IMG/VR virus record: IMGVR_UViG_3300021438_000016
Span: 1 to 61,337 of that record
Direction: 5' to 3' (one strand)
Origin: a virus
Lineage: Duplodnaviria > Caudoviricetes
Length of the DNA: 61,337 nucleotides
The translations under genes were made by a program, and so were the position numbers. Under the pieces are notes generated by a model, which worked only from the letters and a program-made list of their open reading frames with translations, was not told where the DNA came from and did not search any database. Shown piece after piece: positions 1-61,337 of this stretch (positions are counted from its first letter, which is position 1; every line of letters begins with the position of its first letter).

Positions 1-1
1 T

Positions 2-2524
2 GCGGTAGCCCTGCGTAAATTTGTTACAGACACCGCACTACCTGATCCGTGGGTTGTTGACTCGGGCGGTGGCTTGCACGTGTACTGGCCGCTTGAAGCT
101 GAGATCCCAAAGGACGAATGGCAGCCTATCGCGCGGGGTATGGCGGCACTGGGGGCTCAACACGGGCTCGACATCGACAACGCTTGCACGACAGACGCAT
201 CTCGGATTCTCAGGGTTCCGGGCACTACGCACGTCACCTCCCGCAACACCGTGCGGATCATCCATCAGGCAGTGCGCCCTCTCAACGTCATCGAAGTCAC
301 GATGCTAAAAGAGAAGGGGCTGGCAGTATCGAAGCCCGATAGTAAGCTGGGGCCGCGCCGTCAGTTAGATGAAGCCACAAAAGCGCTGCTTAATAATAAG
401 GCAACCAAGTTCTCCCTGATTGCTAAACGTAGTTTGCAAGATGAGGGGTGCGCCCACATCAAACACATAGTCTCTGATCAAGCGTCGGTGTCTGAGCCAA
501 TGTGGAGAGCGGGGCTGTCGATTGCATGGTACTGCGACGACGCTGAGACTTCCATCCACAAGATGTCGAAGGATCACCCGAACTACGATGCAGACGAGAC
601 TCGGCAAAAAGCCGAGAAGACTAAGGGGCCTTATGTCTGTAAAACCTTTGACACTCTGGCACCGGGGGTTTGTCAGGGTTGCCCCCACTACGAGAAGATC
701 ACAAGTCCGATCCAGCTAGGGGCGCTTGTTGAGAAAGCCGCGCCGGGAACTACTGTGGCGGCGTTTAATGCAACAGGGGTTGCGGTTCAGTATCAGATCC
801 CCTCACTGCCATGGCCTTACTTTCGGGGTAAGACTGGCGGAATTTGGAAGGAGAAAGACGGAGATAACGAGAAAGAAACCTGTATTTACGAGCACGATTT
901 CTTCGTAACGCAACGGCTATACGAAGCAGGGGTTGGGGAAATGGCATGGCTACGGCTGTACCTACCCCGCGATGGATTGCGCCAATTTACTACCCCGGTT
1001 GGCGACCTGCTGTCCAAGGACAAGTGCAGGGATCTGCTATCTGCTAACGGTGTATTCGCCTACGGCAAGCAGATGGACAACATCATGACCTACATAACGA
1101 GAGTATTAAAGGAGTTACAGGTGTCAGAGAAAGCAATGAGAGCGCATGCACACTTTGGGTGGACCGAGGATGAGGGTTCCTTCGTAGTCGGAGAATCCGA
1201 GATCACCCCCATGGGGGTGATTTACACCCCGCCATCCGTGCAGACCAAGAACGTCACACCAATGTTCGAACCCAAGGGCTCCCTCACAGAATGGCAAAGT
1301 GTCTTTAATCTTTATGCTAGGCCGGGGTTTGAGCCACACGCCTTCGCCGCCTGTACCGCGTTTGGCAGTCCGTTATTCAAATTCACGGGGCATCGCGGGT
1401 CGATCATCAATCTGCTGAACAACGAGTCGGGGACTGGGAAGTCCACAATTCTCGGTATGTCCAATTCTGTTTTTGGACACCCTACCGATCTGATGATGTT
1501 GGCAGACGATACACAGAACGCCCGGATTCACCGCATGGGAGTGCTGTCCAATATCGCCGGGACGCTGGACGAGGTGACCAACATGAAGTCTGAGTTGATC
1601 TCAGACACCGCCTACACCGTCACCCATGGCCGGGGCAAGAACCGGATGCAGAGTCAGACTAACTCGGAGCGGGTCAACCACACACGCTGGTCGATGATCT
1701 TACTCTCTACATCCAACGCGTCGCTCTACGACAAGCTGCTTCAACTGAAAGCATTCCCAGACGGGGAATCCATGCGGATCATCGAATATCAGATTGATCG
1801 CGTCGGAAACCTAGACAAGACAGAAGCGGATAAATTGTTTGGCAAGCTGGCGGATAACTACGGACACGCCGGTATTCCCTACATGCAGTGGGTGGTCGAT
1901 AACAAGGCCAAGGCTAACGTCCTGCGAGAGCGCATCCAGCAGAATCTTGATAAGGCTATGGGATATACAGGCCGGGAGCGGTTCTGGTCCTCGACCATAG
2001 CGTGCAACCTAGCAGGCGGACACATCGCGCGTGACTTGGGCCTGATTGACTATGATATGGAGAGGGTTTACCAGTGGTGTTTGCAGGAGTTTAGCAAGAT
2101 GCGTTCGTCTATGAATATTCGGAGTCGGGATGCCATCTCCATGCTCGGGGAGTTTATCAACGACCACATGGCTAACATACTGATTATTAACGAGAACTCT
2201 ACCCTACGCACTGGGCTACCTGAGGCGGCGATCCGTGAACCCCGTAGCGACCTGATGATCCGTATCGAGCCTGACACCAAGCGTATGTACATCTCTGCTC
2301 GGGGGATGCGGGACTTCTGTACGCGTCAGCAATTGACATACAAGGACGTGATCAAGGAGCTAGGCGACGCCGGGATCTATATACAGAACATCAAGAAGCG
2401 ACTCAGCAAAGGCACGCACATCACTGCCACAGCGGTCGATGCGTTGGAGATTGACATGGACAAGGCGGGGATGGACCCGGTAGCCCTTGATGTTCCGGCA
2501 GGTTTAGGGGATACTGAGGGCTGA
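2..2524 (+). CDS. Primase-helicase (AEP/RepB-like primase, Cys-rich region, DUF927 P-loop helicase), 5'-truncated by the window
   Basis: Frame is open from base 2 (AVALRKFVTD...DSGGGLHVYW). Primase-like motifs SGGGLHVYW and DASRILRVPGT, CQGCPH cluster, Walker A ESGTGKST, Walker B TLDE. Confidence 0.85.
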   Translation, partial: AVALRKFVTDTALPDPWVVDSGGGLHVYWPLEAEIPKDEWQPIARGMAALGAQHGLDIDNACTTDASRILRVPGTTHVTSRNTVRIIHQAVRPLNVIEVTMLKEKGLAVSKPDSKLGPRRQLDEATKALLNNKATKFSLIAKRSLQDEGCAHIKHIVSDQASVSEPMWRAGLSIAWYCDDAETSIHKMSKDHPNYDADETRQKAEKTKGPYVCKTFDTLAPGVCQGCPHYEKITSPIQLGALVEKAAPGTTVAAFNATGVAVQYQIPSLPWPYFRGKTGGIWKEKDGDNEKETCIYEHDFFVTQRLYEAGVGEMAWLRLYLPRDGLRQFTTPVGDLLSKDKCRDLLSANGVFAYGKQMDNIMTYITRVLKELQVSEKAMRAHAHFGWTEDEGSFVVGESEITPMGVIYTPPSVQTKNVTPMFEPKGSLTEWQSVFNLYARPGFEPHAFAACTAFGSPLFKFTGHRGSIINLLNNESGTGKSTILGMSNSVFGHPTDLMMLADDTQNARIHRMGVLSNIAGTLDEVTNMKSELISDTAYTVTHGRGKNRMQSQTNSERVNHTRWSMILLSTSNASLYDKLLQLKAFPDGESMRIIEYQIDRVGNLDKTEADKLFGKLADNYGHAGIPYMQWVVDNKAKANVLRERIQQNLDKAMGYTGRERFWSSTIACNLAGGHIARDLGLIDYDMERVYQWCLQEFSKMRSSMNIRSRDAISMLGEFINDHMANILIINENSTLRTGLPEAAIREPRSDLMIRIEPDTKRMYISARGMRDFCTRQQLTYKDVIKELGDAGIYIQNIKKRLSKGTHITATAVDALEIDMDKAGMDPVALDVPAGLGDTEG

Positions 2525-2560
2525 TTGCTCTCTGTCTCTCCTCTCCCTTCTCCAAGGGTT

Positions 2561-2589
2561 AAGCCCCGGCTGCAACCGGGGCTTTTTTT
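2561..2589. terminator. Intrinsic terminator between convergent genes
   Basis: AAGCCCCGG-CTGCAA-CCGGGGCTT followed by a T run, between the primase stop and the 2068-aa gene stop. Confidence 0.8.
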
Positions 2590-5500
2590 ATTCCTCCGCG
2601 TATACCGGCACTTCGGCAAAACGCTGACGGAATGGCTTGGACAGGTAGATACCGGCCTTGGTTTCCGCGCTCTGTTTGGCGCGGGTGCGGGCCGAGGCGT
2701 TGATGACACTTTGAGTGATCGCCAGACCCTTCTCAGGGTTTACCAGAGAAAAATGGTTCATCTCATCTCTGATGTCAGCCATGGCTTCGTAATCCTGCCG
2801 TGCACGAGCGTTGAAATATTGATTCAACAAGCCTTGTCTACGGTCAAGAATCTGCTTCTCAATATCTTTTTGCCAAGCGTTGAGTTGATACTGACCGGCC
2901 AACCGCTGCGGAACAAAGCCAACCGCCTGAAGCGCCGCTTCGGTTAAAGATACGTCTTCAATAATCGGATCGCCTCGGGTTGTCAGTGCGCCCTCTTTAT
3001 TTAGCCGGATGGACTTGGCAATGTTGCGCATTCCAGCCATAGGGGTGACGCCTTCCAAGAACCGATACACGTCGCCTTGAGCCAGCTTGTCTACGCCCCG
3101 TGCGATCTGTAGGGCCATACCGGCAGAAGCACCAGCGGCCTCGGCAACGTAGTTCTTCAGATCATCTTCAGCGGAGGCAGTGTTCTTGCCGTCGCGCAGC
3201 CCCAAAAGCCCACCGATGAACGGCAGTTGTTTGGTACCCCCCAAAAGTGGGGAACTCGCATATCCCACTTTACTAGCAATATCACCGCCTAAATCGCCCA
3301 GCCAACCACGAGTAATGCGGTTAGCCATGGGCTGGCCCCACATGTCGGACAAGTAGTTGTAGAAGGCGAAGTCAAAATCGTACGGGTCATCCTTGTCATC
3401 AAGGATCAGATTCATCAGATCCCGAACGATGTAGTAGAACGGCATCCCCATGGTCCCGGCAAAAATACCGGACATACCCATCAGGCCCGTGAACTGGATG
3501 CGAGCTACCTTGCGAACCTCAGGGTCCACGCTGCTAAACATATCTTTGAACAGGCGCACATAGAGTGCAGCCATGTGCGCAGGGAACTTCTTGAACATGA
3601 AGATGACGCGCATCGCTGGGCTCAAAAAGATTTTTGGAGCCAGCCCATGTTGATAGTCTCCATGCGCTTTTGTAACCATCTCAGTAGACTTGCGGATCGC
3701 TTGGTCGTACTTCTCTTGGTTACTCATGCCGGTTTTGCCACTCAACCGCTGCTTCATCAGTTGGTAAGTTGCAAGCGCACCGGCCTCACGGTTGATCGCT
3801 TCAGCCCGCTGGAACATGATCGCGGAGTATTTGGTGAAGGCACGGACACCCTTACCAAACGCGGAAGTTTCACCCGATCCGTATTTAGCTATCGAACCAA
3901 AGTCGTGGCTAGGGTCTCCGGCATTCAAGATGCCTTGATCGCGGAACGAGAGGAACACGCGCTCCATCTCGGGGAGGGCCGCGATAGCTTCCGCGCGGGT
4001 CTTGCCTTTGGCAACAGCGGCGTCGATCTTAGCCTCGGCAGATTCCACCAACTTCTCGCCATACGTCTGCTGGCCCAATGAACCGCCAATGATCTTAGTC
4101 ATGGCGCTGAACAGGGTGTTCATGATTTTGACTTGGCCCAGCCCGTGGAACTCGCCAGCCAGCAGCGGGAACATCACAGTCGGTGTCTGCAACATATTTA
4201 CAAGAGCAGACGCAGGGTTGAAGCCCATGTAGTACGTGAAGCCAAGCCGGTTCACGTTGTTGGCGATCCTGTTCAGAGGATCATCCGAGCGGATTGTATC
4301 TACCCCATAGACAACCTTGGCGACGTGCGTGATGATGTCACTCATCTTCGTGTCGGGGTTGCTGGCGTTCTGTTTGCGGGCGCTGTCGATCTCATGCTCG
4401 ATCTGACCCTTATATGCAACTTGGGAGATCTGCGTGGCATAGATCGGAGCTTTATGGTCAAACGCAGCGAGGGTGTCCTCGATATAACCCGCCGTACCTT
4501 TACGCTCAAGACCAAACTGCCGAAGCATGGATGACTCTGGGTGCAGCAGCAGGGACGCCTGATACAGACGCTCCTTCATTTCTTCACGAGCCTCGCGGAT
4601 GCGGTCAGCCGTAGAGGTGGGGTCGTCCTTGTGGATAGGCAGTGCCTTGTCTACGTTGGCTTTGATCTCGTCAAAGAACTGATTGACCGGCCCGCTCTTG
4701 TAGCTGAACTTCCTGAAGTCCGTCTGTTTGAATGACTGGACGTGCGCTATGCCTTCTTTCTTTAGCTCATCAAGGCGCGTCTTCTGAGCGCCCAGACTGG
4801 TGTAGGACTCGGCAACGGGCTTGCCGTTCTTAGGGTTAAAGTACGTGACCCAATAGTCCCCTATGCGGACGAATGGCGTGTAGGCTTCGTTGAATTTTTT
4901 ATATGTCTCGTCTAGCCCAGACAGGATCTTGTCCGCTTTAACGGGGTCATCCTGATACTGGTCGTGCACAGACTGCTTTAGGGCTTCAAAGTATTCATTA
5001 CGAAACTGCCGGTACTGTCCAACAAGATCCGACGCTAGCTTCTGAAACTTAGGATGTAGCTTGTCGTACTCAGCCCGCAAAGAAACGTAATCAGCAACCG
5101 CCTCAGGGCCGCGAGTCTTGGCAAACTCTGGAGAGGGGTCTTTACTGCCGGTCACATCAATTGCAAGATCAGATGCGCGGTTAACGAAGGCGTCCATCGC
5201 CTTCTTACCGGCAGGATCAAACCTAGCGATTTCCAGAGCCCTGTTCATGAAGTCCGAACTGCGTTTGAGCAGGGTGTTTTTCATAGCCCCAGCTTTACGC
5301 AAGCTGTTCTCAATCTCGCCAATCTGATTGAACCCCATATCCCGCGCGTTGGCGGCAATACTAGACATGGGCAGCAAAGATAGGCCCCACCGCCCCGCTG
5401 CATCTGCTGCGTTTATAAAGAACTCGCTGTTCTTGGGAGCGTCAAGCAACTGCTGCATCGGAGCGACCATTGCCCGGTTCATCGCAACTTGAGGAAGTGC

Positions 5501-8500
5501 GGCTGCGGCTGTCGATACCGTGGAAGGGACTCTGACGTTTGCAGGTAGGTCGTCAGGGGCTAAAGGATAATTATTATTCGGGGGAGGAGCCCCAATCAAA
5601 AGAGATTTTGTAGCTTCAGCAGGGGTCTTGGTAGAAGGAGGAGCCCCTTCATGAACAAGCGCACTGTAGATGTCCAGCAGTTCCGTCAAGGCACTGGGAT
5701 CTTTAAGCCCTAAAATGTCGGCAATAGCTTGGACAAACTGGGTCCACAACGAGGTCTTGCTTTCATGAGGCAGCGCAGCGAGGAGGTACTGGAACTCGGG
5801 GTTGCTGAGTCCTTCAGCAATAAACTCTGATTCAGACTTCAGACCATAAGGAAGCTCTTTAATATCTTTGGTCTTGTAGACCGCCTCTGCTTTGGCAAGT
5901 ACGTCCTTGTATAACCTGCGCAAACGATTGACGGCCGCAAGTTGCTTACCGGGAAGCGGAGTCCTGATTGCTCTTTCCGTCAAGGCATGGACAATTTCGT
6001 GGGCGACCGTGTGCTCACTGCCAGCGTAGACAGAGTTGACAAATACCGTGTTTGATCCGCTATCAAACATCCCCGCAATAGTACCGGGACGGTACCCCTT
6101 GAAGGCTTCTTGCTCTCGCAGGATTCCATCGTCGAGCCTAACTTTTATCCGGTCTGAGGGCAGGAACCGCTGCGTTGCTTGGGCACGTTGGGCAATGTCC
6201 CTGATGACAGGGTTTTTGCTATCCAGCAGGGCTTTTATTACTGCGGGCATGTCGCCCTTCGTAACTGCATCTGCTAGCGCAGCATTATCTTCCGTAGCCA
6301 GCCACGTCTTGCTGTGGGCCTTGATACCTAACGCACGGGCAAAATCTTCCCTAGAAATAGGGAATTGATCGTTGACAGGTTCGTACGCCGCTTCTTGGGT
6401 TACTTGAAAAAACTCATCATCTTCTTCCGCGTTTCTTTTAGCCCTAGCTACTTCAGCATCCTTAGACTTTTGAACCTTTGCCAGATAGTCGAAAGTCTCC
6501 TGCGTCAGAGCTTTATTTGCGTGGGCGTCTTTCCATATTTTTTGAACATCTTTATCTAGCGCAGCCCATGCTGGCTCAGACTCAGCGCTTCTAAATTGGT
6601 TATCCCATTCATCTTGTGGCGAGCCTACTTCTACTTCGGCGGCAGGGGTAGGAGTCGTGGAGGCAGGGGTGGTTTCAAAATTTAACTCTTCAAACGGAAC
6701 ATAATTTTCTCCCGTTTTTCCTTGGAGGTCGTACCGAACCTTGACAAACTGTTTCCCATCCATAGTTTCGGGTTCACCGATAACCGTGACGGGAATGTCA
6801 GTGTCTTTGTTACTCCATATAGCTGCCCTGCCCTGCGTTACTGGAGCGGGCTGTGTTCCTTCTCCCACACCAGCTTGTTGAGGAGGCTCCCCAGCAAGTG
6901 CCACTCTAGGGGGTGCAGATGTTGCAACTCCTCCGGGGGGTAGTCCTCCTCCGGGTTCGCTAGGTACGCCAACGCTTGCTCCACTTGGGATATTGACATC
7001 TGTAGGAGGTGGTGTGTTTGGTTGGACATTTGGTTGCCCTTGTTGTTGCGCGGCTGCTGCGCGGGCTTTAAGTTCTAGCCTCGCTTTTCTCAGCCAGATT
7101 TTGACTTCAAGAGAAGGATCTTGTATTGCCTCTAACCTACTCTTTTCCGCGAGTATGTTATCGACCGGCCAACTTTCAAGTTTATAATCAAGTTTAGGCT
7201 GTTCCGTCTGAACCTGCTGCTGTGCTGCGGCACGATCTTGGGCCTCTGCTTCCCGCTGAGCCATGGCGGCTTCGGATGCGGCACGCTGTCTAGCTTGATA
7301 CTCAGCAATATCTCGCTCTTGCTGCTGCTTCCTAAGCTTATCCGCTTTCTGTAGCGCGTCGATACGTACTTGGTCGTTTTGCTGCTGTTGAGCTTGCTCT
7401 TGCTGCTGTTGAGCCTGTTGGTTCTGTTGCTGCTGTTGTTGAAGAGCAGCTTGTGCTGCGGCAGCTTGGGCCACTTGGTCAGCTTGTGCAGCCTCCTCAA
7501 GAGTGGCCGCGTTGGTTTGTTCTTCTAGAGACGGGTCAATTCTGGGGGCGGCAAATTTTACCGAAGCTCTTGATTCGGGGCTAAGCACCTTATTTTCAAC
7601 GAGCAGATTGAACTCGTCCTCGGTGATGCCCTCTTGGCTCTTTAGCTTAGCCATGGCCGCTGCAAGGTTCTCAGCGGGGCCGGGGCCAACAGACCCAGCT
7701 TGTTTGGTTTCGTCGAGGCTATATTCCGGTTGCTTCGCAGGGGTTTCCCGCATAGCTTGCACCACAGCACCCGGAGCACCAATACCCACACCACCAGCCG
7801 CGCCCTTGGCAGCAGCCAGCAACATCCGGTCTACGTTCTTAGGATCAGACAACCCACCCGGAGCGCCAGCAAGCTGCTCAGCAATAATGTCTAATGATTC
7901 TTGGACAGCTTCAGTTGTACTTTCAGTAGCAGCGGTTTTGCCAATTTCTTTAGCAAGCCGAAGCTTGAAGCTTTCTGGCACGATGGTGGATCTTGCGGCG
8001 AGTTCTTCTGCCACTTTAGCCTGCCCACGCAACCCCAACTGATTCATCAACCGAGCGGGGAGAATACCGTCTAGTGCAGCTTTAAGCGCACCGATGCCAA
8101 AAGCAAGTCCGGGTTCAAGTTTGTTGGTCTCTTCGTGGATACCCGCAAAAGTTTCAGGCGCGTTGAGGCCAAAGCTACCCGCACCGATACCTACGTTAAA
8201 GCCAGTCTCGCCAGCTTGAGATCTGGCAGCGGGAGCGAGTCGATTACCTAGGCGGGTAGCGTATGTTTCAGCCGCCTCTCCAGCCAAACCACGTTGTGCA
8301 GCAGCACGAGCAGCCGCTGCCTCAACCCCATACTTAGCAGCACCACGCGCAGCAAGAGAGCCAGCCCCTCCGGTCAGCGCCATCAAACCTACGTTGGGTA
8401 AATTCTCACCAACAGATTCCGCAATAAATCCTGCAACATCTGAAGGCCCACGGATACCGCTAAGTGACGAGTAGGAGGTCGGGTATCTCTCCTCAAGCTC

Positions 8501-8794
8501 TTGGCGCTTAGCTTTACCTTCCGCTAAATATCTATTAGCAGCTTCGTCGAACCCAAGCGCGGACGCGCCAAGACCCATAGCCTCACTGCCGGTAGCACCG
8601 AGCCCTCCGAGTCCCCGCTGAAGGGAGTTGCTAAATTGACGCCCAAGGGGAATATCTCTTGGGTCCGGGCGAGTTTCTAGGTCAAGTTGTTGTAAACGCC
8701 CCTGAAGTTTGGCAATCTGTGCGTATATAGACTCATCAGAATCCGTATCTGGAAAAGATACTGGCCCAATCTTCGGGATGTTTACAACCTTCAT
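2588..8794 (-). CDS. Large internal virion/ejection (polyvalent-type) protein with zincin-like metallopeptidase and PLxRFG-like region
   Basis: 2068 aa, last gene of the late block. HExxH (AHEIVH) plus downstream EFIAE, YTPFVRIGDY motif, Q-rich linker. Confidence 0.7.
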   Translation of the reverse strand: MKVVNIPKIGPVSFPDTDSDESIYAQIAKLQGRLQQLDLETRPDPRDIPLGRQFSNSLQRGLGGLGATGSEAMGLGASALGFDEAANRYLAEGKAKRQELEERYPTSYSSLSGIRGPSDVAGFIAESVGENLPNVGLMALTGGAGSLAARGAAKYGVEAAAARAAAQRGLAGEAAETYATRLGNRLAPAARSQAGETGFNVGIGAGSFGLNAPETFAGIHEETNKLEPGLAFGIGALKAALDGILPARLMNQLGLRGQAKVAEELAARSTIVPESFKLRLAKEIGKTAATESTTEAVQESLDIIAEQLAGAPGGLSDPKNVDRMLLAAAKGAAGGVGIGAPGAVVQAMRETPAKQPEYSLDETKQAGSVGPGPAENLAAAMAKLKSQEGITEDEFNLLVENKVLSPESRASVKFAAPRIDPSLEEQTNAATLEEAAQADQVAQAAAAQAALQQQQQQNQQAQQQQEQAQQQQNDQVRIDALQKADKLRKQQQERDIAEYQARQRAASEAAMAQREAEAQDRAAAQQQVQTEQPKLDYKLESWPVDNILAEKSRLEAIQDPSLEVKIWLRKARLELKARAAAAQQQGQPNVQPNTPPPTDVNIPSGASVGVPSEPGGGLPPGGVATSAPPRVALAGEPPQQAGVGEGTQPAPVTQGRAAIWSNKDTDIPVTVIGEPETMDGKQFVKVRYDLQGKTGENYVPFEELNFETTPASTTPTPAAEVEVGSPQDEWDNQFRSAESEPAWAALDKDVQKIWKDAHANKALTQETFDYLAKVQKSKDAEVARAKRNAEEDDEFFQVTQEAAYEPVNDQFPISREDFARALGIKAHSKTWLATEDNAALADAVTKGDMPAVIKALLDSKNPVIRDIAQRAQATQRFLPSDRIKVRLDDGILREQEAFKGYRPGTIAGMFDSGSNTVFVNSVYAGSEHTVAHEIVHALTERAIRTPLPGKQLAAVNRLRRLYKDVLAKAEAVYKTKDIKELPYGLKSESEFIAEGLSNPEFQYLLAALPHESKTSLWTQFVQAIADILGLKDPSALTELLDIYSALVHEGAPPSTKTPAEATKSLLIGAPPPNNNYPLAPDDLPANVRVPSTVSTAAAALPQVAMNRAMVAPMQQLLDAPKNSEFFINAADAAGRWGLSLLPMSSIAANARDMGFNQIGEIENSLRKAGAMKNTLLKRSSDFMNRALEIARFDPAGKKAMDAFVNRASDLAIDVTGSKDPSPEFAKTRGPEAVADYVSLRAEYDKLHPKFQKLASDLVGQYRQFRNEYFEALKQSVHDQYQDDPVKADKILSGLDETYKKFNEAYTPFVRIGDYWVTYFNPKNGKPVAESYTSLGAQKTRLDELKKEGIAHVQSFKQTDFRKFSYKSGPVNQFFDEIKANVDKALPIHKDDPTSTADRIREAREEMKERLYQASLLLHPESSMLRQFGLERKGTAGYIEDTLAAFDHKAPIYATQISQVAYKGQIEHEIDSARKQNASNPDTKMSDIITHVAKVVYGVDTIRSDDPLNRIANNVNRLGFTYYMGFNPASALVNMLQTPTVMFPLLAGEFHGLGQVKIMNTLFSAMTKIIGGSLGQQTYGEKLVESAEAKIDAAVAKGKTRAEAIAALPEMERVFLSFRDQGILNAGDPSHDFGSIAKYGSGETSAFGKGVRAFTKYSAIMFQRAEAINREAGALATYQLMKQRLSGKTGMSNQEKYDQAIRKSTEMVTKAHGDYQHGLAPKIFLSPAMRVIFMFKKFPAHMAALYVRLFKDMFSSVDPEVRKVARIQFTGLMGMSGIFAGTMGMPFYYIVRDLMNLILDDKDDPYDFDFAFYNYLSDMWGQPMANRITRGWLGDLGGDIASKVGYASSPLLGGTKQLPFIGGLLGLRDGKNTASAEDDLKNYVAEAAGASAGMALQIARGVDKLAQGDVYRFLEGVTPMAGMRNIAKSIRLNKEGALTTRGDPIIEDVSLTEAALQAVGFVPQRLAGQYQLNAWQKDIEKQILDRRQGLLNQYFNARARQDYEAMADIRDEMNHFSLVNPEKGLAITQSVINASARTRAKQSAETKAGIYLSKPFRQRFAEVPVYAEE

Positions 8795-10542
8795 TACTGA
8801 ACACCGTACTGACTATTAATTTCGCCGATAGAAGGAATAGAAGAACCTCCACCACTTGAGCGTGTGCCCTGCGACAAGTATTGCTTATACAACTCTTGAG
8901 CGTCTTGAACAGCTTTGAGGTATCTAGGATCATTGGGTTTCATAGATCCCTGCTGAATGCCTTTTAAAACATTTTCCCCAGTCGGAGTCATCGCTATAAA
9001 CTTAGTTGCAATAGCGCTATTCGGATTGGCAAACACTTCTTCCGCGCGTTTATCTGCATTAATTCGTTCCATCATAGTAGGGCGATTCCTATCTTGCCCC
9101 TGTTGTAACTGCAGCATCAACCGCGCAATCCCTAGCTGGTTAACAAGCCCCGCATTTTGGGCTCGGGCCGCAGCCGTTCGCTCTGATATGTCAAGCTGGT
9201 TTTGAAGTTTGAGGGCCTCAAGCTGTTTCCTACTATCCGACGCGGCGACATCTTTAAGAAGGTTGGTACTAGCAAGTCGCGTTTCCATTGTTAATTTAGC
9301 AGCAGCTTGCATAGCCCGGTCGTGCTCTGCTATAAATTCTTGCGCTGATTTTTGGTCGCCTTTCTCATCAGCCATACGCGCTTTGACGAGATCCATTTGA
9401 GCTTGGCGACGTAGGCGTTCAGCAGCCGCGCGAGCAGCATCCATTTTGTCGTTGTAGTCAATGCCTTCACCGACAGCACGGCCCAACGCGGGGCCAAATG
9501 CGCCCCGGCTAGACATCAACGCACCGCCCATCTTGCCCAACATCTTATAGACTTCGCTTTCTTTACCAGCGTTGTTAGCGGCTCGCTCTTCGTCAATCAG
9601 CTTCTGCATCATGTCGAAGTGGGGCTTAGACCGCGCTTGGTATTTTTCAAACTGCCTGTTTTCTAATGCTTCACGTTGTGCATCTGACAAACTAGGAGAT
9701 TGGTAATTCTCAAGTTCCCTCGAACGTTTGAGAGCGCTTTCCCTAAAAGCCTGCTGTTCAGGACTATCTGTAGCGACAATATCCGCGAGTCTTTTGCGTG
9801 TTTCGCTATCTGCTTTAGATGGCCCGCCACCACCGCCGCCACCCATACCACCAAACGCTTTCATAAACGCGGCAATACCGCCGTCTGGGTTTTGTACGTT
9901 TTCGATCTTGAGGTTTTCGTCGGGTTTTTTAGCGTCAGCTTTGACAGCAGGGGGTACTTTCTTTTCCTCTTTGGGAGGGCGTGGGTACGCACGGGGATCA
10001 ACCAAAGGATTAAAGTCTTTGTTCTCAGGTTGCTCTTTATCCGATCCCAGTACAAGATTTTCCCACCCAGCGTACTGACTGGGGATAGGTTCTTTTGAGC
10101 CTTCAGCAAACGCAATGATCCCACCCCCGGCCATTTTCTTTGGGCCTTGCATAGCAGGTAGTCCCATGATGGGAGGCTGCTTCGGTTGGGGCGGTTGTTG
10201 TTGCTGCTGGGGTTGCGGAGGTTGTTGAGGCTGCGGTTGTGGCGCGGCCTGTTGTGGGGGTGGTGGGGGCGGCATCATGCCCGGTTGGGGCATGGGCTGC
10301 TGAGGTTGAGGCATGAGAGACCGGACAGTCGAGTCCAGTACCGTGGGCATCTGCGCGTTGGGCGCATTCATCCCAGCCATCTCAGACTGCATCTGAGCGC
10401 GGCGGCTCAACTCCAACCCCGCTAAAGTTTTTAGAGGAATGTCGCCAATAACACGGTCAACAGGACTCTGAGCAACTTGCGTCAGATACTGGGTTGGCAT
10501 GTACCGCAGGTCGCGGCGGGTCTCTTCGAGTGTCGGTCCCAT
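8794..10542 (-). CDS. Putative internal virion (ejection) protein
   Basis: 582 aa, Pro/Gln-rich N-terminus, MAGGGIIAFAEG motif, helical body, position among internal protein genes. Confidence 0.6.
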   Translation of the reverse strand: MGPTLEETRRDLRYMPTQYLTQVAQSPVDRVIGDIPLKTLAGLELSRRAQMQSEMAGMNAPNAQMPTVLDSTVRSLMPQPQQPMPQPGMMPPPPPPQQAAPQPQPQQPPQPQQQQQPPQPKQPPIMGLPAMQGPKKMAGGGIIAFAEGSKEPIPSQYAGWENLVLGSDKEQPENKDFNPLVDPRAYPRPPKEEKKVPPAVKADAKKPDENLKIENVQNPDGGIAAFMKAFGGMGGGGGGGPSKADSETRKRLADIVATDSPEQQAFRESALKRSRELENYQSPSLSDAQREALENRQFEKYQARSKPHFDMMQKLIDEERAANNAGKESEVYKMLGKMGGALMSSRGAFGPALGRAVGEGIDYNDKMDAARAAAERLRRQAQMDLVKARMADEKGDQKSAQEFIAEHDRAMQAAAKLTMETRLASTNLLKDVAASDSRKQLEALKLQNQLDISERTAAARAQNAGLVNQLGIARLMLQLQQGQDRNRPTMMERINADKRAEEVFANPNSAIATKFIAMTPTGENVLKGIQQGSMKPNDPRYLKAVQDAQELYKQYLSQGTRSSGGGSSIPSIGEINSQYGVQ

Positions 10543-10551
10543 ATCTAATCC

Positions 10552-11571
10552 TTATTTCGGAGGCGTGGTCGTGCCGCTCAATTTATTAACAGCATCAGCA
10601 GCCGTACCCAAGGCACCAATACCAGTCAGTGCTCCACCAAGGATAGAGTTAGCTGGAGATGTGGGAGCGCCGTACTCATTTTCTGTAGTCATCGGATATT
10701 TACTAACAACACTGTTGAGCCAGTCGATCTGATTCTTCGGATAGTCCCGAGCTTCTTTCCACATGTCGTAATCAGATTTGAGACCTTCCTGTGTGATACC
10801 GCGCTGAGTAGCGCCAAGATCAGCTTCCTGCCTATTGGAAGCTAGTCCTAGTTGCTGTTGCTGATTACCAAACGTGCCTTGATCCCGTGCAACATCCCCG
10901 GCTTCTTTCAGGTAGTTGAGACCCTGCGTGGCACCAAACTGTCCGGACTGTTCTTTGGCTTTTAGCGCATCAAGCAGCCGGTTTTGGTCGGCGTTGTATT
11001 GGGATTGGGCAGCGGTAAACGCGGTGTCATACCCCTTGCCGGTGATGTCAGCTAGTTTGGTACCCAGATTACGCTGGGTTTCTGCATTATAAATAGCCTG
11101 TGCCCCACCACCATACGCACCAGACTTAATCAACTGCGCGTTGTTTTTCATCTGCTGTATGTCTGCCTGCCGCTTAGCCTCTTCAAGCTGTGGGTTCAGA
11201 ATTTTAGACAGATAGAGGTTCATGTACTGGTCAAGCGCAGCGGAATCAAACCCGTTACCAATACCCGTCGTATTAGACGTGAACGTCGTACCCGTATATG
11301 CAGGTTGTGTCATTGCAGACTTATACACGTCCTGCATATTGGTGGCAGCGTTACCCTGCGAAGCGTTGGGTTGAGTAAGCTGTTGAATCCCCGTGAACGC
11401 TTTGTTCTGGAGATCAGACGGACCGGCAACGGTCTGTCCACCGTAAACTTGGTATGGGTTTGAAGCTACATCGACCGCAGCGTTGACAATACCCCCGACA
11501 ACGGGAGCAGCCCAGTTTGATACGGTGCTTTCTCTTACACCTGTGGCGGTGGGTGCAACAGTGTCTGTCAT
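10552..11571 (-). CDS. Putative DNA-injection/pilot-like internal protein
   Basis: 339 aa, Gln/Ala/Gly-rich, GAYGG motif, hydrophobic C-terminal LGGALTGIGALG. Confidence 0.55.
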   Translation of the reverse strand: MTDTVAPTATGVRESTVSNWAAPVVGGIVNAAVDVASNPYQVYGGQTVAGPSDLQNKAFTGIQQLTQPNASQGNAATNMQDVYKSAMTQPAYTGTTFTSNTTGIGNGFDSAALDQYMNLYLSKILNPQLEEAKRQADIQQMKNNAQLIKSGAYGGGAQAIYNAETQRNLGTKLADITGKGYDTAFTAAQSQYNADQNRLLDALKAKEQSGQFGATQGLNYLKEAGDVARDQGTFGNQQQQLGLASNRQEADLGATQRGITQEGLKSDYDMWKEARDYPKNQIDWLNSVVSKYPMTTENEYGAPTSPANSILGGALTGIGALGTAADAVNKLSGTTTPPK

Positions 11572-11580
11572 GATACTTCC

Positions 11581-14127
11581 TTACTTCGGCGTAAATTTAG
11601 CCGGGTTGATCTGTTTGCCCTGCTTCTTAGTACCAGTGCGGGCGTGACGGATACGGTCCATCATGTCGTAGAGTTGTTTGGCACCAGCCTCAGAGTTGCC
11701 ATTACCCAAGTGCGACACCACATCAGCAGGGATCACGAACTCACCACCGCTAAGTTTCGCCGGTTGCTTGTTGTCAATGGTAGCAGGAATCTTGTCAGCC
11801 ATGCCATCTTCGGCGCTTTTGAGATAGTGCAGTCCACCACCTCCAGCGTACCCATCAATCCCACCACCTTCAGCACGTTTGACCGGCACGCCCTTGAGCG
11901 CGTTATAGACTTGGTTTTGCGTAAGCCCCAGACTGCCAGCTTGCATACCCATGGGGGCAACGGGTTTGGGACGACCGGCATAGCCAAGAAGCCCACCGAT
12001 TCCGGCAGCAGCTAGCGCTTTAGTCAGGTTGGGGTTGTCTTTAGCTAGTTTTATGAGCCTGTCGAGGACGGAGCCGCTTGAATTGGAATCTACGTTTACC
12101 GGGCTATTTGTTGTGGCATCAAGCGCGTTATCACCTGTGTAGGCGTTGCCTTCGTTGCCGTAGTTTTGAGCTATTTCTTCGGGGGTGCCAAAATACCCAC
12201 TCGCCCATCGTAAATCGTTCAGAGTATTAGCACCGTCATCAGTATAGCCAGATCCAGAGGGGATGAGGGAATCAAAGTCATACCCCCAGTCATACCCTCC
12301 AACATCGCCACCCTTGTCAAAATTAGTCTTCACTTCACCACCGTCCTTTAATCCTGTTTGAGTCCAACCGGCGGGAGGTGTCCAATTTCCGGTGGTATCT
12401 GTGTAGTACCGATTCGTCGCCTGATTAAAATACTGCTTTGGCGTAGGCGTAGGCGCAGGGGTAGTCATTGCCTGCGCCTGCTGGGATGTTATCGCCGGGA
12501 TAGCTGCCGGGGCCATCGTAGCCGGGGCCATTGTCCTATTTTCTGGCGTGTCATACCAGTCAAAGAACCTTACGCCACCCTTGCCACCAGTTCCCTGTGC
12601 CCCAGTCTGACGCCAATACCGCGCATCGGAAGTCGGCAGTGCTTGCAGTCCTCTAGCGTCTGTTGTGGTCAGCGCACCAACTTGAGAAGTGTCAAGTGTT
12701 TTAGTTTGTGACGTATCAAGCGCTTTAACTTGGGAAGTATCAAGTGTTTTAACTTGGGAAGTATCAAGCGCTTTAACTTGGGAGGTATCTACCGCGTTAA
12801 TTTGAGATGTGTTACCGCCACCGCCCCCTGTGATGTTACTGACAATAGCTCCAGTAAGTGCCCCAGTTAGCAAGCTCCCAATTGGGCTAGAAGTGAGCGC
12901 AGAAATTTGATTAGAAGTAAGAGTGTTTAGCGCGGTCGTCACATTTGTATCAGTACCCCCGCCACCTACGGTCGTATCAGTACCTCCGCCACCTACGGTC
13001 GTATCAGTACCTCCGCCACCTACGGTCGTATCAGTACCGAATAAATCACTTCTTGTTAGATCAACATTTGGATCTGATATGGCACTTAGGGCGTTTGGGT
13101 CATACCCGCCGGGATTCTCAATATTGTATAGAGCTTGCAATTGTTCGGGGGTTAGCAAGCTAAGATCTGGGGATACAGATCCCGGGCCCGTAGGAGATTG
13201 TGACCCGTAAAGACTATTTAATTCGTCCTCCGGAATATTTCCTATACTTGCACCGGGAATAAACATATTGGAAATTTGATTTCCAATACCACCAAGCGCA
13301 CCGATACCAGCCTGAACTCCTGAACCAACAGCGGCATTGAGTGCGCCAAGGCCAGCGGGTCCGCCTTTTAGTTGGTTGCTTAATTCACTAGACCCAATTT
13401 TGCCCGCTATATCCGCATACTGCCCCGGCACTCCAAGAGCTTCAGCAATGTTTCCAGCAGAAGTTGCGGATACGGGGTTAAAGTCAGCGCCGCGCAGGTT
13501 AGTTAAAAGGTCTGTACCTTGAGCTAACTCATTGATTCCATAAGGCACAACGCTGGCTAGCGCTTGTCCATATTTTCCGTGGGCTAAAGCGTCAGCGGCA
13601 CCGGCGGCGGCAAAAAACGGTTGGAAGGGAGAAGGGATAATCTTTCCCGCAGCCATAATGGCCTGACCAACCGCGTTATCACGCAGAAATCCATGAGCGC
13701 GAGGACTCCACTGAGGGTCAAAACTAACATTGCCGTTCTGATCAGCATTTAGGTGGAAAAAAATGTCCCCACCCTTCAGGCCATACTGGCCGTTCTGCAT
13801 GATACCAATTCGTTCTGGATTGATCGGCTGGTTGGTGGCTTTATTGATATAGGCGTTTGTGGTTGTTTCTGGCACCCATCGCGCCGCCTCATCAGTTCCT
13901 TCAAAGTGACCGGGAACGGGGACTTTTTGCACACCAATATCTTTTACGCTGGTAATCCCTTGCTTATTAAGACCTTCGGCAATGACTCGATTGCGTGGGT
14001 TGTCACCGCCAAGCTCTGTTAGCAGCGCAGAAAGATCTGGGGCTTTAGCAGCGGTAGCAGCGGTAGCAGCGGTAGCGGCTGGGGCGGCAGTGCCGTAATC
14101 CCCGGCTAAAAGATCTTCGTTAGTCAT
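11581..14127 (-). CDS. Putative internal virion protein with low-complexity repeats
   Basis: 848 aa. C-terminal DKIPATID...LSGGEFVIPADVVSHLGNG domain, several xxGG motifs, GGGGTDTTV and DTSQVKAL repeats. Confidence 0.6.
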   Translation of the reverse strand: MTNEDLLAGDYGTAAPAATAATAATAAKAPDLSALLTELGGDNPRNRVIAEGLNKQGITSVKDIGVQKVPVPGHFEGTDEAARWVPETTTNAYINKATNQPINPERIGIMQNGQYGLKGGDIFFHLNADQNGNVSFDPQWSPRAHGFLRDNAVGQAIMAAGKIIPSPFQPFFAAAGAADALAHGKYGQALASVVPYGINELAQGTDLLTNLRGADFNPVSATSAGNIAEALGVPGQYADIAGKIGSSELSNQLKGGPAGLGALNAAVGSGVQAGIGALGGIGNQISNMFIPGASIGNIPEDELNSLYGSQSPTGPGSVSPDLSLLTPEQLQALYNIENPGGYDPNALSAISDPNVDLTRSDLFGTDTTVGGGGTDTTVGGGGTDTTVGGGGTDTNVTTALNTLTSNQISALTSSPIGSLLTGALTGAIVSNITGGGGGNTSQINAVDTSQVKALDTSQVKTLDTSQVKALDTSQTKTLDTSQVGALTTTDARGLQALPTSDARYWRQTGAQGTGGKGGVRFFDWYDTPENRTMAPATMAPAAIPAITSQQAQAMTTPAPTPTPKQYFNQATNRYYTDTTGNWTPPAGWTQTGLKDGGEVKTNFDKGGDVGGYDWGYDFDSLIPSGSGYTDDGANTLNDLRWASGYFGTPEEIAQNYGNEGNAYTGDNALDATTNSPVNVDSNSSGSVLDRLIKLAKDNPNLTKALAAAGIGGLLGYAGRPKPVAPMGMQAGSLGLTQNQVYNALKGVPVKRAEGGGIDGYAGGGGLHYLKSAEDGMADKIPATIDNKQPAKLSGGEFVIPADVVSHLGNGNSEAGAKQLYDMMDRIRHARTGTKKQGKQINPAKFTPK
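12679..12789. repeat. 24-bp coding tandem repeat (~4.6 copies, DTSQVK(A/T)L)
   Basis: Units such as aacttgggaagtatcaagcgcttt. Confidence 0.9.
12947..13038. repeat. 27-bp coding tandem repeat (3.4 copies, GGGGTDTTV)
   Basis: gtatcagtacc(c/t)ccgccacctacggtc x3 plus a partial copy. Confidence 0.95.
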
Positions 14128-14130
14128 GGT

Positions 14131-15507
14131 TTACGCCGTCAAATCCCAAAATGACAAGGAACCGTAGCAGTCGCCTGCCGGTGTAGCAGAATCCACGGTA
14201 CGAATAACAAGGCTGATAATGTCGCTAACTCCGGCCAAAGACACTCCCGGTTGGAACGCCCAGTTATAACCAGACGGATCGACCAAAGGATTATTGCCGC
14301 CAGAACCAGAGGCAGTTACATAGTCAGTTTGGATAATTGATCCGCCAGTTGTTGCAGTGGCAGATACGTCATATTCCACGTTTGCATCAGCAGGCAACGC
14401 AGTCCAAGCCGCTCCAGTTAATGTTGGATTTTTAATTAAACTAACCTGATAACTCTGGCTGGTAATTGGAAGCACTTGAACACGCGCAGGAATAATAACT
14501 GCTCCGGGTCTGGTAGAAGCCAATCGAATAGAAACAATTGGAAGGTCTGTTAATCCAATAGCTGCAAGTTTAGTGGTTCTTTGAGCTACATACCCAATTG
14601 AATACTGTTCATAACCTCCTTCAGATACCACAGATGAACAGATTTGTTTTAGCGTGGCAGCTACAGCAACGGTCGAAGTGATCTCATAACGCACCGGCAA
14701 AGTTGCCGTTGTCATGTAGGTTGTGGTTATTTCGTTGGCGTTATTGAACGTGTGGCAGACAATATACTGCCCATTGATAATGAACCCGCACCGTACCGAT
14801 CCAACGCCCAACCATTCAAAGTCCATCCACAGAATCTGCGCCTTGGATGAATCAAGGGTATACCCTGATGCCCCGGTGCCGTCGAGCTTGTCGCCGTTCC
14901 AACTAGACTGATTAACAGTCCGTGCGTCACTGACCGAGCCGGTTACTTTAGAGCGCAGCACAAAAGAGTTTGTGCCATCAATGCGCTGGAAGAACACGCC
15001 GTTATCGGTGTTGAAGTACCCAACACGTTGCGTCAGGTTTAAACTTGAACTGCCGTCCATACAGAACGTGGCAAGAACAAGAAGCCCTTTACCGGGCTGA
15101 TATGGGAAAGACCGGAACGTCTGGCGTACAACTGATCCAACCCCGCCAGCAGTTACAGACATATCAAGCGCAGACTGATCTGTCTGATACGTAGTCGTAC
15201 CCGTTCCCGTGGTTGCAGTGTCAAACTGAGTATCAGCAGCGTAGCGTTGCTGGCTATCAAACAGGGTGTATGGCTGACTGACCCGCTGCCGCCCAAACGC
15301 ATCTAACGCCGTGGGAGGAAATGTAATGGGTACGGACGATCCAGAAGCCATTAGCTGCCCTAAAATCTTATCAAGCTGGTTAAAATACAGCCGCAGGACG
15401 TTGCTGTATTGATCAACAAATCGGGAATCGTAATTCTGCGGGGCAAGTGGTAGGTTTGGCGCGACGACCTGCGACAGATCATAATCTGTAGTGACGAAGT
15501 AACTCAA
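14131..15507 (-). CDS. Putative tail/virion structural protein
   Basis: 458 aa. N-terminal APNLPLAP...LRLYFNQLD segment followed by a beta-rich domain (DAFGRQRVSQPYTLFDS); coupled to the upstream tail gene. Confidence 0.55.
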   Translation of the reverse strand: MSYFVTTDYDLSQVVAPNLPLAPQNYDSRFVDQYSNVLRLYFNQLDKILGQLMASGSSVPITFPPTALDAFGRQRVSQPYTLFDSQQRYAADTQFDTATTGTGTTTYQTDQSALDMSVTAGGVGSVVRQTFRSFPYQPGKGLLVLATFCMDGSSSLNLTQRVGYFNTDNGVFFQRIDGTNSFVLRSKVTGSVSDARTVNQSSWNGDKLDGTGASGYTLDSSKAQILWMDFEWLGVGSVRCGFIINGQYIVCHTFNNANEITTTYMTTATLPVRYEITSTVAVAATLKQICSSVVSEGGYEQYSIGYVAQRTTKLAAIGLTDLPIVSIRLASTRPGAVIIPARVQVLPITSQSYQVSLIKNPTLTGAAWTALPADANVEYDVSATATTGGSIIQTDYVTASGSGGNNPLVDPSGYNWAFQPGVSLAGVSDIISLVIRTVDSATPAGDCYGSLSFWDLTA

Positions 15508-17366
15508 CGCCTGCCGTCCTGTCGGATGTCAATACGGGGGTATCCTAGCTGCCACTGAACCCCAAGGTCAGTCGATTCTACCTTTAAGATCATCTGACGC
15601 CCACGTACCCGGATGTAAACTTGCCCGGTGTATTGCTCAATTGGCACCCTTGCGGTACGGGTAATCGTAGCTTGGTCACTTCCGGCGACTGAAGTGGGGT
15701 CATTATAGCCCGACCCAGAGTTAGCCATTGGAATCAACGTCATAACAGCAGATGGGTTATCGACGGTTGACCCATCAAAAGTCATATCAGGCAGCATACG
15801 CCAGACAAAACCAAACCGGTCGCCATCGTCAATATCAAACTCAGATGAGGAGATATACGCGTCAATCGGCAGCGTCGTCTCGGTTTCTCCGTTATCGACC
15901 CCTTGTTCATGGTTGACAAGGTTGTAGCTGTATGTAGCCGCTATGGGATATTTACGCAGCCCGGAATCTAACCATGCGGTGCGAGCCATGGAGCCGTGAT
16001 ACCAGACCCCAATACCGCCTTTACCGTCATTCTCAATATAGTTATAAATAACGTACCGATCAATCGTCGTAGAGCCCGCTGAGCAATAGAACCACCAGAC
16101 TTCGTTAAACCCTTCGTTGGTGCTACAAAACACCTGCTGGTTTTGGTCAAGGTTGATGTCTTGGTAGATATACTTCCGCAGGTCGCAGTTAAGCGTGTTT
16201 ACACGACCGTCGTACACATAAAATTTATCAACCCCCATCCAGTACACCCGACCGGATGCAATCACCGCCGCGTTTGGGCTGATGATGGAGATGTTATCCC
16301 CAAGAAGCTGAGTGCTCCAAAACCCCGGAGGCCCGAGGTACTGCATGGAGTAAAGCGCGGAGTCCGTAAAGACAACCATCTCTTGCCGAGTCTGGACTAC
16401 CGTGACGATCTCTGACCCGTGAGAGAGCCTTGTGTAACTTGCTTGGCTGGCTTGCCCGGGAGTCCAGCTAGCGGCGTCTTCGTAGTTTGACCACCGGATG
16501 AGCATGGGATCTAGCGCGGTTTCTCCGTAGTTGTTGCACCCGAACGCAAACACGAACCGGTTTTCTGATACAAAAATAAAATTCTGTACCGTGGGAACGT
16601 CTGACGCGCCGGGAAGAGATGACAACAATACGCCTCTTGTACTGGTCCCGCCACTCCCATACCAGTAGTAAATTGGACCCCCGCGATACCCAAAGATAAG
16701 ATCTTCTCCGTAGTTGTTCTGAGACCATAACCGAAGAGATGAACTGGACGTGGCACCGATACCCCAAGCTCCTGCACCCCAAGCCCCTGCACCCCACCCA
16801 GTAAGCGGTAACTGAATAGCTGGCCCCGTGCTTATTTGATACGCAGCAGAAACGGCAGCGCCACCGGTTGCACCCGATGCGACAACAGAAGAAGTTGTAA
16901 TGGTGTAAGAGTTACTGCTTACGACTGTGATCTGGTATTCGGCGTTCAACAGCGTGGCATAGGTGCCGGTAACACCACTGAACGTAACAAAATCCCCAGT
17001 AGTGGCACCGTGTGATGCAGCGGTGACTGTGACGGTTGTTGTCCCGTTACCCGTAAACGGATTTGTGCCGAGTGTGGTTGTAGTACGCAACGGGGTAATG
17101 TCGTAATATACCCCGCCATTAGAAATGTAAAACTTGAGGTTGGTCCCCACCCCGATCAAGTTGGCAAACCCGAGTGTTACCCAATTCCACAGTGACCGGC
17201 AGATGCCAAGAAAAGTAGAGGAGGATATGCGCTGCCAGCCACCGATCTTCTCAGGCGTGCCTTGGCGAAACCGGACTTTCTCACTGTCGTACCAACCGTT
17301 CTCGTTGGCGTAACGCGTGTTTTCCTTATTTACACCGGGCCGAAGCTGAAGTTTCTTGAGTGGCAT
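15504..17366 (-). CDS. Tail nozzle/head-stabilisation-like protein
   Basis: 620 aa, beta-rich (LIRWS, YWMG, NEVWWFY) with WGAGAWG motif; lies just upstream of the internal protein genes. Confidence 0.6.
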   Translation of the reverse strand: MPLKKLQLRPGVNKENTRYANENGWYDSEKVRFRQGTPEKIGGWQRISSSTFLGICRSLWNWVTLGFANLIGVGTNLKFYISNGGVYYDITPLRTTTTLGTNPFTGNGTTTVTVTAASHGATTGDFVTFSGVTGTYATLLNAEYQITVVSSNSYTITTSSVVASGATGGAAVSAAYQISTGPAIQLPLTGWGAGAWGAGAWGIGATSSSSLRLWSQNNYGEDLIFGYRGGPIYYWYGSGGTSTRGVLLSSLPGASDVPTVQNFIFVSENRFVFAFGCNNYGETALDPMLIRWSNYEDAASWTPGQASQASYTRLSHGSEIVTVVQTRQEMVVFTDSALYSMQYLGPPGFWSTQLLGDNISIISPNAAVIASGRVYWMGVDKFYVYDGRVNTLNCDLRKYIYQDINLDQNQQVFCSTNEGFNEVWWFYCSAGSTTIDRYVIYNYIENDGKGGIGVWYHGSMARTAWLDSGLRKYPIAATYSYNLVNHEQGVDNGETETTLPIDAYISSSEFDIDDGDRFGFVWRMLPDMTFDGSTVDNPSAVMTLIPMANSGSGYNDPTSVAGSDQATITRTARVPIEQYTGQVYIRVRGRQMILKVESTDLGVQWQLGYPRIDIRQDGRR

Positions 17367-17803
17367 TATTTGCTCGCTACACCCTTATGCTTCTCAAAAG
17401 ACCTCATACCGCCGAAACCGAGGAGGCCAGCGAGAAGAGTCATGAGTTGCTCAACATCAAGATCCGGGGGCGGATGGAGATCTTTTGGAATAATATCCAT
17501 ACCTTGCCCAAAAGACCAGCCCCACTGCATCAGGGGGTAGCCGAGGAATTGGTAAGCGAGACCAAGCACCCCAACCCAACCAACAGCAGGACGCCAGCCA
17601 GAGACAAATACGCTACTAGACGCCGCTTCAATCTTATTGACATCCACCTGCGCGAGGTCTGTAGTCTGGTCAATGCGCTTTTCTTCAAGGTCGAGCTTGC
17701 GCTCTTCCAGCGCCATCTGGAGCTTCTCTTTGTCCGTTGTATATAAGTCGCCCGCAACTTTGCCAACGCTTTCAATTATCGACCCTATTCCGATTAGGTC
17801 CAT
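17366..17803 (-). CDS. Holin (3TM, GTA-holin-like)
   Basis: VNKIEA...FVSGWRPAVGWV...LLGFGGMRSFEKHKG signature; next to the endolysin. Confidence 0.85.
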   Translation of the reverse strand: MDLIGIGSIIESVGKVAGDLYTTDKEKLQMALEERKLDLEEKRIDQTTDLAQVDVNKIEAASSSVFVSGWRPAVGWVGVLGLAYQFLGYPLMQWGWSFGQGMDIIPKDLHPPPDLDVEQLMTLLAGLLGFGGMRSFEKHKGVASK

Positions 17804-18318
17804 TACTTGAGTCCGTTAAGGGTTCTGTTGAGCCAACCAAGCAGGAATTTGGATTGGGTTTTGTCTTTGTTGCAGATGTTGGCGTATCGGCTGATTTTGG
17901 CGAGCGCGTAGCTTGCAATGAAGTTCTGCGACGTGCAGCGGTTAAGCAGTTCAATAGTCTTCGGACCGATAGCGCCATCAGGAGTTGCTCCTGCTATCAA
18001 TTGAGCAAGTTTTATTGCAATACCCGGACCCGCGTTTACCGCGAAGTTAAAGATGTTTTCCGCAATAGCTTGGTCTGCAATCTCATCGCCTCTAACCAAA
18101 TTCCAATAATGTTGCCGATAAAAGTCACGAACCATAGGTGTAAGCGGTCCGCCAAACTCCTTGCGGTCAACCAAAGCCCAACCGGGCCATTGTGGATTTG
18201 GGTTGCGAGCGATGCCAGCATAGGTCATTCCTCCCCGGTCGCCCGGGATATTGGTCAGTTGGTAGCCGCCCTCGTCGGCAATCATTTTTTCAAATGCAGG
18301 GTTGAAATCAGCCATCAC
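17803..18318 (-). CDS. Endolysin, glycoside hydrolase family 108 with peptidoglycan-binding C-terminus
   Basis: EGGY...DRGGMTYAGI, FNFAVNAG, DGAIGPKT, FLLGWLNR. Confidence 0.9.
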   Translation of the reverse strand: MMADFNPAFEKMIADEGGYQLTNIPGDRGGMTYAGIARNPNPQWPGWALVDRKEFGGPLTPMVRDFYRQHYWNLVRGDEIADQAIAENIFNFAVNAGPGIAIKLAQLIAGATPDGAIGPKTIELLNRCTSQNFIASYALAKISRYANICNKDKTQSKFLLGWLNRTLNGLK

Positions 18319-18748
18319 TACCCCCGTACATCCTTATGTATTCGCTACGAAGAAACGTCACCTTCTTGCGCCCACTGTGTTTTCTAACCTTACCCAACGC
18401 GGGCGGGTTGTTCAGGTACTCGGCGGCGCGAATTAGCAGGTCCGGGCTGTCCTCAAAAACTCCTAGCGCCGTGTTACACCGCTTACACAACACCCCGCGT
18501 ACATCATCCGAGTCGTGGCAGTGGTCTACGGCAAACTTGTACTGCTTGAGCTTGAGGGGGTTGTCACAAATGGCGCAATTATACCCCTGAAGTTTCAACA
18601 GAAAGTCATAATCCGTGGGGGACAGTCCGAACCGATCAAGACGGTTTACATCAGATTTGCACGTGCTGCAAAGAAAATAGTCCTTCCGCCCGTGGGCAAT
18701 AAGGTCTTCTCGGAGGAACTCCCGTCGGCAAACCGCGCAAAATAGCAT
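18308..18748 (-). CDS. Endonuclease VII-like (probable homing) endonuclease
   Basis: QGYNCAIC...VDHCHDSDDVRGVLCKRCNTALG...LIRAAEYL. Confidence 0.85.
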   Translation of the reverse strand: MLFCAVCRREFLREDLIAHGRKDYFLCSTCKSDVNRLDRFGLSPTDYDFLLKLQGYNCAICDNPLKLKQYKFAVDHCHDSDDVRGVLCKRCNTALGVFEDSPDLLIRAAEYLNNPPALGKVRKHSGRKKVTFLRSEYIRMYGGSDG

Positions 18749-18750
18749 AT

Positions 18751-18776
18751 AAAAACCCCGGTGGGTCGCACCGGGG
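18751..18776 (-). terminator. Intrinsic terminator
   Basis: Minus strand CCCCGGTG-CGACC-CACCGGGG-TTTTT. Confidence 0.7.
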
Positions 18777-18783
18777 CCAAACC

Positions 18784-18999
18784 TTAGTTGTCGGTCTGTT
18801 CGTCTTCAGCTTCGGCTTCTGCGGATGCAACCGCGTCGGCAACATCAAAATATGCGTCAACCGTGGCCGAGAACATTTCGATCAGCGTGAACTGTCCAAC
18901 ACCATTCTCAGCAGCGACAGCGTAAGCAGCAGCGAACAGAGCCTGCAGGGCGTCAACCGGCTCCGAACCCTCAAGAACTTCAATGATCTGGTCTTTCAT
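18784..18999 (-). CDS. Small very acidic protein (71 aa)
   Basis: Start moved to MKDQII, which has an AAGGAG RBS; 16 D/E versus 1 K. Confidence 0.7.
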   Translation of the reverse strand: MKDQIIEVLEGSEPVDALQALFAAAYAVAAENGVGQFTLIEMFSATVDAYFDVADAVASAEAEAEDEQTDN

Positions 19000-19087
19000 G
19001 GAAAACTCCTTAATTGGCAAAGCGGAGGCAACTCCGGCAGGCAAGTAGCCCCCTCCAAAATCGTACAATTCGTACAAGACAGGGAAA

Positions 19088-19354
19088 TTACCTTGGCACC
19101 TTGGCTCGTTCTTCCATCAACTTGAGGCGGACTTGCAGGTCGTGGATGTCCCCGTAAATTTGTTCTTTTAGAACGTGCCTGCGTTCAGCACTGATAGGGC
19201 TATCCGTGGGAACACCCTCTTTGGTAATCAGGGCGGGCATCTGCCCTTCAATTTTAGTTAGACGTTCCGAAAAGCTATTTACCTGCCCCAGTAGCCACGC
19301 GAGTGCCATGACCACAATAGGGATAACAGCTTTGAGAACGTCAGACCAGTTCAT
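19088..19354 (-). CDS. Small membrane-anchored hypothetical protein
   Basis: N-terminal hydrophobic helix VIPIVVMALAWLLG. Confidence 0.6.
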   Translation of the reverse strand: MNWSDVLKAVIPIVVMALAWLLGQVNSFSERLTKIEGQMPALITKEGVPTDSPISAERRHVLKEQIYGDIHDLQVRLKLMEERAKVPR

Positions 19355-19365
19355 TTTAAATTTTA

Positions 19366-19641
19366 TTAGACGGGCATTGACCCGTTAAACATCCACGGCT
19401 TGATTGCACGGTTGGCAAACTCGATCTCTTCCGGCGTGGCATCGCGCACTACCCATGTCCGATACCAAATACCATCAACCTGCTCCGGCTGACCTGCCAC
19501 GCAGCGCTGCGTCTGGCAATCAAACTCCGGCATGTCCACCCATTCAACATGCGCGTAATCATCCATACCAGCAGGATCAATCTCAATATCCCCAATGTGG
19601 CGGGGGAACTCAAGAGTCGATAGTTTGATATATGAACTCAT
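19366..19641 (-). CDS. Putative tail-fibre-associated small protein
   Basis: 91 aa; PEQVDGIWYRTWVV motif; coupled to the upstream propeller gene. Confidence 0.5.
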   Translation of the reverse strand: MSSYIKLSTLEFPRHIGDIEIDPAGMDDYAHVEWVDMPEFDCQTQRCVAGQPEQVDGIWYRTWVVRDATPEEIEFANRAIKPWMFNGSMPV

Positions 19642-20912
19642 ATGGTTGTTACCGAAGAAGTAAGAGAACTTGCCGCATCTGTTAGAGAACTTGCTGCGCC
19701 CGTTAAAGCAGTAGTTGCGTCTGTTAGAGAGCTTGCTGCATTTGTTAGAGAGCTAACTGAATCTGTTAAAGAACTCGCCGCGTACGTTAACGAATATCCA
19801 CCCACAGTATAAGTTCCGGTTCTACTTCCATCATTGGGCAATTTAGCAAAAAGAAGCGCGGCAGAAGTGTTAGCGTACCCACAAACATAAACGGTTCCGT
19901 ATGAATCTACTGTTATAGCCCGTCCAAGATCATTTCCACTTCCACCTAACCGCCTCTGCCATTGAATAGTACCGGAAGTGTTGTATTTGGCTATTTGGAA
20001 ATCATTAGTGCCAGTAGCGGCGGAAGTCCCACAAATATATACATTTCCAGAAGTGTCTGTCGTTATTGAATTTCCGTAATTATCGGAACCTATACCCAAA
20101 CTTTTTTGCCACAAAAGAACGACAGAATTGTTGTATTTTGCTAATATAATATTGGGGTTAGAGCCAGTGTTAGAAGACCCGCAAACATAAATGTTTCCAG
20201 AGGAATCTAACGCTATTGAATTTCCATAACTACTGATACTTCCGTTGGTTAAAGTTCTCTGCCACTGAATGGTGCCGGATGTGTCGTATTTGGCTATCTG
20301 AACGCTGGTAACGGCGCCGTCATAAGAATCGCCACAAATATACACATTACCAGAAGCGTCTACCGCTACTGACTTTCCGGTACTAGAGCTAGTTGCGCTT
20401 AAACTTTTTTGCCATTGAATAACGCCGGAAGAATTACATTTAACTATTTGAATTGCGGTAGTGCTATTATACCCGCAAACATAAATATTCTCGGAAGAAT
20501 CTAGTGCTATTGAAAATCCATAACTAGAGGAGCTACCGCTTGACAGCTTTTTTTGAAATTGTATAGCACCAGAGGTATTATACTTTACTAATTCAATATT
20601 GTAATTTGTACCGTCGTAAGAATACCCACTAACATAAACATTTCCAGTAGAGCCTACTGCTATACCTTGCCCATAGTGGTTAAAACTCCCACCTAAACTT
20701 CTTTGCCACTGAATAAAACCAGAACTGTTGTATTTAACTGTCTCAATTGCCCCGTTAGAAAACCCGCAAAGATAGACACTTCCAACAGAATCAACCGCTA
20801 CGGAATTGCCTTCGGCTGGAGTGCCAAGAAGCCCGATCCAATACCCACCTTGTAAATTAAACAACCCGTAGCCTCGGGCCGAAGCTGCTCCAGCAGTGCT
20901 TAGCAAAGGCAT
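19638..20912 (-). CDS. Beta-propeller (SBBP-like repeat) putative receptor-binding protein
   Basis: About 7 repeats of IAxDSSGNIYVCG...KYNTSGTIQWQR; C-terminal AASSLTD heptad repeats. Confidence 0.75.
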   Translation of the reverse strand: MPLLSTAGAASARGYGLFNLQGGYWIGLLGTPAEGNSVAVDSVGSVYLCGFSNGAIETVKYNSSGFIQWQRSLGGSFNHYGQGIAVGSTGNVYVSGYSYDGTNYNIELVKYNTSGAIQFQKKLSSGSSSSYGFSIALDSSENIYVCGYNSTTAIQIVKCNSSGVIQWQKSLSATSSSTGKSVAVDASGNVYICGDSYDGAVTSVQIAKYDTSGTIQWQRTLTNGSISSYGNSIALDSSGNIYVCGSSNTGSNPNIILAKYNNSVVLLWQKSLGIGSDNYGNSITTDTSGNVYICGTSAATGTNDFQIAKYNTSGTIQWQRRLGGSGNDLGRAITVDSYGTVYVCGYANTSAALLFAKLPNDGSRTGTYTVGGYSLTYAASSLTDSVSSLTNAASSLTDATTALTGAASSLTDAASSLTSSVTTI

Positions 20913-20919
20913 ACTAAAC

Positions 20920-21777
20920 TCACTTAAATGTCGTCTGCGAAGCTAACACTGTAAAAGCCGCGTTGCCGGTCTTTATAATAGTATAGACGTAAGAGTCAAT
21001 ACCACTTGGCTGTCCTGAAGACCAAGCAACACCACCTTGATATTTTGGCGTCACAGCAGCACTATCAATCTGGACCGCGTTATTGTAGTAAGCAGTTGCG
21101 CCTTGCGTTACAAGAAACACCACGGTCATTGATTGACCAGTTGACATTAAGGTATTTAAACTTGTACCGCTTGAACCCCTGAAATTTACTGTCCAGTTTG
21201 CAGAGGCATTTGTTGTGTAATACAGAACAGCTTGCGTAGTTACGTCGTAATTGATAGTCCCCGTTGCCGCAGTTGCAGAAACAGTAATGACCTCTGCCGT
21301 ATCATTAAGAACAGCGCCTAATGTGCTGGAAGACCCAGTAAAAGTTTGTGTGGCAGTAAATGTGTTTGGCGCGGTAGTGGTGATGGAAATTTTTATAAAA
21401 TCCGTACCGTTATACGCAAGCGTGGCTTTTTCTGTCGCCGCTAATACAACACCCGTCTGACCCGTAGCTTTAAAGGTAACCGTATACGTCGCTGACGTAT
21501 TGATAACAACGTAGGTCTTACTTGCTGCCGGAGCCGTAATGGTGATGTTGGCAGACGCGGGGGACGCAATAATAATCGCGTATTGAGATGATGTAGCCCC
21601 AAGAGCCATGTTGGTGGTCTTGGTAAGTGTCGTGTCCGTTGTAACAGTTAATGCACCTGCAACTGCTGCATCAAGATAGCTTGTGATGTAGTTATTAACT
21701 GTATCGCCCCAAGATCCTGATAACTCTCCCTGAACCGGGAGAGCAAGACCCAAAAGCGAAGTGTACGAAGTTGACAT
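20920..21777 (-). CDS. Tail fibre protein
   Basis: Thr/Ala-rich. N-terminal LGLALP..GELSGSWGDTVN, C-terminal TINYDVTTQ...GIDSYVYTIIK domain. Confidence 0.65.
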   Translation of the reverse strand: MSTSYTSLLGLALPVQGELSGSWGDTVNNYITSYLDAAVAGALTVTTDTTLTKTTNMALGATSSQYAIIIASPASANITITAPAASKTYVVINTSATYTVTFKATGQTGVVLAATEKATLAYNGTDFIKISITTTAPNTFTATQTFTGSSSTLGAVLNDTAEVITVSATAATGTINYDVTTQAVLYYTTNASANWTVNFRGSSGTSLNTLMSTGQSMTVVFLVTQGATAYYNNAVQIDSAAVTPKYQGGVAWSSGQPSGIDSYVYTIIKTGNAAFTVLASQTTFK

Positions 21778-21789
21778 GTCAGTCCTTTA

Positions 21790-21960
21790 TTACGTCGGTA
21801 TATCCGTCCACCCCGGAACTTGGGTAGTGGGTATATCCACCCAAAATGGGTTTTGAGGCGTGTCTGTTCCTGTTGCCGCCTCAATCACTTCCAACGAATA
21901 TGTCGCTGGGTTTGAAGTAGCGTAGGGTTGCGAACTGTAGGGGCCGTCGCCGTAAAACAT
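21790..21960 (-). CDS. Small hypothetical protein (56 aa, MFYGDGPYS...)
   Basis: ATG directly after the upstream stop; fills the gap between tail genes. Confidence 0.5.
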   Translation of the reverse strand: MFYGDGPYSSQPYATSNPATYSLEVIEAATGTDTPQNPFWVDIPTTQVPGWTDIPT

Positions 21961-21961
21961 T

Positions 21962-23218
21962 TTATAGACGATACAAAACGTAGGTGCTTGCAGCAGTCCT
22001 ACGGATACGATACCGAGCAGAAGTGCCAGTCGTAATAGAAAGTGACCCAAGAGAGGTAACACCCGTGTTCACTGCCATCGTAATGGTGCCAGTAGCGGTG
22101 TTGATGATACTAAAGTCGTACCCCATGTTCACGGTCGCCCAGTCTGCCAACGTATCCAACGTCGTACCTAACGGCATTGTTACCGTATAAGTAGTGCCAG
22201 TTGTGTTGATGATCTGCGCTTGGATGTTTGCGTTCGTGAGCGTTGCTGTTGTGCTAATTGACGCTGGAGCCGGGGCGTAAGGCATAAGCCCACCAGCTTG
22301 CATCTGCAAGTTACCCGCATTATCAACCCGAGCTTTTTCTGCAACTACAGAAGCGTTGGCAGTGTTAATAACAAAACTGCCGTTAACAGCACCCGCCGTA
22401 TTGACGTTAATGGCTGAACCGACTTGAGCGTATATAACAGTAGCGCTGCTACTGTTTTGCATTTGGAAGTCCAACAGATTCTTGTTGGCTACCGTGTTGT
22501 TGGTCCGTATGAAGGTCGCGGTGGACTCAATAGAGTCAGAAACCGTCAGCCTCTTTCCATCAGTCGCCGTGCCGACCAGCAAGTTGCCGGAGGCGTTAAT
22601 ATATACAACCCCAGCGCTGTTAGTAGCAAAACCGACTGTATTAGCAGCGGGCAAATACACCCCGTTAGTGGGTGCGGTATTGCCTGTAGGGATTAGACTC
22701 GCCGCTGTAGTCGCCCCTGTCGATGTAACTGTGGTAGCCGATACTGTGCCTGCCGCTACCGCGCCCGCCGTTGAGAAACTAGCCGCTGTAGCAGATCCAG
22801 TCGTTGCAAAATTGGTTCCGTCAAACGTAAGCGCGGTGCCCGCTGCGGCAATCCCAGAGCCAGTGTAGTAAAGTACGCCGTTGGTGGTAGCGCCGCCGTT
22901 GACCTGAACCAAAGTCCGAGTGGCTGGCTGCGTGACAAATACGTCTTTAGTACCCGCTGTGAAAGAAACCGCTGCTCCGCTATTGCTTGAGGCAAAGACA
23001 GTCGTCCGCGTTAAATTTGCACTGGTGGAATCAAGCGTCCCGTATCCAACTTCCCACTCATTCGCAGTTTGGCTAACAATCGCGTAGTAGGTAGTGTTGC
23101 TGTTCCCAATACCAGCGGCAAAAGTGCGAAATCCAAGTGGGGATCCGGATAAAGCTACAGCCCCTGTGCCAACCGTAGTTGTGGTTTCCTTTACTCGATC
23201 AGCAACAACAAATGCCAT
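21962..23218 (-). CDS. Tail fibre/structural protein
   Basis: MAFVVADRVKETTTTVGTG...EWEVGYG...GTKDVFVT N-terminus; Thr/Ala/Gly-rich shaft. Confidence 0.65.
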   Translation of the reverse strand: MAFVVADRVKETTTTVGTGAVALSGSPLGFRTFAAGIGNSNTTYYAIVSQTANEWEVGYGTLDSTSANLTRTTVFASSNSGAAVSFTAGTKDVFVTQPATRTLVQVNGGATTNGVLYYTGSGIAAAGTALTFDGTNFATTGSATAASFSTAGAVAAGTVSATTVTSTGATTAASLIPTGNTAPTNGVYLPAANTVGFATNSAGVVYINASGNLLVGTATDGKRLTVSDSIESTATFIRTNNTVANKNLLDFQMQNSSSATVIYAQVGSAINVNTAGAVNGSFVINTANASVVAEKARVDNAGNLQMQAGGLMPYAPAPASISTTATLTNANIQAQIINTTGTTYTVTMPLGTTLDTLADWATVNMGYDFSIINTATGTITMAVNTGVTSLGSLSITTGTSARYRIRRTAASTYVLYRL

Positions 23219-23220
23219 GA

Positions 23221-23733
23221 TTACGCCGCCGTTAAGCTAAATGTATAAAGTACGTTCACGGTATCCCCCGAAACAACCGTACGGTTACCGCTCGTAAAAT
23301 TTGATCCTGAGAACAGCGTTCCCGTTGCGCCAGATTTTGCGTTATTGCTTGTTAAGAACGCCCCAGCAATAATACCGCCAGCGGTAATTGTATATACAGC
23401 AACAGAAGCCGCGTTGGTTACAATTGAAGGGTTAGCAATAGTAGCAGTAGCAAAAACAGCAGAAGGTCTGGTGGCTTGGCTGTACCCCGTAAACTCCACC
23501 CAGCTATGACTTGCCATTGTATCGGTAGAAGCGTAAACAACCCCCGACCCCGGACCCGTCACAAGACCGATATACCACGCAGGGATTTGAGTAGCCCCAA
23601 CCAGCGCCGTTCCGGCCATGTACTGGATGCCGGTGTTCACCACCAAGTTGTGGTTTTTTTCTTCCCACTTTAAGTTTCCAGCGTTGTCATAACAGAGCAC
23701 ATGGAACTGACCGGAGGCCGACATTTTCTCCAT
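23221..23733 (-). CDS. Virion structural protein
   Basis: 170 aa; KWEEKNHNLVVNTG...GTLFS motifs; within the structural operon. Confidence 0.55.
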   Translation of the reverse strand: MEKMSASGQFHVLCYDNAGNLKWEEKNHNLVVNTGIQYMAGTALVGATQIPAWYIGLVTGPGSGVVYASTDTMASHSWVEFTGYSQATRPSAVFATATIANPSIVTNAASVAVYTITAGGIIAGAFLTSNNAKSGATGTLFSGSNFTSGNRTVVSGDTVNVLYTFSLTAA

Positions 23734-23741
23734 GGTGAACC

Positions 23742-24164
23742 CTAGTTAGACGACCGGATTAACGCATCCGCCGCGGTATTGCCCGGAAGCACAATAGCGA
23801 ATGTATTATTAGTCACTGTTTTATCCGCCCCAAAATCCAGCACTGCAATTGAACGGTTAGCTTTACTCGCGTTGTATATCAATGCTGCACGGGCTGTAAA
23901 CGAAGCCGAAGTCCAACTCGGGTTGGTGAAGCTAACGTACGCCGTGTATCCAGAAGAGTTGACCGTCACACCAGTAAGCGTAACCCCACCAGCAGTATAC
24001 CCTGCACCCGTAATTTCGTTCGTGGTGGAGTACGCGGTGGTACTTTCATTAAGCGTAGCGTTTCCCGTGTACAACGCAATCTTCAAAGTATCAGTCGTCA
24101 GGTTGTGAATAGCCTGATACAACTCCGCTTTAAAGCTAGTTGTCTGGGTCTGAATAATAGACAT
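23742..24164 (-). CDS. Virion structural protein
   Basis: 140 aa; SFKAEL...KIALY...GYTAGG...ARAALIYN...VLDFG. Confidence 0.6.
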   Translation of the reverse strand: MSIIQTQTTSFKAELYQAIHNLTTDTLKIALYTGNATLNESTTAYSTTNEITGAGYTAGGVTLTGVTVNSSGYTAYVSFTNPSWTSASFTARAALIYNASKANRSIAVLDFGADKTVTNNTFAIVLPGNTAADALIRSSN

Positions 24165-24814
24165 CAGATAACCTGCACGCGAGTCTGACCACTACGGTAC
24201 GCGTCCTGACGATCCTTGCCATCACCCAGTTGTTTAAGCAGAATTAGCGCGTTGTCGTACATGCCTTTGTAGACGGCTATAAGGTCCTGCTCACCCTTCA
24301 TAAACCGGAGGGCTTCAACTAACGCACCGTTGAGCAGCGCGGAATCAAAATTATCTCCAAGCCACGTGGTCTGTGCGGTCACAATTGACTCTGGGTAATA
24401 GTAATAATGCAACTCTACGTTGTAGATTGCATCGGGCGTGGGTCCGAGAATAAACGTCAGCTCTGTCGGTATTGAATATTGCGGACCAAAAAGAGCGTAG
24501 TGGGCGGGAGTGCCGTAGTCTGTCGGATTTGGGTACGCTTCACGAATGAAGTTCACATCCTTATTGAGCAGGAATGTGTAAGACCCATCCGTCGGAAAAA
24601 TCGCCATTGAGTACACAGACAGAAAATCATCCGGGCAAGCCAGATATTTGTTGTGCACTGAGGTCGTACCGGTCACGTTCTTACGCAGGTTGGGGAGCTG
24701 GACCGTGTTATAGATCTTTTGCTCAGCCTGCTTGATGAACATGTCCATATCTCTCGTCAGGAAAGTATTTTCCGTGATGTCAGATATGTATGTGACCAGT
24801 TCCGTGTAAGTCAT
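24164..24814 (-). CDS. Putative head-tail adaptor/tail tubular protein
   Basis: MTYTEL...FIKQAEQKI...PTPD...LLNGALVEA. Confidence 0.6.
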   Translation of the reverse strand: MTYTELVTYISDITENTFLTRDMDMFIKQAEQKIYNTVQLPNLRKNVTGTTSVHNKYLACPDDFLSVYSMAIFPTDGSYTFLLNKDVNFIREAYPNPTDYGTPAHYALFGPQYSIPTELTFILGPTPDAIYNVELHYYYYPESIVTAQTTWLGDNFDSALLNGALVEALRFMKGEQDLIAVYKGMYDNALILLKQLGDGKDRQDAYRSGQTRVQVI

Positions 24815-25080
24815 GCCATCGGGCCCCGAGACATTGTGCCCTTGGTGGCTGCGCCAACGCCGCGCATTTTAATGCCGGAAGTCTTAGGTGGAGGGCACTC
24901 TTTACTAGAGACGTTACTGACGCTGACGCACAGGTCATCAAGACTCATGGATCGGGAGTCTTTGCTATAACCACTGTTGCTTAAATCAACACCTTTTTTG
25001 CCCGACATGCTGTGCGGCTGGGCATAGGTTGAAGCAGGGCCAACCTCTTTTCCACCACGTTTCATACTAAAATTTCCCAT
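24811..25080 (-). CDS. Small basic protein
   Basis: 89 aa; MKRGG and C-terminal RGVGAATKG motifs. Confidence 0.6.
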   Translation of the reverse strand: MGNFSMKRGGKEVGPASTYAQPHSMSGKKGVDLSNSGYSKDSRSMSLDDLCVSVSNVSSKECPPPKTSGIKMRGVGAATKGTMSRGPMA

Positions 25081-25256
25081 TACCGCCCCCGTGCGCCGCT
25101 GCGCTGGTTCATGACGCGAGCCATGTTTTTGCCATATTTCATGCGGTCATCCGTGGTCGGGCCACCGGCTTTCATGCCTTTAGCGCCCTTGTGCATCCGC
25201 TTCTCGTGAGCGCGAACTTCTGTGTCCGCAATATCTTTAACTTCCTTCCTGTCCAT
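25080..25256 (-). CDS. Small basic protein (58 aa, not in the ORF track)
   Basis: MDRKEVKDIADTEVRAHEKRMHKGAKGMKAGGPTTDDRMKYGKNMARVMNQRSGARGR; GGAG RBS; TAATG coupling to the next gene. Confidence 0.7.
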   Translation of the reverse strand: MDRKEVKDIADTEVRAHEKRMHKGAKGMKAGGPTTDDRMKYGKNMARVMNQRSGARGR

Positions 25257-25265
25257 TACGGACTC

Positions 25266-25655
25266 CTATGATGTCGTAACCGTTACTGTACCAACGTATG
25301 TTGTCGCAACCAAATAATTGGGTGTTAATGGGTCGTCAAACCCCCTAGACCCGCCAACTGGATTCCAACCCCACTGAAAAATTCTACTACCTTCTGACGG
25401 GTAGCCGAGCACATTCACACCAGACTGATAGTAGCTAAGATCTTTACGGGGTTCCCGTAGTGCCTGAGGGTCCTCGACCGGATACATACCAAGCTGAAGC
25501 TGCGGCTGATCTGGTGTCCAACACTGAGGACAGACCTTGATATTTACCAGTTTTGTCTTGACTACTAGCTTTTTGAGATCCTTTAACTTAAAACGGAATC
25601 CGCACCGGTCGCACTCCGCAATAGCTCTTTTGCCAGAGGCAAACCTATTACCCAT
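25266..25655 (-). CDS. Phage protein with CxxC...CxxC zinc finger
   Basis: AIAECDRCGFRF...VCPQCWTPDQPQL. Confidence 0.65.
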   Translation of the reverse strand: MGNRFASGKRAIAECDRCGFRFKLKDLKKLVVKTKLVNIKVCPQCWTPDQPQLQLGMYPVEDPQALREPRKDLSYYQSGVNVLGYPSEGSRIFQWGWNPVGGSRGFDDPLTPNYLVATTYVGTVTVTTS

Positions 25656-26365
25656 TAGCTGCTACCGATAAAATACTGCCGGGGCACGAACCGATCCGCT
25701 GCTTTCTCCCGGTCTTCAGACGCGGCCAACTGCCACTGATATTCATACTCAGTCTTTAGCATGTCAAGACGTTGCGCCCCCTCAGGAATCTTCATGGCTA
25801 TATAGTAAGCCAACCCTGCGGTAAGGCAGGGGAGAAACCGGAAGTTCACGTCGGCGGTGTTGACACCCGTGTTGATGTTGTCCATCCGACGCAGCCGCCA
25901 GTAGACAAAGGTGTAGTACGGATCTAAAGTTGTACCCTGATCTGGAATAGGCCAGACAGTAATCGTGGGGGTAGCTTGCTTGCGGTCAATATAAACTTGG
26001 ATCGGACGCGCTTGGCTAAGTTTGTTTGGGATCGTGGCGTACGTTGAAACGCTAATCCGAGTGATGGTCAGATCCGCTTGGGTGGCAGTATTTCCCGATC
26101 CAGTACGGATTACGTGCTCAAGCAGGTCTACTGTGTCGGAGGGCAGATTGTAGGTCGCAGTGCCTTCGTTCATGGGAATCGAGCCCTGCTCAATCGTCCA
26201 CATATTGATACCACGGTTGGCCCACTCGGCCATCATGATATTAGCACTACGCCGCGCCGTCCGAAGATCGTAACCGGAGCGCATCTCACGACCTGCACGT
26301 TCAAACGCTTCTTCAGCGAGTTCCGTGAAGTTCATATCAAAGTTGGCGACTCCGGATACTGTCAT
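25655..26365 (-). CDS. Putative head-tail adaptor protein
   Basis: EEAFERAG...GYDLRTARRS...WANRGINMW...RFLPCLTAGLAYY. Confidence 0.6.
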   Translation of the reverse strand: MTVSGVANFDMNFTELAEEAFERAGREMRSGYDLRTARRSANIMMAEWANRGINMWTIEQGSIPMNEGTATYNLPSDTVDLLEHVIRTGSGNTATQADLTITRISVSTYATIPNKLSQARPIQVYIDRKQATPTITVWPIPDQGTTLDPYYTFVYWRLRRMDNINTGVNTADVNFRFLPCLTAGLAYYIAMKIPEGAQRLDMLKTEYEYQWQLAASEDREKAADRFVPRQYFIGSS

Positions 26366-26613
26366 TTTTTAGCCGTTTTAGCAGAGTCGATAAAGTCTTG
26401 TTTGGAAGGAGCGCCCTTAGCTCCGGGCTTCCTCATCTTCTCGCCAGAGCCTTGGGCAATACGTTTGCGTTTGGCGTTGATGTTGTCGTACAGACCAACA
26501 TGCCCGCCTTCAGCATACATGGCGACATCATTTGGGTTATCTTTACGTTTGATAACCTTTTTTCCCGGCATCTTGGATGGGTCGATAGCGCCCATCCCAC
26601 GGCTTGCCATCAT
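26362..26613 (-). CDS. Small Lys-rich protein
   Basis: Start moved to MMASRGMGA; YAEGG motif; GLYDNINAKRKRI. Confidence 0.65.
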   Translation of the reverse strand: MMASRGMGAIDPSKMPGKKVIKRKDNPNDVAMYAEGGHVGLYDNINAKRKRIAQGSGEKMRKPGAKGAPSKQDFIDSAKTAKK

Positions 26614-26614
26614 C

Positions 26615-26953
26615 TCAACACTTCCCGCCGCCAGCCATTTTGATCTGCTTGGCTTTGGTCTTGCCACGTTGAGCGCAGCCGTCAATCGAGCCGCCCTTGG
26701 CGTAACCTTTCATTTCCGCTTTTTCATGTTTGATCATGGAAGCAGGAGCGCCTTTCTTCTTCATGAAGGCCACTTCTTTGCCAACCATTGCTTTCGATTC
26801 AGCCATGTCACCACCCTTAGAAAATTTACGACCCTTGTCAGCCGCTGCAAAGTCTTTACCAACCGATTGCGGCACACCGGCTTTTTTAGCAAACGAAGGC
26901 GAATGAGCAATCGCCTCCATAAAGTTGTGTTGGGCCTTTGAGGAAGAAGGCAT
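26615..26953 (-). CDS. Small Lys-rich protein
   Basis: 112 aa; FSKGG, YAKGG, MAGGG and DGCAQRGKTK motifs. Confidence 0.7.
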   Translation of the reverse strand: MPSSSKAQHNFMEAIAHSPSFAKKAGVPQSVGKDFAAADKGRKFSKGGDMAESKAMVGKEVAFMKKKGAPASMIKHEKAEMKGYAKGGSIDGCAQRGKTKAKQIKMAGGGKC

Positions 26954-28281
26954 TACACCATCCTACCTTTGGTTTTACCGCGCTGAGCGCAACCATCTGC
27001 ACGACCGACAAATCCACCCTTCTTAAAGGCTGGGATTTTACCGCCCTTTTTCATATCGTACCGAGGAGTGGACAACCCGTCATTCGGAAGATCTTTAATG
27101 CGATTGCGTTTTTCTGCGCGGCCAGCAATATACTCTTGCATGAAGCCGGGTTCGCGCTCTTTCTGCGGAATCTTATCGCTACGCTTCTGAGCAGCGGCAA
27201 CCCGACGCGAGCGTGCCCCCAAATCGGGAGGGCCTTCGTTAGCTTTACGGGATTTTTCCATTGCGGAAGTCTCACTCAAACCCATTTCTTCCGCAGGGGT
27301 CTTCGTCTTAGCTGGCGCTGGAGGCCCTTCTTTGGCAGCTTCCTTGGCCTTACGCATCCGCTCCATCGAAGGGGTTTCTTTCAAACCCTTCCTTTCGGCA
27401 GAAGTCTTTACCCGTAGTGGTTCCGGCGGACCTTCTTTAGCGGCTTCTTTGGCCTTACGCATCCGCTCCATCGAAGGAGTGTCACGCAAGCCCATTTCTT
27501 CCGTAGCAGTCTTTGGCTTTGGTGGTGCGGATGGCCCTTCAATCTTGGCGTCTTTAACTCGCTCAACAGCGGGTTTGGCAGAAACTGTATCCGCCTTTGA
27601 GTCTAGCCTTGGCTCAATTTTGGGTGTAGATTTAGGTGCAGGGGTGGAGGCAGACTCAAACATCCGACCTAGGCCCATGGCCCCACGAATACCGGCACCC
27701 ACACCGCGCAACGCAGGAGAAGCGGCCATCGCAGACTGAGCAAGTTGTTTACCGGCTAAATTAGAGTTGTCAATTTCTTCACCCTTAGGCCCCGGAATAA
27801 CATCCGTACCGGGAATGTCTTCAGGTTTAGCCCGTCTAGGAGGAGTAGAGAACACAGGGGGGCCATCCCCTCGCATCCCGCGCGATTTACCGGCCTCAGA
27901 ATCTTGGGTGATTTTAGCGGGTTTAGGAGCAGCGGGTTTAGAAGCAGAAGCAGAAGAACCAGCGGCGGGCCTAGAAGCCGTGGTAGTAAAGCTGCTAGGT
28001 GCCGCGCCTTTATCGTAGTCCGCGCGACTTTCCTCATCAGTCATTGTAGAAGAGCTAGCTATTTTCCCACTACCACTTTCGACAGGCTTAGTTTCAGCAG
28101 GTTTAACAGGTTCCGCTCTAGTGGGGGCGTCTTCCGTTTTTTCAGCTTTAGCTTCTTTACGTTCTTCAGCTTTTACCGACCGGGCGCGGTTGCTAAAGTC
28201 CGTGTATGAGAATGGATCGCCCGAACCTGCGCCTACAGCCCCACCTTCGTCGTAGCGCTTAAACTTTTTTAGTTTTCTCAT
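26953..28281 (-). CDS. Low-complexity Lys/Pro/Ala-rich protein with internal 35-aa repeats
   Basis: 442 aa; YDEGG, MKKGG, FKKGG and ADGCAQRGKTKG motifs. Confidence 0.7.
   Translation of the reverse strand: MRKLKKFKRYDEGGAVGAGSGDPFSYTDFSNRARSVKAEERKEAKAEKTEDAPTRAEPVKPAETKPVESGSGKIASSSTMTDEESRADYDKGAAPSSFTTTASRPAAGSSASASKPAAPKPAKITQDSEAGKSRGMRGDGPPVFSTPPRRAKPEDIPGTDVIPGPKGEEIDNSNLAGKQLAQSAMAASPALRGVGAGIRGAMGLGRMFESASTPAPKSTPKIEPRLDSKADTVSAKPAVERVKDAKIEGPSAPPKPKTATEEMGLRDTPSMERMRKAKEAAKEGPPEPLRVKTSAERKGLKETPSMERMRKAKEAAKEGPPAPAKTKTPAEEMGLSETSAMEKSRKANEGPPDLGARSRRVAAAQKRSDKIPQKEREPGFMQEYIAGRAEKRNRIKDLPNDGLSTPRYDMKKGGKIPAFKKGGFVGRADGCAQRGKTKGRMV
27230..27515. repeat. ~105-bp coding repeat (about 3 copies)
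   Basis: KT(A/S/P)xExxGLx(D/E)T(P/S)xME..RKA...EGPP repeated; ttggccttacgcatccgctccatcgaagg occurs twice. Confidence 0.8.
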
Positions 28282-28514
28282 GAGTGTTTTTCCATCAACT
28301 TATCAATCTTGATCTCAAGGCGATCAAGTCGGTCGAAAATGCGTTTCACGTCCGCATCGAGCTGTGCTCTGGTCACATACTCTCTAGGAAGTTCTTCGCG
28401 AGTTTTGTTGATAAGAATCTGAAGGCGCTTCAGTTCGTCAAACAGGTTCTTTAGGATGAAGCCAATTGCACCGGTGGCAACTGACAAAATGATGTTCCAG
28501 AGCTGGGGTTCCAC
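28278..28514 (-). CDS. Small membrane/coiled-coil hypothetical protein
   Basis: Hydrophobic N-terminus, REELPREYV, LDRLEIKIDKL. Confidence 0.65.
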   Translation of the reverse strand: MEPQLWNIILSVATGAIGFILKNLFDELKRLQILINKTREELPREYVTRAQLDADVKRIFDRLDRLEIKIDKLMEKHS

Positions 28515-28760
28515 TTAGCACCTCCACGCCCGGAGGCTCTTATTGATACGGGAGTCGGGGTCGTTGGCGGTCTTGGCGCTGGTGAGTTTCTTCTTCATAC
28601 CGGTCATCCGGGCACAGAATGAGTCGCGCCGTGAGCCGCCTTCGGGCTGCGGAGGTTTGAGATTCATACCTTGCGCTTTTGCAGACGCTCTGCCCTTGGC
28701 GTTCAGTCCGCCTTCGGGGTTTTTGCCTTCTTTACGCTGCCATGCCGGGGACTTAGCCAT
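28515..28760 (-). CDS. Small basic phage protein (DUF6321-like)
   Basis: AWQRKEGKNPEGGLNAKGR...RRDSFCARM...SLRAWRC. Confidence 0.7.
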   Translation of the reverse strand: MAKSPAWQRKEGKNPEGGLNAKGRASAKAQGMNLKPPQPEGGSRRDSFCARMTGMKKKLTSAKTANDPDSRINKSLRAWRC

Positions 28761-29178
28761 TTTGTTTCGGCCATGTAATGTTAAACGGGTCTGGCTGGGT
28801 GGTTATATCGCGTAGTTCCTGACGATACGTTGCCCATACAGTTTTGTCAACCGGAGAGTCCGATAGCTGGGTCCAGTCCGTATCTTTGAGCATCTGATTA
28901 CGGGCGCTGCGGATCGCAGACCATTGGGTATCAACTCGTGCCTGAAGTTCTTCAGCGGTCAGCGGTTCTACATCAACCAGACAGCACATCCCGTCATACA
29001 GATGCGGGGCAGCAGAAACTAACTTCTCGGTCGCATGGTCGTAGGGTTTCCACACCGAGATGACGTAGTAGCCCTGATCCGCAATCCAGTCCAGCGACGG
29101 CCCACGGTCACCGAACGAGGTGTTAGGAAACCACTCTGTGTGGTCTTTGATGATGAGTTCTGAGTTAGCAAGCTGCAC
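28753..29178 (-). CDS. Tail fibre assembly chaperone
   Basis: IRSARNQMLKDTDWTQLSD...WATYRQELRDIT...WP. Confidence 0.85.
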   Translation of the reverse strand: MQLANSELIIKDHTEWFPNTSFGDRGPSLDWIADQGYYVISVWKPYDHATEKLVSAAPHLYDGMCCLVDVEPLTAEELQARVDTQWSAIRSARNQMLKDTDWTQLSDSPVDKTVWATYRQELRDITTQPDPFNITWPKQNG

Positions 29179-29180
29179 GA

Positions 29181-31190
29181 TTACCTCGTCGGGAATGCTG
29201 CTGTTGGCGGTGTGAAGTTAGCGGTGTACCGAGCGTAACCTTTGGTGACCCTGAAGTCTTGCAAGTAGCCGGTGAAAAACGAACTTGGCGTGGTCAACCC
29301 CGTATATCTTCCTGCCCCAATCAAAGGAGTCGTGTCCGTCAGGTTACCCATACCAGCCGACGTGCCAACAGAAGTGCCGTTGATGTATAACGTGGTAGTG
29401 CCTGAAGCTCTAACAACAGCCACATGGGTCCACTGGTTCAGATACGTTGTGCCTGAACTTGCGATGAGAACCGCCGCGCCAGTGTAAATACGAATGACGC
29501 TGGAGCTAAAAGCAGTCAGGGTAAACCCAGCAGTTCCGCTTCCGGCTGCTCGGCCTTCGTATATCGCCGAATCACTTGCTGCCGTAGCGTATATCCAGCA
29601 CTCCAGCGTGAAGTCCCCAGTGCCAAACGCAAACGCAGGGTTACTCGGAGGATTCAAATAGTCCGTAGTCCCGTTGAACTTCATGCTGGTGACGCCCCAC
29701 TTTGGACTAATAGTGGTGCTGGCCTGTGCGCTTCCTACCGTGATCTGATTGTTCTGCGCCGCAGCGTCGTAGATTCCCGCGTTGGTGAAGTTGGTCAGTA
29801 GGCTGGTGTTGGTAATAGCCGTGACTGGTGCGGTCGGCGGCGTAAAGTTGGCAGAATAAACAGCCGTTCCTTTGACAATACGAAGGTTGGAAATATAACC
29901 TTGCAACAAACTGTTTGCGCTTCCATTTGACGCCCCGCCGACGCTAAAAGAAGTTGAAGCGTTGGTTATAGAAGTTGCATAGGTTCCAGAGTTCCCAGCA
30001 TCTACGCCATTGATAAAAGCTTTTACTACCCCACTTGCTCTTACAAATGCAACATGAGTCCAAGCGTTTAGCGGAACGGTTGATGTAGAAACGTAAGCGC
30101 CAGTGATAGACGAAGTGATTTGAAAATACAACAACCCCCCTGCTGTTAAACAAAACAGCCAATCTGCGCTAACCCCATAAATTTGGCATCCAGCAATTTG
30201 AGAACCAAAGTTTCCAGAGCCTATTCTTGATGTTGTGTAAAGCCAAGCCTCAACAGTGAAATCACCTGTGCCAAATGCAAATGCAGTGTTTGCTGGCGCA
30301 GTCAGATAATCGCTTGAACCATTGAAATACCCACTCCCCCCATACGCCGCAGTGGTGTACGAAGCTGGCGGGGAGAACGGCTGGAATGCTTGGACCTTGG
30401 GAGTGCCGGCAGCCGTAATGGCAAAGTTGTTGGTGCTGTTGTCTTTGAACCTGTTGCTTTGGCAGGTAAGAAGAGAAGTGTTGGTGATTGCCGTGAGCGG
30501 AGTCGTGGGTGGCGTGAATGCGCTCGTGTAGACCGCTGTACCTTTGACGATGCGAAGGTTGGAAATATAGCCCGGAAAATAATTAACAGTATTCCAACCG
30601 ACTCCAATTTTTAAAGTTCCGGGTTCAACGTAAGTGTTTGCGTCTGCGGCAGATGCTACTTGCACCCCGTTCAAATACAAATATGAGGTCGCCCCGTTTC
30701 TTACAAACGCAACGTGATTCCATGCATTTGTTGTTACAACAGCGCTTGACGTAAGCAAATAAGCGCCGTTTCTATAAACTCGGACGTTATATCCGCTACT
30801 TGTCTCAAAAAGAATTGCAAAACCAGCATCTGAGCCAGCGTTTCTAGAGTCAACGGCAATATATGCGCCAGAGCTATTTAAAACAAAAGCCCAAAATTCA
30901 ACGGTAAAATCACCAGCACCCAATGCCAACGCCGCGTTGTTTGGAGCGGTCAAATAATCCGAACTACCATTGAAGTAATTACTCCAATACCCATCAGGCC
31001 AGTACGGAGTCACAGAACCCTGCGTTGGGGTTCCGTTGCGAGTGATGGTGAAGTTGTTGGTGCTGGAATCTAAGAACGTGTTGTTCTGCTGACCGTTTGT
31101 GGTCGTGGTCTCCAGCAGCAACGGAACGTACTTAAAATACGGGTCTGTGGCAGCAACCGTAGACTGCCCGGATTTAGACGCAGCAAACAT
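29181..31190 (-). CDS. Tail-associated protein with three ConA/LamG-like lectin domains
   Basis: Three GDFTVE.W...WxHVAxVR...GYISNLRIVKG repeats. Confidence 0.85.
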   Translation of the reverse strand: MFAASKSGQSTVAATDPYFKYVPLLLETTTTNGQQNNTFLDSSTNNFTITRNGTPTQGSVTPYWPDGYWSNYFNGSSDYLTAPNNAALALGAGDFTVEFWAFVLNSSGAYIAVDSRNAGSDAGFAILFETSSGYNVRVYRNGAYLLTSSAVVTTNAWNHVAFVRNGATSYLYLNGVQVASAADANTYVEPGTLKIGVGWNTVNYFPGYISNLRIVKGTAVYTSAFTPPTTPLTAITNTSLLTCQSNRFKDNSTNNFAITAAGTPKVQAFQPFSPPASYTTAAYGGSGYFNGSSDYLTAPANTAFAFGTGDFTVEAWLYTTSRIGSGNFGSQIAGCQIYGVSADWLFCLTAGGLLYFQITSSITGAYVSTSTVPLNAWTHVAFVRASGVVKAFINGVDAGNSGTYATSITNASTSFSVGGASNGSANSLLQGYISNLRIVKGTAVYSANFTPPTAPVTAITNTSLLTNFTNAGIYDAAAQNNQITVGSAQASTTISPKWGVTSMKFNGTTDYLNPPSNPAFAFGTGDFTLECWIYATAASDSAIYEGRAAGSGTAGFTLTAFSSSVIRIYTGAAVLIASSGTTYLNQWTHVAVVRASGTTTLYINGTSVGTSAGMGNLTDTTPLIGAGRYTGLTTPSSFFTGYLQDFRVTKGYARYTANFTPPTAAFPTR

Positions 31191-32176
31191 TAGTAGTTCT
31201 GCCCAATTGTTGCGCCAAACCAGCTTGTGCCATCTGAAAAGAAGGAGAAGATGTCACGCTTACCAGAACCCGTACTAATAGTTGGCGCAGTGCCAGAAGG
31301 CCACACAACCGTTGTCCAAGTCACTGTTCTCGGCGTTGAATCCTGCGTCAGAATCAAGATAAAGCTCTTGCCAGCAACCGCTGTTGGCGTTGTAATCGTA
31401 GCGTTACCACCAGAGATTGTGAACCGTTGGAACGTGCCGTTTGCCAAGTTAATCGTTACTGACGTACCGGCAGTGTTGACGTATGGAGTTTCAACGTAGT
31501 TCGTGACCGTGGGGTTGGTCAACGTCATCGTGCCTGATGCCGCCGCTATCGTTCCCGTTGCACTGACCGTGATTGTGCTGTTCTGAAGCGTCGAGCCGCC
31601 AGTACCGTTAAACAGAGCAATTGCCGTATCGGTAGACGATACCGGGCCAGACATTGACCCTGCTTGAGCCAGCAAAGACCAGTTGCCGGGGAGTGACGGA
31701 GGAGCAGTCGTGCTAGATGTGGCAACCGTACAGATGTAGCTTGAACCGCTGTAGTAGACGTTATCGTTTACCGCGTAGCTTGTACCACTTACCCAAGTAC
31801 CGCGCCATGTGAACGATGTGCCGTTGGTCCCGTTCGTGCCATTAGTGCCGTTTGTACCATTGGTCCCGGCAACAGCAACGTAACTCCAATAAGTGGTAGC
31901 CGTGGAGGGGTTCTGGTTCGTTCCGTTCTGAATGGAGATGTAGCTCGACCCGTTGTAGTAAACCATGTCGTTTACTACATAGGCGGTGACGCTCGACCAA
32001 GTGCCTTTATAGGCAAAGCCAGCCGAATACCCCAGCGTGTTCCACGCGGTTGAACCTGTGCCAATCTTGAATCTGTTGGTATCTGTTTCAACACCCATCT
32101 CGCCAACAGCAAGCGTTGGGTTAGCCGCAGTCCATGCCGAGGCAGTGCCGTTTCTAAGTTGAATCTGCGTTGCCAT
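31190..32176 (-). CDS. Tail fibre with Mtd-like N-terminal domain, carbohydrate-binding repeats and short collagen-like (GTN)n
   Basis: MATQIQLRNGTASAWTAANPTLAVGEMGVETDT; W...Y.VND.VYY.GSSY twice; GTN x5. Confidence 0.75.
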   Translation of the reverse strand: MATQIQLRNGTASAWTAANPTLAVGEMGVETDTNRFKIGTGSTAWNTLGYSAGFAYKGTWSSVTAYVVNDMVYYNGSSYISIQNGTNQNPSTATTYWSYVAVAGTNGTNGTNGTNGTNGTSFTWRGTWVSGTSYAVNDNVYYSGSSYICTVATSSTTAPPSLPGNWSLLAQAGSMSGPVSSTDTAIALFNGTGGSTLQNSTITVSATGTIAAASGTMTLTNPTVTNYVETPYVNTAGTSVTINLANGTFQRFTISGGNATITTPTAVAGKSFILILTQDSTPRTVTWTTVVWPSGTAPTISTGSGKRDIFSFFSDGTSWFGATIGQNY

Positions 32177-33346
32177 TTACGGCGTACCTCCGTTAATCGC
32201 GGTGATGCCGCCGTAGTTACTTGTTGGCGTTCCACCGTCAAGGTTTGGACTGCCGCCACCGCCGCCAGCAGGGGTGGCCCAAGTACCGTCGCCTCTCCAA
32301 AATGTCGTGCTTGATGCGCCAGTGCCGCTGCCCAGATTAGTTACCGGCAAATTGCCGGTGACTTGAGTAGCAAGGCTGACGTTAGAAAGCGTACCACCAA
32401 GCGTTAAACTGCCGGAGCTTGTGACCGATCCAGTTAGCGTAATCCCGTTGACCGTGCCTGTTCCGTCAACCTGAGTGACTGTTCCAGACCCGCCACCAGT
32501 AGCGTAGTTTGGAATATTAAGCGTATTGCCAATAAAGGTGGCAGCACCGCTTGTACCCGTCGTTGTTAACGTGATCGGGGCTTGGTAATTTAACGAAGGA
32601 ATATCCGCAGCAACTAATGCACGGAAAGTAGGAGCACCTGCGGTTCCGTTGGGTGCAGCCAGAATATAGTTAGCTGTTTTGCTTGCGTATGGGTTTAGCG
32701 TGTCGCCATAAGCTGCGTTAAGGCTGATAGTGGGGGCCGTCCCACCACTAGAGGCCACGGGCGCAGTTGCATTAACGCTCGTAACAGACCCACCACCGCC
32801 TGTAGAAGCCAGCGTTCCGCCAACAAAGGTAAGCCCAGAACCAACCGTTACGTTGGAGAATCCGCCTGCCCCGTCACCATAAAGAATTGACGTTCCAGAT
32901 GTTGCAGGTGCGTAGTCTGTCCCGCTTGTTGCCGTACTGATTGCGGTGCCGTTGCCCTTCAGTATCCCCGTTATCGTCGTGGAAAGCGTGATCGCCGGGG
33001 TTGTGGTGGCATTTGCCACCGTGCCAGCCAAACCATTTGCAGATACTACAGAGACAGTCGTAACTGTCCCAGAACCACCACCGCCACCACCAGAGGAATT
33101 GATGGTTTGGTTAGGCCAAGTTCCAGTAATTGTGACGTTCGTACCGGCTACTAACCCCGGTGTCGCCGTTCCGGTCCCGCCGTTTGCGGGGCCGAGTATT
33201 CCGCCTAATGTAATAACGCCAGCGGTCGTGACGGGACCACCGGATGTGGTAAGCCCGGTAGTACCGCCAACTACATCAACTGACGTTACCGTGCCCGAAC
33301 CACCACCCCCACCAGAGAAAGGCTCTGTGAGCAGGACGACTGACAT
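32177..33346 (-). CDS. Gly/Thr-rich tail fibre protein
   Basis: Repeated GGGGSGTVTSV modules, TFWRGDGTW. Confidence 0.7.
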   Translation of the reverse strand: MSVVLLTEPFSGGGGGSGTVTSVDVVGGTTGLTTSGGPVTTAGVITLGGILGPANGGTGTATPGLVAGTNVTITGTWPNQTINSSGGGGGGSGTVTTVSVVSANGLAGTVANATTTPAITLSTTITGILKGNGTAISTATSGTDYAPATSGTSILYGDGAGGFSNVTVGSGLTFVGGTLASTGGGGSVTSVNATAPVASSGGTAPTISLNAAYGDTLNPYASKTANYILAAPNGTAGAPTFRALVAADIPSLNYQAPITLTTTGTSGAATFIGNTLNIPNYATGGGSGTVTQVDGTGTVNGITLTGSVTSSGSLTLGGTLSNVSLATQVTGNLPVTNLGSGTGASSTTFWRGDGTWATPAGGGGGSPNLDGGTPTSNYGGITAINGGTP

Positions 33347-33891
33347 TACAACCCTTCGATGAAGGCTTTAGTCTTCGCCAGCAGTGCTGCCTTGATGTCG
33401 TTTACTTCTGCTTGCAGGGCTTCAGCCGCCGCTTGCGCCGTTGCCAAACTATCAGATTGAGCTTTAGCCGCAGCAGTTGCTGCTTTGGCCTCGGACTCTG
33501 CCCGTTTGACATCAGCCAGAGACGCTTTTGATTGCGCTAGCACCGCGTCAGATTCATCTTTCTGAGCTTTAGCTTGTGCTACCAAAGTATCTGCTTGGCC
33601 TTGAGCTTCTGCAAGAATAGCCGCAGCATCTGCTTTAGCACCGTTAACAATACTGTCAGCTTGAGTTTTTGCATCTGCTACAGCTTTAGCTGCGGCTGCA
33701 CGATCTTCATCTGCTTGCGCCCGAGTAGCCAGAATCTCAGAGGCGGGGCCAACCAATTCCACATACTTTTTGTTTTCAGCAGTGGCTTCGGTCAGCGCCT
33801 TGAGCTTATCTGCATAAACAGTTGGGTCAGCAAGCAGCGTAGACAGCAAATCAAGCGTTGAGTTAGAACCGTCAATGCTGCTAGCAATCAT
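33346..33891 (-). CDS. Ala-rich coiled-coil hypothetical protein
   Basis: 181 aa helical composition; coupled to both neighbours. Confidence 0.6.
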   Translation of the reverse strand: MIASSIDGSNSTLDLLSTLLADPTVYADKLKALTEATAENKKYVELVGPASEILATRAQADEDRAAAAKAVADAKTQADSIVNGAKADAAAILAEAQGQADTLVAQAKAQKDESDAVLAQSKASLADVKRAESEAKAATAAAKAQSDSLATAQAAAEALQAEVNDIKAALLAKTKAFIEGL

Positions 33892-34244
33892 GCTAATCCG
33901 CCTCCACCACCTTGGATGATGGTCAAAGTAGCAGTGCCGGTAGACGCAGGGGATGCCGGAGAAATAATCCGAATGCCCCGCACTGGGTACGAAATATTGG
34001 AGTCTTTCGTAATCGTTTGCGTACCTAGCGTTGGGTGGCTAGTCCAGTTTGCACTGCCCGCATTCGGGTCATATCCAGCCGCAAACACGTTATCAAACGT
34101 GTACTGCACCGTGTAGGTGATGGTCCCAGTGACCACTACGTTCAAACCGATATTAGCCGGGGAAACATAGTGATCAACTGGGCATACGGGGGAGTAGGTC
34201 TGAGTACCATTCCCCCCAGTGATTGTATAAACAATCGGGCGCAT
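33888..34244 (-). CDS. Virion structural protein
   Basis: 118 aa beta-rich; TYTVQYTFD...YPVRGIRI. Confidence 0.55.
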   Translation of the reverse strand: MRPIVYTITGGNGTQTYSPVCPVDHYVSPANIGLNVVVTGTITYTVQYTFDNVFAAGYDPNAGSANWTSHPTLGTQTITKDSNISYPVRGIRIISPASPASTGTATLTIIQGGGGGLA

Positions 34245-34257
34245 GTCAGCCCCTTAA

Positions 34258-34740
34258 TTAGTTCTGCTGCGAGGTCGGATACATCGAGCCATCAGAGCCA
34301 CGGACAACGTACGCGATGGTCAAAATACCTGCGCCAGTCGAACCAGTCACGTTAGCTTGTGTAAATGACACAACCGCATCAGTCGTTCCCACGTTAGCAA
34401 CCAAAGCTGGGTTAGACGTTCCCAGAGGGATGTCCGTTGATCCAGTGTTACCAAACGCGCTAACCGAAGTTGCAGCAGAAACCGCATTGCCGTTCACTTG
34501 AACAACAATCGTAGGCGTGGTAGTCGCATAAGCGGTCGTAACCAAGTACGTTACGCGCTGGATCAATGCGCCAGCAGGGAGCACAAATGCCGTCGTTGCA
34601 GCGGTGATGTCAGTAGCGGCAACAGTTTTGGTCTGAACACAAGGCGTTGCGCCCATGTTCTGAATCGTGCCAGCGGTCGTACCGGTGGTGTACTTGTTGG
34701 TGCCAAGTAGCCACGGGCCAAGGTGGGAAGCGAAACCCAT
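34258..34740 (-). CDS. Putative capsid decoration/cement protein
   Basis: 160 aa beta-rich (LPAGALI), GAGGA RBS, first structural gene after the capsid/HNH pair. Confidence 0.5.
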   Translation of the reverse strand: MGFASHLGPWLLGTNKYTTGTTAGTIQNMGATPCVQTKTVAATDITAATTAFVLPAGALIQRVTYLVTTAYATTTPTIVVQVNGNAVSAATSVSAFGNTGSTDIPLGTSNPALVANVGTTDAVVSFTQANVTGSTGAGILTIAYVVRGSDGSMYPTSQQN

Positions 34741-34820
34741 TATATGTCCTCAAATCAAAACTTGCTGTCTCTTGAGGGAAGTCTGCCTAGTCAGTCAGCA
34801 AGTCGGGTGGTCTAGGTATG
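34741..34820 (-). ncRNA. Double-pseudoknot cis RNA element (candidate Mu-gpT-DE-like motif)
   Basis: Interleaved pairings CCTAG/CTAGG, ACTTGCTG/CAGCAAGT and CCTCAA/TTGAGG; lies downstream of a Mu-gpT-like capsid gene. Confidence 0.6.
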
Positions 34821-34830
34821 AGTGTTTATA

Positions 34831-35451
34831 TCACGCTATTTTGTGGAACGCAAGTGCTTCGGAGTCATCCGGCAGGGTGTTTGACTTTCGCAGGTTTTCC
34901 GCCTGCGTGATGACCCGTAAATTCCAAGGCACATGCAGCCCGCACACCTCATCTGAGCGCAAAGGCCAGATGTGGTCCACTACGTACTGCTCCCCCGTGG
35001 TCTTCGTCATCGTGATCGCAATCTGATACATGTGTCGTATTTGGGCCTTTTGTTTTTGCGTCAACCATGGCGGAGTAGCGTGCCGGTGTTTGCGGCGTCT
35101 AGCTTTAGTATCCGCTCGAACCCATAACGTATTTTGAGCTTTCCACGTAGCTTGGTACTGCTTTTTAAGATGGGGTGGAGTTGCTTTTGCTCGTTCGACT
35201 ACCGTCTCCCGATTCTGAATGTACCACTCATGTTTGGCGTCTTTGACTGATTCTTTCCGGTTGTACTCTTTGAAGTATTCCGCTCTAGTTACGGCGGACT
35301 TCTGCCACTCAATTTTCAGGCACTCGACGCAAGGCCCCTTGGTCTTACGTGGAGCGACGTGCCCGTGCTTGCACGGTTCCCCCGTGAAGTAGTAGGCGGC
35401 TCCGGTTTCTTGGGCTTCTTTGCGGGTTTTGGGTAGGTTGGTGGTGTCCAT
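34831..35451 (-). CDS. HNH endonuclease (probable homing)
   Basis: YFTGEPCKHGH...CVEC; VDHIWPL...VCGLHVPWNLRVIT..ENLRKSN. Confidence 0.85.
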   Translation of the reverse strand: MDTTNLPKTRKEAQETGAAYYFTGEPCKHGHVAPRKTKGPCVECLKIEWQKSAVTRAEYFKEYNRKESVKDAKHEWYIQNRETVVERAKATPPHLKKQYQATWKAQNTLWVRADTKARRRKHRHATPPWLTQKQKAQIRHMYQIAITMTKTTGEQYVVDHIWPLRSDEVCGLHVPWNLRVITQAENLRKSNTLPDDSEALAFHKIA

Positions 35452-35477
35452 GTGACCTCCGAGATTTAGTAACAGGT

Positions 35478-35506
35478 AATGTACTAAAGAGCCGACAAGA
35501 AGTCAA
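35478..35506 (-). promoter_or_regulatory. Sigma70-like promoter
   Basis: TTGACT-17 bp-TACATT upstream of the HNH gene. Confidence 0.6.
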
Positions 35507-35507
35507 G

Positions 35508-35536
35508 AAAAAAGAAAAGGGCCCCTTGCGGGGCCC
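35508..35536 (-). terminator. Intrinsic terminator after the major capsid gene
   Basis: GGGCCCC-GCAA-GGGGCCC-TTTTCTTTTTT. Confidence 0.85.
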
Positions 35537-35571
35537 CCAACCTAGCTAAATGCTTGATTTATATAGAGTTT

Positions 35572-36483
35572 TTAGCTCGAACCGGGCGATCCGTACATTC
35601 CGAGCGGGTCGCTCACTCCAAACGAATACCTCTCGCGCGCTTTGTATCTCACGTTGCCAGTATCAAAGTCTCCATCCATGGAAGTTGACAATGGAACGCG
35701 GACAAAGTGCTTCAGGCCGTTAGGAACGTCGGTCGTAAGGAACCATGCGTTCGTGTCGGTCAAGAAGTGGTTAACGGTGTAACCCTCAGGGATCGAACCG
35801 TTGTTCTTGATTGCGTTGATGTCGTTGTCGGTAGTACCAACACGGAGGCTGGTTTCCAACAGACGAGTAGCAACGAACATCAGAGCAGGCGGAATGACCA
35901 GCTTCTTCGGCTTAGCGGCGATCAGCAGACCACGCTCGTCCGTCCACCCAGCGATCTGAATCACTGCGTTTTCAAGAGCGGTTTCGTTAAGATCGACAGC
36001 GGTCGAAGGAGTGTTGCTGTTAACGCCACCAGAGATCAGCGGGTGCTGAGTGCTGAACAGGGGCTTGCCGTCGCCATACGTGAACGCGGAGCTAAAGCCG
36101 TTGTTCAGGATGTTGGCAGCTTTGACCTGCTTGGTGTACGACATTGCGCGAGCCAGAGCTTTGGTGTAACGGCTGGACAAACTGTCATACAGGTTGTCTT
36201 CCATTGCTTCTTCGGTAACCGAGAAGCCCATCGCAACAGTCTCGTGGTTGTAACGAGCGGTCCATGCTTCTTGTGCGTTGTCGTACGAGATTGCCTGACC
36301 TTCGTTCTTAACCGGCGCAGCACCAAAGCCCGAGAGCTTGGTCTCTTCTTCGAAGGAACGCTCGGAAGTCTCCTGCTCGTAGATTTCCTTGTGCTCCTCG
36401 CCGTAGCGGGCGTACTCCAAACCAAACAGCGCGTTAAGCCCCGGAAGGAGTTCCTTGAGTAGTTGGGCGCGTGAAATTGCCAT
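35572..36483 (-). CDS. Major capsid protein (Mu gpT-like)
   Basis: MAISRAQLLKELLPGL...GDGKPLFSTQHP...KLVIPPAL...YKARERYSFG; AAGGAG RBS; followed by a terminator. Confidence 0.9.
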   Translation of the reverse strand: MAISRAQLLKELLPGLNALFGLEYARYGEEHKEIYEQETSERSFEEETKLSGFGAAPVKNEGQAISYDNAQEAWTARYNHETVAMGFSVTEEAMEDNLYDSLSSRYTKALARAMSYTKQVKAANILNNGFSSAFTYGDGKPLFSTQHPLISGGVNSNTPSTAVDLNETALENAVIQIAGWTDERGLLIAAKPKKLVIPPALMFVATRLLETSLRVGTTDNDINAIKNNGSIPEGYTVNHFLTDTNAWFLTTDVPNGLKHFVRVPLSTSMDGDFDTGNVRYKARERYSFGVSDPLGMYGSPGSS

Positions 36484-36496
36484 TTTAAGTTACTCC

Positions 36497-37408
36497 TTAG
36501 ACGCTGGTAGCGTTGTAGTAGCCGTGATAGCCAAAGTTCCACTTAACCAGAACTTCAGGGTATCCGACAAATGCAACAGCCGATCCGCTGGCAGCAGTGA
36601 TGCTAGCCGAGACGGTAACTGCCGTCGAACTCGTCACAGCCGTGACATAAGTGTTGTATCCAGCGCCGCCAGCACCAGCCGTGAAGCTAGGGATGATGAC
36701 CTGCATACCGGGGAACACACCAGTGGTCGAAGCAACCGTCAGGGACGTAGACGATGCCGCAGCAGTCAGCGAAGTCGTGACCGTAACAGCCGTCTCATCC
36801 ACCAGACCAACAACGCGGAAAGCCGCAGTGTTGGCGTTGGTTTTCAGCAGGTTACCGGCACCGTTGCCTGCGCCAGCAGTGTTACCGACCACACCACCGG
36901 TGGAGTTACCCGTTGCGGTGCTACCGACGTTAGCGCCGACGTAGTACACGTTGCTACCAACAAAGGTAGGCGACATGTAGCCAATCGTACTAAGAGCTGT
37001 AGCCGTGTTAGTCGCAGCCGCTGGCATAGCCAGCACAGCCGACTTGAACACAGTGTCAGGATCGTCCACAACATAAGCAACAGCATCAGTTGCGTTCGTC
37101 CCAGCAGGCCAATACTGAGCGCGTTGAGCGCCATAAATCGGGCCGCTTGGAGGCGAATACTCACAACCAACAAACACACCAATCGTTGCAGGGACAACGG
37201 TCTGCGCAGCTTGCGAGGTCGTGGAGATTGCCAAAGTGGTAGCAGCTACAGTTCCAGTAGCAGCCAGTTGTACAACATCGCCGTTAAAGAGGCCGGTGCC
37301 GTACGCTTGAAGGATCGGATACATGCGAGTGGAACCCGCAAATACCTGACCACCGATCAGATTGATCGGCTTTAGCCCGTAGGGCGCGTCAATCACAGGG
37401 TAAGCCAT
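36497..37408 (-). CDS. Capsid-associated structural protein
   Basis: MAYPVIDAPYGLKP...GVFVGCEY...AYVVDDPDTVF; directly upstream of the capsid gene. Confidence 0.6.
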   Translation of the reverse strand: MAYPVIDAPYGLKPINLIGGQVFAGSTRMYPILQAYGTGLFNGDVVQLAATGTVAATTLAISTTSQAAQTVVPATIGVFVGCEYSPPSGPIYGAQRAQYWPAGTNATDAVAYVVDDPDTVFKSAVLAMPAAATNTATALSTIGYMSPTFVGSNVYYVGANVGSTATGNSTGGVVGNTAGAGNGAGNLLKTNANTAAFRVVGLVDETAVTVTTSLTAAASSTSLTVASTTGVFPGMQVIIPSFTAGAGGAGYNTYVTAVTSSTAVTVSASITAASGSAVAFVGYPEVLVKWNFGYHGYYNATSV

Positions 37409-37425
37409 TTAAAGCTCCAAAAAAA

Positions 37426-37884
37426 TTAATTACCTTTGCCAAAACTCACCTCAGATCGCCGCTCTTTAAAGAGAGGCATCTTTGGATTGTTCTCGCGCAT
37501 GAAGTGGCTATCAATCGAATTCATCTGGCCGTCGGTCTGCTTCTGATAATAAGCATCCCTCTGCTCAACAAATTCTCTGGGTGTCTTGCAAAGCATCAGC
37601 CCGCCGACCACAATATTGTCTTTAAAGCGACCATTGTCGTCGCTGTAGACGTGGACTTCGGGATGGTCTTCCGCACGCACCGGCTCCCAGCCCTCACGGA
37701 GTTTTGCGGAAATATTAGTCGGATCGTTTTGCCCAAGGGTTGAAAGACGAATCCAACGGTAGGCCCAGCCATCTTGCGGCTTTGGGTCAGGAAGCAGTGT
37801 AGGTGGTGCCCACTGTTTTGGACGCTCCGCCATTACGCGGGATTCAGTAGCACGATCTTCACGATTCTGTTGGGTTACTTTCAT
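37426..37884 (-). CDS. Head-region phage protein
   Basis: YRWIR...LREGWEPV...GGLMLCK. Confidence 0.65.
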   Translation of the reverse strand: MKVTQQNREDRATESRVMAERPKQWAPPTLLPDPKPQDGWAYRWIRLSTLGQNDPTNISAKLREGWEPVRAEDHPEVHVYSDDNGRFKDNIVVGGLMLCKTPREFVEQRDAYYQKQTDGQMNSIDSHFMRENNPKMPLFKERRSEVSFGKGN

Positions 37885-38853
37885 TTAGGCACGTTCCTTC
37901 CGCATTTCCAGAGCGACTTGCTTGGCATAAAGCTCAAGCGGGATTCCGAGACGCTTCGCCAAGCTGACCTGACTCGACTTCAGCACGATTTTCTTTGGCG
38001 CAGTGCTGCGTGTTGCCGGGGCCACTACGTTCGACCGTCTGGGCTGACTACTGAACTTCTCGGGGAACTTCTCACGCATACGGGCGTCAATGCGCTCGTA
38101 ATATGCGTCAGACTGAGGATTAACCCCTTCCTCTTCGACCAGCTTCTCATGCACTGCGAGAGCGAAGCCAGTCATTTCCCGGTCTTTGTTGAACCAGCTA
38201 TTACGGTCTTTCCACCGCAACGCTTTTTCATCAACTGGGGCCTCCCTCGCAGGAGTTGGAGGCTGTGGTTGACTTTGTACCACATTTTCGCGTTCTTGCA
38301 AAGATTTTTGCCTTGCGGCTTCAATCCGGTCGGCTTTCAACTTTGCATTAGTGAATGCCTCTTGCGCTGTAACTAGCGCATCAGCATCACCGGACTCGTA
38401 TGCAGCTTTGAATTGCGCCTTTGCTTGCGCGAATTCCTGCTCGGCAACCGTCTTTGCCTGATCCAGAATAACCTTGTGGTTATTCCCCATGGAGTTCTTT
38501 AGCTGCTCATTCTCAGCCAGAATCCGCTGCGCTATATTAATAGCCTCTTCCCGCTCGCGGAATGCGGCCTCTTTCTGACGCCGCTCCTCATGACGAGCTT
38601 TGCTCAGATGCGACAGGCGATCACGCAAGCGCGTGTCTTTGTACCGGGATAGCTCCTCGTCGGTGACCTCATCCGGCTCGTCTTCCATCGGCTTGCGCCC
38701 ACGGTCCTCGGCGGGGGTGTCATCGACAACCTCCAGCTTTACCGGCGCTTCATCGTCTTCGATCTCAAACTCGACCTTATCTTCTTTTCCGTCCTTCGCA
38801 TTAATCTCCACCTCATCGGGGAACTTAAAGTCGTCTTTCTCCATATCTGCCAT
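37885..38853 (-). CDS. Putative scaffolding protein
   Basis: Acidic N-terminus, long coiled coil, C-terminal AKRLGIPLELYAK; between portal and capsid genes. Confidence 0.65.
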   Translation of the reverse strand: MADMEKDDFKFPDEVEINAKDGKEDKVEFEIEDDEAPVKLEVVDDTPAEDRGRKPMEDEPDEVTDEELSRYKDTRLRDRLSHLSKARHEERRQKEAAFREREEAINIAQRILAENEQLKNSMGNNHKVILDQAKTVAEQEFAQAKAQFKAAYESGDADALVTAQEAFTNAKLKADRIEAARQKSLQERENVVQSQPQPPTPAREAPVDEKALRWKDRNSWFNKDREMTGFALAVHEKLVEEEGVNPQSDAYYERIDARMREKFPEKFSSQPRRSNVVAPATRSTAPKKIVLKSSQVSLAKRLGIPLELYAKQVALEMRKERA

Positions 38854-38863
38854 GGGTATCTCC

Positions 38864-39259
38864 TTAGTTCACGCGGCCAATGCCACGGGGATCTTCAACA
38901 ACCGCTTCAATCGAGTCGTCATTAATTAGCCGAAACTCCCGGCCATGGATCTTGAACCGGGTGCCCGTGTTGGCGCGGCACATGACAAAATCACCCTTCT
39001 TACACCACGGACCGGTGGGGAACCGGGTGGTGTCGGAGTACGCCATGTCGCCTAGCTCGACCACGAAAAGGACGTTGGAGAGGAGCTGCTCGTGGTACAC
39101 AACTTGAGAGGGCTTGATAATCCCGCTCTCAAATTCCTCGTCAATGTCAGGCAATGTCACAAGGATCTTATAGCCTTTAGGCTGGGGTAGCTGGGTAGCT
39201 TTCTGTTCTTCGGTCTTATTTAGCAGCAACGATAGATCCACGGCGTCATTCATTCTCAA
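38864..39259 (-). CDS. groES: GroES/Cpn10-like co-chaperonin
   Basis: PKGYKILV...SGII...VVELG...KKGDFV...EFRLINDDSIEAVV. Confidence 0.8.
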   Translation of the reverse strand: MRMNDAVDLSLLLNKTEEQKATQLPQPKGYKILVTLPDIDEEFESGIIKPSQVVYHEQLLSNVLFVVELGDMAYSDTTRFPTGPWCKKGDFVMCRANTGTRFKIHGREFRLINDDSIEAVVEDPRGIGRVN

Positions 39260-39443
39260 ATTCCTTCATCCGATCAAAAAGTTCCTCAAGGTCTTGATTT
39301 GCTTGGAGTAGACCTTTGATGACTCCAACCGCTTCGCGGTACTCTGCAACGTCTTTAGCGCCACCAGAACTCAGGAAGTCCATGATGACCTCCCTCCTGT
39401 TCTGGTTGCGCTCTTGTAGGTAACGGAACATCCGTTCATCCAT
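39246..39443 (-). CDS. Small phage protein between portal and GroES
   Basis: 65 aa; EYREAVGVIKGL. Confidence 0.65.
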   Translation of the reverse strand: MDERMFRYLQERNQNRREVIMDFLSSGGAKDVAEYREAVGVIKGLLQANQDLEELFDRMKEFENE

Positions 39444-41822
39444 TTATTTCCCCGGTGGTCGTGGTGGTGCAGGTGGTGGACGATTAGCCTGTGCTTTGAC
39501 CTGTGCGGCCCGGATGTGCGCGTCAACCCCGATCCGGTCGCGCTCAAGCTGGAGCTTAGCCGCAGCAATCTGAGCGTCAGTCTGATCTTTCTGGGCCTTG
39601 CGCTGCACGTCTTGGGATTTAATCTGCAACTCTTGCTGCTGCATTTGGATGAGCGGATCTTGTGCCACTTGCTGCGCCTGTTGTTGAGCCGCCTGACCTT
39701 GGTGAATCTGAAGTAGCTGCTGGCTGGCCTGCGCGACCATCCGTGACAACTGAACCTCAACTTCTGGAGGCATCTCAGCATCTGGCGCTGGCATGTGCAC
39801 GCCCATCCGGTCCTCGATCTGTTTGCGGTATGAGAACCCAAGGTGTTCAGCGATGTGTGCTTGCATGGATGCCATCAACATCTGAGCCTGTGGATTCTGG
39901 CCCATCTGCTGCATGATCATCGGGTCGTGCATGAACGCGTTGTGCGCTGCAATATGAGCGTCGTGATCCTGATAGATGAACGCCTTGACGGGCTTACCCT
40001 TGAGCACGGACATATTCTCGCTGATCGGATCACGAGGCTTCTCGTCATCCTCGACCGGAACTAAGTCCTCGCCATTCTTAATACCAAGGATCTCGATCAT
40101 CTGCCGGTGCAGGTTTGGCAGGTTATAGATCTGGGGCGCTGTGCTTGCTAGTTGTATGACCGCCTGATACTGCATGATGCGTTGTGCCATCGTGCTGCTG
40201 TTGGGGTCGGACACGGGGATGATGTCCACCATGTCATAGTCAGACTGCTTGACCTTGCGATCAGACGTGAAGTCTGGCGTGTAGCTATACTCCGGAGGCG
40301 TATAGTCCCGAATGATGTTCTTGAGGAGCTTGAACTCCTCTTTCATCGAGAAATGCACCCGAGCTTGGACCGCAGACATGGTTTTGAGGGTGCGTTCTAA
40401 TAGAGCGAGCGTGGTTCCGACAGGTGCGTTGGCACTCATGTCGGAGATGTTCATATCACTAATAGCACCGAGGCGGCGACCTTCTTCCGTGATTTTGTCC
40501 AGCAGACCAGACAAAACTTGGCTAGGTTCCTTGTACGGCAGCGGCATTACGTTGTCTTTCAACGCCCCGCTAGGAATGTCCACGTCCCTAAACTCTCCGG
40601 GGGAGATGGGCGTGTCGTCGCCTTTGATCCGCAGTCCTCGGGTCTTCAGACCACCCGGCAGGTTGGAGAGAGTACCGGCGTCAACGAGTTGGCGAATTAA
40701 TGAGGTCCCCGCACGGGCGTAGCCCCCGATGATGTGAATAAGGCCCATGCCATACACCCCGAATCCGGGGATGTAGTTGTACTGCGCGAAATGCTGGCGT
40801 TTGAGTCGTTTAGGGTCATCCGGCTCCCAATTGCGTCGAATTGCTAGGACTTTTAGCGTCCCACGCTCGTATGTGATGATGTACGGCAGGGCAATCTCGT
40901 CAGGGTCTTCGTACCCCGGCAAGTTGTAGTCAATATGGACTTCGCACGTCTGATACCGGTCATCGTCGGTAATAGAATAGCCTTGCTCGTCGGCTTTCTT
41001 TTTCTCAATGTCAGTTGCGATATTGACAGGCTCGCCAAGCTCAATATCTCGGTAAAAACCCGCTACTTGGAGTTTGCGAATCTCGTTTTTTGTCTTACGC
41101 ATCATGTGCGTAACACGCTCAGCCGTCTGAATATTAGATGACCCATAGGGCATAATCAGGTCTTCAGCCGAGACGTATAGCGATACTTGGCGGTCTAATG
41201 ACGGATCAAAATAGACCTTTTTGAATGCGGCACCGGCAAGTCCGAGGCTAAACAGCATGCGCTCATGTTCTGAGCGATATTCCGTCATTTTCTCGGTCAA
41301 TTGGTAGTTCATGTCATCCCTGACACGATCTGCCGCTTCTTCCTTAATCTCGTCAATTTCACCAATAATCTGGGTTTTTACCGGCCCTTGAGCCGGAAAA
41401 GTCTCCATAATCGTCTCGGCTTGGAATCTGATAGCCGCTTCGGTCAATACGGTGGAAAATACCCCGCAAGCGCCATCCCACGGCTCGGTGCGCTGCTCAT
41501 ATTTGAGCCCAAGCACTTCCAATCCGCGCACATAGGTGTCCGCCCAGTCTTTGCGACTATTAATATCTGCCGTTACTAACTCGTCAATCTCGTCTGCAAT
41601 GAGGGAAAGCTCGCTTTCCGACATGTTTTCGGCCAAATTTGCGTCAAAATCCTCGTTTTCGGTGTCAATTTCACCTTCTCCGATGATAATTTCGACATCG
41701 GCGTCGTTTTCGTCTTCCAAATCTGGCAGCATAAGCTCAAAACCGGGCGAATCGAGGCTTTCGTCCTCAATTCCAGCCAATCCAGCCCCCAAACCAGTCG
41801 TATTCTCGATATTCACAGCCAT
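39444..41822 (-). CDS. Portal protein
   Basis: 792 aa directly after TerL; SRKDW, AAFKKVYFD, RQLVDAGTLSN, Q-rich barrel-like C-terminus. Confidence 0.88.
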   Translation of the reverse strand: MAVNIENTTGLGAGLAGIEDESLDSPGFELMLPDLEDENDADVEIIIGEGEIDTENEDFDANLAENMSESELSLIADEIDELVTADINSRKDWADTYVRGLEVLGLKYEQRTEPWDGACGVFSTVLTEAAIRFQAETIMETFPAQGPVKTQIIGEIDEIKEEAADRVRDDMNYQLTEKMTEYRSEHERMLFSLGLAGAAFKKVYFDPSLDRQVSLYVSAEDLIMPYGSSNIQTAERVTHMMRKTKNEIRKLQVAGFYRDIELGEPVNIATDIEKKKADEQGYSITDDDRYQTCEVHIDYNLPGYEDPDEIALPYIITYERGTLKVLAIRRNWEPDDPKRLKRQHFAQYNYIPGFGVYGMGLIHIIGGYARAGTSLIRQLVDAGTLSNLPGGLKTRGLRIKGDDTPISPGEFRDVDIPSGALKDNVMPLPYKEPSQVLSGLLDKITEEGRRLGAISDMNISDMSANAPVGTTLALLERTLKTMSAVQARVHFSMKEEFKLLKNIIRDYTPPEYSYTPDFTSDRKVKQSDYDMVDIIPVSDPNSSTMAQRIMQYQAVIQLASTAPQIYNLPNLHRQMIEILGIKNGEDLVPVEDDEKPRDPISENMSVLKGKPVKAFIYQDHDAHIAAHNAFMHDPMIMQQMGQNPQAQMLMASMQAHIAEHLGFSYRKQIEDRMGVHMPAPDAEMPPEVEVQLSRMVAQASQQLLQIHQGQAAQQQAQQVAQDPLIQMQQQELQIKSQDVQRKAQKDQTDAQIAAAKLQLERDRIGVDAHIRAAQVKAQANRPPPAPPRPPGK

Positions 41823-41831
41823 TTTTAGCCT

Positions 41832-43364
41832 TTAGTAGTACGCTAAGCGGCGGCGAGACTTGAAATACTCTTCAGCATCCTTCTCGTCGCTCGGTAATTG
41901 AATAAATCCACCTTGACGGAACCGCATCAGGGCCTGCGTGCAGGAGTCTACCAAGTCGTCGTTTTCCCCAGCAGGGAAAGATGCAAATTCCTCGATAACT
42001 TCCTCAGCAAACCGGGTCTGCGGGGCCCATATTACGCCACTTGCGAACAAATCTGCTATCGAATTGACGCGAGCAATCTTGTCGTTACTCGCCGCCCGTG
42101 AACCTCTTGACGGAGTATACTCCGAAAGCATGACCCCCATGCTACGCAACTCTTGAATCAGAGGGGTTCCTGACGCCTTTGCCTCGATGATGCAGGTGTC
42201 TGGGTTGTACTCTTTATATAGCTCTAGTGCTTTTCGCTTTAAATCGGGAAAGTCTATCCGCGCTTTGAACGCATCAAGCAGGATGAGGTTTGGCATCCTA
42301 TCGCCGTGCTCATTCTCACGATTAAACACGCCCCACGTGGTGCAGGCAGAGTAGTCGGCCCGCTCCTTGGCTGAGAACGCGCAGTCCCACGACTGTATAA
42401 TATAGTCAACATCTGGTGGGTCTTCCTTCTCCCACTCCTTCCACCATTCCCTCTTAATAATAGAGCCCCCGGCACCGGAGGGCTGCTGCATGTACTGCGC
42501 GTCCCACTTGTGGACCGGCAACTCGTCTTTAAGGGCCTGAAGTTCTTTTAGAGACCAGAACTGAGGCCATAAGGGTTTACCCGAGGGCATGATGGCAGGT
42601 AGCTCGATCACCTCCCACTCCTCACCGCCACGGGTGAGCGAACTCTTGATGACCTGCGCCGTGAGGTCGCGCTTAGACCAGCGCGTCATCACTATAATAA
42701 TAGAGCCCCCCGGTTGCAGACGCTGGCGCGGCCCGGACGTGTACCACTCGTACACCCTGTCGTAGACCTCACGGTTGGTCTCCCCTAGGGCAGCTTCCTG
42801 CTCAGAATGGGGGTCATCAATAATAAGCAGATCCGCACCCTTACCGGTGACGGCACCTCCAACCCCGATAGCAAAATAGTCGCCTCCCTTATTGGTGCTC
42901 CACCGCCCAGCAGCCTTGGAATCTGCTTGGAGGGAGACTTCGGGAAAAATAGTCTTGTATGCGTCAGAGTCAACAAGGTTTCGCACCTTGCGACCAAAGC
43001 CGGTGGCTAGCTCCGACGTGTGAGAAGTCTGGATGACTTTTTTCTCTGGATAGCGACCGAGGAACCATGCAGGTAGTAGGAAGGAGGCGAATTCGGATTT
43101 TGTGTGCCGTGGCGGCATGTTGATGATGACCCTCTTGATTTCGCCCTCGGCTACTTTCTCGAATGCATCAGCCATGATCCTGTGATGCTTGCCATGGATA
43201 AACCCCGGCCACATCTCTTGCACAAACGACAAAAAATCTGACTTGCAACCCTCAACCTTGCGGCGACGGTTTAATTCCTGCAACAGGGAAGACGCCTTCT
43301 CCCGAACCTCCGGCGGCATGGCAGCGAGTGCTGCCTGTATTGCAACGGGGTCGAGATTAAGCAC
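41832..43364 (-). CDS. terL: Terminase large subunit
   Basis: INMPPRHTKS, TGKGADLLIIDDP, VMTRW, SWDCA, IIEAKASG, NDDLVDS. Confidence 0.95.
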   Translation of the reverse strand: MLNLDPVAIQAALAAMPPEVREKASSLLQELNRRRKVEGCKSDFLSFVQEMWPGFIHGKHHRIMADAFEKVAEGEIKRVIINMPPRHTKSEFASFLLPAWFLGRYPEKKVIQTSHTSELATGFGRKVRNLVDSDAYKTIFPEVSLQADSKAAGRWSTNKGGDYFAIGVGGAVTGKGADLLIIDDPHSEQEAALGETNREVYDRVYEWYTSGPRQRLQPGGSIIIVMTRWSKRDLTAQVIKSSLTRGGEEWEVIELPAIMPSGKPLWPQFWSLKELQALKDELPVHKWDAQYMQQPSGAGGSIIKREWWKEWEKEDPPDVDYIIQSWDCAFSAKERADYSACTTWGVFNRENEHGDRMPNLILLDAFKARIDFPDLKRKALELYKEYNPDTCIIEAKASGTPLIQELRSMGVMLSEYTPSRGSRAASNDKIARVNSIADLFASGVIWAPQTRFAEEVIEEFASFPAGENDDLVDSCTQALMRFRQGGFIQLPSDEKDAEEYFKSRRRLAYY

Positions 43365-43390
43365 AGAAGAAAAAAGAAGAAAAATAAAAA

Positions 43391-43873
43391 TTAAGGAGAA
43401 TCAAACGAGTCCTCCTCTTCCGGCTCGCTAATTACAGCGTCCTCAATCTCTTCAACCGGCTGAACCTCCTGCACGTACTTGCTGAAGTACGCCTCAAGCT
43501 CTTTCTCAAGATCCCGAGTGGTCTTGTCCTTAATAGTGATCTCAGTGCGGTCGGCAAACAGTCCGACATCGGCAACTTTACCCAACAACTCCAGCGCCTT
43601 GATCCGGATCTTCACGTCCGGGTCGTCCGTCAACTCCAGCAGTCGGTTGGTTGCGTAATACCGGATCTGGGCGGGGTCGTCCACCACCCGTTTGTCGTAA
43701 GCATTTAGCAGGTTAGAGATCTGGCCCAGTGGCCCACTGGAGATTTTGGTGGGGAGCGCTTGGGGGATTTGAGGCAGTGGTGCCGTAAACCCCGGCTCGA
43801 ACAGACTCTCTTGCGGCGGTGTCTCGCTGCAAGCTGCTTTGGCATTTGCAAAGATTGTGCTGAAATCAGACAA
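43391..43873 (-). CDS. Putative terminase small subunit
   Basis: Upstream of TerL; RIKALELLGK..VGLF motif; start codon uncertain (TTG). Confidence 0.6.
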   Translation of the reverse strand: MSDFSTIFANAKAACSETPPQESLFEPGFTAPLPQIPQALPTKISSGPLGQISNLLNAYDKRVVDDPAQIRYYATNRLLELTDDPDVKIRIKALELLGKVADVGLFADRTEITIKDKTTRDLEKELEAYFSKYVQEVQPVEEIEDAVISEPEEEDSFDSP

Positions 43874-43928
43874 TGTAAAGGGAAGAAGTTATGGCAAAAA
43901 TATATACCCCCCGGGGGGTGTGTTGGAA

Positions 43929-43957
43929 ATGATAAGGGGGTGGGTGTGCAATGTCAA
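43929..43957 (-). promoter_or_regulatory. Sigma70-like promoter facing the terminase/late block
   Basis: Minus strand TTGACA-17 bp-TATCAT. Confidence 0.65.
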
Positions 43958-44102
43958 GAAATAGAGGTGGGGGACGAAAGTTGGGAAGTGAGGGATTGGA
44001 TGTGCAAATTAGTATAGTAGCTGAGCCGCGCTCGCCCGGTACTTATTCGGGCCTCCCCGGGTATAGTGGGGTCCGCCAACCCTGTAAAACTTTTACAGAG
44101 AC

Positions 44103-44131
44103 TTGACAATGTACAGCGTTTGCCTGATAAT
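44103..44131 (+). promoter_or_regulatory. Sigma70-like early promoter
   Basis: TTGACA-17 bp-GATAAT; palindrome copy 6 bp upstream of the -35 box. Confidence 0.75.
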
Positions 44132-44176
44132 TCACTCACTCCAGCGATTTTGCTGGGGCATCAAAAGGAACCTATC

Positions 44177-44878
44177 ATGGCAAAAACGCCAATTCTCGCA
44201 GTTACCCTCAACGCTACTGAGGCCGCTAAACTCACCGAGGCCGTTAAGGCCGATCAGTCCGCCCGTTCGCTGGCTGGGGAAGTCGGGGTTATGTACGTGA
44301 AGCGCACCGGCCACAAGGTCTGGGACTCGTCCCTGCCACTATATGATCACTTCGCCACCGCAGTGTCGGACGTGATCCTCAAGGCCTCGCCCACGTACTC
44401 AAACGTCCGCATGATGACCAAGTATGCCCGGGACTCTGCACAAGCGTGGTTTATCGCGGAGGGTGATGCGGACCTCAAGGCCGCACGTGATGCGGCCGAT
44501 AAGGCCAAACTTGACGCGAAGGCCTTGGACGCAAAGGTCGCGGAGGCCGAGCGTCAAACCAAACGCGAGGACATCACGGTCGCGGAGGTCAAGGTTGCCA
44601 AGGCCGCACTAGCGGAGGCCAAGGCCGAACGCGGGCTGGCAAAGGCCACAGCGTCTCGACTGGCTGGAGAGTACGCCATGGCGTACGAAACCAAGTTTCC
44701 AGCCAAGGTCGTCGTGATGTCCAAACAGGACAAGATCGATAACTTCGTGAAGGCCGTCAAGTCTATCAAGGCCACGTTCGAAGCGCTGGAGGATGCCAGC
44801 GTGGACAAGTACGTGCATGAGGCCACGACGGCCTACCTTGAGAAAATGAAGCGCTGGACGGAAGTTAAGGCCAAGTAA
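44177..44878 (+). CDS. Ala/Lys-rich helical early protein (233 aa)
   Basis: Start moved to MAKTPIL, which has an AAGGA RBS; own promoter and terminator. Confidence 0.75.
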   Translation: MAKTPILAVTLNATEAAKLTEAVKADQSARSLAGEVGVMYVKRTGHKVWDSSLPLYDHFATAVSDVILKASPTYSNVRMMTKYARDSAQAWFIAEGDADLKAARDAADKAKLDAKALDAKVAEAERQTKREDITVAEVKVAKAALAEAKAERGLAKATASRLAGEYAMAYETKFPAKVVVMSKQDKIDNFVKAVKSIKATFEALEDASVDKYVHEATTAYLEKMKRWTEVKAK

Positions 44879-44892
44879 CCTTCCCCACCCCT

Positions 44893-44925
44893 AAAAACCC
44901 CCGGAGAAATCCGGGGGTTTTTTTT
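44893..44925. terminator. Bidirectional intrinsic terminator
   Basis: AAAAACCCCCGGA-GAAA-TCCGGGGGTTTTTTTT. Confidence 0.9.
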
Positions 44926-44986
44926 CGCCCGTGATTCTGGTGAATCACCAGTTCCGCGCTCACTCTCGCGCGCTTGCGTAAAAGTT

Positions 44987-45337
44987 TTACGCGAAGGTCT
45001 CAATGGCTACGGGTGTGATCTTCGCACCGTCTGCGGTGATCTCGTATATGCAGTGGCTAGCGGTGCCCGCGCAGTATATCCACCACACTCGCCTAGCCGC
45101 ACCAGATAGCGGGGCTTCTAAAAGTTTTTTGTAGTGTCGGTATGGCTTCGACGTAGACCCGCTTCGGGTACTTACAAGTTTTACCTGCACTCCGACGGTA
45201 GACTCGCCCTTAGATGCAACGATGTCAAAAACACCTCTGGACTTCGGAGCACGCCACACCGAGTAGCCCATGTCGCGGAAGATTTTAGCAACGATGGCCT
45301 CTCCGCGATTCCCAAGTCTCATTTTATTGGTCTGCAT
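44987..45337 (-). CDS. PD-(D/E)xK nuclease, Hjc-like Holliday junction resolvase fold
   Basis: GNRGE...GYSVWRAPKSRGVFDIVA...VQVK. Confidence 0.7.
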   Translation of the reverse strand: MQTNKMRLGNRGEAIVAKIFRDMGYSVWRAPKSRGVFDIVASKGESTVGVQVKLVSTRSGSTSKPYRHYKKLLEAPLSGAARRVWWIYCAGTASHCIYEITADGAKITPVAIETFA

Positions 45338-45370
45338 TGCTTCGTACCCTACGCTGTCTGCTACGCAACC

Positions 45371-45399
45371 AGCGTACCTGAAGATGTGCTAGAAGTCAA
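45371..45399 (-). promoter_or_regulatory. Sigma70-like promoter for the Hjc-like gene
   Basis: Minus strand TTGACT-17 bp-TACGCT. Confidence 0.5.
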
Positions 45400-45489
45400 G
45401 CAAAAATACCCCGTCAGTTGCGTATACCCCCAAAATGCTCTGAAACCCGCACCAGCACTGGGTTTCGCAGGGGGAGGGAGGGAGGGGTG

Positions 45490-45825
45490 TGTGTTCCAAC
45501 TGTTCTGTATGTTCTATTAATGTTCTATATCTATATCTATATCTATCTAGTATCTACGCGGGTTCTAGCCTTTTGTTCTAGGGTTCGGCTTTTACCCCCC
45601 CAAAACGACGAAAGGGAAAATTGGTCGGAGAAAAACGATCGTGCTAATTTTTTTAGCTTGTTTCTTCATTGTCTAACTTCCGCTTTCCCCAAATGACCAT
45701 TTTTTACCCGAACCTTAGAACCCTAGAACAACTTGACACCGTAAAGCCGCTAACCCGCGCCGTTCCTAGGCCCTCCAAAAAACACCCCCTAACACTTCGA
45801 ACATAGCCAAGAACATAGGGAACAC
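45490..45825. repeat. Non-coding region with opposed GTTC/GAAC repeat arrays (candidate origin)
   Basis: GTTC cluster 45493-45586, (TATATC)n run, GAAC cluster 45710-45823; perfect 14-bp inverted repeat 45573-45586/45718-45731. Confidence 0.6.
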
Positions 45826-45834
45826 AATTCAGGT

Positions 45835-45863
45835 TTGACTTTTTTACGGAGGCCTGATACACT
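45835..45863 (+). promoter_or_regulatory. Sigma70-like promoter
   Basis: TTGACT-17 bp-TACACT with extended -10 TG. Confidence 0.6.
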
Positions 45864-45913
45864 AACCCTTCCTTAACCCAGCCGTATCCCAGCGGCGCAT
45901 CGGAGACTGCCAA

Positions 45914-46387
45914 ATGGCACCCACTGCCAAGACCCACACCGTAACCGACCTCCCTCCAAACGTATCCAAGTACATCGACGTGCAGGAAAAAGACGCAAGC
46001 TCCCCCAAGTGGAGCGACCACTGGATCTGGACTGGCGTGTACCACTCGGACGGAATGCCACTCATCGGAAGCAAGACGGCCCATAGCGTTATCTACCGCT
46101 ACCTCAACCCTGAGATAGCAAAACTCGACGGGCGCATCCTGCGCCAGTGCGGAGATAAACGGTGTGTGAACCCTGCCCACATGCGGTACCCCATGCACGA
46201 GGGCCCGCTGAAGCTAAGCAAGTTAGACCCTGCCGTACGTAAGGCGTGGTTAGGCAGACCCTCAGGCTCCAGCGTGACCATCGCGCAGATAGAGAAGGAG
46301 CATGAAGAAAGTACCCCAGCTATCGTAAAAGTTTTACAAAGGATCGCAGAGGCGTTGGAGGAGGCAAACAAACTAGCAAGTAAGTAG
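45914..46387 (+). CDS. HNH-like protein, catalytic His apparently lost
   Basis: WIWTG...AHSVIY...ILRQCGDKRCVNPAHM. Confidence 0.7.
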   Translation: MAPTAKTHTVTDLPPNVSKYIDVQEKDASSPKWSDHWIWTGVYHSDGMPLIGSKTAHSVIYRYLNPEIAKLDGRILRQCGDKRCVNPAHMRYPMHEGPLKLSKLDPAVRKAWLGRPSGSSVTIAQIEKEHEESTPAIVKVLQRIAEALEEANKLASK

Positions 46388-46427
46388 GAAGGAGAGGAAG
46401 GGGTGGGAAGGACGTTCTTACCCCAAG

Positions 46428-46606
46428 TAAAAACTTGAGACTGCAAAGCAGTCCCTATGCCATAAAAACACAAAAATAACCCACCTAAAAACTTGACAAA
46501 GTATATTCTTTGTGGTATAATGACCGTAGGTCATGTGGTGTTGTTCAGCCGCATGACCGAGGGGCAATCCCGCCCCGACGTAGCGTAAAAATTTTACAGA
46601 AGAGGT
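46428..46606 (+). promoter_or_regulatory. Consensus sigma70 promoter cassette, copy 1
   Basis: TTGACA(46493)-17-TATAAT(46516) with extended TG; flanking hairpins; palindrome; AGAGG RBS. Confidence 0.85.
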
Positions 46607-46611
46607 GTGAG

Positions 46612-46713
46612 ATGAGTGCTGAGAGAGTGATGAACTGGGTAGCCGCGTTTTGTGTGGGCTACGTAATCGGCGTGTCAATCGCCGCGTTGGTAATCTTTTA
46701 TTGGAGAGGGTGA
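46612..46713 (+). CDS. Small single-TM protein (33 aa)
   Basis: MSAERVMNWVAAFCVGYVIGVSIAALVIFYWRG, GAGG RBS. Confidence 0.6.
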   Translation: MSAERVMNWVAAFCVGYVIGVSIAALVIFYWRG

Positions 46714-46714
46714 G

Positions 46715-46900
46715 ATGAGAATTAACGGTTGGTCAATCGTGGATTCCCCTGCGGGGGTGTCGGTGCGGTACGAGACGCGTGACCCGGAGATATGTTTCCG
46801 GGTTGCTAATGACATGATCATCATTACGATCTACAAAAACTATGAGGACGACACGCCTGTAACTTTGACTGTGCCACTAGAGATGGAAGGGAGCGAGTGA
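46715..46900 (+). CDS. Hypothetical protein
   Basis: 61 aa, GAGG RBS, tight packing. Confidence 0.6.
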   Translation: MRINGWSIVDSPAGVSVRYETRDPEICFRVANDMIIITIYKNYEDDTPVTLTVPLEMEGSE

Positions 46901-47091
46901 TGGACAAGAACGAGGAATACGCCATGAGGCGCGTGTTAATTGCAAAAGCCGTTTTGAAGATCGTGCAGGACATTCAGAAAAATCACTACGATGCCATCGA
47001 GACTGTGCTTGCTTGGCATTCAACCGAAGATCTTGAAGCGTTCATTGAGTACGACAACCCCCCAACGAGGACTAAAGAAAATGCTAGTTAA
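46897..47091 (+). CDS. Hypothetical protein
   Basis: 64 aa, GGAG RBS, GTGA overlap. Confidence 0.6.
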   Translation: MMDKNEEYAMRRVLIAKAVLKIVQDIQKNHYDAIETVLAWHSTEDLEAFIEYDNPPTRTKENAS

Positions 47092-47287
47092 AAACGACGA
47101 CGGACAGATGGCGATCCGCAAGGACTGGGGACCGACACTGATCGGGATCGGATACACACGCCCCGGCCCAAAGAACTGCGCGGTCATATCGTGGGACATG
47201 GAGAGGTTGCAGACCAGTCTCCTGCTACGGCACAAGGCACCGATGCGGACCCGCTTAGTAAAACTTTTACGGTTTGGGAGAGTGTGA
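47081..47287 (+). CDS. Hypothetical protein
   Basis: MLVKNDDGQ...DMERLQTSLL; fills the gap between coupled genes. Confidence 0.55.
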   Translation: MLVKNDDGQMAIRKDWGPTLIGIGYTRPGPKNCAVISWDMERLQTSLLLRHKAPMRTRLVKLLRFGRV

Positions 47288-47514
47288 TGGATGGGTACAC
47301 GGTAGAAGAGTTTGAGGCGATGATGAAGTTGATGGGTACGCAGGGGATCTACAACACGGCAGTTGCCAACGGGTGGGCAAAGCCCCCTCTTATCCTGACA
47401 CCGCAAGAAAGGATGATGCTGGTCAATCAGTATCGTGCAAACAAGGACATCCCTGCATATTTTTTCAACCTCGGAGATCAGGGCAAGTGGGGAGAAAAGC
47501 GTGGAGAAGAGTGA
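47284..47514 (+). CDS. GYTxEEF-family mini-protein 1
   Basis: MDGYTVEEFEAMMKLMG...LTPQERMMLVNQYR; GGAG RBS. Confidence 0.7.
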   Translation: MMDGYTVEEFEAMMKLMGTQGIYNTAVANGWAKPPLILTPQERMMLVNQYRANKDIPAYFFNLGDQGKWGEKRGEE

Positions 47515-47680
47515 AGAGGTCACCGGCTACACCGAAGAGGAGTTCAGGGCGATAGCCACGTTGATGGGGATAGGTACTTCTGTAAAGAACGTGTGGGTTG
47601 AGACGGAACCCATGACGCCTGAGTACAGGTTCAAGTTAATCCAAGCATATAGGAGGGTGTTAGAAAGTGGAGACTACTGA
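47501..47680 (+). CDS. GYTxEEF-family mini-protein 2
   Basis: GYTEEEFRAIATLMG...MTPEYRFKLIQAYR; GTG start with GGAG RBS. Confidence 0.7.
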   Translation: MEKSEEVTGYTEEEFRAIATLMGIGTSVKNVWVETEPMTPEYRFKLIQAYRRVLESGDY

Positions 47681-47861
47681 AGACAAGATGGAGGGATACA
47701 CGCACGAGGAGTTCTGCGCTCTGCTTGATCTGATGGGGGTGAACTACGTCACGCGCGACCCGAACGCACGGAGCCCAAGGGATCGGATGAAGATCATCAA
47801 CTACTTCCGCTCGCAGAAGCGAGCAGAGCGCAAGGTGCAGGAGTTCTTGCATGAAATCTGA
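47667..47861 (+). CDS. GYTxEEF-family mini-protein 3
   Basis: MEGYTHEEFCALLDLMG...SPRDRMKIINYFR. Confidence 0.7.
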   Translation: METTEDKMEGYTHEEFCALLDLMGVNYVTRDPNARSPRDRMKIINYFRSQKRAERKVQEFLHEI

Positions 47862-48033
47862 GGAGGAAGAGGAAGAGGAAGAGATGGAGGGCTACACGCT
47901 GGGTGAGTTCCACGCGTTGCTCCTGCTTTTGGTAGACATAGAACCACGGCACCATGAGTTCATTGCGAAGTATTTTGGAAATGACATGACTCCGAAGCAG
48001 AGGATGGACTACATCAAGGTGCTCATGCGCTAG
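47851..48033 (+). CDS. GYTxEEF-family mini-protein 4
   Basis: E8 run then MEGYTLGEFHALLLLL...MTPKQRMDYIKVLMR. Confidence 0.7.
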   Translation: MKSEEEEEEEEMEGYTLGEFHALLLLLVDIEPRHHEFIAKYFGNDMTPKQRMDYIKVLMR

Positions 48034-48122
48034 GCTTGAGTTGTGTTGATTTCGTTTTTGTTCGTACGTGGGCACACCCACTAGTTTGATTAACGTAAAA
48101 CTTTTACAGAGAGGACAAAGAA

Positions 48123-48914
48123 ATGAGAAGTGTCTTGCATAACCTGCCACGGATTCACAACTTCACATCGGCAGAGAGAACGTACAACAACATCGAGCCC
48201 ATCAGGGGGACGACGATCCGTCCGTTGGGTAATCGCAGAGCCAAGCACTATGCGATTGAGAAGATCAGCGACACGCAGTATGCGTGTACGTTGTACGGAC
48301 ACCGTGTAATAACCTACACAAAAGAGACCAAGCCGGGAGAGGGTACGCTGGGTGAGATTAGCCTGTGCGGGTACGACACACAGACCACGCGCGGGTTCAT
48401 CACGCGGGTGCTGGGTACAGACTGCTATTCACACAAGGGTAAAACCTACATTGAGATAGGCAAGAGAGTCACTGAGGTGGATGGGAAATACAAGGTCACG
48501 GGCGCGTACTACCTGCCGTCCAATCACACCTTGCAGATCCGTCACGCGCAAGTGTTCAACCCTGTGCCCGTGAAGAAAAAAGTCCTAGACCGTGAGGTTA
48601 CAAAAGAACTTCGGGACAAGTACAAGAATGAGATGGTCGCCGCCGAGTCCATGTTGCGTATGGGTACGCCGAGGTATAGCGAGGAGTACGACCCGCGCGA
48701 GAGGAAGGATTACTACAGTATGCAGTTCCTGACTGACCTCACGAGCGAGGAGATGAGTGAGTACCTGTGGTTGATCGCGGGGGACAGCTATGCCCACGAC
48801 CGCATTCAGCCTACGTACCGTTCATACATCGTGGACGCCCTGTATCACATTGCAGCGCTTGACGCTATAACTATTCACAAGGAGGTGGAGGTGCCCGTCG
48901 GACAACGGGCGTGA
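48123..48914 (+). CDS. Hypothetical early protein (263 aa)
   Basis: Long ORF with GAGG RBS. Confidence 0.75.
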   Translation: MRSVLHNLPRIHNFTSAERTYNNIEPIRGTTIRPLGNRRAKHYAIEKISDTQYACTLYGHRVITYTKETKPGEGTLGEISLCGYDTQTTRGFITRVLGTDCYSHKGKTYIEIGKRVTEVDGKYKVTGAYYLPSNHTLQIRHAQVFNPVPVKKKVLDREVTKELRDKYKNEMVAAESMLRMGTPRYSEEYDPRERKDYYSMQFLTDLTSEEMSEYLWLIAGDSYAHDRIQPTYRSYIVDALYHIAALDAITIHKEVEVPVGQRA

Positions 48915-48945
48915 GGGTGGGGCGCAACACCCCAAAAAGTTTCCC

Positions 48946-49116
48946 TAAAAACTTGGGTCTGCACAACGCAGACCGTACGCCAAAAAGTTCCCCTAAAAAC
49001 TTGACATTGTACAGAAAGTATGTTATAATGACCGTAGGTCATGTGGCATGAAGCACATGACCGGGGAAGTTTCCCCAGACCGTAACCGTAACCGTAAAAC
49101 TTTTACACACAGAGGA
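48946..49116 (+). promoter_or_regulatory. Consensus sigma70 promoter cassette, copy 2
   Basis: TTGACA(49001)-17-TATAAT(49024) with extended TG; same hairpin/palindrome layout as 46428-46606. Confidence 0.85.
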
Positions 49117-49126
49117 AGTTAGAGAA

Positions 49127-50203
49127 ATGGCTCAGATCAATCTTGCAAACAAGACCGTATCCCTTGCCGAAGCCGCCCGCCTGATCGAAGCGGTGGGCAC
49201 GAGCGTCACCATCATGCTTCAGGGCGAGCCGGGTATCGGTAAGTCCAGCATCCTGAAGATGATGAGCGACAAGACCCCGGACGGTGAGACTCGCATCAAG
49301 TCCTACATCGACGTGACTAACTTAGATCTCGGCGACATCGCTATGCCTTGGATCAACAAAGAGGACGGGTGCACACACTACGTACCCAACGCGCGGTTCG
49401 GGTTGCACACAGGCGCACCTGTGTTACTGATGCTCGACGAGTTGAGCAAGGGCCCCGACGCTATTCAGAACATGCTCCTGCCATTGTGTCTTGAGCGCCG
49501 CATGGGTGAGAAGAAGAATCACAAGAACACGATTATCTTTGCAACAGGCAACCTGTCCGGTGACGGGGTGGGCGACAAGCTCAAGCCCCATGCAATGAAT
49601 CGCTTCACGGTGGTGAAGGTTCGCAAGCCTACGTACAGCGAGTGGATCGAGTGGGGTATCGCCAACGGCATCGTGCCTGAGGTGCTCGCGGCAGTGAAGC
49701 AGTTCCCCGACTGCCTTGCATCGTATCAAGACGGTGACTCTCAGAAAGAGAACACCATGATCTATCACCCGACCCGCGCAGTGCAGGCGTTCGTATCCCC
49801 ACGGTCGCTAGAAAAAGCTAGTGACATCGTACGTATGCGTCGCGTGATCGGTGACGATCCGATGGAGGCCGCGCTGATCGGTACTGTGGGCGCGACGTTC
49901 GCACAGAAGCTGATGACGTTCCTGCACGTAGCAGATCAACTGCCAGCGCGTGAGAACTATCTTAACAACCCCGAGACTTGTCCCGTCCCTACCGACCCCA
50001 TGGCTCTGTGCATGTTGGTGTTTAGTGCAGTGACGTGGGTCGAGCGCAAGGACATGGACGCATGGATGAAGTACCTGCAACGCTTCAGCAAAGAGCATCA
50101 GGCTCTGTTCTGTACGGGTATCTGGAACTCACCCAAGCAGGGCATGGCGGCGACGTGCCGACCGTTCGTTGACTGGGCGCGGGTCAACAAGTACATCCTG
50201 TGA
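49127..50203 (+). CDS. MoxR/dynein-related AAA+ ATPase
   Basis: Walker A GEPGIGKS, Walker B LLMLDE, ATGN, NRF, SPRS. Confidence 0.9.
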   Translation: MAQINLANKTVSLAEAARLIEAVGTSVTIMLQGEPGIGKSSILKMMSDKTPDGETRIKSYIDVTNLDLGDIAMPWINKEDGCTHYVPNARFGLHTGAPVLLMLDELSKGPDAIQNMLLPLCLERRMGEKKNHKNTIIFATGNLSGDGVGDKLKPHAMNRFTVVKVRKPTYSEWIEWGIANGIVPEVLAAVKQFPDCLASYQDGDSQKENTMIYHPTRAVQAFVSPRSLEKASDIVRMRRVIGDDPMEAALIGTVGATFAQKLMTFLHVADQLPARENYLNNPETCPVPTDPMALCMLVFSAVTWVERKDMDAWMKYLQRFSKEHQALFCTGIWNSPKQGMAATCRPFVDWARVNKYIL

Positions 50204-50216
50204 GGTGAGGATGTAT

Positions 50217-50345
50217 ATGAAAGTTTACTTTAGAGGTAGTGGCAACAAAGCCCCGTTCGTCATTGAGACTAATCTTGATTGGGCGATACCCTATTGGACT
50301 GCCCGTAAAAAACACAACCCTAAAATATTTTGGGTGTTTGCGTAA
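50217..50345 (+). CDS. Small hypothetical protein (42 aa, not in the ORF track)
   Basis: MKVYFRGSGNKAPFVIETNLDWAIPYWTARKKHNPKIFWVFA; GAGG RBS; the stop codon lies in a palindrome copy. Confidence 0.55.
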   Translation: MKVYFRGSGNKAPFVIETNLDWAIPYWTARKKHNPKIFWVFA

Positions 50346-50397
50346 AACTTTTACAACGGGGGCGCAACACCATGGCCCCCAACAACTGGAGAGAGTG

Positions 50398-51609
50398 ATG
50401 TTTAAAGATACATTGACAGTCGAGCAACGCATCGAGCGTAGCCACGTGCAACTCATGAAGGACAAGCGGTTCGTGCGCTGGTCTGGGTTGTTCATGATCG
50501 GCAAGGTTGAGGTGGTGGACAACCCCTTCGTGACTGCATGTACCAACGGGCGTGACGTTCTGTATGGGCGTGAGTTCTGCAAAGATCTCACCGAGAAGGA
50601 ACTCAACTTCCTTGTCATGCACGAGAATATGCACAAGGCGTACCGTCACCTGACTACGTGGAAGCATCTGTTCAAAGAGGACAAGCGGTGTGCCGGTGCG
50701 GCGTGTGACTACGTGATCAACCAGCAGTTGGTTGACTACGACCCCAACGGTTCGATGCTTCAGATGATCGAGGGTGGTCTGATCGACGAGAAGTATCGCG
50801 GCATGGACACCCAGCAGATCTACGACATTCTCCGTCAGAAGAAGAAAGAGAAAGGCAAGGGTCGCAAGCCGGGGGACCAGCCCTGCGAGGGTAACGAGGA
50901 TGGGCTCGATGGGTTTGACGAGCACGACTTCGAGGGAGCGGAGCAGATTAGCGAGGAGGATAAGAAAGTATTGACACGCCAGATCGAGGACGCGCTACGC
51001 CAAGGTGGCATGTTGGCGGGCAAGCTCGGTGCTAACGCTGACAAACTATTCGACGAACTTGTCGATCCCAAGGTTGACTGGAAGGAAGTGTTCCGTCAGT
51101 GGTGCAAGGCAGTGGCGGCAGGGCGTGATCGTTCTACGTGGCGCAAGCCCAACCGTAGGTTCTTACACAACGACATCATCATGCCTAGCATGGAGAGCGT
51201 CACCCTTGGTCGCATTGTCGTAGGTATTGATACGTCCGGGTCTATTGGCAGTGCCGCACTTGCTGAGTTCTTTTCCGAGCTTGTCGGTATCTGTACAGAT
51301 GTGGTGCCTGAGTGTGTCGATCTTCTGTATTGGGATACCAAGATCGCTTCGCACGAGGTGTACTCGCAGGACATGCTCGGGTCTATCGTCAACACGACCA
51401 AGCCCAAGGGTGGCGGGGGCACTGACCCCGACTGCATCCCCGTCTATATTAAGAAGGAACGCATGGACCCGGTGTGCGTGGTCATCCTGACCGACGGGTA
51501 TATCGGACGATGTGAGGAAGATTTATGGACAGGTCTCGCGCCAACGCTCTGGGTAGTGACTCAGAACAAGGGGTGGAAGCCCCCGTACGGTCAATCAGTC
51601 AACATGTAG
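50398..51609 (+). CDS. Metallopeptidase-vWA protein (DUF2201-like)
   Basis: Start moved to MFKDTL (GGAGAG RBS); TACTNG, HENMH (HExxH), MIDAS DTSGS, GGGGTD, LTDG. Confidence 0.85.
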   Translation: MFKDTLTVEQRIERSHVQLMKDKRFVRWSGLFMIGKVEVVDNPFVTACTNGRDVLYGREFCKDLTEKELNFLVMHENMHKAYRHLTTWKHLFKEDKRCAGAACDYVINQQLVDYDPNGSMLQMIEGGLIDEKYRGMDTQQIYDILRQKKKEKGKGRKPGDQPCEGNEDGLDGFDEHDFEGAEQISEEDKKVLTRQIEDALRQGGMLAGKLGANADKLFDELVDPKVDWKEVFRQWCKAVAAGRDRSTWRKPNRRFLHNDIIMPSMESVTLGRIVVGIDTSGSIGSAALAEFFSELVGICTDVVPECVDLLYWDTKIASHEVYSQDMLGSIVNTTKPKGGGGTDPDCIPVYIKKERMDPVCVVILTDGYIGRCEEDLWTGLAPTLWVVTQNKGWKPPYGQSVNM

Positions 51610-51776
51610 GAGAGCACACACAAGAAGAACTTATCGCACTGCTTGCCCTGTCTGGCATCGAGGTGGAGTACATCGACGAGGTGGCTCTGCTTCGTGTCAC
51701 GGGGCACAACGACGACGACTCAGCAATACTTAAAGCGCTATTGCGTAAAACTTTTACAGAGAGCAAATCATCATGA
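51573..51776 (+). CDS. Small hypothetical protein, possible distant GYTxEEF relative
   Basis: GEHTQEELIALLALSG; start codon uncertain. Confidence 0.4.
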   Translation: MEAPVRSISQHVGEHTQEELIALLALSGIEVEYIDEVALLRVTGHNDDDSAILKALLRKTFTESKSS

Positions 51777-52657
51777 CTTCGATCATCACGACCCCAACCT
51801 TCGGCCCATCCATCGCATCCAGCGCCATGCTGGTCAACCTCAGCGTAGGCAACTGGACCGCTCGCAAGCTAGATCGCAAAGTTAGCGAGGACGTAGACAA
51901 GCAGAACAATACGATGGGACGAGCGGGCAACTACCATAAGAACTTACTGGCAGGTGCACAACAACTCGATCTGATAAACAAGTTCGTAGCTAACACGCGC
52001 AACCGGCACTATCACCTCACACTGCCATGGGCAGACACCGGCCCACGCTTGCTCCCGATGAAGCGGTTCTTCGACTACAAGGCAGAGGCAGACACATGGA
52101 TCGGCAAGTACAACGAGATGGTCAAGGAGTTCTTCGTAGCCTACCCGACCATGGTCAGTGCCGCCGCGTTCCAACTCGGTGCAATGTTTGATCGCTCCGA
52201 GTACCCAGAGGTCGAGCAGTTGCAGAGGAAGTTTTACATGGAGGTCAACTTCTGGCCTGTGCCGGAGACCGGAGACTTTCGTGTTGACTGCGAGATGCAG
52301 ATCCGTGACGAACTCAACGAGCACTACCGTCAGCTATACGACAAGCAGGTGGGTGCGGCTATGGGCGACGCGTGGTCACGCTTGCACACGGTGCTCAAGC
52401 ATCTGGTTGACCGACTGACTGACGGGGAGGAGGGTGACCGTAAGATCTTCCAGTCATCCATGATCGAGAAGGCTAACGAACTTATCGACACGCTCGACAG
52501 CATGAACATCACCAACGACCCGCAGTTGGAAGGTGCGCGTGCTCATCTTGCCGCCGCCCTTGCCGGTGTCTCCGTAAAAGATTTACGAGATTCCAAAGCT
52601 GTACGCTTCGATGTACGTACACAAGTCGAAGACATCCTCAACAAGTTTGCATTTTAA
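51773..52657 (+). CDS. DUF3150-like protein
   Basis: SAMLVNLSVGNWTARKLD...TLPW.D.GPRLLP...NITNDPQLE; follows the AAA+/vWA pair. Confidence 0.65.
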   Translation: MTSIITTPTFGPSIASSAMLVNLSVGNWTARKLDRKVSEDVDKQNNTMGRAGNYHKNLLAGAQQLDLINKFVANTRNRHYHLTLPWADTGPRLLPMKRFFDYKAEADTWIGKYNEMVKEFFVAYPTMVSAAAFQLGAMFDRSEYPEVEQLQRKFYMEVNFWPVPETGDFRVDCEMQIRDELNEHYRQLYDKQVGAAMGDAWSRLHTVLKHLVDRLTDGEEGDRKIFQSSMIEKANELIDTLDSMNITNDPQLEGARAHLAAALAGVSVKDLRDSKAVRFDVRTQVEDILNKFAF

Positions 52658-52673
52658 TTTTAGGAGAGAGAGC

Positions 52674-53663
52674 ATGACCATACTGCACAAAGGCAAACGC
52701 CACCACTACTTCACCCTTACCGCGCTCCGCAAGGTAGGGACCCAAGAGATCGTCGAAGAGGTGGCCGGTGCTGACATCTGGAACGACAGAGTTTTCCATC
52801 AACCGCTGATCTGGTTGCTCGACGCCATGCGTGTGACGTACACAGACCCGACAATCTACTTCGAAGTACGGAACAAAAAGTCCATCGCTGTGATGCAAGC
52901 GGGTATTAACATGGGCGTGCTAGGTACGTTCAAACCCAACGGTGACGTGCGTGACACGGTACAGGCAGAGGTGTGTAGTCCTAGGATCAAGAACCGCAAG
53001 TCTCCCGCAGATGTTAAGCGCTCAAGCACTCGGGCCAAGGCGGAGAAGCTGGTAGAACTTCTGGACTACAAGACTCCTGAGGTGTACGCCGAACGGCAGC
53101 GCTACCACCTAGATAGCAATATCAACAGGATAATCCACAAGTCCGCGCCGATAGAGGACAGGGTGTTGACCAACTTCGTTGAGAGTATTCACTACTCTTT
53201 TGAGTACGCCCTGCTAGCGAGGATGATGCGTGGGCAGACCACTGCGGCAGACCAGCAGGAGTTCGAGAAGTATCTGACTGCGTACGACAAGGTGCAGGAT
53301 CAGCGCATGGAGCAAGCGCTTCTGAGAGATCTTTGGGTAACTCTTCAAGAACTCCCGCCGGGCGGTCCGTCCTTGTACCGCATGGTCATACATCAGCGCA
53401 CGGCCACCGGGGGGGCCGGAATCACAGAGACATTCGTGAACACAATTAGGGATTTCCCTAGTACCGACGCGCTACCTGACGTGATACAAAGTAAGCTCGC
53501 TCTGCTGCAATTGGGCACAGGGGATGAGGCCAAGATGGTGGGGTTCCGACACGAGGCTGATTGCGATTGGCTTACGCGTTATGGCTTCATCGGTGAAGAT
53601 CTAGGAGAGTTGCTTGACACCGGAAGGGAAAGTAAAGAAGGAGGTGGTGGCCTATCTGAATGA
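52674..53663 (+). CDS. Hypothetical protein
   Basis: Start moved to MTILHK (AGGAG RBS); long ORF. Confidence 0.7.
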   Translation: MTILHKGKRHHYFTLTALRKVGTQEIVEEVAGADIWNDRVFHQPLIWLLDAMRVTYTDPTIYFEVRNKKSIAVMQAGINMGVLGTFKPNGDVRDTVQAEVCSPRIKNRKSPADVKRSSTRAKAEKLVELLDYKTPEVYAERQRYHLDSNINRIIHKSAPIEDRVLTNFVESIHYSFEYALLARMMRGQTTAADQQEFEKYLTAYDKVQDQRMEQALLRDLWVTLQELPPGGPSLYRMVIHQRTATGGAGITETFVNTIRDFPSTDALPDVIQSKLALLQLGTGDEAKMVGFRHEADCDWLTRYGFIGEDLGELLDTGRESKEGGGGLSE

Positions 53664-53907
53664 GAGGGGCGCATACTATTTCTTCCCCGTCACGGGCGGC
53701 TACGGTCGCTCGGGCGTGCCTGACATAGTTGCGTGTCTGAATGGTAGGTTCGTAGGTATCGAGTGCAAGGCTGGCGACAACCAGCCTACCGCATTGCAAG
53801 TGAAGAATCTGAAGGCCATCCGTTCTGCGGGGGGCCTTTCTTTTTGTGTGAACAGCGTAAAAGTTTTACGCGAACAACTGGAGAGTGACCTTGAAGGATT
53901 GGAGTGA
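53614..53907 (+). CDS. VRR-NUC domain nuclease
   Basis: TPEGKVK...GVPDIVAC..GRFVGIECKAG...PTALQ. Confidence 0.9.
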   Translation: MTPEGKVKKEVVAYLNERGAYYFFPVTGGYGRSGVPDIVACLNGRFVGIECKAGDNQPTALQVKNLKAIRSAGGLSFCVNSVKVLREQLESDLEGLE

Positions 53908-54112
53908 ACCATTGATTAACATCGAGCATTTAGCTATCACCCTAAAGGATACGCTGAATGCCAATCGTATCTACCACGCCGAGGGAATCGTCAAGCAGAT
54001 GCTTGCCGAACTTCTTGATCTACACGCCGCGATCCTGATTGCTCAGTGGGACGAGATTCGGATTGAGGACGCCCGCGCTAAAACCCAAGCATCGCCAGTT
54101 CCAAGAGCCTAA
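53885..54112 (+). CDS. Hypothetical protein
   Basis: 75 aa, GGAG RBS. Confidence 0.5.
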   Translation: MTLKDWSEPLINIEHLAITLKDTLNANRIYHAEGIVKQMLAELLDLHAAILIAQWDEIRIEDARAKTQASPVPRA

Positions 54113-54115
54113 CCA

Positions 54116-54331
54116 ATGACCAAACGCAAAGAAACTAAAACCATGCAACCCTGCTTTTACGTGGGGCGGCAGATGTACATACCGCATGTTCGCTTTTATA
54201 AATGCTGGGCGACTTACGCAGGGGAATACAAGACCCTTGAAGAATTGCTGTCTCTCGGAGCAACCATGCGACACGAGATGCTCGCACCGCAAATGGACGG
54301 TCGGGATTGGATTAGTAAATTCAAACTATGA
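54116..54331 (+). CDS. Hypothetical protein
   Basis: 71 aa, coupled to the next gene. Confidence 0.55.
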   Translation: MTKRKETKTMQPCFYVGRQMYIPHVRFYKCWATYAGEYKTLEELLSLGATMRHEMLAPQMDGRDWISKFKL

Positions 54332-54609
54332 AAGAAAGACAGGAAACGCCGCGCTGTTTTAACAACTACAAGGAATTCAAACTATGGATCACCGCTGCAC
54401 GAGGGGCTCACCCAGCACCGGCTCACTCTTATTGCGAGGACTGCACACCTGAATATAGAGACAAGATGATTGAAGAGAACCGATGCGCTTACCCGCAGAC
54501 GACTTTCAAAATACTTCAGGGAGAGTTTGTTGGGAGGCGATCTATCGAAGATGTAAAAGCAATACGCGCAATGTCTTGGACTAACCTGATACGTGGGAGG
54601 TTGGGATGA
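54328..54609 (+). CDS. Hypothetical Cys-containing protein
   Basis: PRCF...YCEDCTPEY...RC. Confidence 0.6.
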   Translation: MKERQETPRCFNNYKEFKLWITAARGAHPAPAHSYCEDCTPEYRDKMIEENRCAYPQTTFKILQGEFVGRRSIEDVKAIRAMSWTNLIRGRLG

Positions 54610-54800
54610 AACTAGGTGACGCTTGGAGGCAATGGTGGATAGGAACACACGGGCACAACATGCCCATGGGCGGGTATCACCCGATGGAAGGACACATGTT
54701 CGATGCGTTTAAGGCGGGATGGGAAGCAGCGGAGGCGCAATCTTGCCCTCCTTGCAATGGCAATTGCAACCAAGGAAGAGAATGTCCAGCACGGGACTGA
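54606..54800 (+). CDS. Hypothetical protein with C-terminal Cys cluster
   Basis: AFKAGWEAA...CPPCNGNCNQGRECPAR. Confidence 0.6.
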   Translation: MKLGDAWRQWWIGTHGHNMPMGGYHPMEGHMFDAFKAGWEAAEAQSCPPCNGNCNQGRECPARD

Positions 54801-54934
54801 AGAACTGCCAGCAGTGTCGGATCAAACCAGCAACATACAAAGTACCAACGGCAAACGGAAAGAGTTTTCGTTGGAAGTGCGAGAGTTGTTACAAACGACT
54901 CGCGCCGAGTGGCTTTAAGGAAAAATATGTTTAA
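54782..54934 (+). CDS. Small zinc-ribbon protein
   Basis: CQQC...WKCESC. Confidence 0.5.
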   Translation: MSSTGLKNCQQCRIKPATYKVPTANGKSFRWKCESCYKRLAPSGFKEKYV

Positions 54935-54954
54935 AGGATCAATGGAGAAGAACG

Positions 54955-55143
54955 ATGGATAAGATACCTCACCCAAATAACGTAGACATGGACGCAATGA
55001 CGCTGCGCGATTATTTTGCGGCCAAGGCAATGCAAACATTTACAAAAAATTTGGGTTGCCAGTCTGACCAAAAATGGTTTGATGGAGTCGCAGAAGGTGC
55101 GTACCGAATGGCTGACGCAATGCTGAAAGCGAGGCAACAATGA
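54955..55143 (+). CDS. Small phage protein (MTLRDYFAAKAM family)
   Basis: MTLRDYFAAKAMQ...AYRMADAMLKAR. Confidence 0.75.
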   Translation: MDKIPHPNNVDMDAMTLRDYFAAKAMQTFTKNLGCQSDQKWFDGVAEGAYRMADAMLKARQQ

Positions 55144-55505
55144 AGTACCGCAAGAAGCCGGTGGTCGTTGAGGCGACGCAATGGTTCAAGAACGGCGACC
55201 ATCCGCTGGACTACAGCAAAACGCACGACGGTCTTGAAAACGGTGAATTGCGCCAGTTCACACCAGAGGAACGGAAATCAAATCAATGGGAAGGCGACAT
55301 CGTTCGCTACTACCGAGTACCCGGCCTCGATGGGAAGGCGGAGTGCGCGTATTGTGGCGACATCATGCACAACCACGGCTGGATTGATACATCGGAAGGC
55401 GGGCATGTTGTCTGCCCCGGCGACTGGATTATCACGGGCGTAATGGGCGAACACTACCCCTGCAAAGACAAAATCTTTCGGATGACCTACGAGGCAGCGG
55501 AATGA
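55140..55505 (+). CDS. Phage protein (PGDYG-like)
   Basis: MKYRKKPVVVEATQW...PGDWIITG..GEHYPCK..IF..TY. Confidence 0.75.
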   Translation: MKYRKKPVVVEATQWFKNGDHPLDYSKTHDGLENGELRQFTPEERKSNQWEGDIVRYYRVPGLDGKAECAYCGDIMHNHGWIDTSEGGHVVCPGDWIITGVMGEHYPCKDKIFRMTYEAAE

Positions 55506-55720
55506 AGCGTGAACTATACGACTTCATAACCCCACCCGATTCAAAGGGGGCACACGTTAGTTTGTATTACTTCCCACACAATCAGCGCAGCAGTCTCGGC
55601 CTTCAGTCTCTCGCACCGAACTACAACGAACCCCCCTGCATGGTGGCAAACTACGACAGAGACGGTAACCTGCTGTACACGCGGTTCATATTTAAAGACG
55701 GGACATGGAGAGATGACTAA
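55502..55720 (+). CDS. Hypothetical protein
   Basis: 72 aa, ATGA coupling. Confidence 0.55.
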   Translation: MKRELYDFITPPDSKGAHVSLYYFPHNQRSSLGLQSLAPNYNEPPCMVANYDRDGNLLYTRFIFKDGTWRDD

Positions 55721-55859
55721 GTACGGAATCCTTGATGACGAAGGCAAGGTGATCCGGTGGGTGTGGCATCTCCCGCCATACCCGCACGTGGTTGAGAAAA
55801 TTAAACGCAAACGTAAACCCAAGTTGGATTTGTCCAACGTACCGGACGCATTATTTTGA
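55713..55859 (+). CDS. Small hypothetical protein (48 aa, not in the ORF track)
   Basis: MTKYGILDDEGKVIRWVW...VPDALF; GGAG RBS. Confidence 0.55.
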   Translation: MTKYGILDDEGKVIRWVWHLPPYPHVVEKIKRKRKPKLDLSNVPDALF

Positions 55860-56011
55860 GCACACCTATTACCCCACAACAGATGATTGAATACATGCTG
55901 GCGCTATTAGACAGTGTGGTCAAAGATTATCCTGAAGAAGAGCAGGAAGCTACCAAGGCGAAGATACTGGATGCGTTTAGTGCGGCTATGTTTAAAGGAG
56001 CAAAAGAATGA
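55856..56011 (+). CDS. Small hypothetical protein (not in the ORF track)
   Basis: TTGA/ATGA overlaps on both sides; ...MIEYMLALLDSVVKDYPEEEQE... Confidence 0.45.
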   Translation: MSTPITPQQMIEYMLALLDSVVKDYPEEEQEATKAKILDAFSAAMFKGAKE

Positions 56012-56247
56012 GTATCAAAGACGTTAGAGCAGACGACATGCAAGTGGGCGGCGACCACTACAAAGAGATGGGAGTCCCGCCATGGGACGTGATTGAAGCC
56101 GTGCTGTCTCGCAAGGAATTCATAGGGTTCTTGAAGGGCAATATCATCAAGTACGGAATGCGGCAGGGTAAGAAGGACTCTGACGACGCGGGCAAGTGCT
56201 TGCACTACAAAAGGAAATTAGAAGAGATAGAGGGGAAACTGTGGTGA
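56008..56247 (+). CDS. DUF3310 (SaV-like) protein
   Basis: QVGGDHY...GFLKGNIIKY..R.GKK...D..K..HY. Confidence 0.85.
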   Translation: MSIKDVRADDMQVGGDHYKEMGVPPWDVIEAVLSRKEFIGFLKGNIIKYGMRQGKKDSDDAGKCLHYKRKLEEIEGKLW

Positions 56248-56519
56248 CTAGAGAAGATGTTATTAGGATGGCACGAGAGGCAGGCGCTAAGCCCTCGCAT
56301 CACCCTGAGCTATGGGACATTTGGAACATTCGAGACACGGACCTTGAACGCTTTGCCGCACTTGTTGCCGCGCATGCACGAGAGGCCGAGGCCGCTAAAT
56401 GGGCAAAAGGCGCAAACATTAGTGTTCCCACTAGAGTAATGGAGCAGCAATTTTCTATATATTACCGCCGTGGATACGAAGCTGGAGTATTAGTTAATAA
56501 GGAGAAGAATGGTGGATGA
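56244..56519 (+). CDS. Hypothetical protein
   Basis: TREDVIRMAREAG...LERFAALVAA. Confidence 0.65.
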   Translation: MTREDVIRMAREAGAKPSHHPELWDIWNIRDTDLERFAALVAAHAREAEAAKWAKGANISVPTRVMEQQFSIYYRRGYEAGVLVNKEKNGG

Positions 56520-56685
56520 TAAATACACATACGAAACATATGACATGGCGCGGTTCAATATCCCTGAAGGCATGTACTCAATAGCAGAAGTTGAAAACAT
56601 GCTTGCCACCATGAAAGAGGCAAAGAATCGACAGGACGAAATGCTAAAAGCCGCGATGCAAGGGTATGAGGAGAAGAACGGATGA
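56509..56685 (+). CDS. Small hypothetical protein (58 aa, not in the ORF track)
   Basis: MVDDKYTYE...; AAGGAG RBS. Confidence 0.55.
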   Translation: MVDDKYTYETYDMARFNIPEGMYSIAEVENMLATMKEAKNRQDEMLKAAMQGYEEKNG

Positions 56686-56930
56686 CTTGGGAAGAATATA
56701 ACCAACTGTTTCACCGCGCTCATGTCAACGAGGTGGCGTTCAAACGAGTGATTGATTGCGACGAAGAGCTTCGTAAGATGGTTGAGATGGCGATTGAAGA
56801 TGAGCGGGAAGAGTGCGCCAAGGTGTGTGAAGCCGGGGTCGTACAGACAAACAACTGGGACGCCAGCGACTGGAACCAAGCCTGTGAAATCCGAGCCGCC
56901 GCTATCCGAAGAAGGGGAGAGAAGGCTTGA
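56682..56930 (+). CDS. Hypothetical protein
   Basis: EREECAKVCE...AAAIRRRGE. Confidence 0.65.
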   Translation: MTWEEYNQLFHRAHVNEVAFKRVIDCDEELRKMVEMAIEDEREECAKVCEAGVVQTNNWDASDWNQACEIRAAAIRRRGEKA

Positions 56931-56955
56931 CAGGGGGTCAAGTAGACTGTATATT
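56927..56955 (+). promoter_or_regulatory. Sigma70-like promoter
   Basis: TTGACA-17 bp-TATATT, 6 nt before the ATG at 56962. Confidence 0.6.
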
Positions 56956-56961
56956 ACACAC

Positions 56962-57465
56962 ATGAGCCATAAAAATACACCTGAGAATTTTTGGAGTAAG
57001 GTACGCAAACCAACCCCAACAGACTGTTGGGAGTGGCAGGGGGCTCTTACCTCTACTGGGTACGGAAATTTGGGATGGCATGGGCGACATGTACAAGCCC
57101 ATCGAGTTGCATACTTTTTAACTCATGGGGGTATTCCTCTGGAAACCGGGTTTCGTGAGGGGGCCGCTAAAGCAGGTAAACAATTTGTATTGCATAAGTG
57201 CGATAACCGAAAGTGTTGCAACCCTGATCATTTATTTTTAGGGTCTATGCGGGATAATCAAATAGATGCCTATAAGAAAAAACGTAGGGAACAACCAAAA
57301 AGTAAACATGTCAATGCAAAATTAACTCCAGAACAAGTGAAAGAAATCCGCACTCGATATACCGCAGGGGGTGTAGGACAAATACCTTTGTCTAAAGAAT
57401 TTGGTGTAAGCCAACGAGTGATTAGCCTTGTGGTTAGACGAGAGACATATAAGGATGTGACATGA
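56962..57465 (+). CDS. HNH homing endonuclease with C-terminal HTH
   Basis: FWSKV...CWEWQG...AHRVAY...VLHKCDNRKCCNPDHL...N; AKLT..QVKEIR...EFGVSQ. Confidence 0.9.
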   Translation: MSHKNTPENFWSKVRKPTPTDCWEWQGALTSTGYGNLGWHGRHVQAHRVAYFLTHGGIPLETGFREGAAKAGKQFVLHKCDNRKCCNPDHLFLGSMRDNQIDAYKKKRREQPKSKHVNAKLTPEQVKEIRTRYTAGGVGQIPLSKEFGVSQRVISLVVRRETYKDVT

Positions 57466-59297
57466 TATTTGTCGATCTGGAAACCTACTACGACCGAGAC
57501 TTCAGCCTCTCCAAAATATCTACCGAAGAGTACATCCGTGACCCAAGGTTTGAAGTCATCGGCGTGGCGGTTAAAGTGGACGATGAGGAAACGCAGAGCT
57601 TCTCTGGCTCGCGTGCCGAAACGAAGGCTTGGCTACAACAGTTCGATTGGGGGAATTCCCTCGCCTGTGCTCACAACGCGCTTTTTGATGCGGCAATTAT
57701 GGCGTGGCACTTCGAGATTTATCCGAAGGCTTGGGCTGACACTATGTCGATGGCTCAAGCGTTATTGGGGACACGGTGCAAGGTCGGACTAGCGCACCTC
57801 GCTTCGTACTTTAATATAGGTACAAAAGGGACCGAGGTAATTAACGCATTGGGTAAGACGCGTAAAAGTTTTACACATGTCGAGATGGAGCGGTACATGT
57901 CGTACTGCCGAAATGACGTTGACCTGACCGCCGCGCTGTATACACGGATGTACAACTTCAGGGCCAACGATGACTTCACGTTCGAGGAGTTCCCTCTAAA
58001 AGAACTTAAGCTAATCGACCTCACTATCCGCATGTTTACTCAGCCCGTACTTGAAGTGGACGTGCCACTGCTGGAGGCGCACCTCATCAAGGTGAAAGAA
58101 GACAAGGCAAAGCTACTTGACGATGCGGGTATCAACCTTGAAGACGTGATGAGCAACCCGAAGTTTGCCGAGATACTACGCAGACTTGGTATTGATCCCC
58201 CCACCAAAATATCTCCCACTACTGGCAAACAGACCTACGCTTTTGCCAAGACGGACGAGGCGTTTAGGGCGTTGGCTGAGCATCCCGACCTGCGGGTGCA
58301 AGCGGTGGTAGCTGCGCGGCTTGGGGTGAAAACAACCATCGAGGAGTCTCGCACCGAGCGGTTCATCGGCATAGGCAAGCGGGGGCCACTGCCAGTCCCT
58401 CTTAAGTATTACGCTGCCCATACAGGCAGGTGGGGCGGGTCTGACAAACTTAATATGCAGAACCTACCTAGTAGGGGGAACGCATCCGCCCTGAAAAAGT
58501 CTCTCCGCGCACCGGCTGGGCACGTCATCATCTCATGCGACTCCTCGCAGATCGAGGCGCGGACCCTTGCGTGGCTGGCTGGACAGGAAGACTTGGTGAC
58601 TGCCTTCGCTAACGGCGAGGATGTCTACAAGATCATGGCGTCAAAAATTTATCATAAGCCGGTTACTGAAATAACCAAGGAGGAGCGGTTCTTCGGAAAA
58701 ACCGTGACCCTTGCATGCGGTTTTAGTATGGGGGCGGAGAAGTTTCATGGCATGTTGTCTCTCATACCGGGAGCAAAGATCAGCATGGGCGAGGCCGAGC
58801 GCATCATCGCCGTGTACCGGGGGGTCAACCCCAAGATCGTGCGTCTGTGGAAACTCGCAGACAGAGCCATACACTACATGGGTGCCTCCCAAGGCTGGAG
58901 GTTCGGTAGGGACGACCTGCTGGAGTTGGGGCCCAAGTGCATCATCCTGCCCAACACCATGAAGATCGAGTACCACGACCTGAGGAACACCAACATAGAT
59001 GGATGGAGGTACAGCACGCTGCGGGAGAGAAACGTAAAGCTATACGCGGGAAAATTGGTTGAAAATGTGGTGCAGGGGCTCGCGCGGATCATTGTGGGTG
59101 AGCAGATGCTGAGGATCGCTAAGAAGTACCGTCCCGTCTTGACAGTTCATGATGCAGTGTCTATAATTGTTCCAGAGCAGGAGTCTATCGAGGCGATGGC
59201 GTATGTTCAGGAATGTATGCGCTGGGTTCCTAAGTGGGCTAATGGTTTACCCGTAGATTGCGAAATAGGATGCGGCCCAACTTATGCAGATTCTTGA
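57462..59297 (+). CDS. polA: Family A DNA polymerase (3'-5' exonuclease plus polymerase)
   Basis: ExoI DLET, HNALFD, YCRNDV; TGRWGG, NMQNLP, motif A DSSQIEAR, motif C TVHD. Confidence 0.92.
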   Translation: MIFVDLETYYDRDFSLSKISTEEYIRDPRFEVIGVAVKVDDEETQSFSGSRAETKAWLQQFDWGNSLACAHNALFDAAIMAWHFEIYPKAWADTMSMAQALLGTRCKVGLAHLASYFNIGTKGTEVINALGKTRKSFTHVEMERYMSYCRNDVDLTAALYTRMYNFRANDDFTFEEFPLKELKLIDLTIRMFTQPVLEVDVPLLEAHLIKVKEDKAKLLDDAGINLEDVMSNPKFAEILRRLGIDPPTKISPTTGKQTYAFAKTDEAFRALAEHPDLRVQAVVAARLGVKTTIEESRTERFIGIGKRGPLPVPLKYYAAHTGRWGGSDKLNMQNLPSRGNASALKKSLRAPAGHVIISCDSSQIEARTLAWLAGQEDLVTAFANGEDVYKIMASKIYHKPVTEITKEERFFGKTVTLACGFSMGAEKFHGMLSLIPGAKISMGEAERIIAVYRGVNPKIVRLWKLADRAIHYMGASQGWRFGRDDLLELGPKCIILPNTMKIEYHDLRNTNIDGWRYSTLRERNVKLYAGKLVENVVQGLARIIVGEQMLRIAKKYRPVLTVHDAVSIIVPEQESIEAMAYVQECMRWVPKWANGLPVDCEIGCGPTYADS

Positions 59298-59964
59298 GAA
59301 ACCGATAACGTGGTCTTACAGCGGGATGTCGCTGTTCAAGCAATGCCCCAAAAAGTATTTCCACTTACGGATTCAGAAAGATTTCAAGGACAAAGAGACT
59401 GAAGCGCTGCTGTACGGCAGCGCCGTACATAAGGCGGCAGAAGACTACATCACTGAGAAAAAACCTATTCCTCCTGAGTATAAATACTTGGAGGAGTACA
59501 TGAGCAAGATTGATGCGTACGAGGGTGACAAGTACGCAGAGTACAAGATGGGGCTACGCCAAGACGGATCGCCCTGTGAGTTCCATGACCCCGACGTGTG
59601 GTGGCGGGGCATAGCGGACCTGATCATAGTCAATGGAGAACTCTCCAAAGTAATTGACTACAAGACGGGAAAGACTTCCCGTTACGCGGACACCGTACAG
59701 TTAGACCTCCTTGCTCTGGCTACCTTCGCGCACTTCCCCGGCGTCAAGATGATCAAGGCCGCGCTGATCTTCGTAGTAGCCAACGAGTTGGTAAAACGCA
59801 AGTACCATAGAGAATCTTCCGTGGCTCGGCTTATGCAGGAGACTCGGGATAGCTACGTCCCACTGAAGGAAGCCTACGACTCCGACGTGTGGAACCCGAA
59901 ACCTAACTTCACCTGTAGAAAATATTGCCCCGTGGCAATATGCCCACACAACGGAAGAAACTAA
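59284..59964 (+). CDS. PD-(D/E)xK (Cas4/RecB-like) exonuclease
   Basis: WSYS...QCP, G..VH, IADL, IDYKTG, C-terminal CRKYCP...C. Confidence 0.85.
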   Translation: MQILEKPITWSYSGMSLFKQCPKKYFHLRIQKDFKDKETEALLYGSAVHKAAEDYITEKKPIPPEYKYLEEYMSKIDAYEGDKYAEYKMGLRQDGSPCEFHDPDVWWRGIADLIIVNGELSKVIDYKTGKTSRYADTVQLDLLALATFAHFPGVKMIKAALIFVVANELVKRKYHRESSVARLMQETRDSYVPLKEAYDSDVWNPKPNFTCRKYCPVAICPHNGRN

Positions 59965-59965
59965 A

Positions 59966-60232
59966 ATGCCCTACACCAAGACCCCCCGTCCCTACAAACA
60001 CGAATGGGAGATGGAGCAGAAGCGTGACGAGAAAGCCCCACGTGCCGCCCGTGCTAGGGCACGGCGAGCAATGGATGCGAAAGGGGTTGACAGGACTGGA
60101 AAAGACATTGATCATGTCAAGCCCCTCTCTAAAGGAGGGACTAATGCAAAGGGTAACCTGCGCTTAGTGAGCCCAAGCAACAACCGATCCTTCCAAAGAA
60201 ATTCTGACCACACGGTCAAGAAAAACACGTGA
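59966..60232 (+). CDS. Small HNH protein
   Basis: KDIDHVKPLSKGG...NLRL....NRS. Confidence 0.75.
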   Translation: MPYTKTPRPYKHEWEMEQKRDEKAPRAARARARRAMDAKGVDRTGKDIDHVKPLSKGGTNAKGNLRLVSPSNNRSFQRNSDHTVKKNT

Positions 60233-60238
60233 GAGAGC

Positions 60239-61337
60239 ATGGAAATAGTAGAGGGGAAGAGCCTATTACTTAACCTCAATAGGCCCGAGAGAGTCCTTGA
60301 CGCGATAAAAACAAGTAAAGTTGTCAACAAGTTAGATGGTATTTCGCAGGTGCTTGTACCTTGGGGTATACCCGAGACGCATGCGCTAAAGATCTTAAAG
60401 ATCAAGAACGTGCCTAGTCCCATCCAGCGGGACTACAAGTGGGCGGGGGTACACAAGCCCTTCGCTCACCAGAAGGAAACAGCCGCGTTCCTGACCATGC
60501 ACAAGCGGGCCTTCTGCTTCAACGAGCAGGGCACGGGCAAGACCGCCAGCGTCATCTGGGCGGCTGACTATCTCATGTCGCTGGGCTTCATCCGCAGGGT
60601 CTTGGTGGTATGCCCCCTGTCCATCATGCAGTCGGCGTGGCAGTCGGACCTGTTCAAGTTTGCTATGCACCGCACGGTGGACGTGGCACATGGCGCTCCA
60701 GAAAAACGCAGGAAGATTATTGATGGTGGTGCTGAGTTCATCATCATTAACTACGACGGCATCGAGATCGTCGAGAAAGAAATTGATAAAGCTGACTTCG
60801 ACCTGATCGTCATCGACGAGGCGTCGGCCTACAAGACCGCAACCACCAAGCGGTGGAAAGCGATGAACCGGCTGGTCAACGAGAACCGCTGGCTGTGGAT
60901 GCTGACGGGTACACCCGCTGCTCAGTCTCCCGTGGATGCCTTCGGCTTAGCCCGTCTGGTCAACCCCGCAGGTGTACCTAAGTTCGCAGGGGTGTTCCGC
61001 GATATGGTGATGTACCGCCTGACGCAGTACCGCTACCTGCCAAGGGACAACGCCAAAGAGATCGTACACAGGGTGTTGCAACCAGCGATCCGGTTTCTGA
61101 AGGCAGACTGCCTAGACCTGCCAGACATGATGTACGTTGATCGGGACGTACCGATGACCAAGATGCAACAGGCGTACTACAAGAGCATGTTGGTACACAA
61201 CATGGTCTCAGCGGCAGACGAGGAGATCAGCGCAGTCAACGCCGCAGTTCTCATGAACAAGTTGCTCCAGATGGCGTGCGGCACGGTGTACACGGATTCA
61301 AAAGAAACTGTGAACTTCGACGCATCTTCTAGGCTCA
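60239..61337 (+). CDS. SNF2/DEAD-like helicase, 3'-truncated by the window (not in the ORF track)
   Basis: Translated by eye: PFAHQ, NEQGTGKT, VLVVCPLS, IINYDG, IVIDEAS, LTGTP. Confidence 0.9.
   Translation, partial: MEIVEGKSLLLNLNRPERVLDAIKTSKVVNKLDGISQVLVPWGIPETHALKILKIKNVPSPIQRDYKWAGVHKPFAHQKETAAFLTMHKRAFCFNEQGTGKTASVIWAADYLMSLGFIRRVLVVCPLSIMQSAWQSDLFKFAMHRTVDVAHGAPEKRRKIIDGGAEFIIINYDGIEIVEKEIDKADFDLIVIDEASAYKTATTKRWKAMNRLVNENRWLWMLTGTPAAQSPVDAFGLARLVNPAGVPKFAGVFRDMVMYRLTQYRYLPRDNAKEIVHRVLQPAIRFLKADCLDLPDMMYVDRDVPMTKMQQAYYKSMLVHNMVSAADEEISAVNAAVLMNKLLQMACGTVYTDSKETVNFDASSRL

Follow-up and report, generated by a model that had tools for sequence, protein, structure and literature searches.

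What might a short perfect palindrome do that recurs through the early block of a phage? The window analysed here is an entire virus record of 61,337 bp (97% complete, linear, with ORFs running off both ends) from a freshwater sample. An exact scan of the whole record found 11 matches to the 13-base palindrome GTAAAANTTTTAC, all within 44,084-57,874 (Table 1). No exact copy lies in the late block, nor does the final 6 kb of the + strand block (58-61.3 kb and 1-2.5 kb) contain any. In 100 dinucleotide-preserving shuffles the mean number of exact matches was 0.00 and the maximum 0. When up to two mismatches were allowed, 14 matches were found versus 2.04 expected, including a one-mismatch copy at 52574; the sole match of this kind beyond 44-58 kb, at 15-27, has two mismatches and is within chance expectation. 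Ten of the 11 exact copies are extended to Y...R, the exception being 47258, where the left base is A. A preliminary description of this sequence had reported the same exact copies and near-copy, the extension of ten of them, their absence from the late block and a frequency far above chance, and the scans bear out all of these points.

Most copies are found close to gene starts. Eight of the 11 (copies 2 and 4 to 10) lie 12-43 nt 5′ of a start codon with a Shine-Dalgarno-like sequence, and four (copies 3, 5, 10 and 11) are within ORFs. The preliminary description had noted the copy beside a -35 box as well as copies inside HNH, VRR-NUC-like and DNA polymerase coding sequences, as is indeed the case. 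It was also right about the proximity to start codons but had counted only seven such copies.

Table 1. Palindrome copies and predicted promoters in the early block of the window
Feature	Position	Strand	Remarks
Palindrome copy 1 (GTAAAACTTTTAC)	44084..44096	.	divergent intergenic region; ends 6 nt 5′ of -35 hexamer; 80 nt 5′ of ATG 44177
Sigma-70-like early promoter	44103..44131	+	TTGACA-17-GATAAT, 11/12 consensus; drives first + strand gene 44177-44878
Palindrome copy 2	44978..44990	.	12 nt 5′ of ATG 45003 (43-aa ORF); DNA directly 3′ replaced in variant contig
Palindrome copy 3	46325..46337	.	within 3′ end of HNH endonuclease gene 45914-46387
Consensus sigma-70 promoter	46493..46521	+	12/12, with TG; part of duplicated ~190-bp unit of promoter, leader and palindrome
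Palindrome copy 4	46585..46597	.	14 nt 5′ of ATG 46612; centre ~+63 of promoter 46493-46521
Palindrome copy 5	47258..47270	.	final 30 nt of ORF 47081-47287; 16 nt 5′ of ATG 47287
Palindrome copy 6	48095..48107	.	15 nt 5′ of ATG 48123 (263-aa conserved protein); preceded by terminator-like hairpin 48068-48081; 34-nt insertion directly after 48107 in variant contig
Consensus sigma-70 promoter	49001..49029	+	12/12, with TG; second copy of duplicated promoter-leader unit
Palindrome copy 7	49094..49106	.	20 nt 5′ of ATG 49127 (MoxR-like ATPase); centre ~+64 of promoter 49001-49029
Palindrome copy 8	50342..50354	.	43 nt 5′ of ATG 50398 (DUF2201/VWA protein)
Palindrome copy 9	51745..51757	.	15 nt 5′ of ATG 51773 (DUF3150 protein)
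One-mismatch copy (GTAAAAGATTTAC)	52574..52586	.	3′ end of DUF3150 gene; 5′ of fast-evolving 329-aa gene; variant retained identically in three close relatives
Palindrome copy 10	53857..53869	.	3′ end of Hjc/VRR-NUC-like ORF 53647-53907; 21 nt 5′ of TTG 53891
Palindrome copy 11	57862..57874	.	within DNA polymerase A gene, codons 134-138, peptide RKSFT

A single sequence could not show that the feature is family-wide and that the palindrome differs from lineage to lineage. Among 82 related early regions, 54 carry a multi-copy palindrome of their own (5-nt arms, at least four copies) at equivalent positions, for instance CTAACANTGTTAG or GTCACANTGTGAC, and at least a dozen sequence types occur. 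In the cultured Planktothrix phage Pag-Yong1 a palindrome of its own, GGTTCAGSCTGAACC, occurs 20 times, and three complete relatives have 11-21 copies each, restricted to a 10-15 kb segment. At the position of copy 7, before the ATPase gene, every relative inspected carries its own palindrome. Genomes whose ATPases are 90-94% identical nevertheless differ in the palindrome at this spot, while each genome is uniform internally. Such switching between close relatives implies a matching trans-acting specificity. For the same reason, a decoy for a host regulator, which had been considered before, is unlikely.

The placement relative to promoters is equally distinctive. Across the family, the palindrome is centred at +40 to +60 relative to the predicted start of a strong, sigma-70-like promoter in 45 of 87 promoter-site pairs. 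In 20 pairs the site is located at -40 to -120, and none of the 87 has its centre between -40 and +20. The clustering at +40 to +60 is the geometry of a roadblock rather than of promoter occlusion. Copy 1, upstream of the first early promoter, probably lies in DNA that is not transcribed.

Is the site read in DNA or in RNA? Recognition as double-stranded DNA is favoured by the symmetry of the central base, the lack of a wobble bias and of a stable RNA fold, the copy upstream of a promoter and retention through codon choice. The central base is T in 91, A in 88, C in 6 and G in 6 copies of the largest class, and 46 of 49 changes in the one-mismatch copies of that class are not G.U-compatible, counts that are drawn from related genomes and thus not independent. 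The changes affect the outermost and innermost positions, those in the inner pair being about equally distributed between the two arms. In the palindrome class of the window, the central base is C in 22 and G in 15 copies, again among related genomes. The flanks contain no conserved element other than a preference for a pyrimidine on the 5′ side of the palindrome and a purine on its 3′ side. At all four sites tested in the window, the palindrome was absent as a hairpin from the minimum-free-energy fold (z-scores +0.66 to -1.09).

Codon comparisons indicate that copies inside genes are under selection at the nucleotide level and are held through codon choice. The copy in the DNA polymerase A gene is retained exactly in six genomes although neighbouring synonymous sites are variable: none of its four third-codon positions varies, compared with 41 of the 71 within the 213 nt around it. 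Synonymous-site conservation of this kind had been raised in the preliminary description. In-gene copies of the CTAACANTGTTAG class occupy fixed columns in 17 of 20 ATPase genes and 13 of 13 DUF3150 genes and are built by fixed codons; in two loci encoding the same peptide without the site, other codons are used.

We tentatively read the palindromes, giving this interpretation not quite an even chance, as operators at which a phage regulator, symmetric and specific to the lineage, would block or tune transcription of the early genes. The 13-bp palindrome together with the preferred flanking pyrimidine and purine (15 bp) would constitute the duplex-DNA recognition site of a two-fold symmetric regulator, which is probably dimeric and phage-encoded with a specificity private to the lineage. 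The sites themselves lie between cistrons shortly before ribosome-binding sites and in transcribed leaders that follow early promoters of host type (sigma-70-like), occasionally within genes and once just 5′ of the first early promoter. The bound protein might control transcription over the whole early/middle block, the likeliest mode being an elongation roadblock or silencing from many dispersed operators, as known from mycobacteriophage stoperators and plasmid KorB operators. The sites may double as junctions for the exchange of accessory gene cassettes between related genomes, since one short conserved sequence recurs in every gene unit. The sites and their statistics, their lineage-specific replacement across the family, the symmetry, the in-gene selection and the placement relative to promoters and start codons are observed; we infer that a protein binds the palindromes, that it originates from the phage and that its binding is repressive.

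Global control of early genes is the best fit among the five functions suggested in the preliminary description. The proposal that dimeric-protein sites mark the early block gains from the dyad symmetry, the central base, the non-wobble near-copies, copy 1 and the in-gene conservation; the binding protein itself was not found. Comparison of the 43 window ORFs with Pfam, and of smaller sets with PHROGs and NCBIfam, returned no HTH, RHH or ParB match, and the earlier statement that no repressor gene is recognisable holds for these ORFs in Pfam. An association of the motif with a specific gene across relatives, also envisaged before, did not emerge, as none of 14 protein families tested across loci co-varied with palindrome type when ATPase identity was controlled for. 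No lysogeny genes were recognised in the window, so that a stoperator-style immunity repressor would have no obvious role.

Further observations count against a DNA operator, namely the tight, fixed Shine-Dalgarno spacing in several lineages, as expected of a translational operator, the Shine-Dalgarno sequence that one lineage has within its palindrome, and the low-GC two-stem hairpins that would be stable in RNA. The site might instead act in mRNA just 5′ of ribosome-binding sites, as an operator for a phage RNA-binding protein or as the target of a sequence-specific endoribonuclease, resulting in gene-by-gene translational repression or decay of early mRNA. T4 RegA or RegB follow a comparable logic. 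The spacing is constant in L036, L051, the low-GC group and Pag-Yong1, and the palindromes of the low-GC relatives are parts of 36-nt hairpins with -8 to -13.5 kcal/mol if RNA. Moreover, each of the eight start-proximal copies is situated either between cistrons or in a transcribed leader, and the +40 to +60 peak of the family corresponds to the 5′ untranslated region. We still regard action in mRNA as unlikely. The class A palindrome has no stable RNA fold, near-copies are not wobble-compatible, stems are conserved in sequence while loops and central bases vary, and mismatches in the outer arms of the low-GC hairpins are uncompensated. Copy 1 is upstream of its own promoter, and other classes have many copies deep in genes at conserved columns. 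It seems highly improbable that the palindrome acts on its own as a promoter specific to the phage, or serves a phage transcription factor as a place to load or pause, with RNA starting a few bases downstream. A possible model is phage N4, whose virion RNA polymerase reads promoters as extruded hairpins. The palindrome could fold into a stem of 5 bp closed by a 3-nt loop, and several copies stand between a terminator-like hairpin and a gene whose leader is very short. A 2068-aa virion protein matches an N4 virion RNA polymerase family weakly (PHROG, E 2.9e-12, residues 897-1052, spanning profile positions 2078-2248 of 3406 only), and the nearest named relatives of the ATPase include many phages of ~70-80 kb that we take to be N4-like. 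However, no RNA polymerase domain was found, a PDB sequence search with the 2068-aa protein being likewise empty, and a symmetric element without an oriented flank would fire in both directions. One lineage has its start codon 3-5 nt past the palindrome, which itself includes the Shine-Dalgarno sequence. The block is already served by strong sigma-70-like promoters, and in-gene copies are common among relatives.

Recombination as the primary role, with the palindromes serving as short conserved junctions or nuclease targets for swaps of early-gene cassettes among related phages, appears quite unlikely, although T4-type phages offer a resemblance in their promoter-stem-loop cassettes. There is direct but partial support that the palindromes also mark cassette borders at which variant genomes break and rejoin, and the earlier idea of a module-exchange site stands to this partial extent. 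Contigs of variant genomes from further freshwater samples match the window as far as 44090 and 44992 and break there, with 200 other letters in place of 393 nt; one contig joins 44990 to 44102, and another has the insertion after copy 6. Many of the small ORFs that separate the sites occur in a subset of five close relatives or in none of them, yet the sites are retained, and the early block encodes three HNH genes and an Hjc-like nuclease. On the other hand, other cassette joints in the same data, such as 54924/56682 and 50204/50330, do not coincide with palindromes, and a 13-bp match offers very little length for homologous exchange. Exchange alone explains neither the copies selected within essential genes nor the promoter-adjacent copy nor the simultaneous replacement of all junctions in close relatives. 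Very unlikely, in our opinion, is a role in organising DNA by partition- or condensin-like loading, as handles for genome entry or as marks that distinguish own DNA from that of a co-infecting relative. The sites are dense, regularly spread, partly intragenic and limited to one genome segment, and as contiguous 13-bp palindromes they are similar in format to the KorB/ParB operator oligonucleotides of one study (PMC11790492). Yet Pfam scans of the window ORFs recognised no ParB-like, SMC-like or partition ATPase gene, and organisation would not need the strong tie to gene starts and promoter leaders.

Among known systems, the N4 hairpin promoters are likewise short inverted repeats (5-7 bp stem, 3-nt loop) in the early region of a podovirus, and phages that we take to be N4-like share the ATPase/VWA gene pair with the window phage. 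N4, however, has few such promoters near one genome end together with a giant virion RNA polymerase. In the window phage no polymerase domain was found and host-type promoters are present; in its group 11-21 copies occur and the central base has no strand preference.

Stoperators are described as numerous repressor sites that halt elongation and whose motif differs between subclusters along with the repressor (PMC9283540; PMC6550527). According to the same accounts, those of Cluster A mycobacteriophages (L5 gp71-type repressors) resemble the palindromes in being many dispersed 13-bp sites, mostly in short intergenic gaps, with a motif that varies by subcluster or lineage; they act by an elongation stop, not by promoter occlusion (PMC9283540; PMC6550527), which is also the mode that we propose for the palindromes. 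In contrast to the perfect palindromes, stoperators are reported to be asymmetric, oriented with transcription and bound by monomers (PMC9283540). They are found on both arms of the genome in temperate phages whose repressor is known, whereas the palindromes are confined to the early block of a phage without a recognised repressor or lysogeny gene, and some of its related lineages select many in-gene copies.

The OB sites of the IncP plasmid RK2 are global operators, of which roughly a dozen are distributed over the replicon, as in the window, and which fall into promoter-proximal, distal and intragenic classes. Silencing in RK2 proceeds from sites away from core promoters, a placement shared by the palindromes. 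KorB is described as acting from dispersed palindromic OB sites, and KorB-OB and KorA-OA are likewise short contiguous palindromes with a single central base, the published OB oligonucleotide containing TTTTAGCGGCTAAAA (PMC11790492). One difference is that KorB belongs to the ParB family and acts as a CTPase clamp together with KorA; no ParB-like domain was detected in the 43 window ORFs. RK2 is also a plasmid and the window phage of lytic type, and partition is not implied here.

Another known system is that of the SAS/ESAS repeats, which according to their descriptions are 13-bp or inverted repeats present only in the non-structural half of the genome, immediately before start codons, in 11-19 copies per genome and with an inverted-repeat consensus that varies between subclusters (PMC3203893; PMC12699233). 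Their authors consider RNA hairpins unlikely and DNA-binding proteins more likely, as a candidate function only (PMC3203893; PMC12699233). As described there, SAS differs in being asymmetric and containing the Shine-Dalgarno core, and ESAS in having imperfect 17-bp arms 4-13 bp apart (PMC3203893; PMC12699233). Hosts and phage lineages are unrelated, and the element presented here is a compact, exact palindrome that is also found in promoter leaders and within genes.

The palindrome GTAAAANTTTTAC occurs in 11 exact copies in the window, all confined to the early block of rightward genes. The preliminary description had listed these copies and judged their density to be far beyond chance. Both statements held up: an exact motif scan reproduced every coordinate, and 100 dinucleotide-preserving shuffles contained 0 copies. 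With up to two mismatches allowed, 14 matches were found compared with 2.04 expected. A Y...R extension is present in ten of the 11 exact copies. The palindromes are a genuine, strongly non-random, conserved and evolving cis-element system. In the open main texts searched for HTVC023P and Pag-Yong1, we found no earlier description of these repeats.

The window is a whole IMG/VR virus record of 61,337 bp, with a CheckV completeness of 97% and classed as linear, and DNA runs containing its sequence are labelled freshwater metagenome. Since ORFs run off both record ends and the frames of the SNF2 helicase and the primase/helicase do not join directly, the record is cut within the replication genes. 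Megablast of 8 kb of the early block against phage records gave no matches. The HNH gene next to the polymerase gene is probably a recent mobile insertion, as no counterpart exists in any of five close relatives. Judging from their shared N-terminal motif, the four tandem small ORFs, situated among the accessory genes of the early block, may be a small family of paralogues.

Positions of the features discussed, in window coordinates unless a relative's locus (L number, around the marker ATPase) or an accession is named
Feature	Position	Strand	Remarks
Exact palindrome copies	44,084-57,874		contains all 11 exact copies
One-mismatch match	52574
Two-mismatch matches	45172; 15-27
Leftward block	2.6-43.9 kb	-	terminase, portal, structural, ejection and lysis proteins, 2068-aa virion protein
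Rightward (early) block	44.0 kb, across record end, to 2.5 kb	+	many small ORFs, three HNH endonucleases, 263-aa conserved unknown, MoxR-like ATPase, DUF2201/VWA protein, DUF3150 protein, fast-evolving 329-aa protein, Hjc-like nuclease, DNA polymerase A, PD-(D/E)XK nuclease, SNF2 helicase, primase/helicase
Divergence zone of the two blocks	43.87-44.18 kb		sigma-70-like promoters facing both ways
Primase/helicase ORF	1-2524		cut by the 5′ record end
SNF2 helicase ORF	60239-61337		cut by the 3′ record end
2068-aa virion-type protein	2588-8794	-	C-terminal 750 aa match DarB-like antirestriction families
Duplicated unit of ~190 bp	46420-46615; 48940-49130		79% identical
Four tandem small ORFs	47287-48033		75, 59, 64 and 60 aa; common N-terminal motif GYTxEEFxAxxxLMG
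ORF with a stretch similar to that motif	51525-51776
329-aa protein	52674-53663
HNH homing-type endonuclease gene	56752-57465		abuts polymerase gene start
Swap in one abundant relative	44090-44992 aligned; again from 45386		393 nt in between swapped for 200 other letters
Insertion in another contig	right after 48095-48107		34 nt
Joint in RNA-library contig	44990 to 44102
Joints away from palindromes	50204/50330; 54924/56682; 47291/47691
~75-aa protein (example)	L087:14680-14901
Four-cysteine zinc-ribbon protein (example)	L072:7583-7897		~65-100 aa
Gene annotated anti-CRISPR AcrVA2, Pag-Yong1 (L098)	OL906435.1:25453-26493		346 aa, near VWA gene

Eight of the 11 copies precede a start codon by 12-43 nt, separated from it by a Shine-Dalgarno-like sequence, and this spacing is kept even at the copies that overlap the end of the preceding ORF (47258 and 53857). 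Several copies are preceded by terminator-like hairpins. Two perfect-consensus promoters have copies 46585 and 49094 approx. 63-64 nt 3′ of their predicted starts. The 3′ end of copy 44084, on the upstream side of the first early promoter, is 6 nt from its -35 hexamer in the divergent region, which is probably not transcribed here. Copy 57862 is located entirely within the polymerase gene. The duplicated unit, to which both perfect-consensus promoters belong, consists of an upstream hairpin after TAAAAACTTG and a perfect sigma-70 promoter (TTGACA-17-TATAAT with TG), followed by a conserved leader opening with a 9-bp stem (GGTCATGTG...CACATGACC), a G/C hairpin, the palindrome and a ribosome-binding site; in one relative's contig its two copies are joined.

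Across the family, 447 distinct sites were paired with strong sigma-70-like promoters within ±200 nt. Among 87 pairs with the promoter on the gene strand, the palindrome centre, counted from the predicted start, fell at +40 to +60 in 45 and at +20 to +80 in 58, at -40 to -120 in 20, and at -40 to +20 in none, while promoters on the opposite strand gave 18 scattered pairs. Thus, the sites keep clear of the promoter core and lie preferentially in the leader that is transcribed first, a geometry that would fit a roadblock or a leader element and not classical promoter occlusion. By crude start calling, the nearest following start with a Shine-Dalgarno sequence ahead of it lay at a median of 70 nt from a site in gene direction, compared with 719 nt in reverse and 116 nt for random points; 45% of the family's sites but 25% of random points were within 50 nt of a start.

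Close relatives, with 94-96% ATPase identity, share the window's palindrome at similar copy numbers and also have the same one-mismatch variant. A profile search with the ATPase retrieved at least 414 viral contigs, and among the best 80 of these loci the commonest palindrome varies by lineage: CTAACA-N-TGTTAG (up to 21 copies in 21 kb), TTAACA-NN-TGTTAA, CTAACA-NN-TGTTAG, GTCACA-N-TGTGAC, TTAAAC-NN-GTTTAA, CTAAA-N3-TTTAG and several further types with 4-nt centres. When palindromes were uniformly defined by 5-nt arms with at least three different letters per arm and at least four copies, 54 of 82 loci contained one; some of the 28 loci without are short or truncated. Three complete relatives have 11, 12 and 21 copies, all inside a 10-15 kb segment; a fourth has one copy of that pattern and a fifth has none of it. 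Within 35 kb, the cultured Planktothrix phage Pag-Yong1, which has the ATPase, DUF3150 and VWA genes in common with the family, contains GTTCA-N3-TGAAC 20 times, usually as GGTTCAGSCTGAACC; the majority of these copies precede start codons by 13-25 nt, often directly following the stop codon of the gene before. The more distant cultured relatives HTVC027P and DSL-LC04, whose relationship runs via the portal protein (38-45% identity), contain no multi-copy palindrome in the stretches examined (for HTVC027P the first 50 kb of 57.6 kb, for DSL-LC04 50 kb of 61.5 kb), indicating that the feature is not general to the HTVC023P-type group. Of these three named phages, only Pag-Yong1, the one with the ATPase/VWA/DUF3150 module, has a palindrome of this kind. 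Another word, CACRAAGTTAA, is present in 5-10 copies in several relatives (L014, L025, L021, L043, L048) and forms the right outer arm of a two-armed repeat in L014; a related word, AACAAAGTTA, occurs seven times in two loci of the CTAACANTGTTAG class, apart from the palindrome.

The replacement of one palindrome by another is most evident in a low-GC subgroup, in which ATPases are 90-94% identical between loci bearing different palindromes. Just before the ATPase ribosome-binding site, approx. 36-40 nt between conserved flanks are swapped for a different two-armed inverted repeat, and the 4-7 sites of any one genome all carry that genome's own repeat. Such uniformity inside one genome, paired with replacement between nearly identical ones, would be expected if the site is matched to a trans-acting reader. 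We lean, tentatively, towards reading the palindromes as operators through which a symmetric DNA-binding regulator, specific to the lineage, acts on the early block. Most of the remaining probability is shared among action at the RNA level, recombination, promoter function and DNA organisation.

Several observations bear on whether the duplex or the transcript is recognized. In related genomes, whose counts of symmetry, mismatches and in-gene copies are not independent events, the central base is used symmetrically in the largest class (T 91, A 88, C 6, G 6), in the window's class (C 22, G 15, T 1, A 1) and in another class with a dinucleotide centre (AA 11, TT 9). The flanks contain no oriented element, only a preference for a pyrimidine before and a purine after, and a purine-rich ribosome-binding site at variable distance. 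Among one-mismatch copies of the largest class, changes are concentrated at the outermost and innermost positions and 3 of 49 are wobble-type transitions, two fitting a plus-strand RNA and one a minus-strand RNA. The position of copy 44084 upstream of its promoter likewise counts for duplex DNA recognition. In minimum-free-energy RNA folds, the palindrome hairpin was absent at all four window sites examined (z-scores +0.66 to -1.09); the window copies show neither the stable extended stem-loop nor the curated family match expected of a structured-RNA family, and an Rfam scan of the whole window gave no match. In favour of RNA, low-GC relatives do form stable two-stem hairpins as RNA (-8 to -13.5 kcal/mol), one lineage has a Shine-Dalgarno sequence inside the palindrome, and several lineages keep a tight distance between site and ribosome-binding site. 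Tight spacing can also simply follow from very short intergenic gaps with room for only the site and the ribosome-binding site. On balance, we weigh the arguments for DNA recognition as the stronger ones. They include the copies inside genes. These copies, in which the preliminary description saw more than a simple operator would need, are conserved at synonymous sites: within the polymerase copy none of four third-codon positions varies among six genomes, compared with 41 of 71 in the surrounding 213 nt (by our own arithmetic a chance of approx. 0.03 if sites are independent). Copies of the CTAACANTGTTAG class also occupy fixed alignment columns, with the core at one column of the ATPase gene in 17 of 20 sequences and at another in 8 of 20, in 17 VWA ORFs (41 class ORF fragments in the family listing) and in 13 of 13 DUF3150 genes. 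The ATPase column reads TCT AAC ATT GTT AGG in 10 of 13 distinct class sequences, and two loci encoding the same ATPase peptide without the site use different codons.

Contigs of three other freshwater-labelled DNA runs and one RNA library, compared with the early block, place some borders of swapped segments at palindromes, but other joints lie away from them (see table). Of the small ORFs between sites, many are missing from some or all of five close relatives, while the sites themselves are retained. We read the coincidence as a consequence of the conservation of the sites and not as their purpose. A host sigma-70 promoter within the palindrome was rejected, because inspection revealed no -10 hexamer with the required T on a consistent strand.

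The preliminary description had recognized no repressor gene, in agreement with scans against Pfam (43 window ORFs) and, for subsets, PHROGs and NCBIfam, which detected no repressor or integrase and no helix-turn-helix, ribbon-helix-helix, ParB or RNA polymerase domain; for many small ORFs, no family was detectable. All palindrome classes have a syntenic core in common, in the order 263-aa protein, ATPase, VWA, DUF3150, variable ~300-aa protein and Hjc-like nuclease. In a regression controlling for ATPase identity, none of the 14 families tested was more similar between loci with the same palindrome. The determinant may thus be a small, non-conserved, class-specific protein or lie outside the sampled ±10 kb.

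The variable ~300-aa protein, in the window 329 aa long, was rejected as specificity determinant on overall identity, as it is only 51-79% identical among genomes with the same palindrome. Every relative encodes a remote homologue at this place, and by hhalign the variable proteins form one remote family (probabilities of 48-98% for five of six family pairs, 2.4% for the sixth). Its conserved C-terminal module of ~45 aa, also found as small stand-alone proteins in relatives, is nearly identical there across different palindromes. The acidic C-terminal tail of the 329-aa protein is nearly invariant, and neighbouring genes are 85-96% identical in the same genomes. Models of two conserved unknowns gave no PDB match: the AF2 model of the 329-aa protein (pLDDT 81), searched by Foldseek, for which VIA-align returned only helical-hairpin rows with Z up to 5.8, and that of the DUF3150 protein (pLDDT 78.6), for which a PDB-sequence profile search gave one weak row (E 0.02). 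The 263-aa protein received no family, PDB-profile or Atlas name, and the 233-aa first early protein only sub-threshold Atlas leads (DUF3102, 0.80; a Streptomyces phage repressor family, 0.78). In the two classes with CTAACA half-sites, a private protein of ~75 aa was found by profile search in 17 of 22 loci and in one unclassified locus. Its conserved pattern GRGxGKKPA-x3-SLRLP-x-EV-x-DY...QAKIREVL looks, by eye, ribbon-helix-helix-like, making it a candidate site reader in these lineages; weak matches are Pfam BrnA_antitoxin (E 0.18, one member) and the PDB profiles AvtR (E 0.44) and 2q2k (E 0.9). The window contains no homologue. Most relatives (60 loci, within L013-L090) encode a zinc-ribbon protein upstream of the 263-aa gene homologue that by eye resembles TraR/DksA-family RNA-polymerase-binding proteins; it has no member among window ORFs or close relatives with the window's palindrome. 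With the window protein as query, tblastn gave no significant match that would relate the variable ~300-aa protein to the gene annotated AcrVA2 in Pag-Yong1.

We consider it unlikely, albeit conceivable, that each lineage of this widespread aquatic phage group uses its private palindrome, in 10-20 copies across the early region and, through codon choice, within essential genes too, as a regulatory barcode, by which a fast-switching cognate factor silences or excludes incoming early genes with the same barcode while switched relatives escape. Such a barcode would imply heteroimmunity-like competition among phages without recognizable lysogeny genes and would limit cassette exchange to compatible genomes sharing it. 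If a lineage-specific factor reads the sites, the family would possess a global early-gene control circuit such as has until now been described mostly for temperate mycobacteriophages and IncP plasmids, here in podovirus-like genomes without recognizable lysogeny genes that belong to a large, mostly uncultured group (at least 414 ATPase-encoding viral contigs). The replacement of the palindrome at every copy despite a core gene 90-94% identical, the uniformity of copies per genome and the building of copies into essential genes by codon choice in one lineage amount to a natural experiment on the co-evolution and spread of protein-DNA specificity. Marking borders of swapped accessory genes, the sites also bear on early-region mosaicism. 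The interest thus lies in family-wide spread, rapid switching, copies within essential genes and a cultured relative, Pag-Yong1, whose 20 copies of its own palindrome make the question testable at the bench.

Among known systems, N4-type hairpin promoters have a strand-specific loop base and few copies near the genome end. The palindromes differ in their centre (C 22/G 15 in the window's class, T 91/A 88 in the largest) and in having 11 copies over 14 kb, and lack defining features of these promoters as well as of RNase III sites. Residues 897-1052 of the 2068-aa virion protein partially match the PHROG of the N4 virion RNA polymerase family, outside the polymerase core; the protein has no PDB sequence match and an LPD39 domain match under the Pfam cut-off. 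According to PMC3203893, the SAS of Cluster K phages is an asymmetric 13-mer that contains a Shine-Dalgarno core and precedes the start codon by 3-7 bp; the function of SAS/ESAS was still open in 2025 (PMC3203893 and PMC12699233). The palindromes resemble SAS/ESAS in being restricted to the non-structural half, in their start association and in inverted repeats differing by sublineage. Unlike SAS, the window palindrome is devoid of a Shine-Dalgarno core; it precedes starts by 12-43 nt, and the Shine-Dalgarno sequence is located between palindrome and start.

KorB sites of RK2 fall into promoter-adjacent, distal and intragenic classes. The window site likewise occurs in about a dozen dispersed copies, some promoter-adjacent and some distal or intragenic. 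In site format, KorB operators are the closest counterpart: the operator sequence given in PMC11790492 and the window site are both short contiguous palindromes, and according to PMC11790492 KorB silences from dispersed sites. KorB, however, belongs to a ParB/Srx-fold CTPase system, whereas the 43 window ORFs gave no ParB-like Pfam match. In logic, the closest known system is the stoperators of Cluster A phages. According to PMC9283540 and PMC6550527, these are many 13-bp sites that stop elongation and whose subcluster-specific motifs track the repressor; they are asymmetric and oriented, a monomer binds them, and they belong to lysogenic immunity. The window site, in contrast, is an exact palindrome with symmetric use of its central base, yet it shares with stoperators the format of a dispersed 13-bp element, here in 11 exact copies and one near-copy, with 8 of the 11 in short gaps before genes.

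Follow-up and report, generated by a model that had tools for sequence, protein, structure and literature searches.

PeSL (promoter-early stem-loop) cassettes have been described in T4-type phages (Arbiol et al. 2010, PMC2839356; Comeau et al. 2014, PMC4122927). As outlined in these two papers, such cassettes comprise a near-consensus sigma-70 promoter, an AT-rich upstream region and Gn-loop-Cn stem-loops. The stem-loops are described there as terminators or attenuators of upstream transcription, which may overlap the -10 box or fall between it and the start. Many copies occupy hyperplastic regions, as markers of genes gained and lost among near relatives. The ompA and papA mRNAs carry 5'-terminal stabiliser stem-loops (Emory, Bouvet and Belasco 1992, as cited in PMC3997798). 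According to the latter source, RppH and RNase E require single-stranded 5' ends, which explains how 5' structures stabilise a transcript. HK022 put RNA is a double hairpin of ~65 nt, reported to act without a phage protein (PMC8632103). N4-type hairpin promoters are presented in PMC13037366 as single-stranded promoter DNA that folds into a stem of 5-7 bp capped by a 3-nt GNA loop. The same text places mini-hairpin DNA motifs (GCGNAGC / GCGNNAGC) at the origins of phages G4, St-1 and alpha3, in RSF1010 ssiA (CCGAAGG) and in N4 early promoters.

Here we analyse two promoter cassettes of an uncultured freshwater phage. The window, i.e. the whole stretch of DNA analysed, spans 61,337 bp. An earlier note on this DNA had described a duplicated cassette with covarying hairpins, and had proposed a structured leader that controls elongation or mRNA stability of early operons, with a put-like antiterminator as the candidate. 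Our leading reading, which we hold tentatively, is that of a PeSL-like early promoter cassette: hairpins at the 5' terminus of its long early mRNAs would protect these from decay that depends on the 5' end.

Layout of the duplicated cassette

Two cassettes of ~180 bp each lie at 46428-46606 (A) and 48946-49116 (B). In both, an A-tract is followed by TTGACA-17-TGnTATAAT, an identical start region, two adjoining stems, the palindrome P13 and a ribosome site. Every element that the earlier note had assigned to the duplicated cassette is present at the position claimed for it.

46428..46437, plus strand: partial copy of the A-tract and start of the -35 box (TAAAAACTTG), upstream in cassette A
46437..46455, no strand: upstream hairpin of cassette A (GACTGC-AAA-GCAGTC core)
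46486..46521, plus strand: promoter PA, with UP-like A-tract TAAAAAC, -35 box TTGACA at 46493-46498, a 17-bp spacer ending in TGG and -10 box TATAAT at 46516-46521
46520..46534, no strand: H0 in A, inverted repeat ATGACC-GTA-GGTCAT, spanning -8 to +7 (predicted start A 46528)
46529..46558, plus strand: stem 1 of leader A, 11 bp with an 8-nt loop, from nt 2 of the predicted RNA onwards
46561..46576, plus strand: stem 2 of leader A, GGGGC-AATCCC-GCCCC
46585..46597, no strand: P13 palindrome GTAAAAATTTTAC of cassette A, followed by the ribosome site and ATG 46612 (33-aa ORF)
48946..48955, plus strand: TAAAAACTTG, upstream in cassette B
48956..48974, no strand: upstream hairpin of cassette B, GGTCTGC-ACAAC-GCAGACC
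48994..49029, plus strand: promoter PB, with A-tract, -35 box at 49001-49006, -10 box at 49024-49029 and TG extension
49028..49042, no strand: H0 in B, ATGACC-GTA-GGTCAT (predicted start A 49036)
49037..49062, plus strand: stem 1 of leader B, 9 bp with an 8-nt loop
49063..49076, plus strand: stem 2 of leader B, GGGGA-AGTT-TCCCC
49094..49106, no strand: P13 palindrome GTAAAACTTTTAC of cassette B, followed by the ribosome site and ATG 49127 (AAA/MoxR-like ATPase)

PA (46493-46521) and PB (49001-49029) both score 12/12 against the TTGACA-17-TATAAT consensus and carry the TG extension; we predict a very strong host-type promoter. The TAAAAAC A-tract lies 5' of the -35 box in nearly all cassette copies, relatives included. 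TAAAAACTTG has four exact occurrences in the 61,337-bp window (46428, 46486, 48946, 48994), none of them outside the two cassettes, and the cassette alignment has a mean column identity of 76% over 246 columns. The start region GACCGTAGGTCATGTGG is indeed the same letter for letter in A and B, as had been noted, but the block itself contains the inverted repeat H0, running from the last bases of the -10 box up to +7, which had been missed. Start sites were predicted at the A 7 nt past the -10 box (the usual spacing), i.e. 46528 in A and 49036 in B. A purine-rich ribosome site precedes ATG 46612 and ATG 49127. At a third early promoter (44103), a hairpin likewise lies a few bases into the leader. 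The whole layout was found again in related contigs, and the P13 excess, the folding z-scores and this recurrence show it to be more than chance. No RNA dataset is listed as carrying 46300-49300; 24 of the 24 rows are DNA.

By its large terminase, the window phage, which we take to be lytic, is a freshwater relative of the HTVC023P pelagiphage group; 023Pt_psg01, DSL-LC04 and HTVC027P are its closest isolates by this gene. A preprint ranks the HTVC023P-type phages first in abundance among the known groups of marine phages (bioRxiv 10.1101/2019.12.14.876532). None of the three closest isolates contains TTGACA-N16-18-TATAAT, and they hold 0-1 exact copies of P13 each, with no enrichment. Megablast and blastn gave no DNA similarity to isolated phages, and the window contains no tRNAs. 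PA heads a block of small take-over genes and PB heads the replication block, whose genes are similar to those of N4-like phages; the plus-strand block is more than 12 kb long. As no phage RNA polymerase was detected by Pfam, PHROGs or PDB sequence search, host RNA polymerase presumably transcribes the long operons, and the phage probably relies on it.

A conserved two-hairpin leader

We compiled 15 distinct leaders from ten related contigs or records (the window and nine contigs). The minimum-energy fold is alike in all 15, with one free 5' base, stem 1 and stem 2. Stem 1 starts at the second base of the predicted transcript in every leader and is 8-13 bp long. It is joined by 0-2 linker bases to stem 2, a Gn-loop-Cn hairpin that amounts to a simple G/C clamp, whose loops are free and which has no conserved internal loop. 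Together, the two hairpins cover 40-57 nt. RNA folding from the predicted start gave z = -5.0 for copy A and z = -3.1 for copy B.

In these rows, which were gathered with a pattern fixing part of the stem-1 5' arm, stem 1 pairs in 118 of 120 cells, 11 of them G-U. Two pairs are changed on both sides, and this covariation amounts to few independent events (three variants in closely related contigs). Its pairing or covariation score was reached by none of 500 shuffles, slid controls pair in 19-48% of cells, and RNAalifold recovers stem 1 unaided. What is a T-G wobble on the plus strand would be an A-C mismatch on the opposite one, which places the pairing in plus-strand RNA, and the compensatory changes and G-U pairs in stem 1 point to a plus-strand RNA structure. 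The selection on structure proposed in the earlier note is thus supported for the leader.

A covariance model of the leader matches exactly twice in the window and nowhere off these promoters in the 98 sources searched (620,528 bases, loci L104-L258 excepted). One weak match (L023, E = 0.05) was judged to be chance. Rfam, to which the earlier note had pointed, contributed no family: there was no match at the gathering score in the whole window. When the threshold was relaxed to E <= 10 for 46380-49160, the leaders still had no match, and three weak ones (L13 leader and two snoRNAs) all lie off the leaders and were judged to be chance.

Upstream hairpin and P13

The upstream hairpin, which had been put forward as covarying, shows its pairing swap in the two window copies only, and the other copy-B cassettes in the relatives are without the hairpin of copy B. 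In the relatives, the loop of upstream hairpin A alternates between AAA and TTT. The upstream hairpins of A and B are terminator-like on the minus strand only. A role as a conserved minus-strand terminator was rejected, because the T-run is missing in two of the contigs (L005 and L006).

P13 is a 13-bp palindrome with 11 exact copies against 0.17 expected, a count reached by none of 100 shuffles. Both cassettes contain it, as had been noted, but it is not specific to them. All copies lie within the early region, also ahead of early genes outside the cassettes. Its usual place is 13-15 nt 5' of a start codon, most copies falling in short gaps just before ribosome sites. When the central C lies on the sense strand, 49 of 51 such sites precede a start, a bias that could reflect a role at the RNA level. 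Together with the ribosome site, P13 appears to be a separate module linked to translation start. As a sigma-70 promoter P13 was rejected: it offers a -35-like TTTACA, but no -10 box follows 15-19 bp on. Scanning 30 ORFs, early ones and others, with Pfam and PHROGs for a P13-binding protein turned up no DNA-binding family, helix-turn-helix or otherwise. The first early protein and a 263-aa protein matched only unnamed viral clusters in the Atlas, and PDB sequence searches with three unknown proteins gave no match.

A candidate 5'-end protective leader

The leader is most likely of the RNA-protecting kind, a known general type, rather than an anti-termination RNA. In the proposed model, transcription would start at the A that closes the H0 loop. 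A single unpaired base would then lead the mRNA, ahead of the 8-13-bp stem 1, 0-2 linker bases and the Gn-loop-Cn stem 2. Such a base-paired 5' end would deny RppH and RNase E the single-stranded 5' terminus that they need, and the two long early transcripts from PA and PB would thereby live longer. Further 3', P13 and the ribosome site would act on their own at the start of translation.

The locking of stem 1 to +2 of the predicted RNA fits a function at the 5' end, the +2 position itself resting on the usual 7-nt spacing. A hairpin within ~1-2 nt of the 5' end, as in a stabiliser, would result from a start at the A 7 or 8 nt past the -10 box. The model assumes that the host has these decay enzymes. 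Stabilisation leaves three features unaccounted for. Stem 2 is always Gn/Cn; an ATGNNC arm upstream of +1 is the perfect complement of the stem-1 5' arm; and distant promoter modules have the H0 repeat but not stems 1 and 2. The earlier note's general inference of a structured leader is supported, with a possible action on mRNA stability; its put-like reading lacks support, for reasons given below.

Alternative readings

The cassette could instead be a PeSL-type insulator and recombination module, which we consider unlikely. Here, the upstream hairpin, H0 and stem 2 would attenuate or process read-through RNA, and the repeated cassette would be a gene-shuffling joint. The positions and the Gn-loop-Cn form match PeSL stem-loops as these are described (PMC2839356, PMC4122927), but stem 2 lies downstream of the start, outside the five described PeSL positions. 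H0 would be transcribed in read-through RNA only, yet stem 1 outcompetes H0 in the fold of that RNA, and no plus-strand T-run follows any of the three hairpins. The surroundings suit a shuffling joint: across five genomes, the first gene after PA falls into four different clusters, two of the five have an additional gene of 78-81 aa behind PB, and the upstream hairpin unit is tandemly duplicated in one contig (L069). Against this stands the number of copies, two per genome compared with about 50 in RB49 and phi1.

Two further readings turn on H0. Its 6-bp stem (window core CCGTAGG) is perfectly paired in 15/15 leaders, with 90/90 cells paired and no G-U, compared with the 11 G-U cells tolerated in stem 1. 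The loops GTA, GAA, GCTA and GTTA always read C-GNA-G or C-GNNA-G and, being closed by C-G, are of the stable mini-hairpin DNA class, which is also known from phage primase origins (PMC13037366). The repeat is kept in promoter modules that are without stems 1 and 2 (L012/L070, L034/L071/L105), and it recurs in consensus promoters of many unrelated phages. A looser scan found 13 of 23 lineages complementary at the H0 place, where 1 in 16 is expected, with GNA loops in eight of the 13. In an unbiased set of 135 consensus promoters, nine repeats with arms of at least 6 lie at this place, compared with 3.3 +/- 1.75 expected, and none of 200 shuffles reached nine.

The 5' arm of stem 1 doubles as an arm of H0, and we give a small chance to a double use of the +2 to +9 segment (6-8 nt). 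As DNA, it would form a mini-hairpin with the -10 end and discriminator, loosening sigma or flagging a primase/origin site; as RNA, it would be the 5' arm of the protective cap hairpin. If so, its DNA half, common to many unrelated uncultured phages, would be an undescribed promoter element. Slimmer still is the prospect that H0 acts as DNA with the RNA stem secondary. In this scenario, a C-GNA-G mini-hairpin in the unwound non-template strand would aid the exit of polymerase from a too-tight consensus promoter, or mark a primase/origin signal, and H0 would be a new element in bacterial promoter architecture. The strict pairing, the loop class and the survival of the repeat in distant modules speak for it. 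However, the predicted DNA hairpin reaches only about -4 kcal/mol, the loop-final A may just be the preferred start base, and independent changes are few. The literature that surfaced describes no hairpin mechanism of this kind at sigma-70 promoters; the RfaH ops hairpin was the only one to appear in it.

We regard the put-like processive antiterminator as improbable to much the same degree. A two-hairpin nascent RNA would bind host RNA polymerase and allow terminator read-through in the long early operons. Two adjoining hairpins directly follow strong early promoters in 15/15 leaders, and put needs no phage protein (PMC8632103), which would suit a phage with a long plus-strand block and no detected polymerase. 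The structured part is, however, only 40-57 nt compared with ~65 nt, stem 2 is a clamp without conserved internal loops, the leaders match no Rfam family, and stem 1 is tied to +2, at the very start of the RNA, a placement that put can do without. A terminator-like hairpin with a T-run at ~53.84 kb, ~4.8 kb downstream of PB, is conserved in the window, L005 and L006, but promoter-like sites at 56927, 59139 and 60087 could restart transcription past 53.8 kb. Between PA and PB there is no conserved intrinsic terminator, and terminator-like sites on the plus strand show no enrichment (20, compared with 18.6 expected). If true, this reading would, to our knowledge, take such RNA antiterminators beyond the lambdoid phages for the first time.

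A 2068-aa virion protein has a weak PHROG match to 'virion RNA polymerase' (E = 2.9e-12, residues 897-1052), but this covers profile positions 2078-2248 of 3406, which, from the N4 domain borders, we take to lie beyond the polymerase domain; Pfam finds only LPD39 in the protein, PDB sequence search finds no match, no other ORF is similar to RNA polymerase, and a virion RNA polymerase is thus unsupported. That H0 or P13 are N4-type hairpin promoters for such an enzyme is very hard to credit: the geometry (5-6-bp stem, 3-nt GNA loop) fits the N4 description in PMC13037366 and the replication genes resemble those of N4-like phages, but some H0 loops have 4 nt (GCTA, GTTA) and a perfect sigma-70 promoter lies on top of H0.

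Comparison with known systems

Returning to the protective leader as the preferred reading, the cassette would be a compact control module, in which a consensus promoter is combined with a cap hairpin at the 5' end and a palindrome at the translation start. Its promoter is a perfect sigma-70 consensus and should therefore work in E. coli. We take it to be a variant, itself new, of an already known general kind (PeSL-like / 5' protective leader).

L5 stoperators are arrays of short operators inside phage operons. P13 is similarly a short site with many copies confined to one transcription block; unlike them, it is symmetric, and no cognate DNA-binding protein was found among the early proteins scanned. 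H0 resembles the mini-hairpin DNA motifs, as listed in PMC13037366, in its GNA/GNNA loops closed by C-G, and the window CCGTAGG is close to the CCGAAGG of ssiA. It differs in its second pair, which is C-G or A-T where the motifs listed there have G-C, and in overlying a sigma-70 promoter. With HK022 put, as portrayed in the source cited above, the cassette shares a double hairpin in the nascent RNA after early promoters, in a phage without detected polymerase. In contrast to that account of put, the hairpins span 40-57 nt instead of ~65 nt, show no sequence or family match and are fixed at the predicted RNA 5' end, and the phage is not lambdoid.

The cassette resembles the ompA and papA stabilisers, as summarised in the article cited for them, in that a hairpin starts no more than one base from the predicted 5' end, with an unstructured stretch and the ribosome site after it. 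Here, however, there are two hairpins, the start is a predicted one, and the 5' arm doubles as one half of an inverted repeat in the DNA.

PeSL cassettes differ in several ways. There are two copies here compared with about 50, the phage is HTVC023P-like by large terminase and not a T4-like myovirus, and no plus-strand T-run follows any cassette hairpin. In addition, the Gn-Cn hairpin lies inside the transcript (about +30 to +50), together with a covarying 5'-terminal stem. In other respects the two agree. The near-consensus promoter TTGACA-N17-TATAAT and AT-rich upstream region of PeSL are both found here (12/12, TG, TAAAAAC). Built-in stem-loops are likewise present, with the upstream hairpin in the AT-rich region, H0 over the -10 box and start, and one stem-loop of the Gn-loop-Cn form. 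Finally, the cassette is repeated within one genome, and variable genes directly follow it in relatives.

Two promoter cassettes with a conserved leader fold

Two ~180-bp cassettes, A (46428-46606) and B (48946-49116), each carry a promoter followed by a leader, and the elements listed for them in an earlier note were all found in the sequence. The element TAAAAACTTG occurs in four exact copies in the window, every one within the two cassettes, and the mean column identity between A and B in an alignment is 76%. Their promoters, PA (46493-46521) and PB (49001-49029), match TTGACA-17-TATAAT at 12/12 positions and have a TG extension. As a class, promoter-like sites are not enriched in the window (13 versus 11.9 expected), so PA and PB are distinguished by quality rather than number. 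A third 12/12 match (59139-59167) lies within the DNA polymerase ORF, without TG extension, leader or the inverted repeat H0 described below, and may reflect chance or an internal promoter.

Three close loci were obtained from a protein query and more from DNA patterns modelled on the -10 box plus start region. The fetched loci gave 144 pattern matches, with the two free positions complementary in 27; among rows with a correctly spaced -35 box, some being one contig fetched twice, this was the case in 23/24. Alignment rows had to be complementary and to have P13, the 13-bp palindrome before the ribosome site and start codon, within 160 nt. Left out were 117 non-complementary matches (all without a -35 box except L116), L012/L070, L034/L071/L105, L038, L051, L056, L057 and L062, whose contig ends early. 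Fifteen distinct leaders remained for the alignment, drawn from the window and nine contigs.

Folded from the predicted start, leaders A and B form two adjoining hairpins (z = -5.0 and -3.1, respectively). One minimum-energy fold is common to all 15 leaders: one free 5' base leads into stem 1 (8-13 bp), and 0-2 linker nt join this to stem 2, which has 5-7 G-C-rich pairs and an apical C-G or A-U pair. Stem 1 is paired in 118/120 cells, and two of its pairs are altered on both sides (G-C/U-A/U-G and U-A/C-G). None of 500 shuffles reached its pairing or covariation score, slid controls pair in 19-48% of cells, and RNAalifold, unaided, returned the identical 8 pairs. Since the 11 G-U cells would read as A-C mismatches on the opposite strand, stem 1 is a feature of the plus-strand RNA. 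Searched against 98 sources, a covariance model of the leaders picked up two copies in each genome and no others. In one related contig (L077, 105-170), the stem 1 loop holds an extra GCCGC-GTA-GCGGC mini-hairpin, with a loop of the type seen in H0.

An inverted repeat over the -10 box and start site

The block that the earlier note called identical in both cassettes is present, and is itself an inverted repeat:

H0: last two bases of TATAAT to +7; inverted repeat ATGNNC-loop-GNNCAT

Pairing in H0 is Watson-Crick throughout (90/90 cells), with two pairs altered on both sides; complementarity was a retrieval filter, yet all P13-adjacent pattern matches were complementary before filtering. The 3' arm of H0 doubles as the 5' arm of stem 1, which makes the upstream arm of H0 nearly a copy of the 3' arm of stem 1. 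Because the upstream arm precedes +1, the RNA made from PA or PB is unable to form H0. A C-G pair closes every loop (GTA, GAA, GCTA or GTTA), which places H0 in a class of very stable DNA mini-hairpins that the consulted part of PMC13037366 describes at phage primase origins, RSF1010 ssiA and N4 promoters.

H0 is also present in promoter modules that have neither stems 1 and 2 nor P13 (L012/L070 and L034/L071/L105). In a looser viral scan, the H0 place was complementary in 23/39 rows or, by crudely clustered lineage, in 13/23 against a chance of 1/16, with GNA loops in 8 of the 13. In 135 consensus extended -10 promoters sampled without bias, enrichment of repeats at this place was modest (9 with arms of at least 6, versus 3.3 +/- 1.75 shuffled).

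In several unrelated viral contigs (L148, L154, L167, L169, L171, L175, L176 and others), consensus promoters carry inverted repeats of 6-9 bp, which take in at most four bases of the -10 box. In L169 and L171, a downstream copy of the upstream arm (exact 6-mer match) would form a 5'-terminal RNA hairpin; L154, L167 and L176 have apparent copies too, seen by eye only, with wobble pairs or an internal loop.

Genome layout, terminators and gene shuffling

The window comprises one entire IMG/VR virus record (61,337 bp), with completeness estimated at 97%. Structural and packaging genes (portal, large terminase, virion proteins and a 2068-aa polyvalent protein) occupy the minus strand at 2.6-43.9 kb. 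The plus strand carries the early and replication genes, which start at 44 kb, reach the end of the record and go on into 1-2.5 kb; they encode an HNH nuclease, an AAA/MoxR-like ATPase, a DUF2201/VWA protein, a family A DNA polymerase, a PD-(D/E)XK nuclease, a SNF2 helicase and a DUF927 primase. The large terminase places 023Pt_psg01, pelagiphages HTVC027P and HTVC023P, and lake phage DSL-LC04 nearest among isolates (50-58% identity); the datasets containing the cassette stretch as DNA are labelled freshwater metagenomes. Pfam, PHROGs and PDB sequence searches detected no RNA polymerase. The 2068-aa virion protein (2588-8794, minus strand), with a DarB-like C-terminal part and an LPD39 domain, is likely an ejected polyvalent protein; its short match to the N4 virion polymerase family presumably falls outside that family's polymerase domain.

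Strong, conserved plus-strand terminators follow the first early gene (~44.9 kb) and end the block (~2.58 kb). With the former behind it, the first early gene looks like a single-gene immediate-early unit driven from the 44103 promoter.

Two-way terminator: window ~44890-44928, L005 ~919, L006 ~2895, L069 ~1007; A-run, CCCCCGG...CCGGGGG, T-run

A terminator-like hairpin with T-run at ~53.84 kb (about 53815-53850) is conserved in the window, L005 and L006; it lies inside the end of an Hjc-like ORF, directly 5' of the P13 copy at 53857. Comparison of the window with its relatives found no conserved plus-strand terminator between PA and PB.

In five genomes, the genes that come first behind PA fall into four clusters, and downstream of PB comes either the ATPase gene itself or, before it, an extra small gene. 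Small tandem genes with a GYTxEEF...LMG motif (47287-48033) occur in 0-3 copies among relatives; three cluster by BLASTP and a fourth has the motif by eye only. On the minus strand at 43906-43957, a promoter-like TTGACA-17-TATCAT facing the terminase genes is immediately followed by terminator-like ACCCCCCGGGGGGT and a T-run. A promoter and terminator in this order are reminiscent of lambda PR'-tR' and would require antitermination for the late genes; the layout is not kept at that place in L006, L008 or L069.

P13 as a separate module

P13 occurs in 11 exact copies and one single-mismatch copy, all of them within 44.08-57.87 kb. A count over 12 loci gives 79 distinct sites (central base C in 51, G in 26, A and T in one each). 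A ribosome site and start lie within 45 nt in 63/79, most often at 13-15 nt, and 49 of the 51 central-C sites precede a start. At the 44103 promoter, one copy lies immediately 5' of the -35 box. Several more are located in ORF 3' ends, and in L005 and L069 the extra gene between PB and the ATPase gene is flanked by P13 on both sides. Placed at many early starts, at ORF 3' ends and around an inserted gene, P13 is thus a separate module, and may act as an operator for a putative dimeric protein, as an RNA-level signal for translation, or as both.

Comparison with known systems

Any function given here to the cassette, H0 or P13 is one that we infer. Fixed at the predicted RNA 5' end, stem 1 sits where a protective 5' hairpin would be expected. 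The same position does not fit the put-like antiterminator proposed in the earlier note, for which an Rfam search and comparison with the consulted part of the description of HK022 put RNA gave no positive evidence past the two-hairpin shape. As far as the consulted part of their description goes, the promoter-early stem-loop (PeSL) cassettes of T4-type phages agree with the present cassette in most respects, but differ in copy number and phage type, and in that the hairpins here lie within the transcript.
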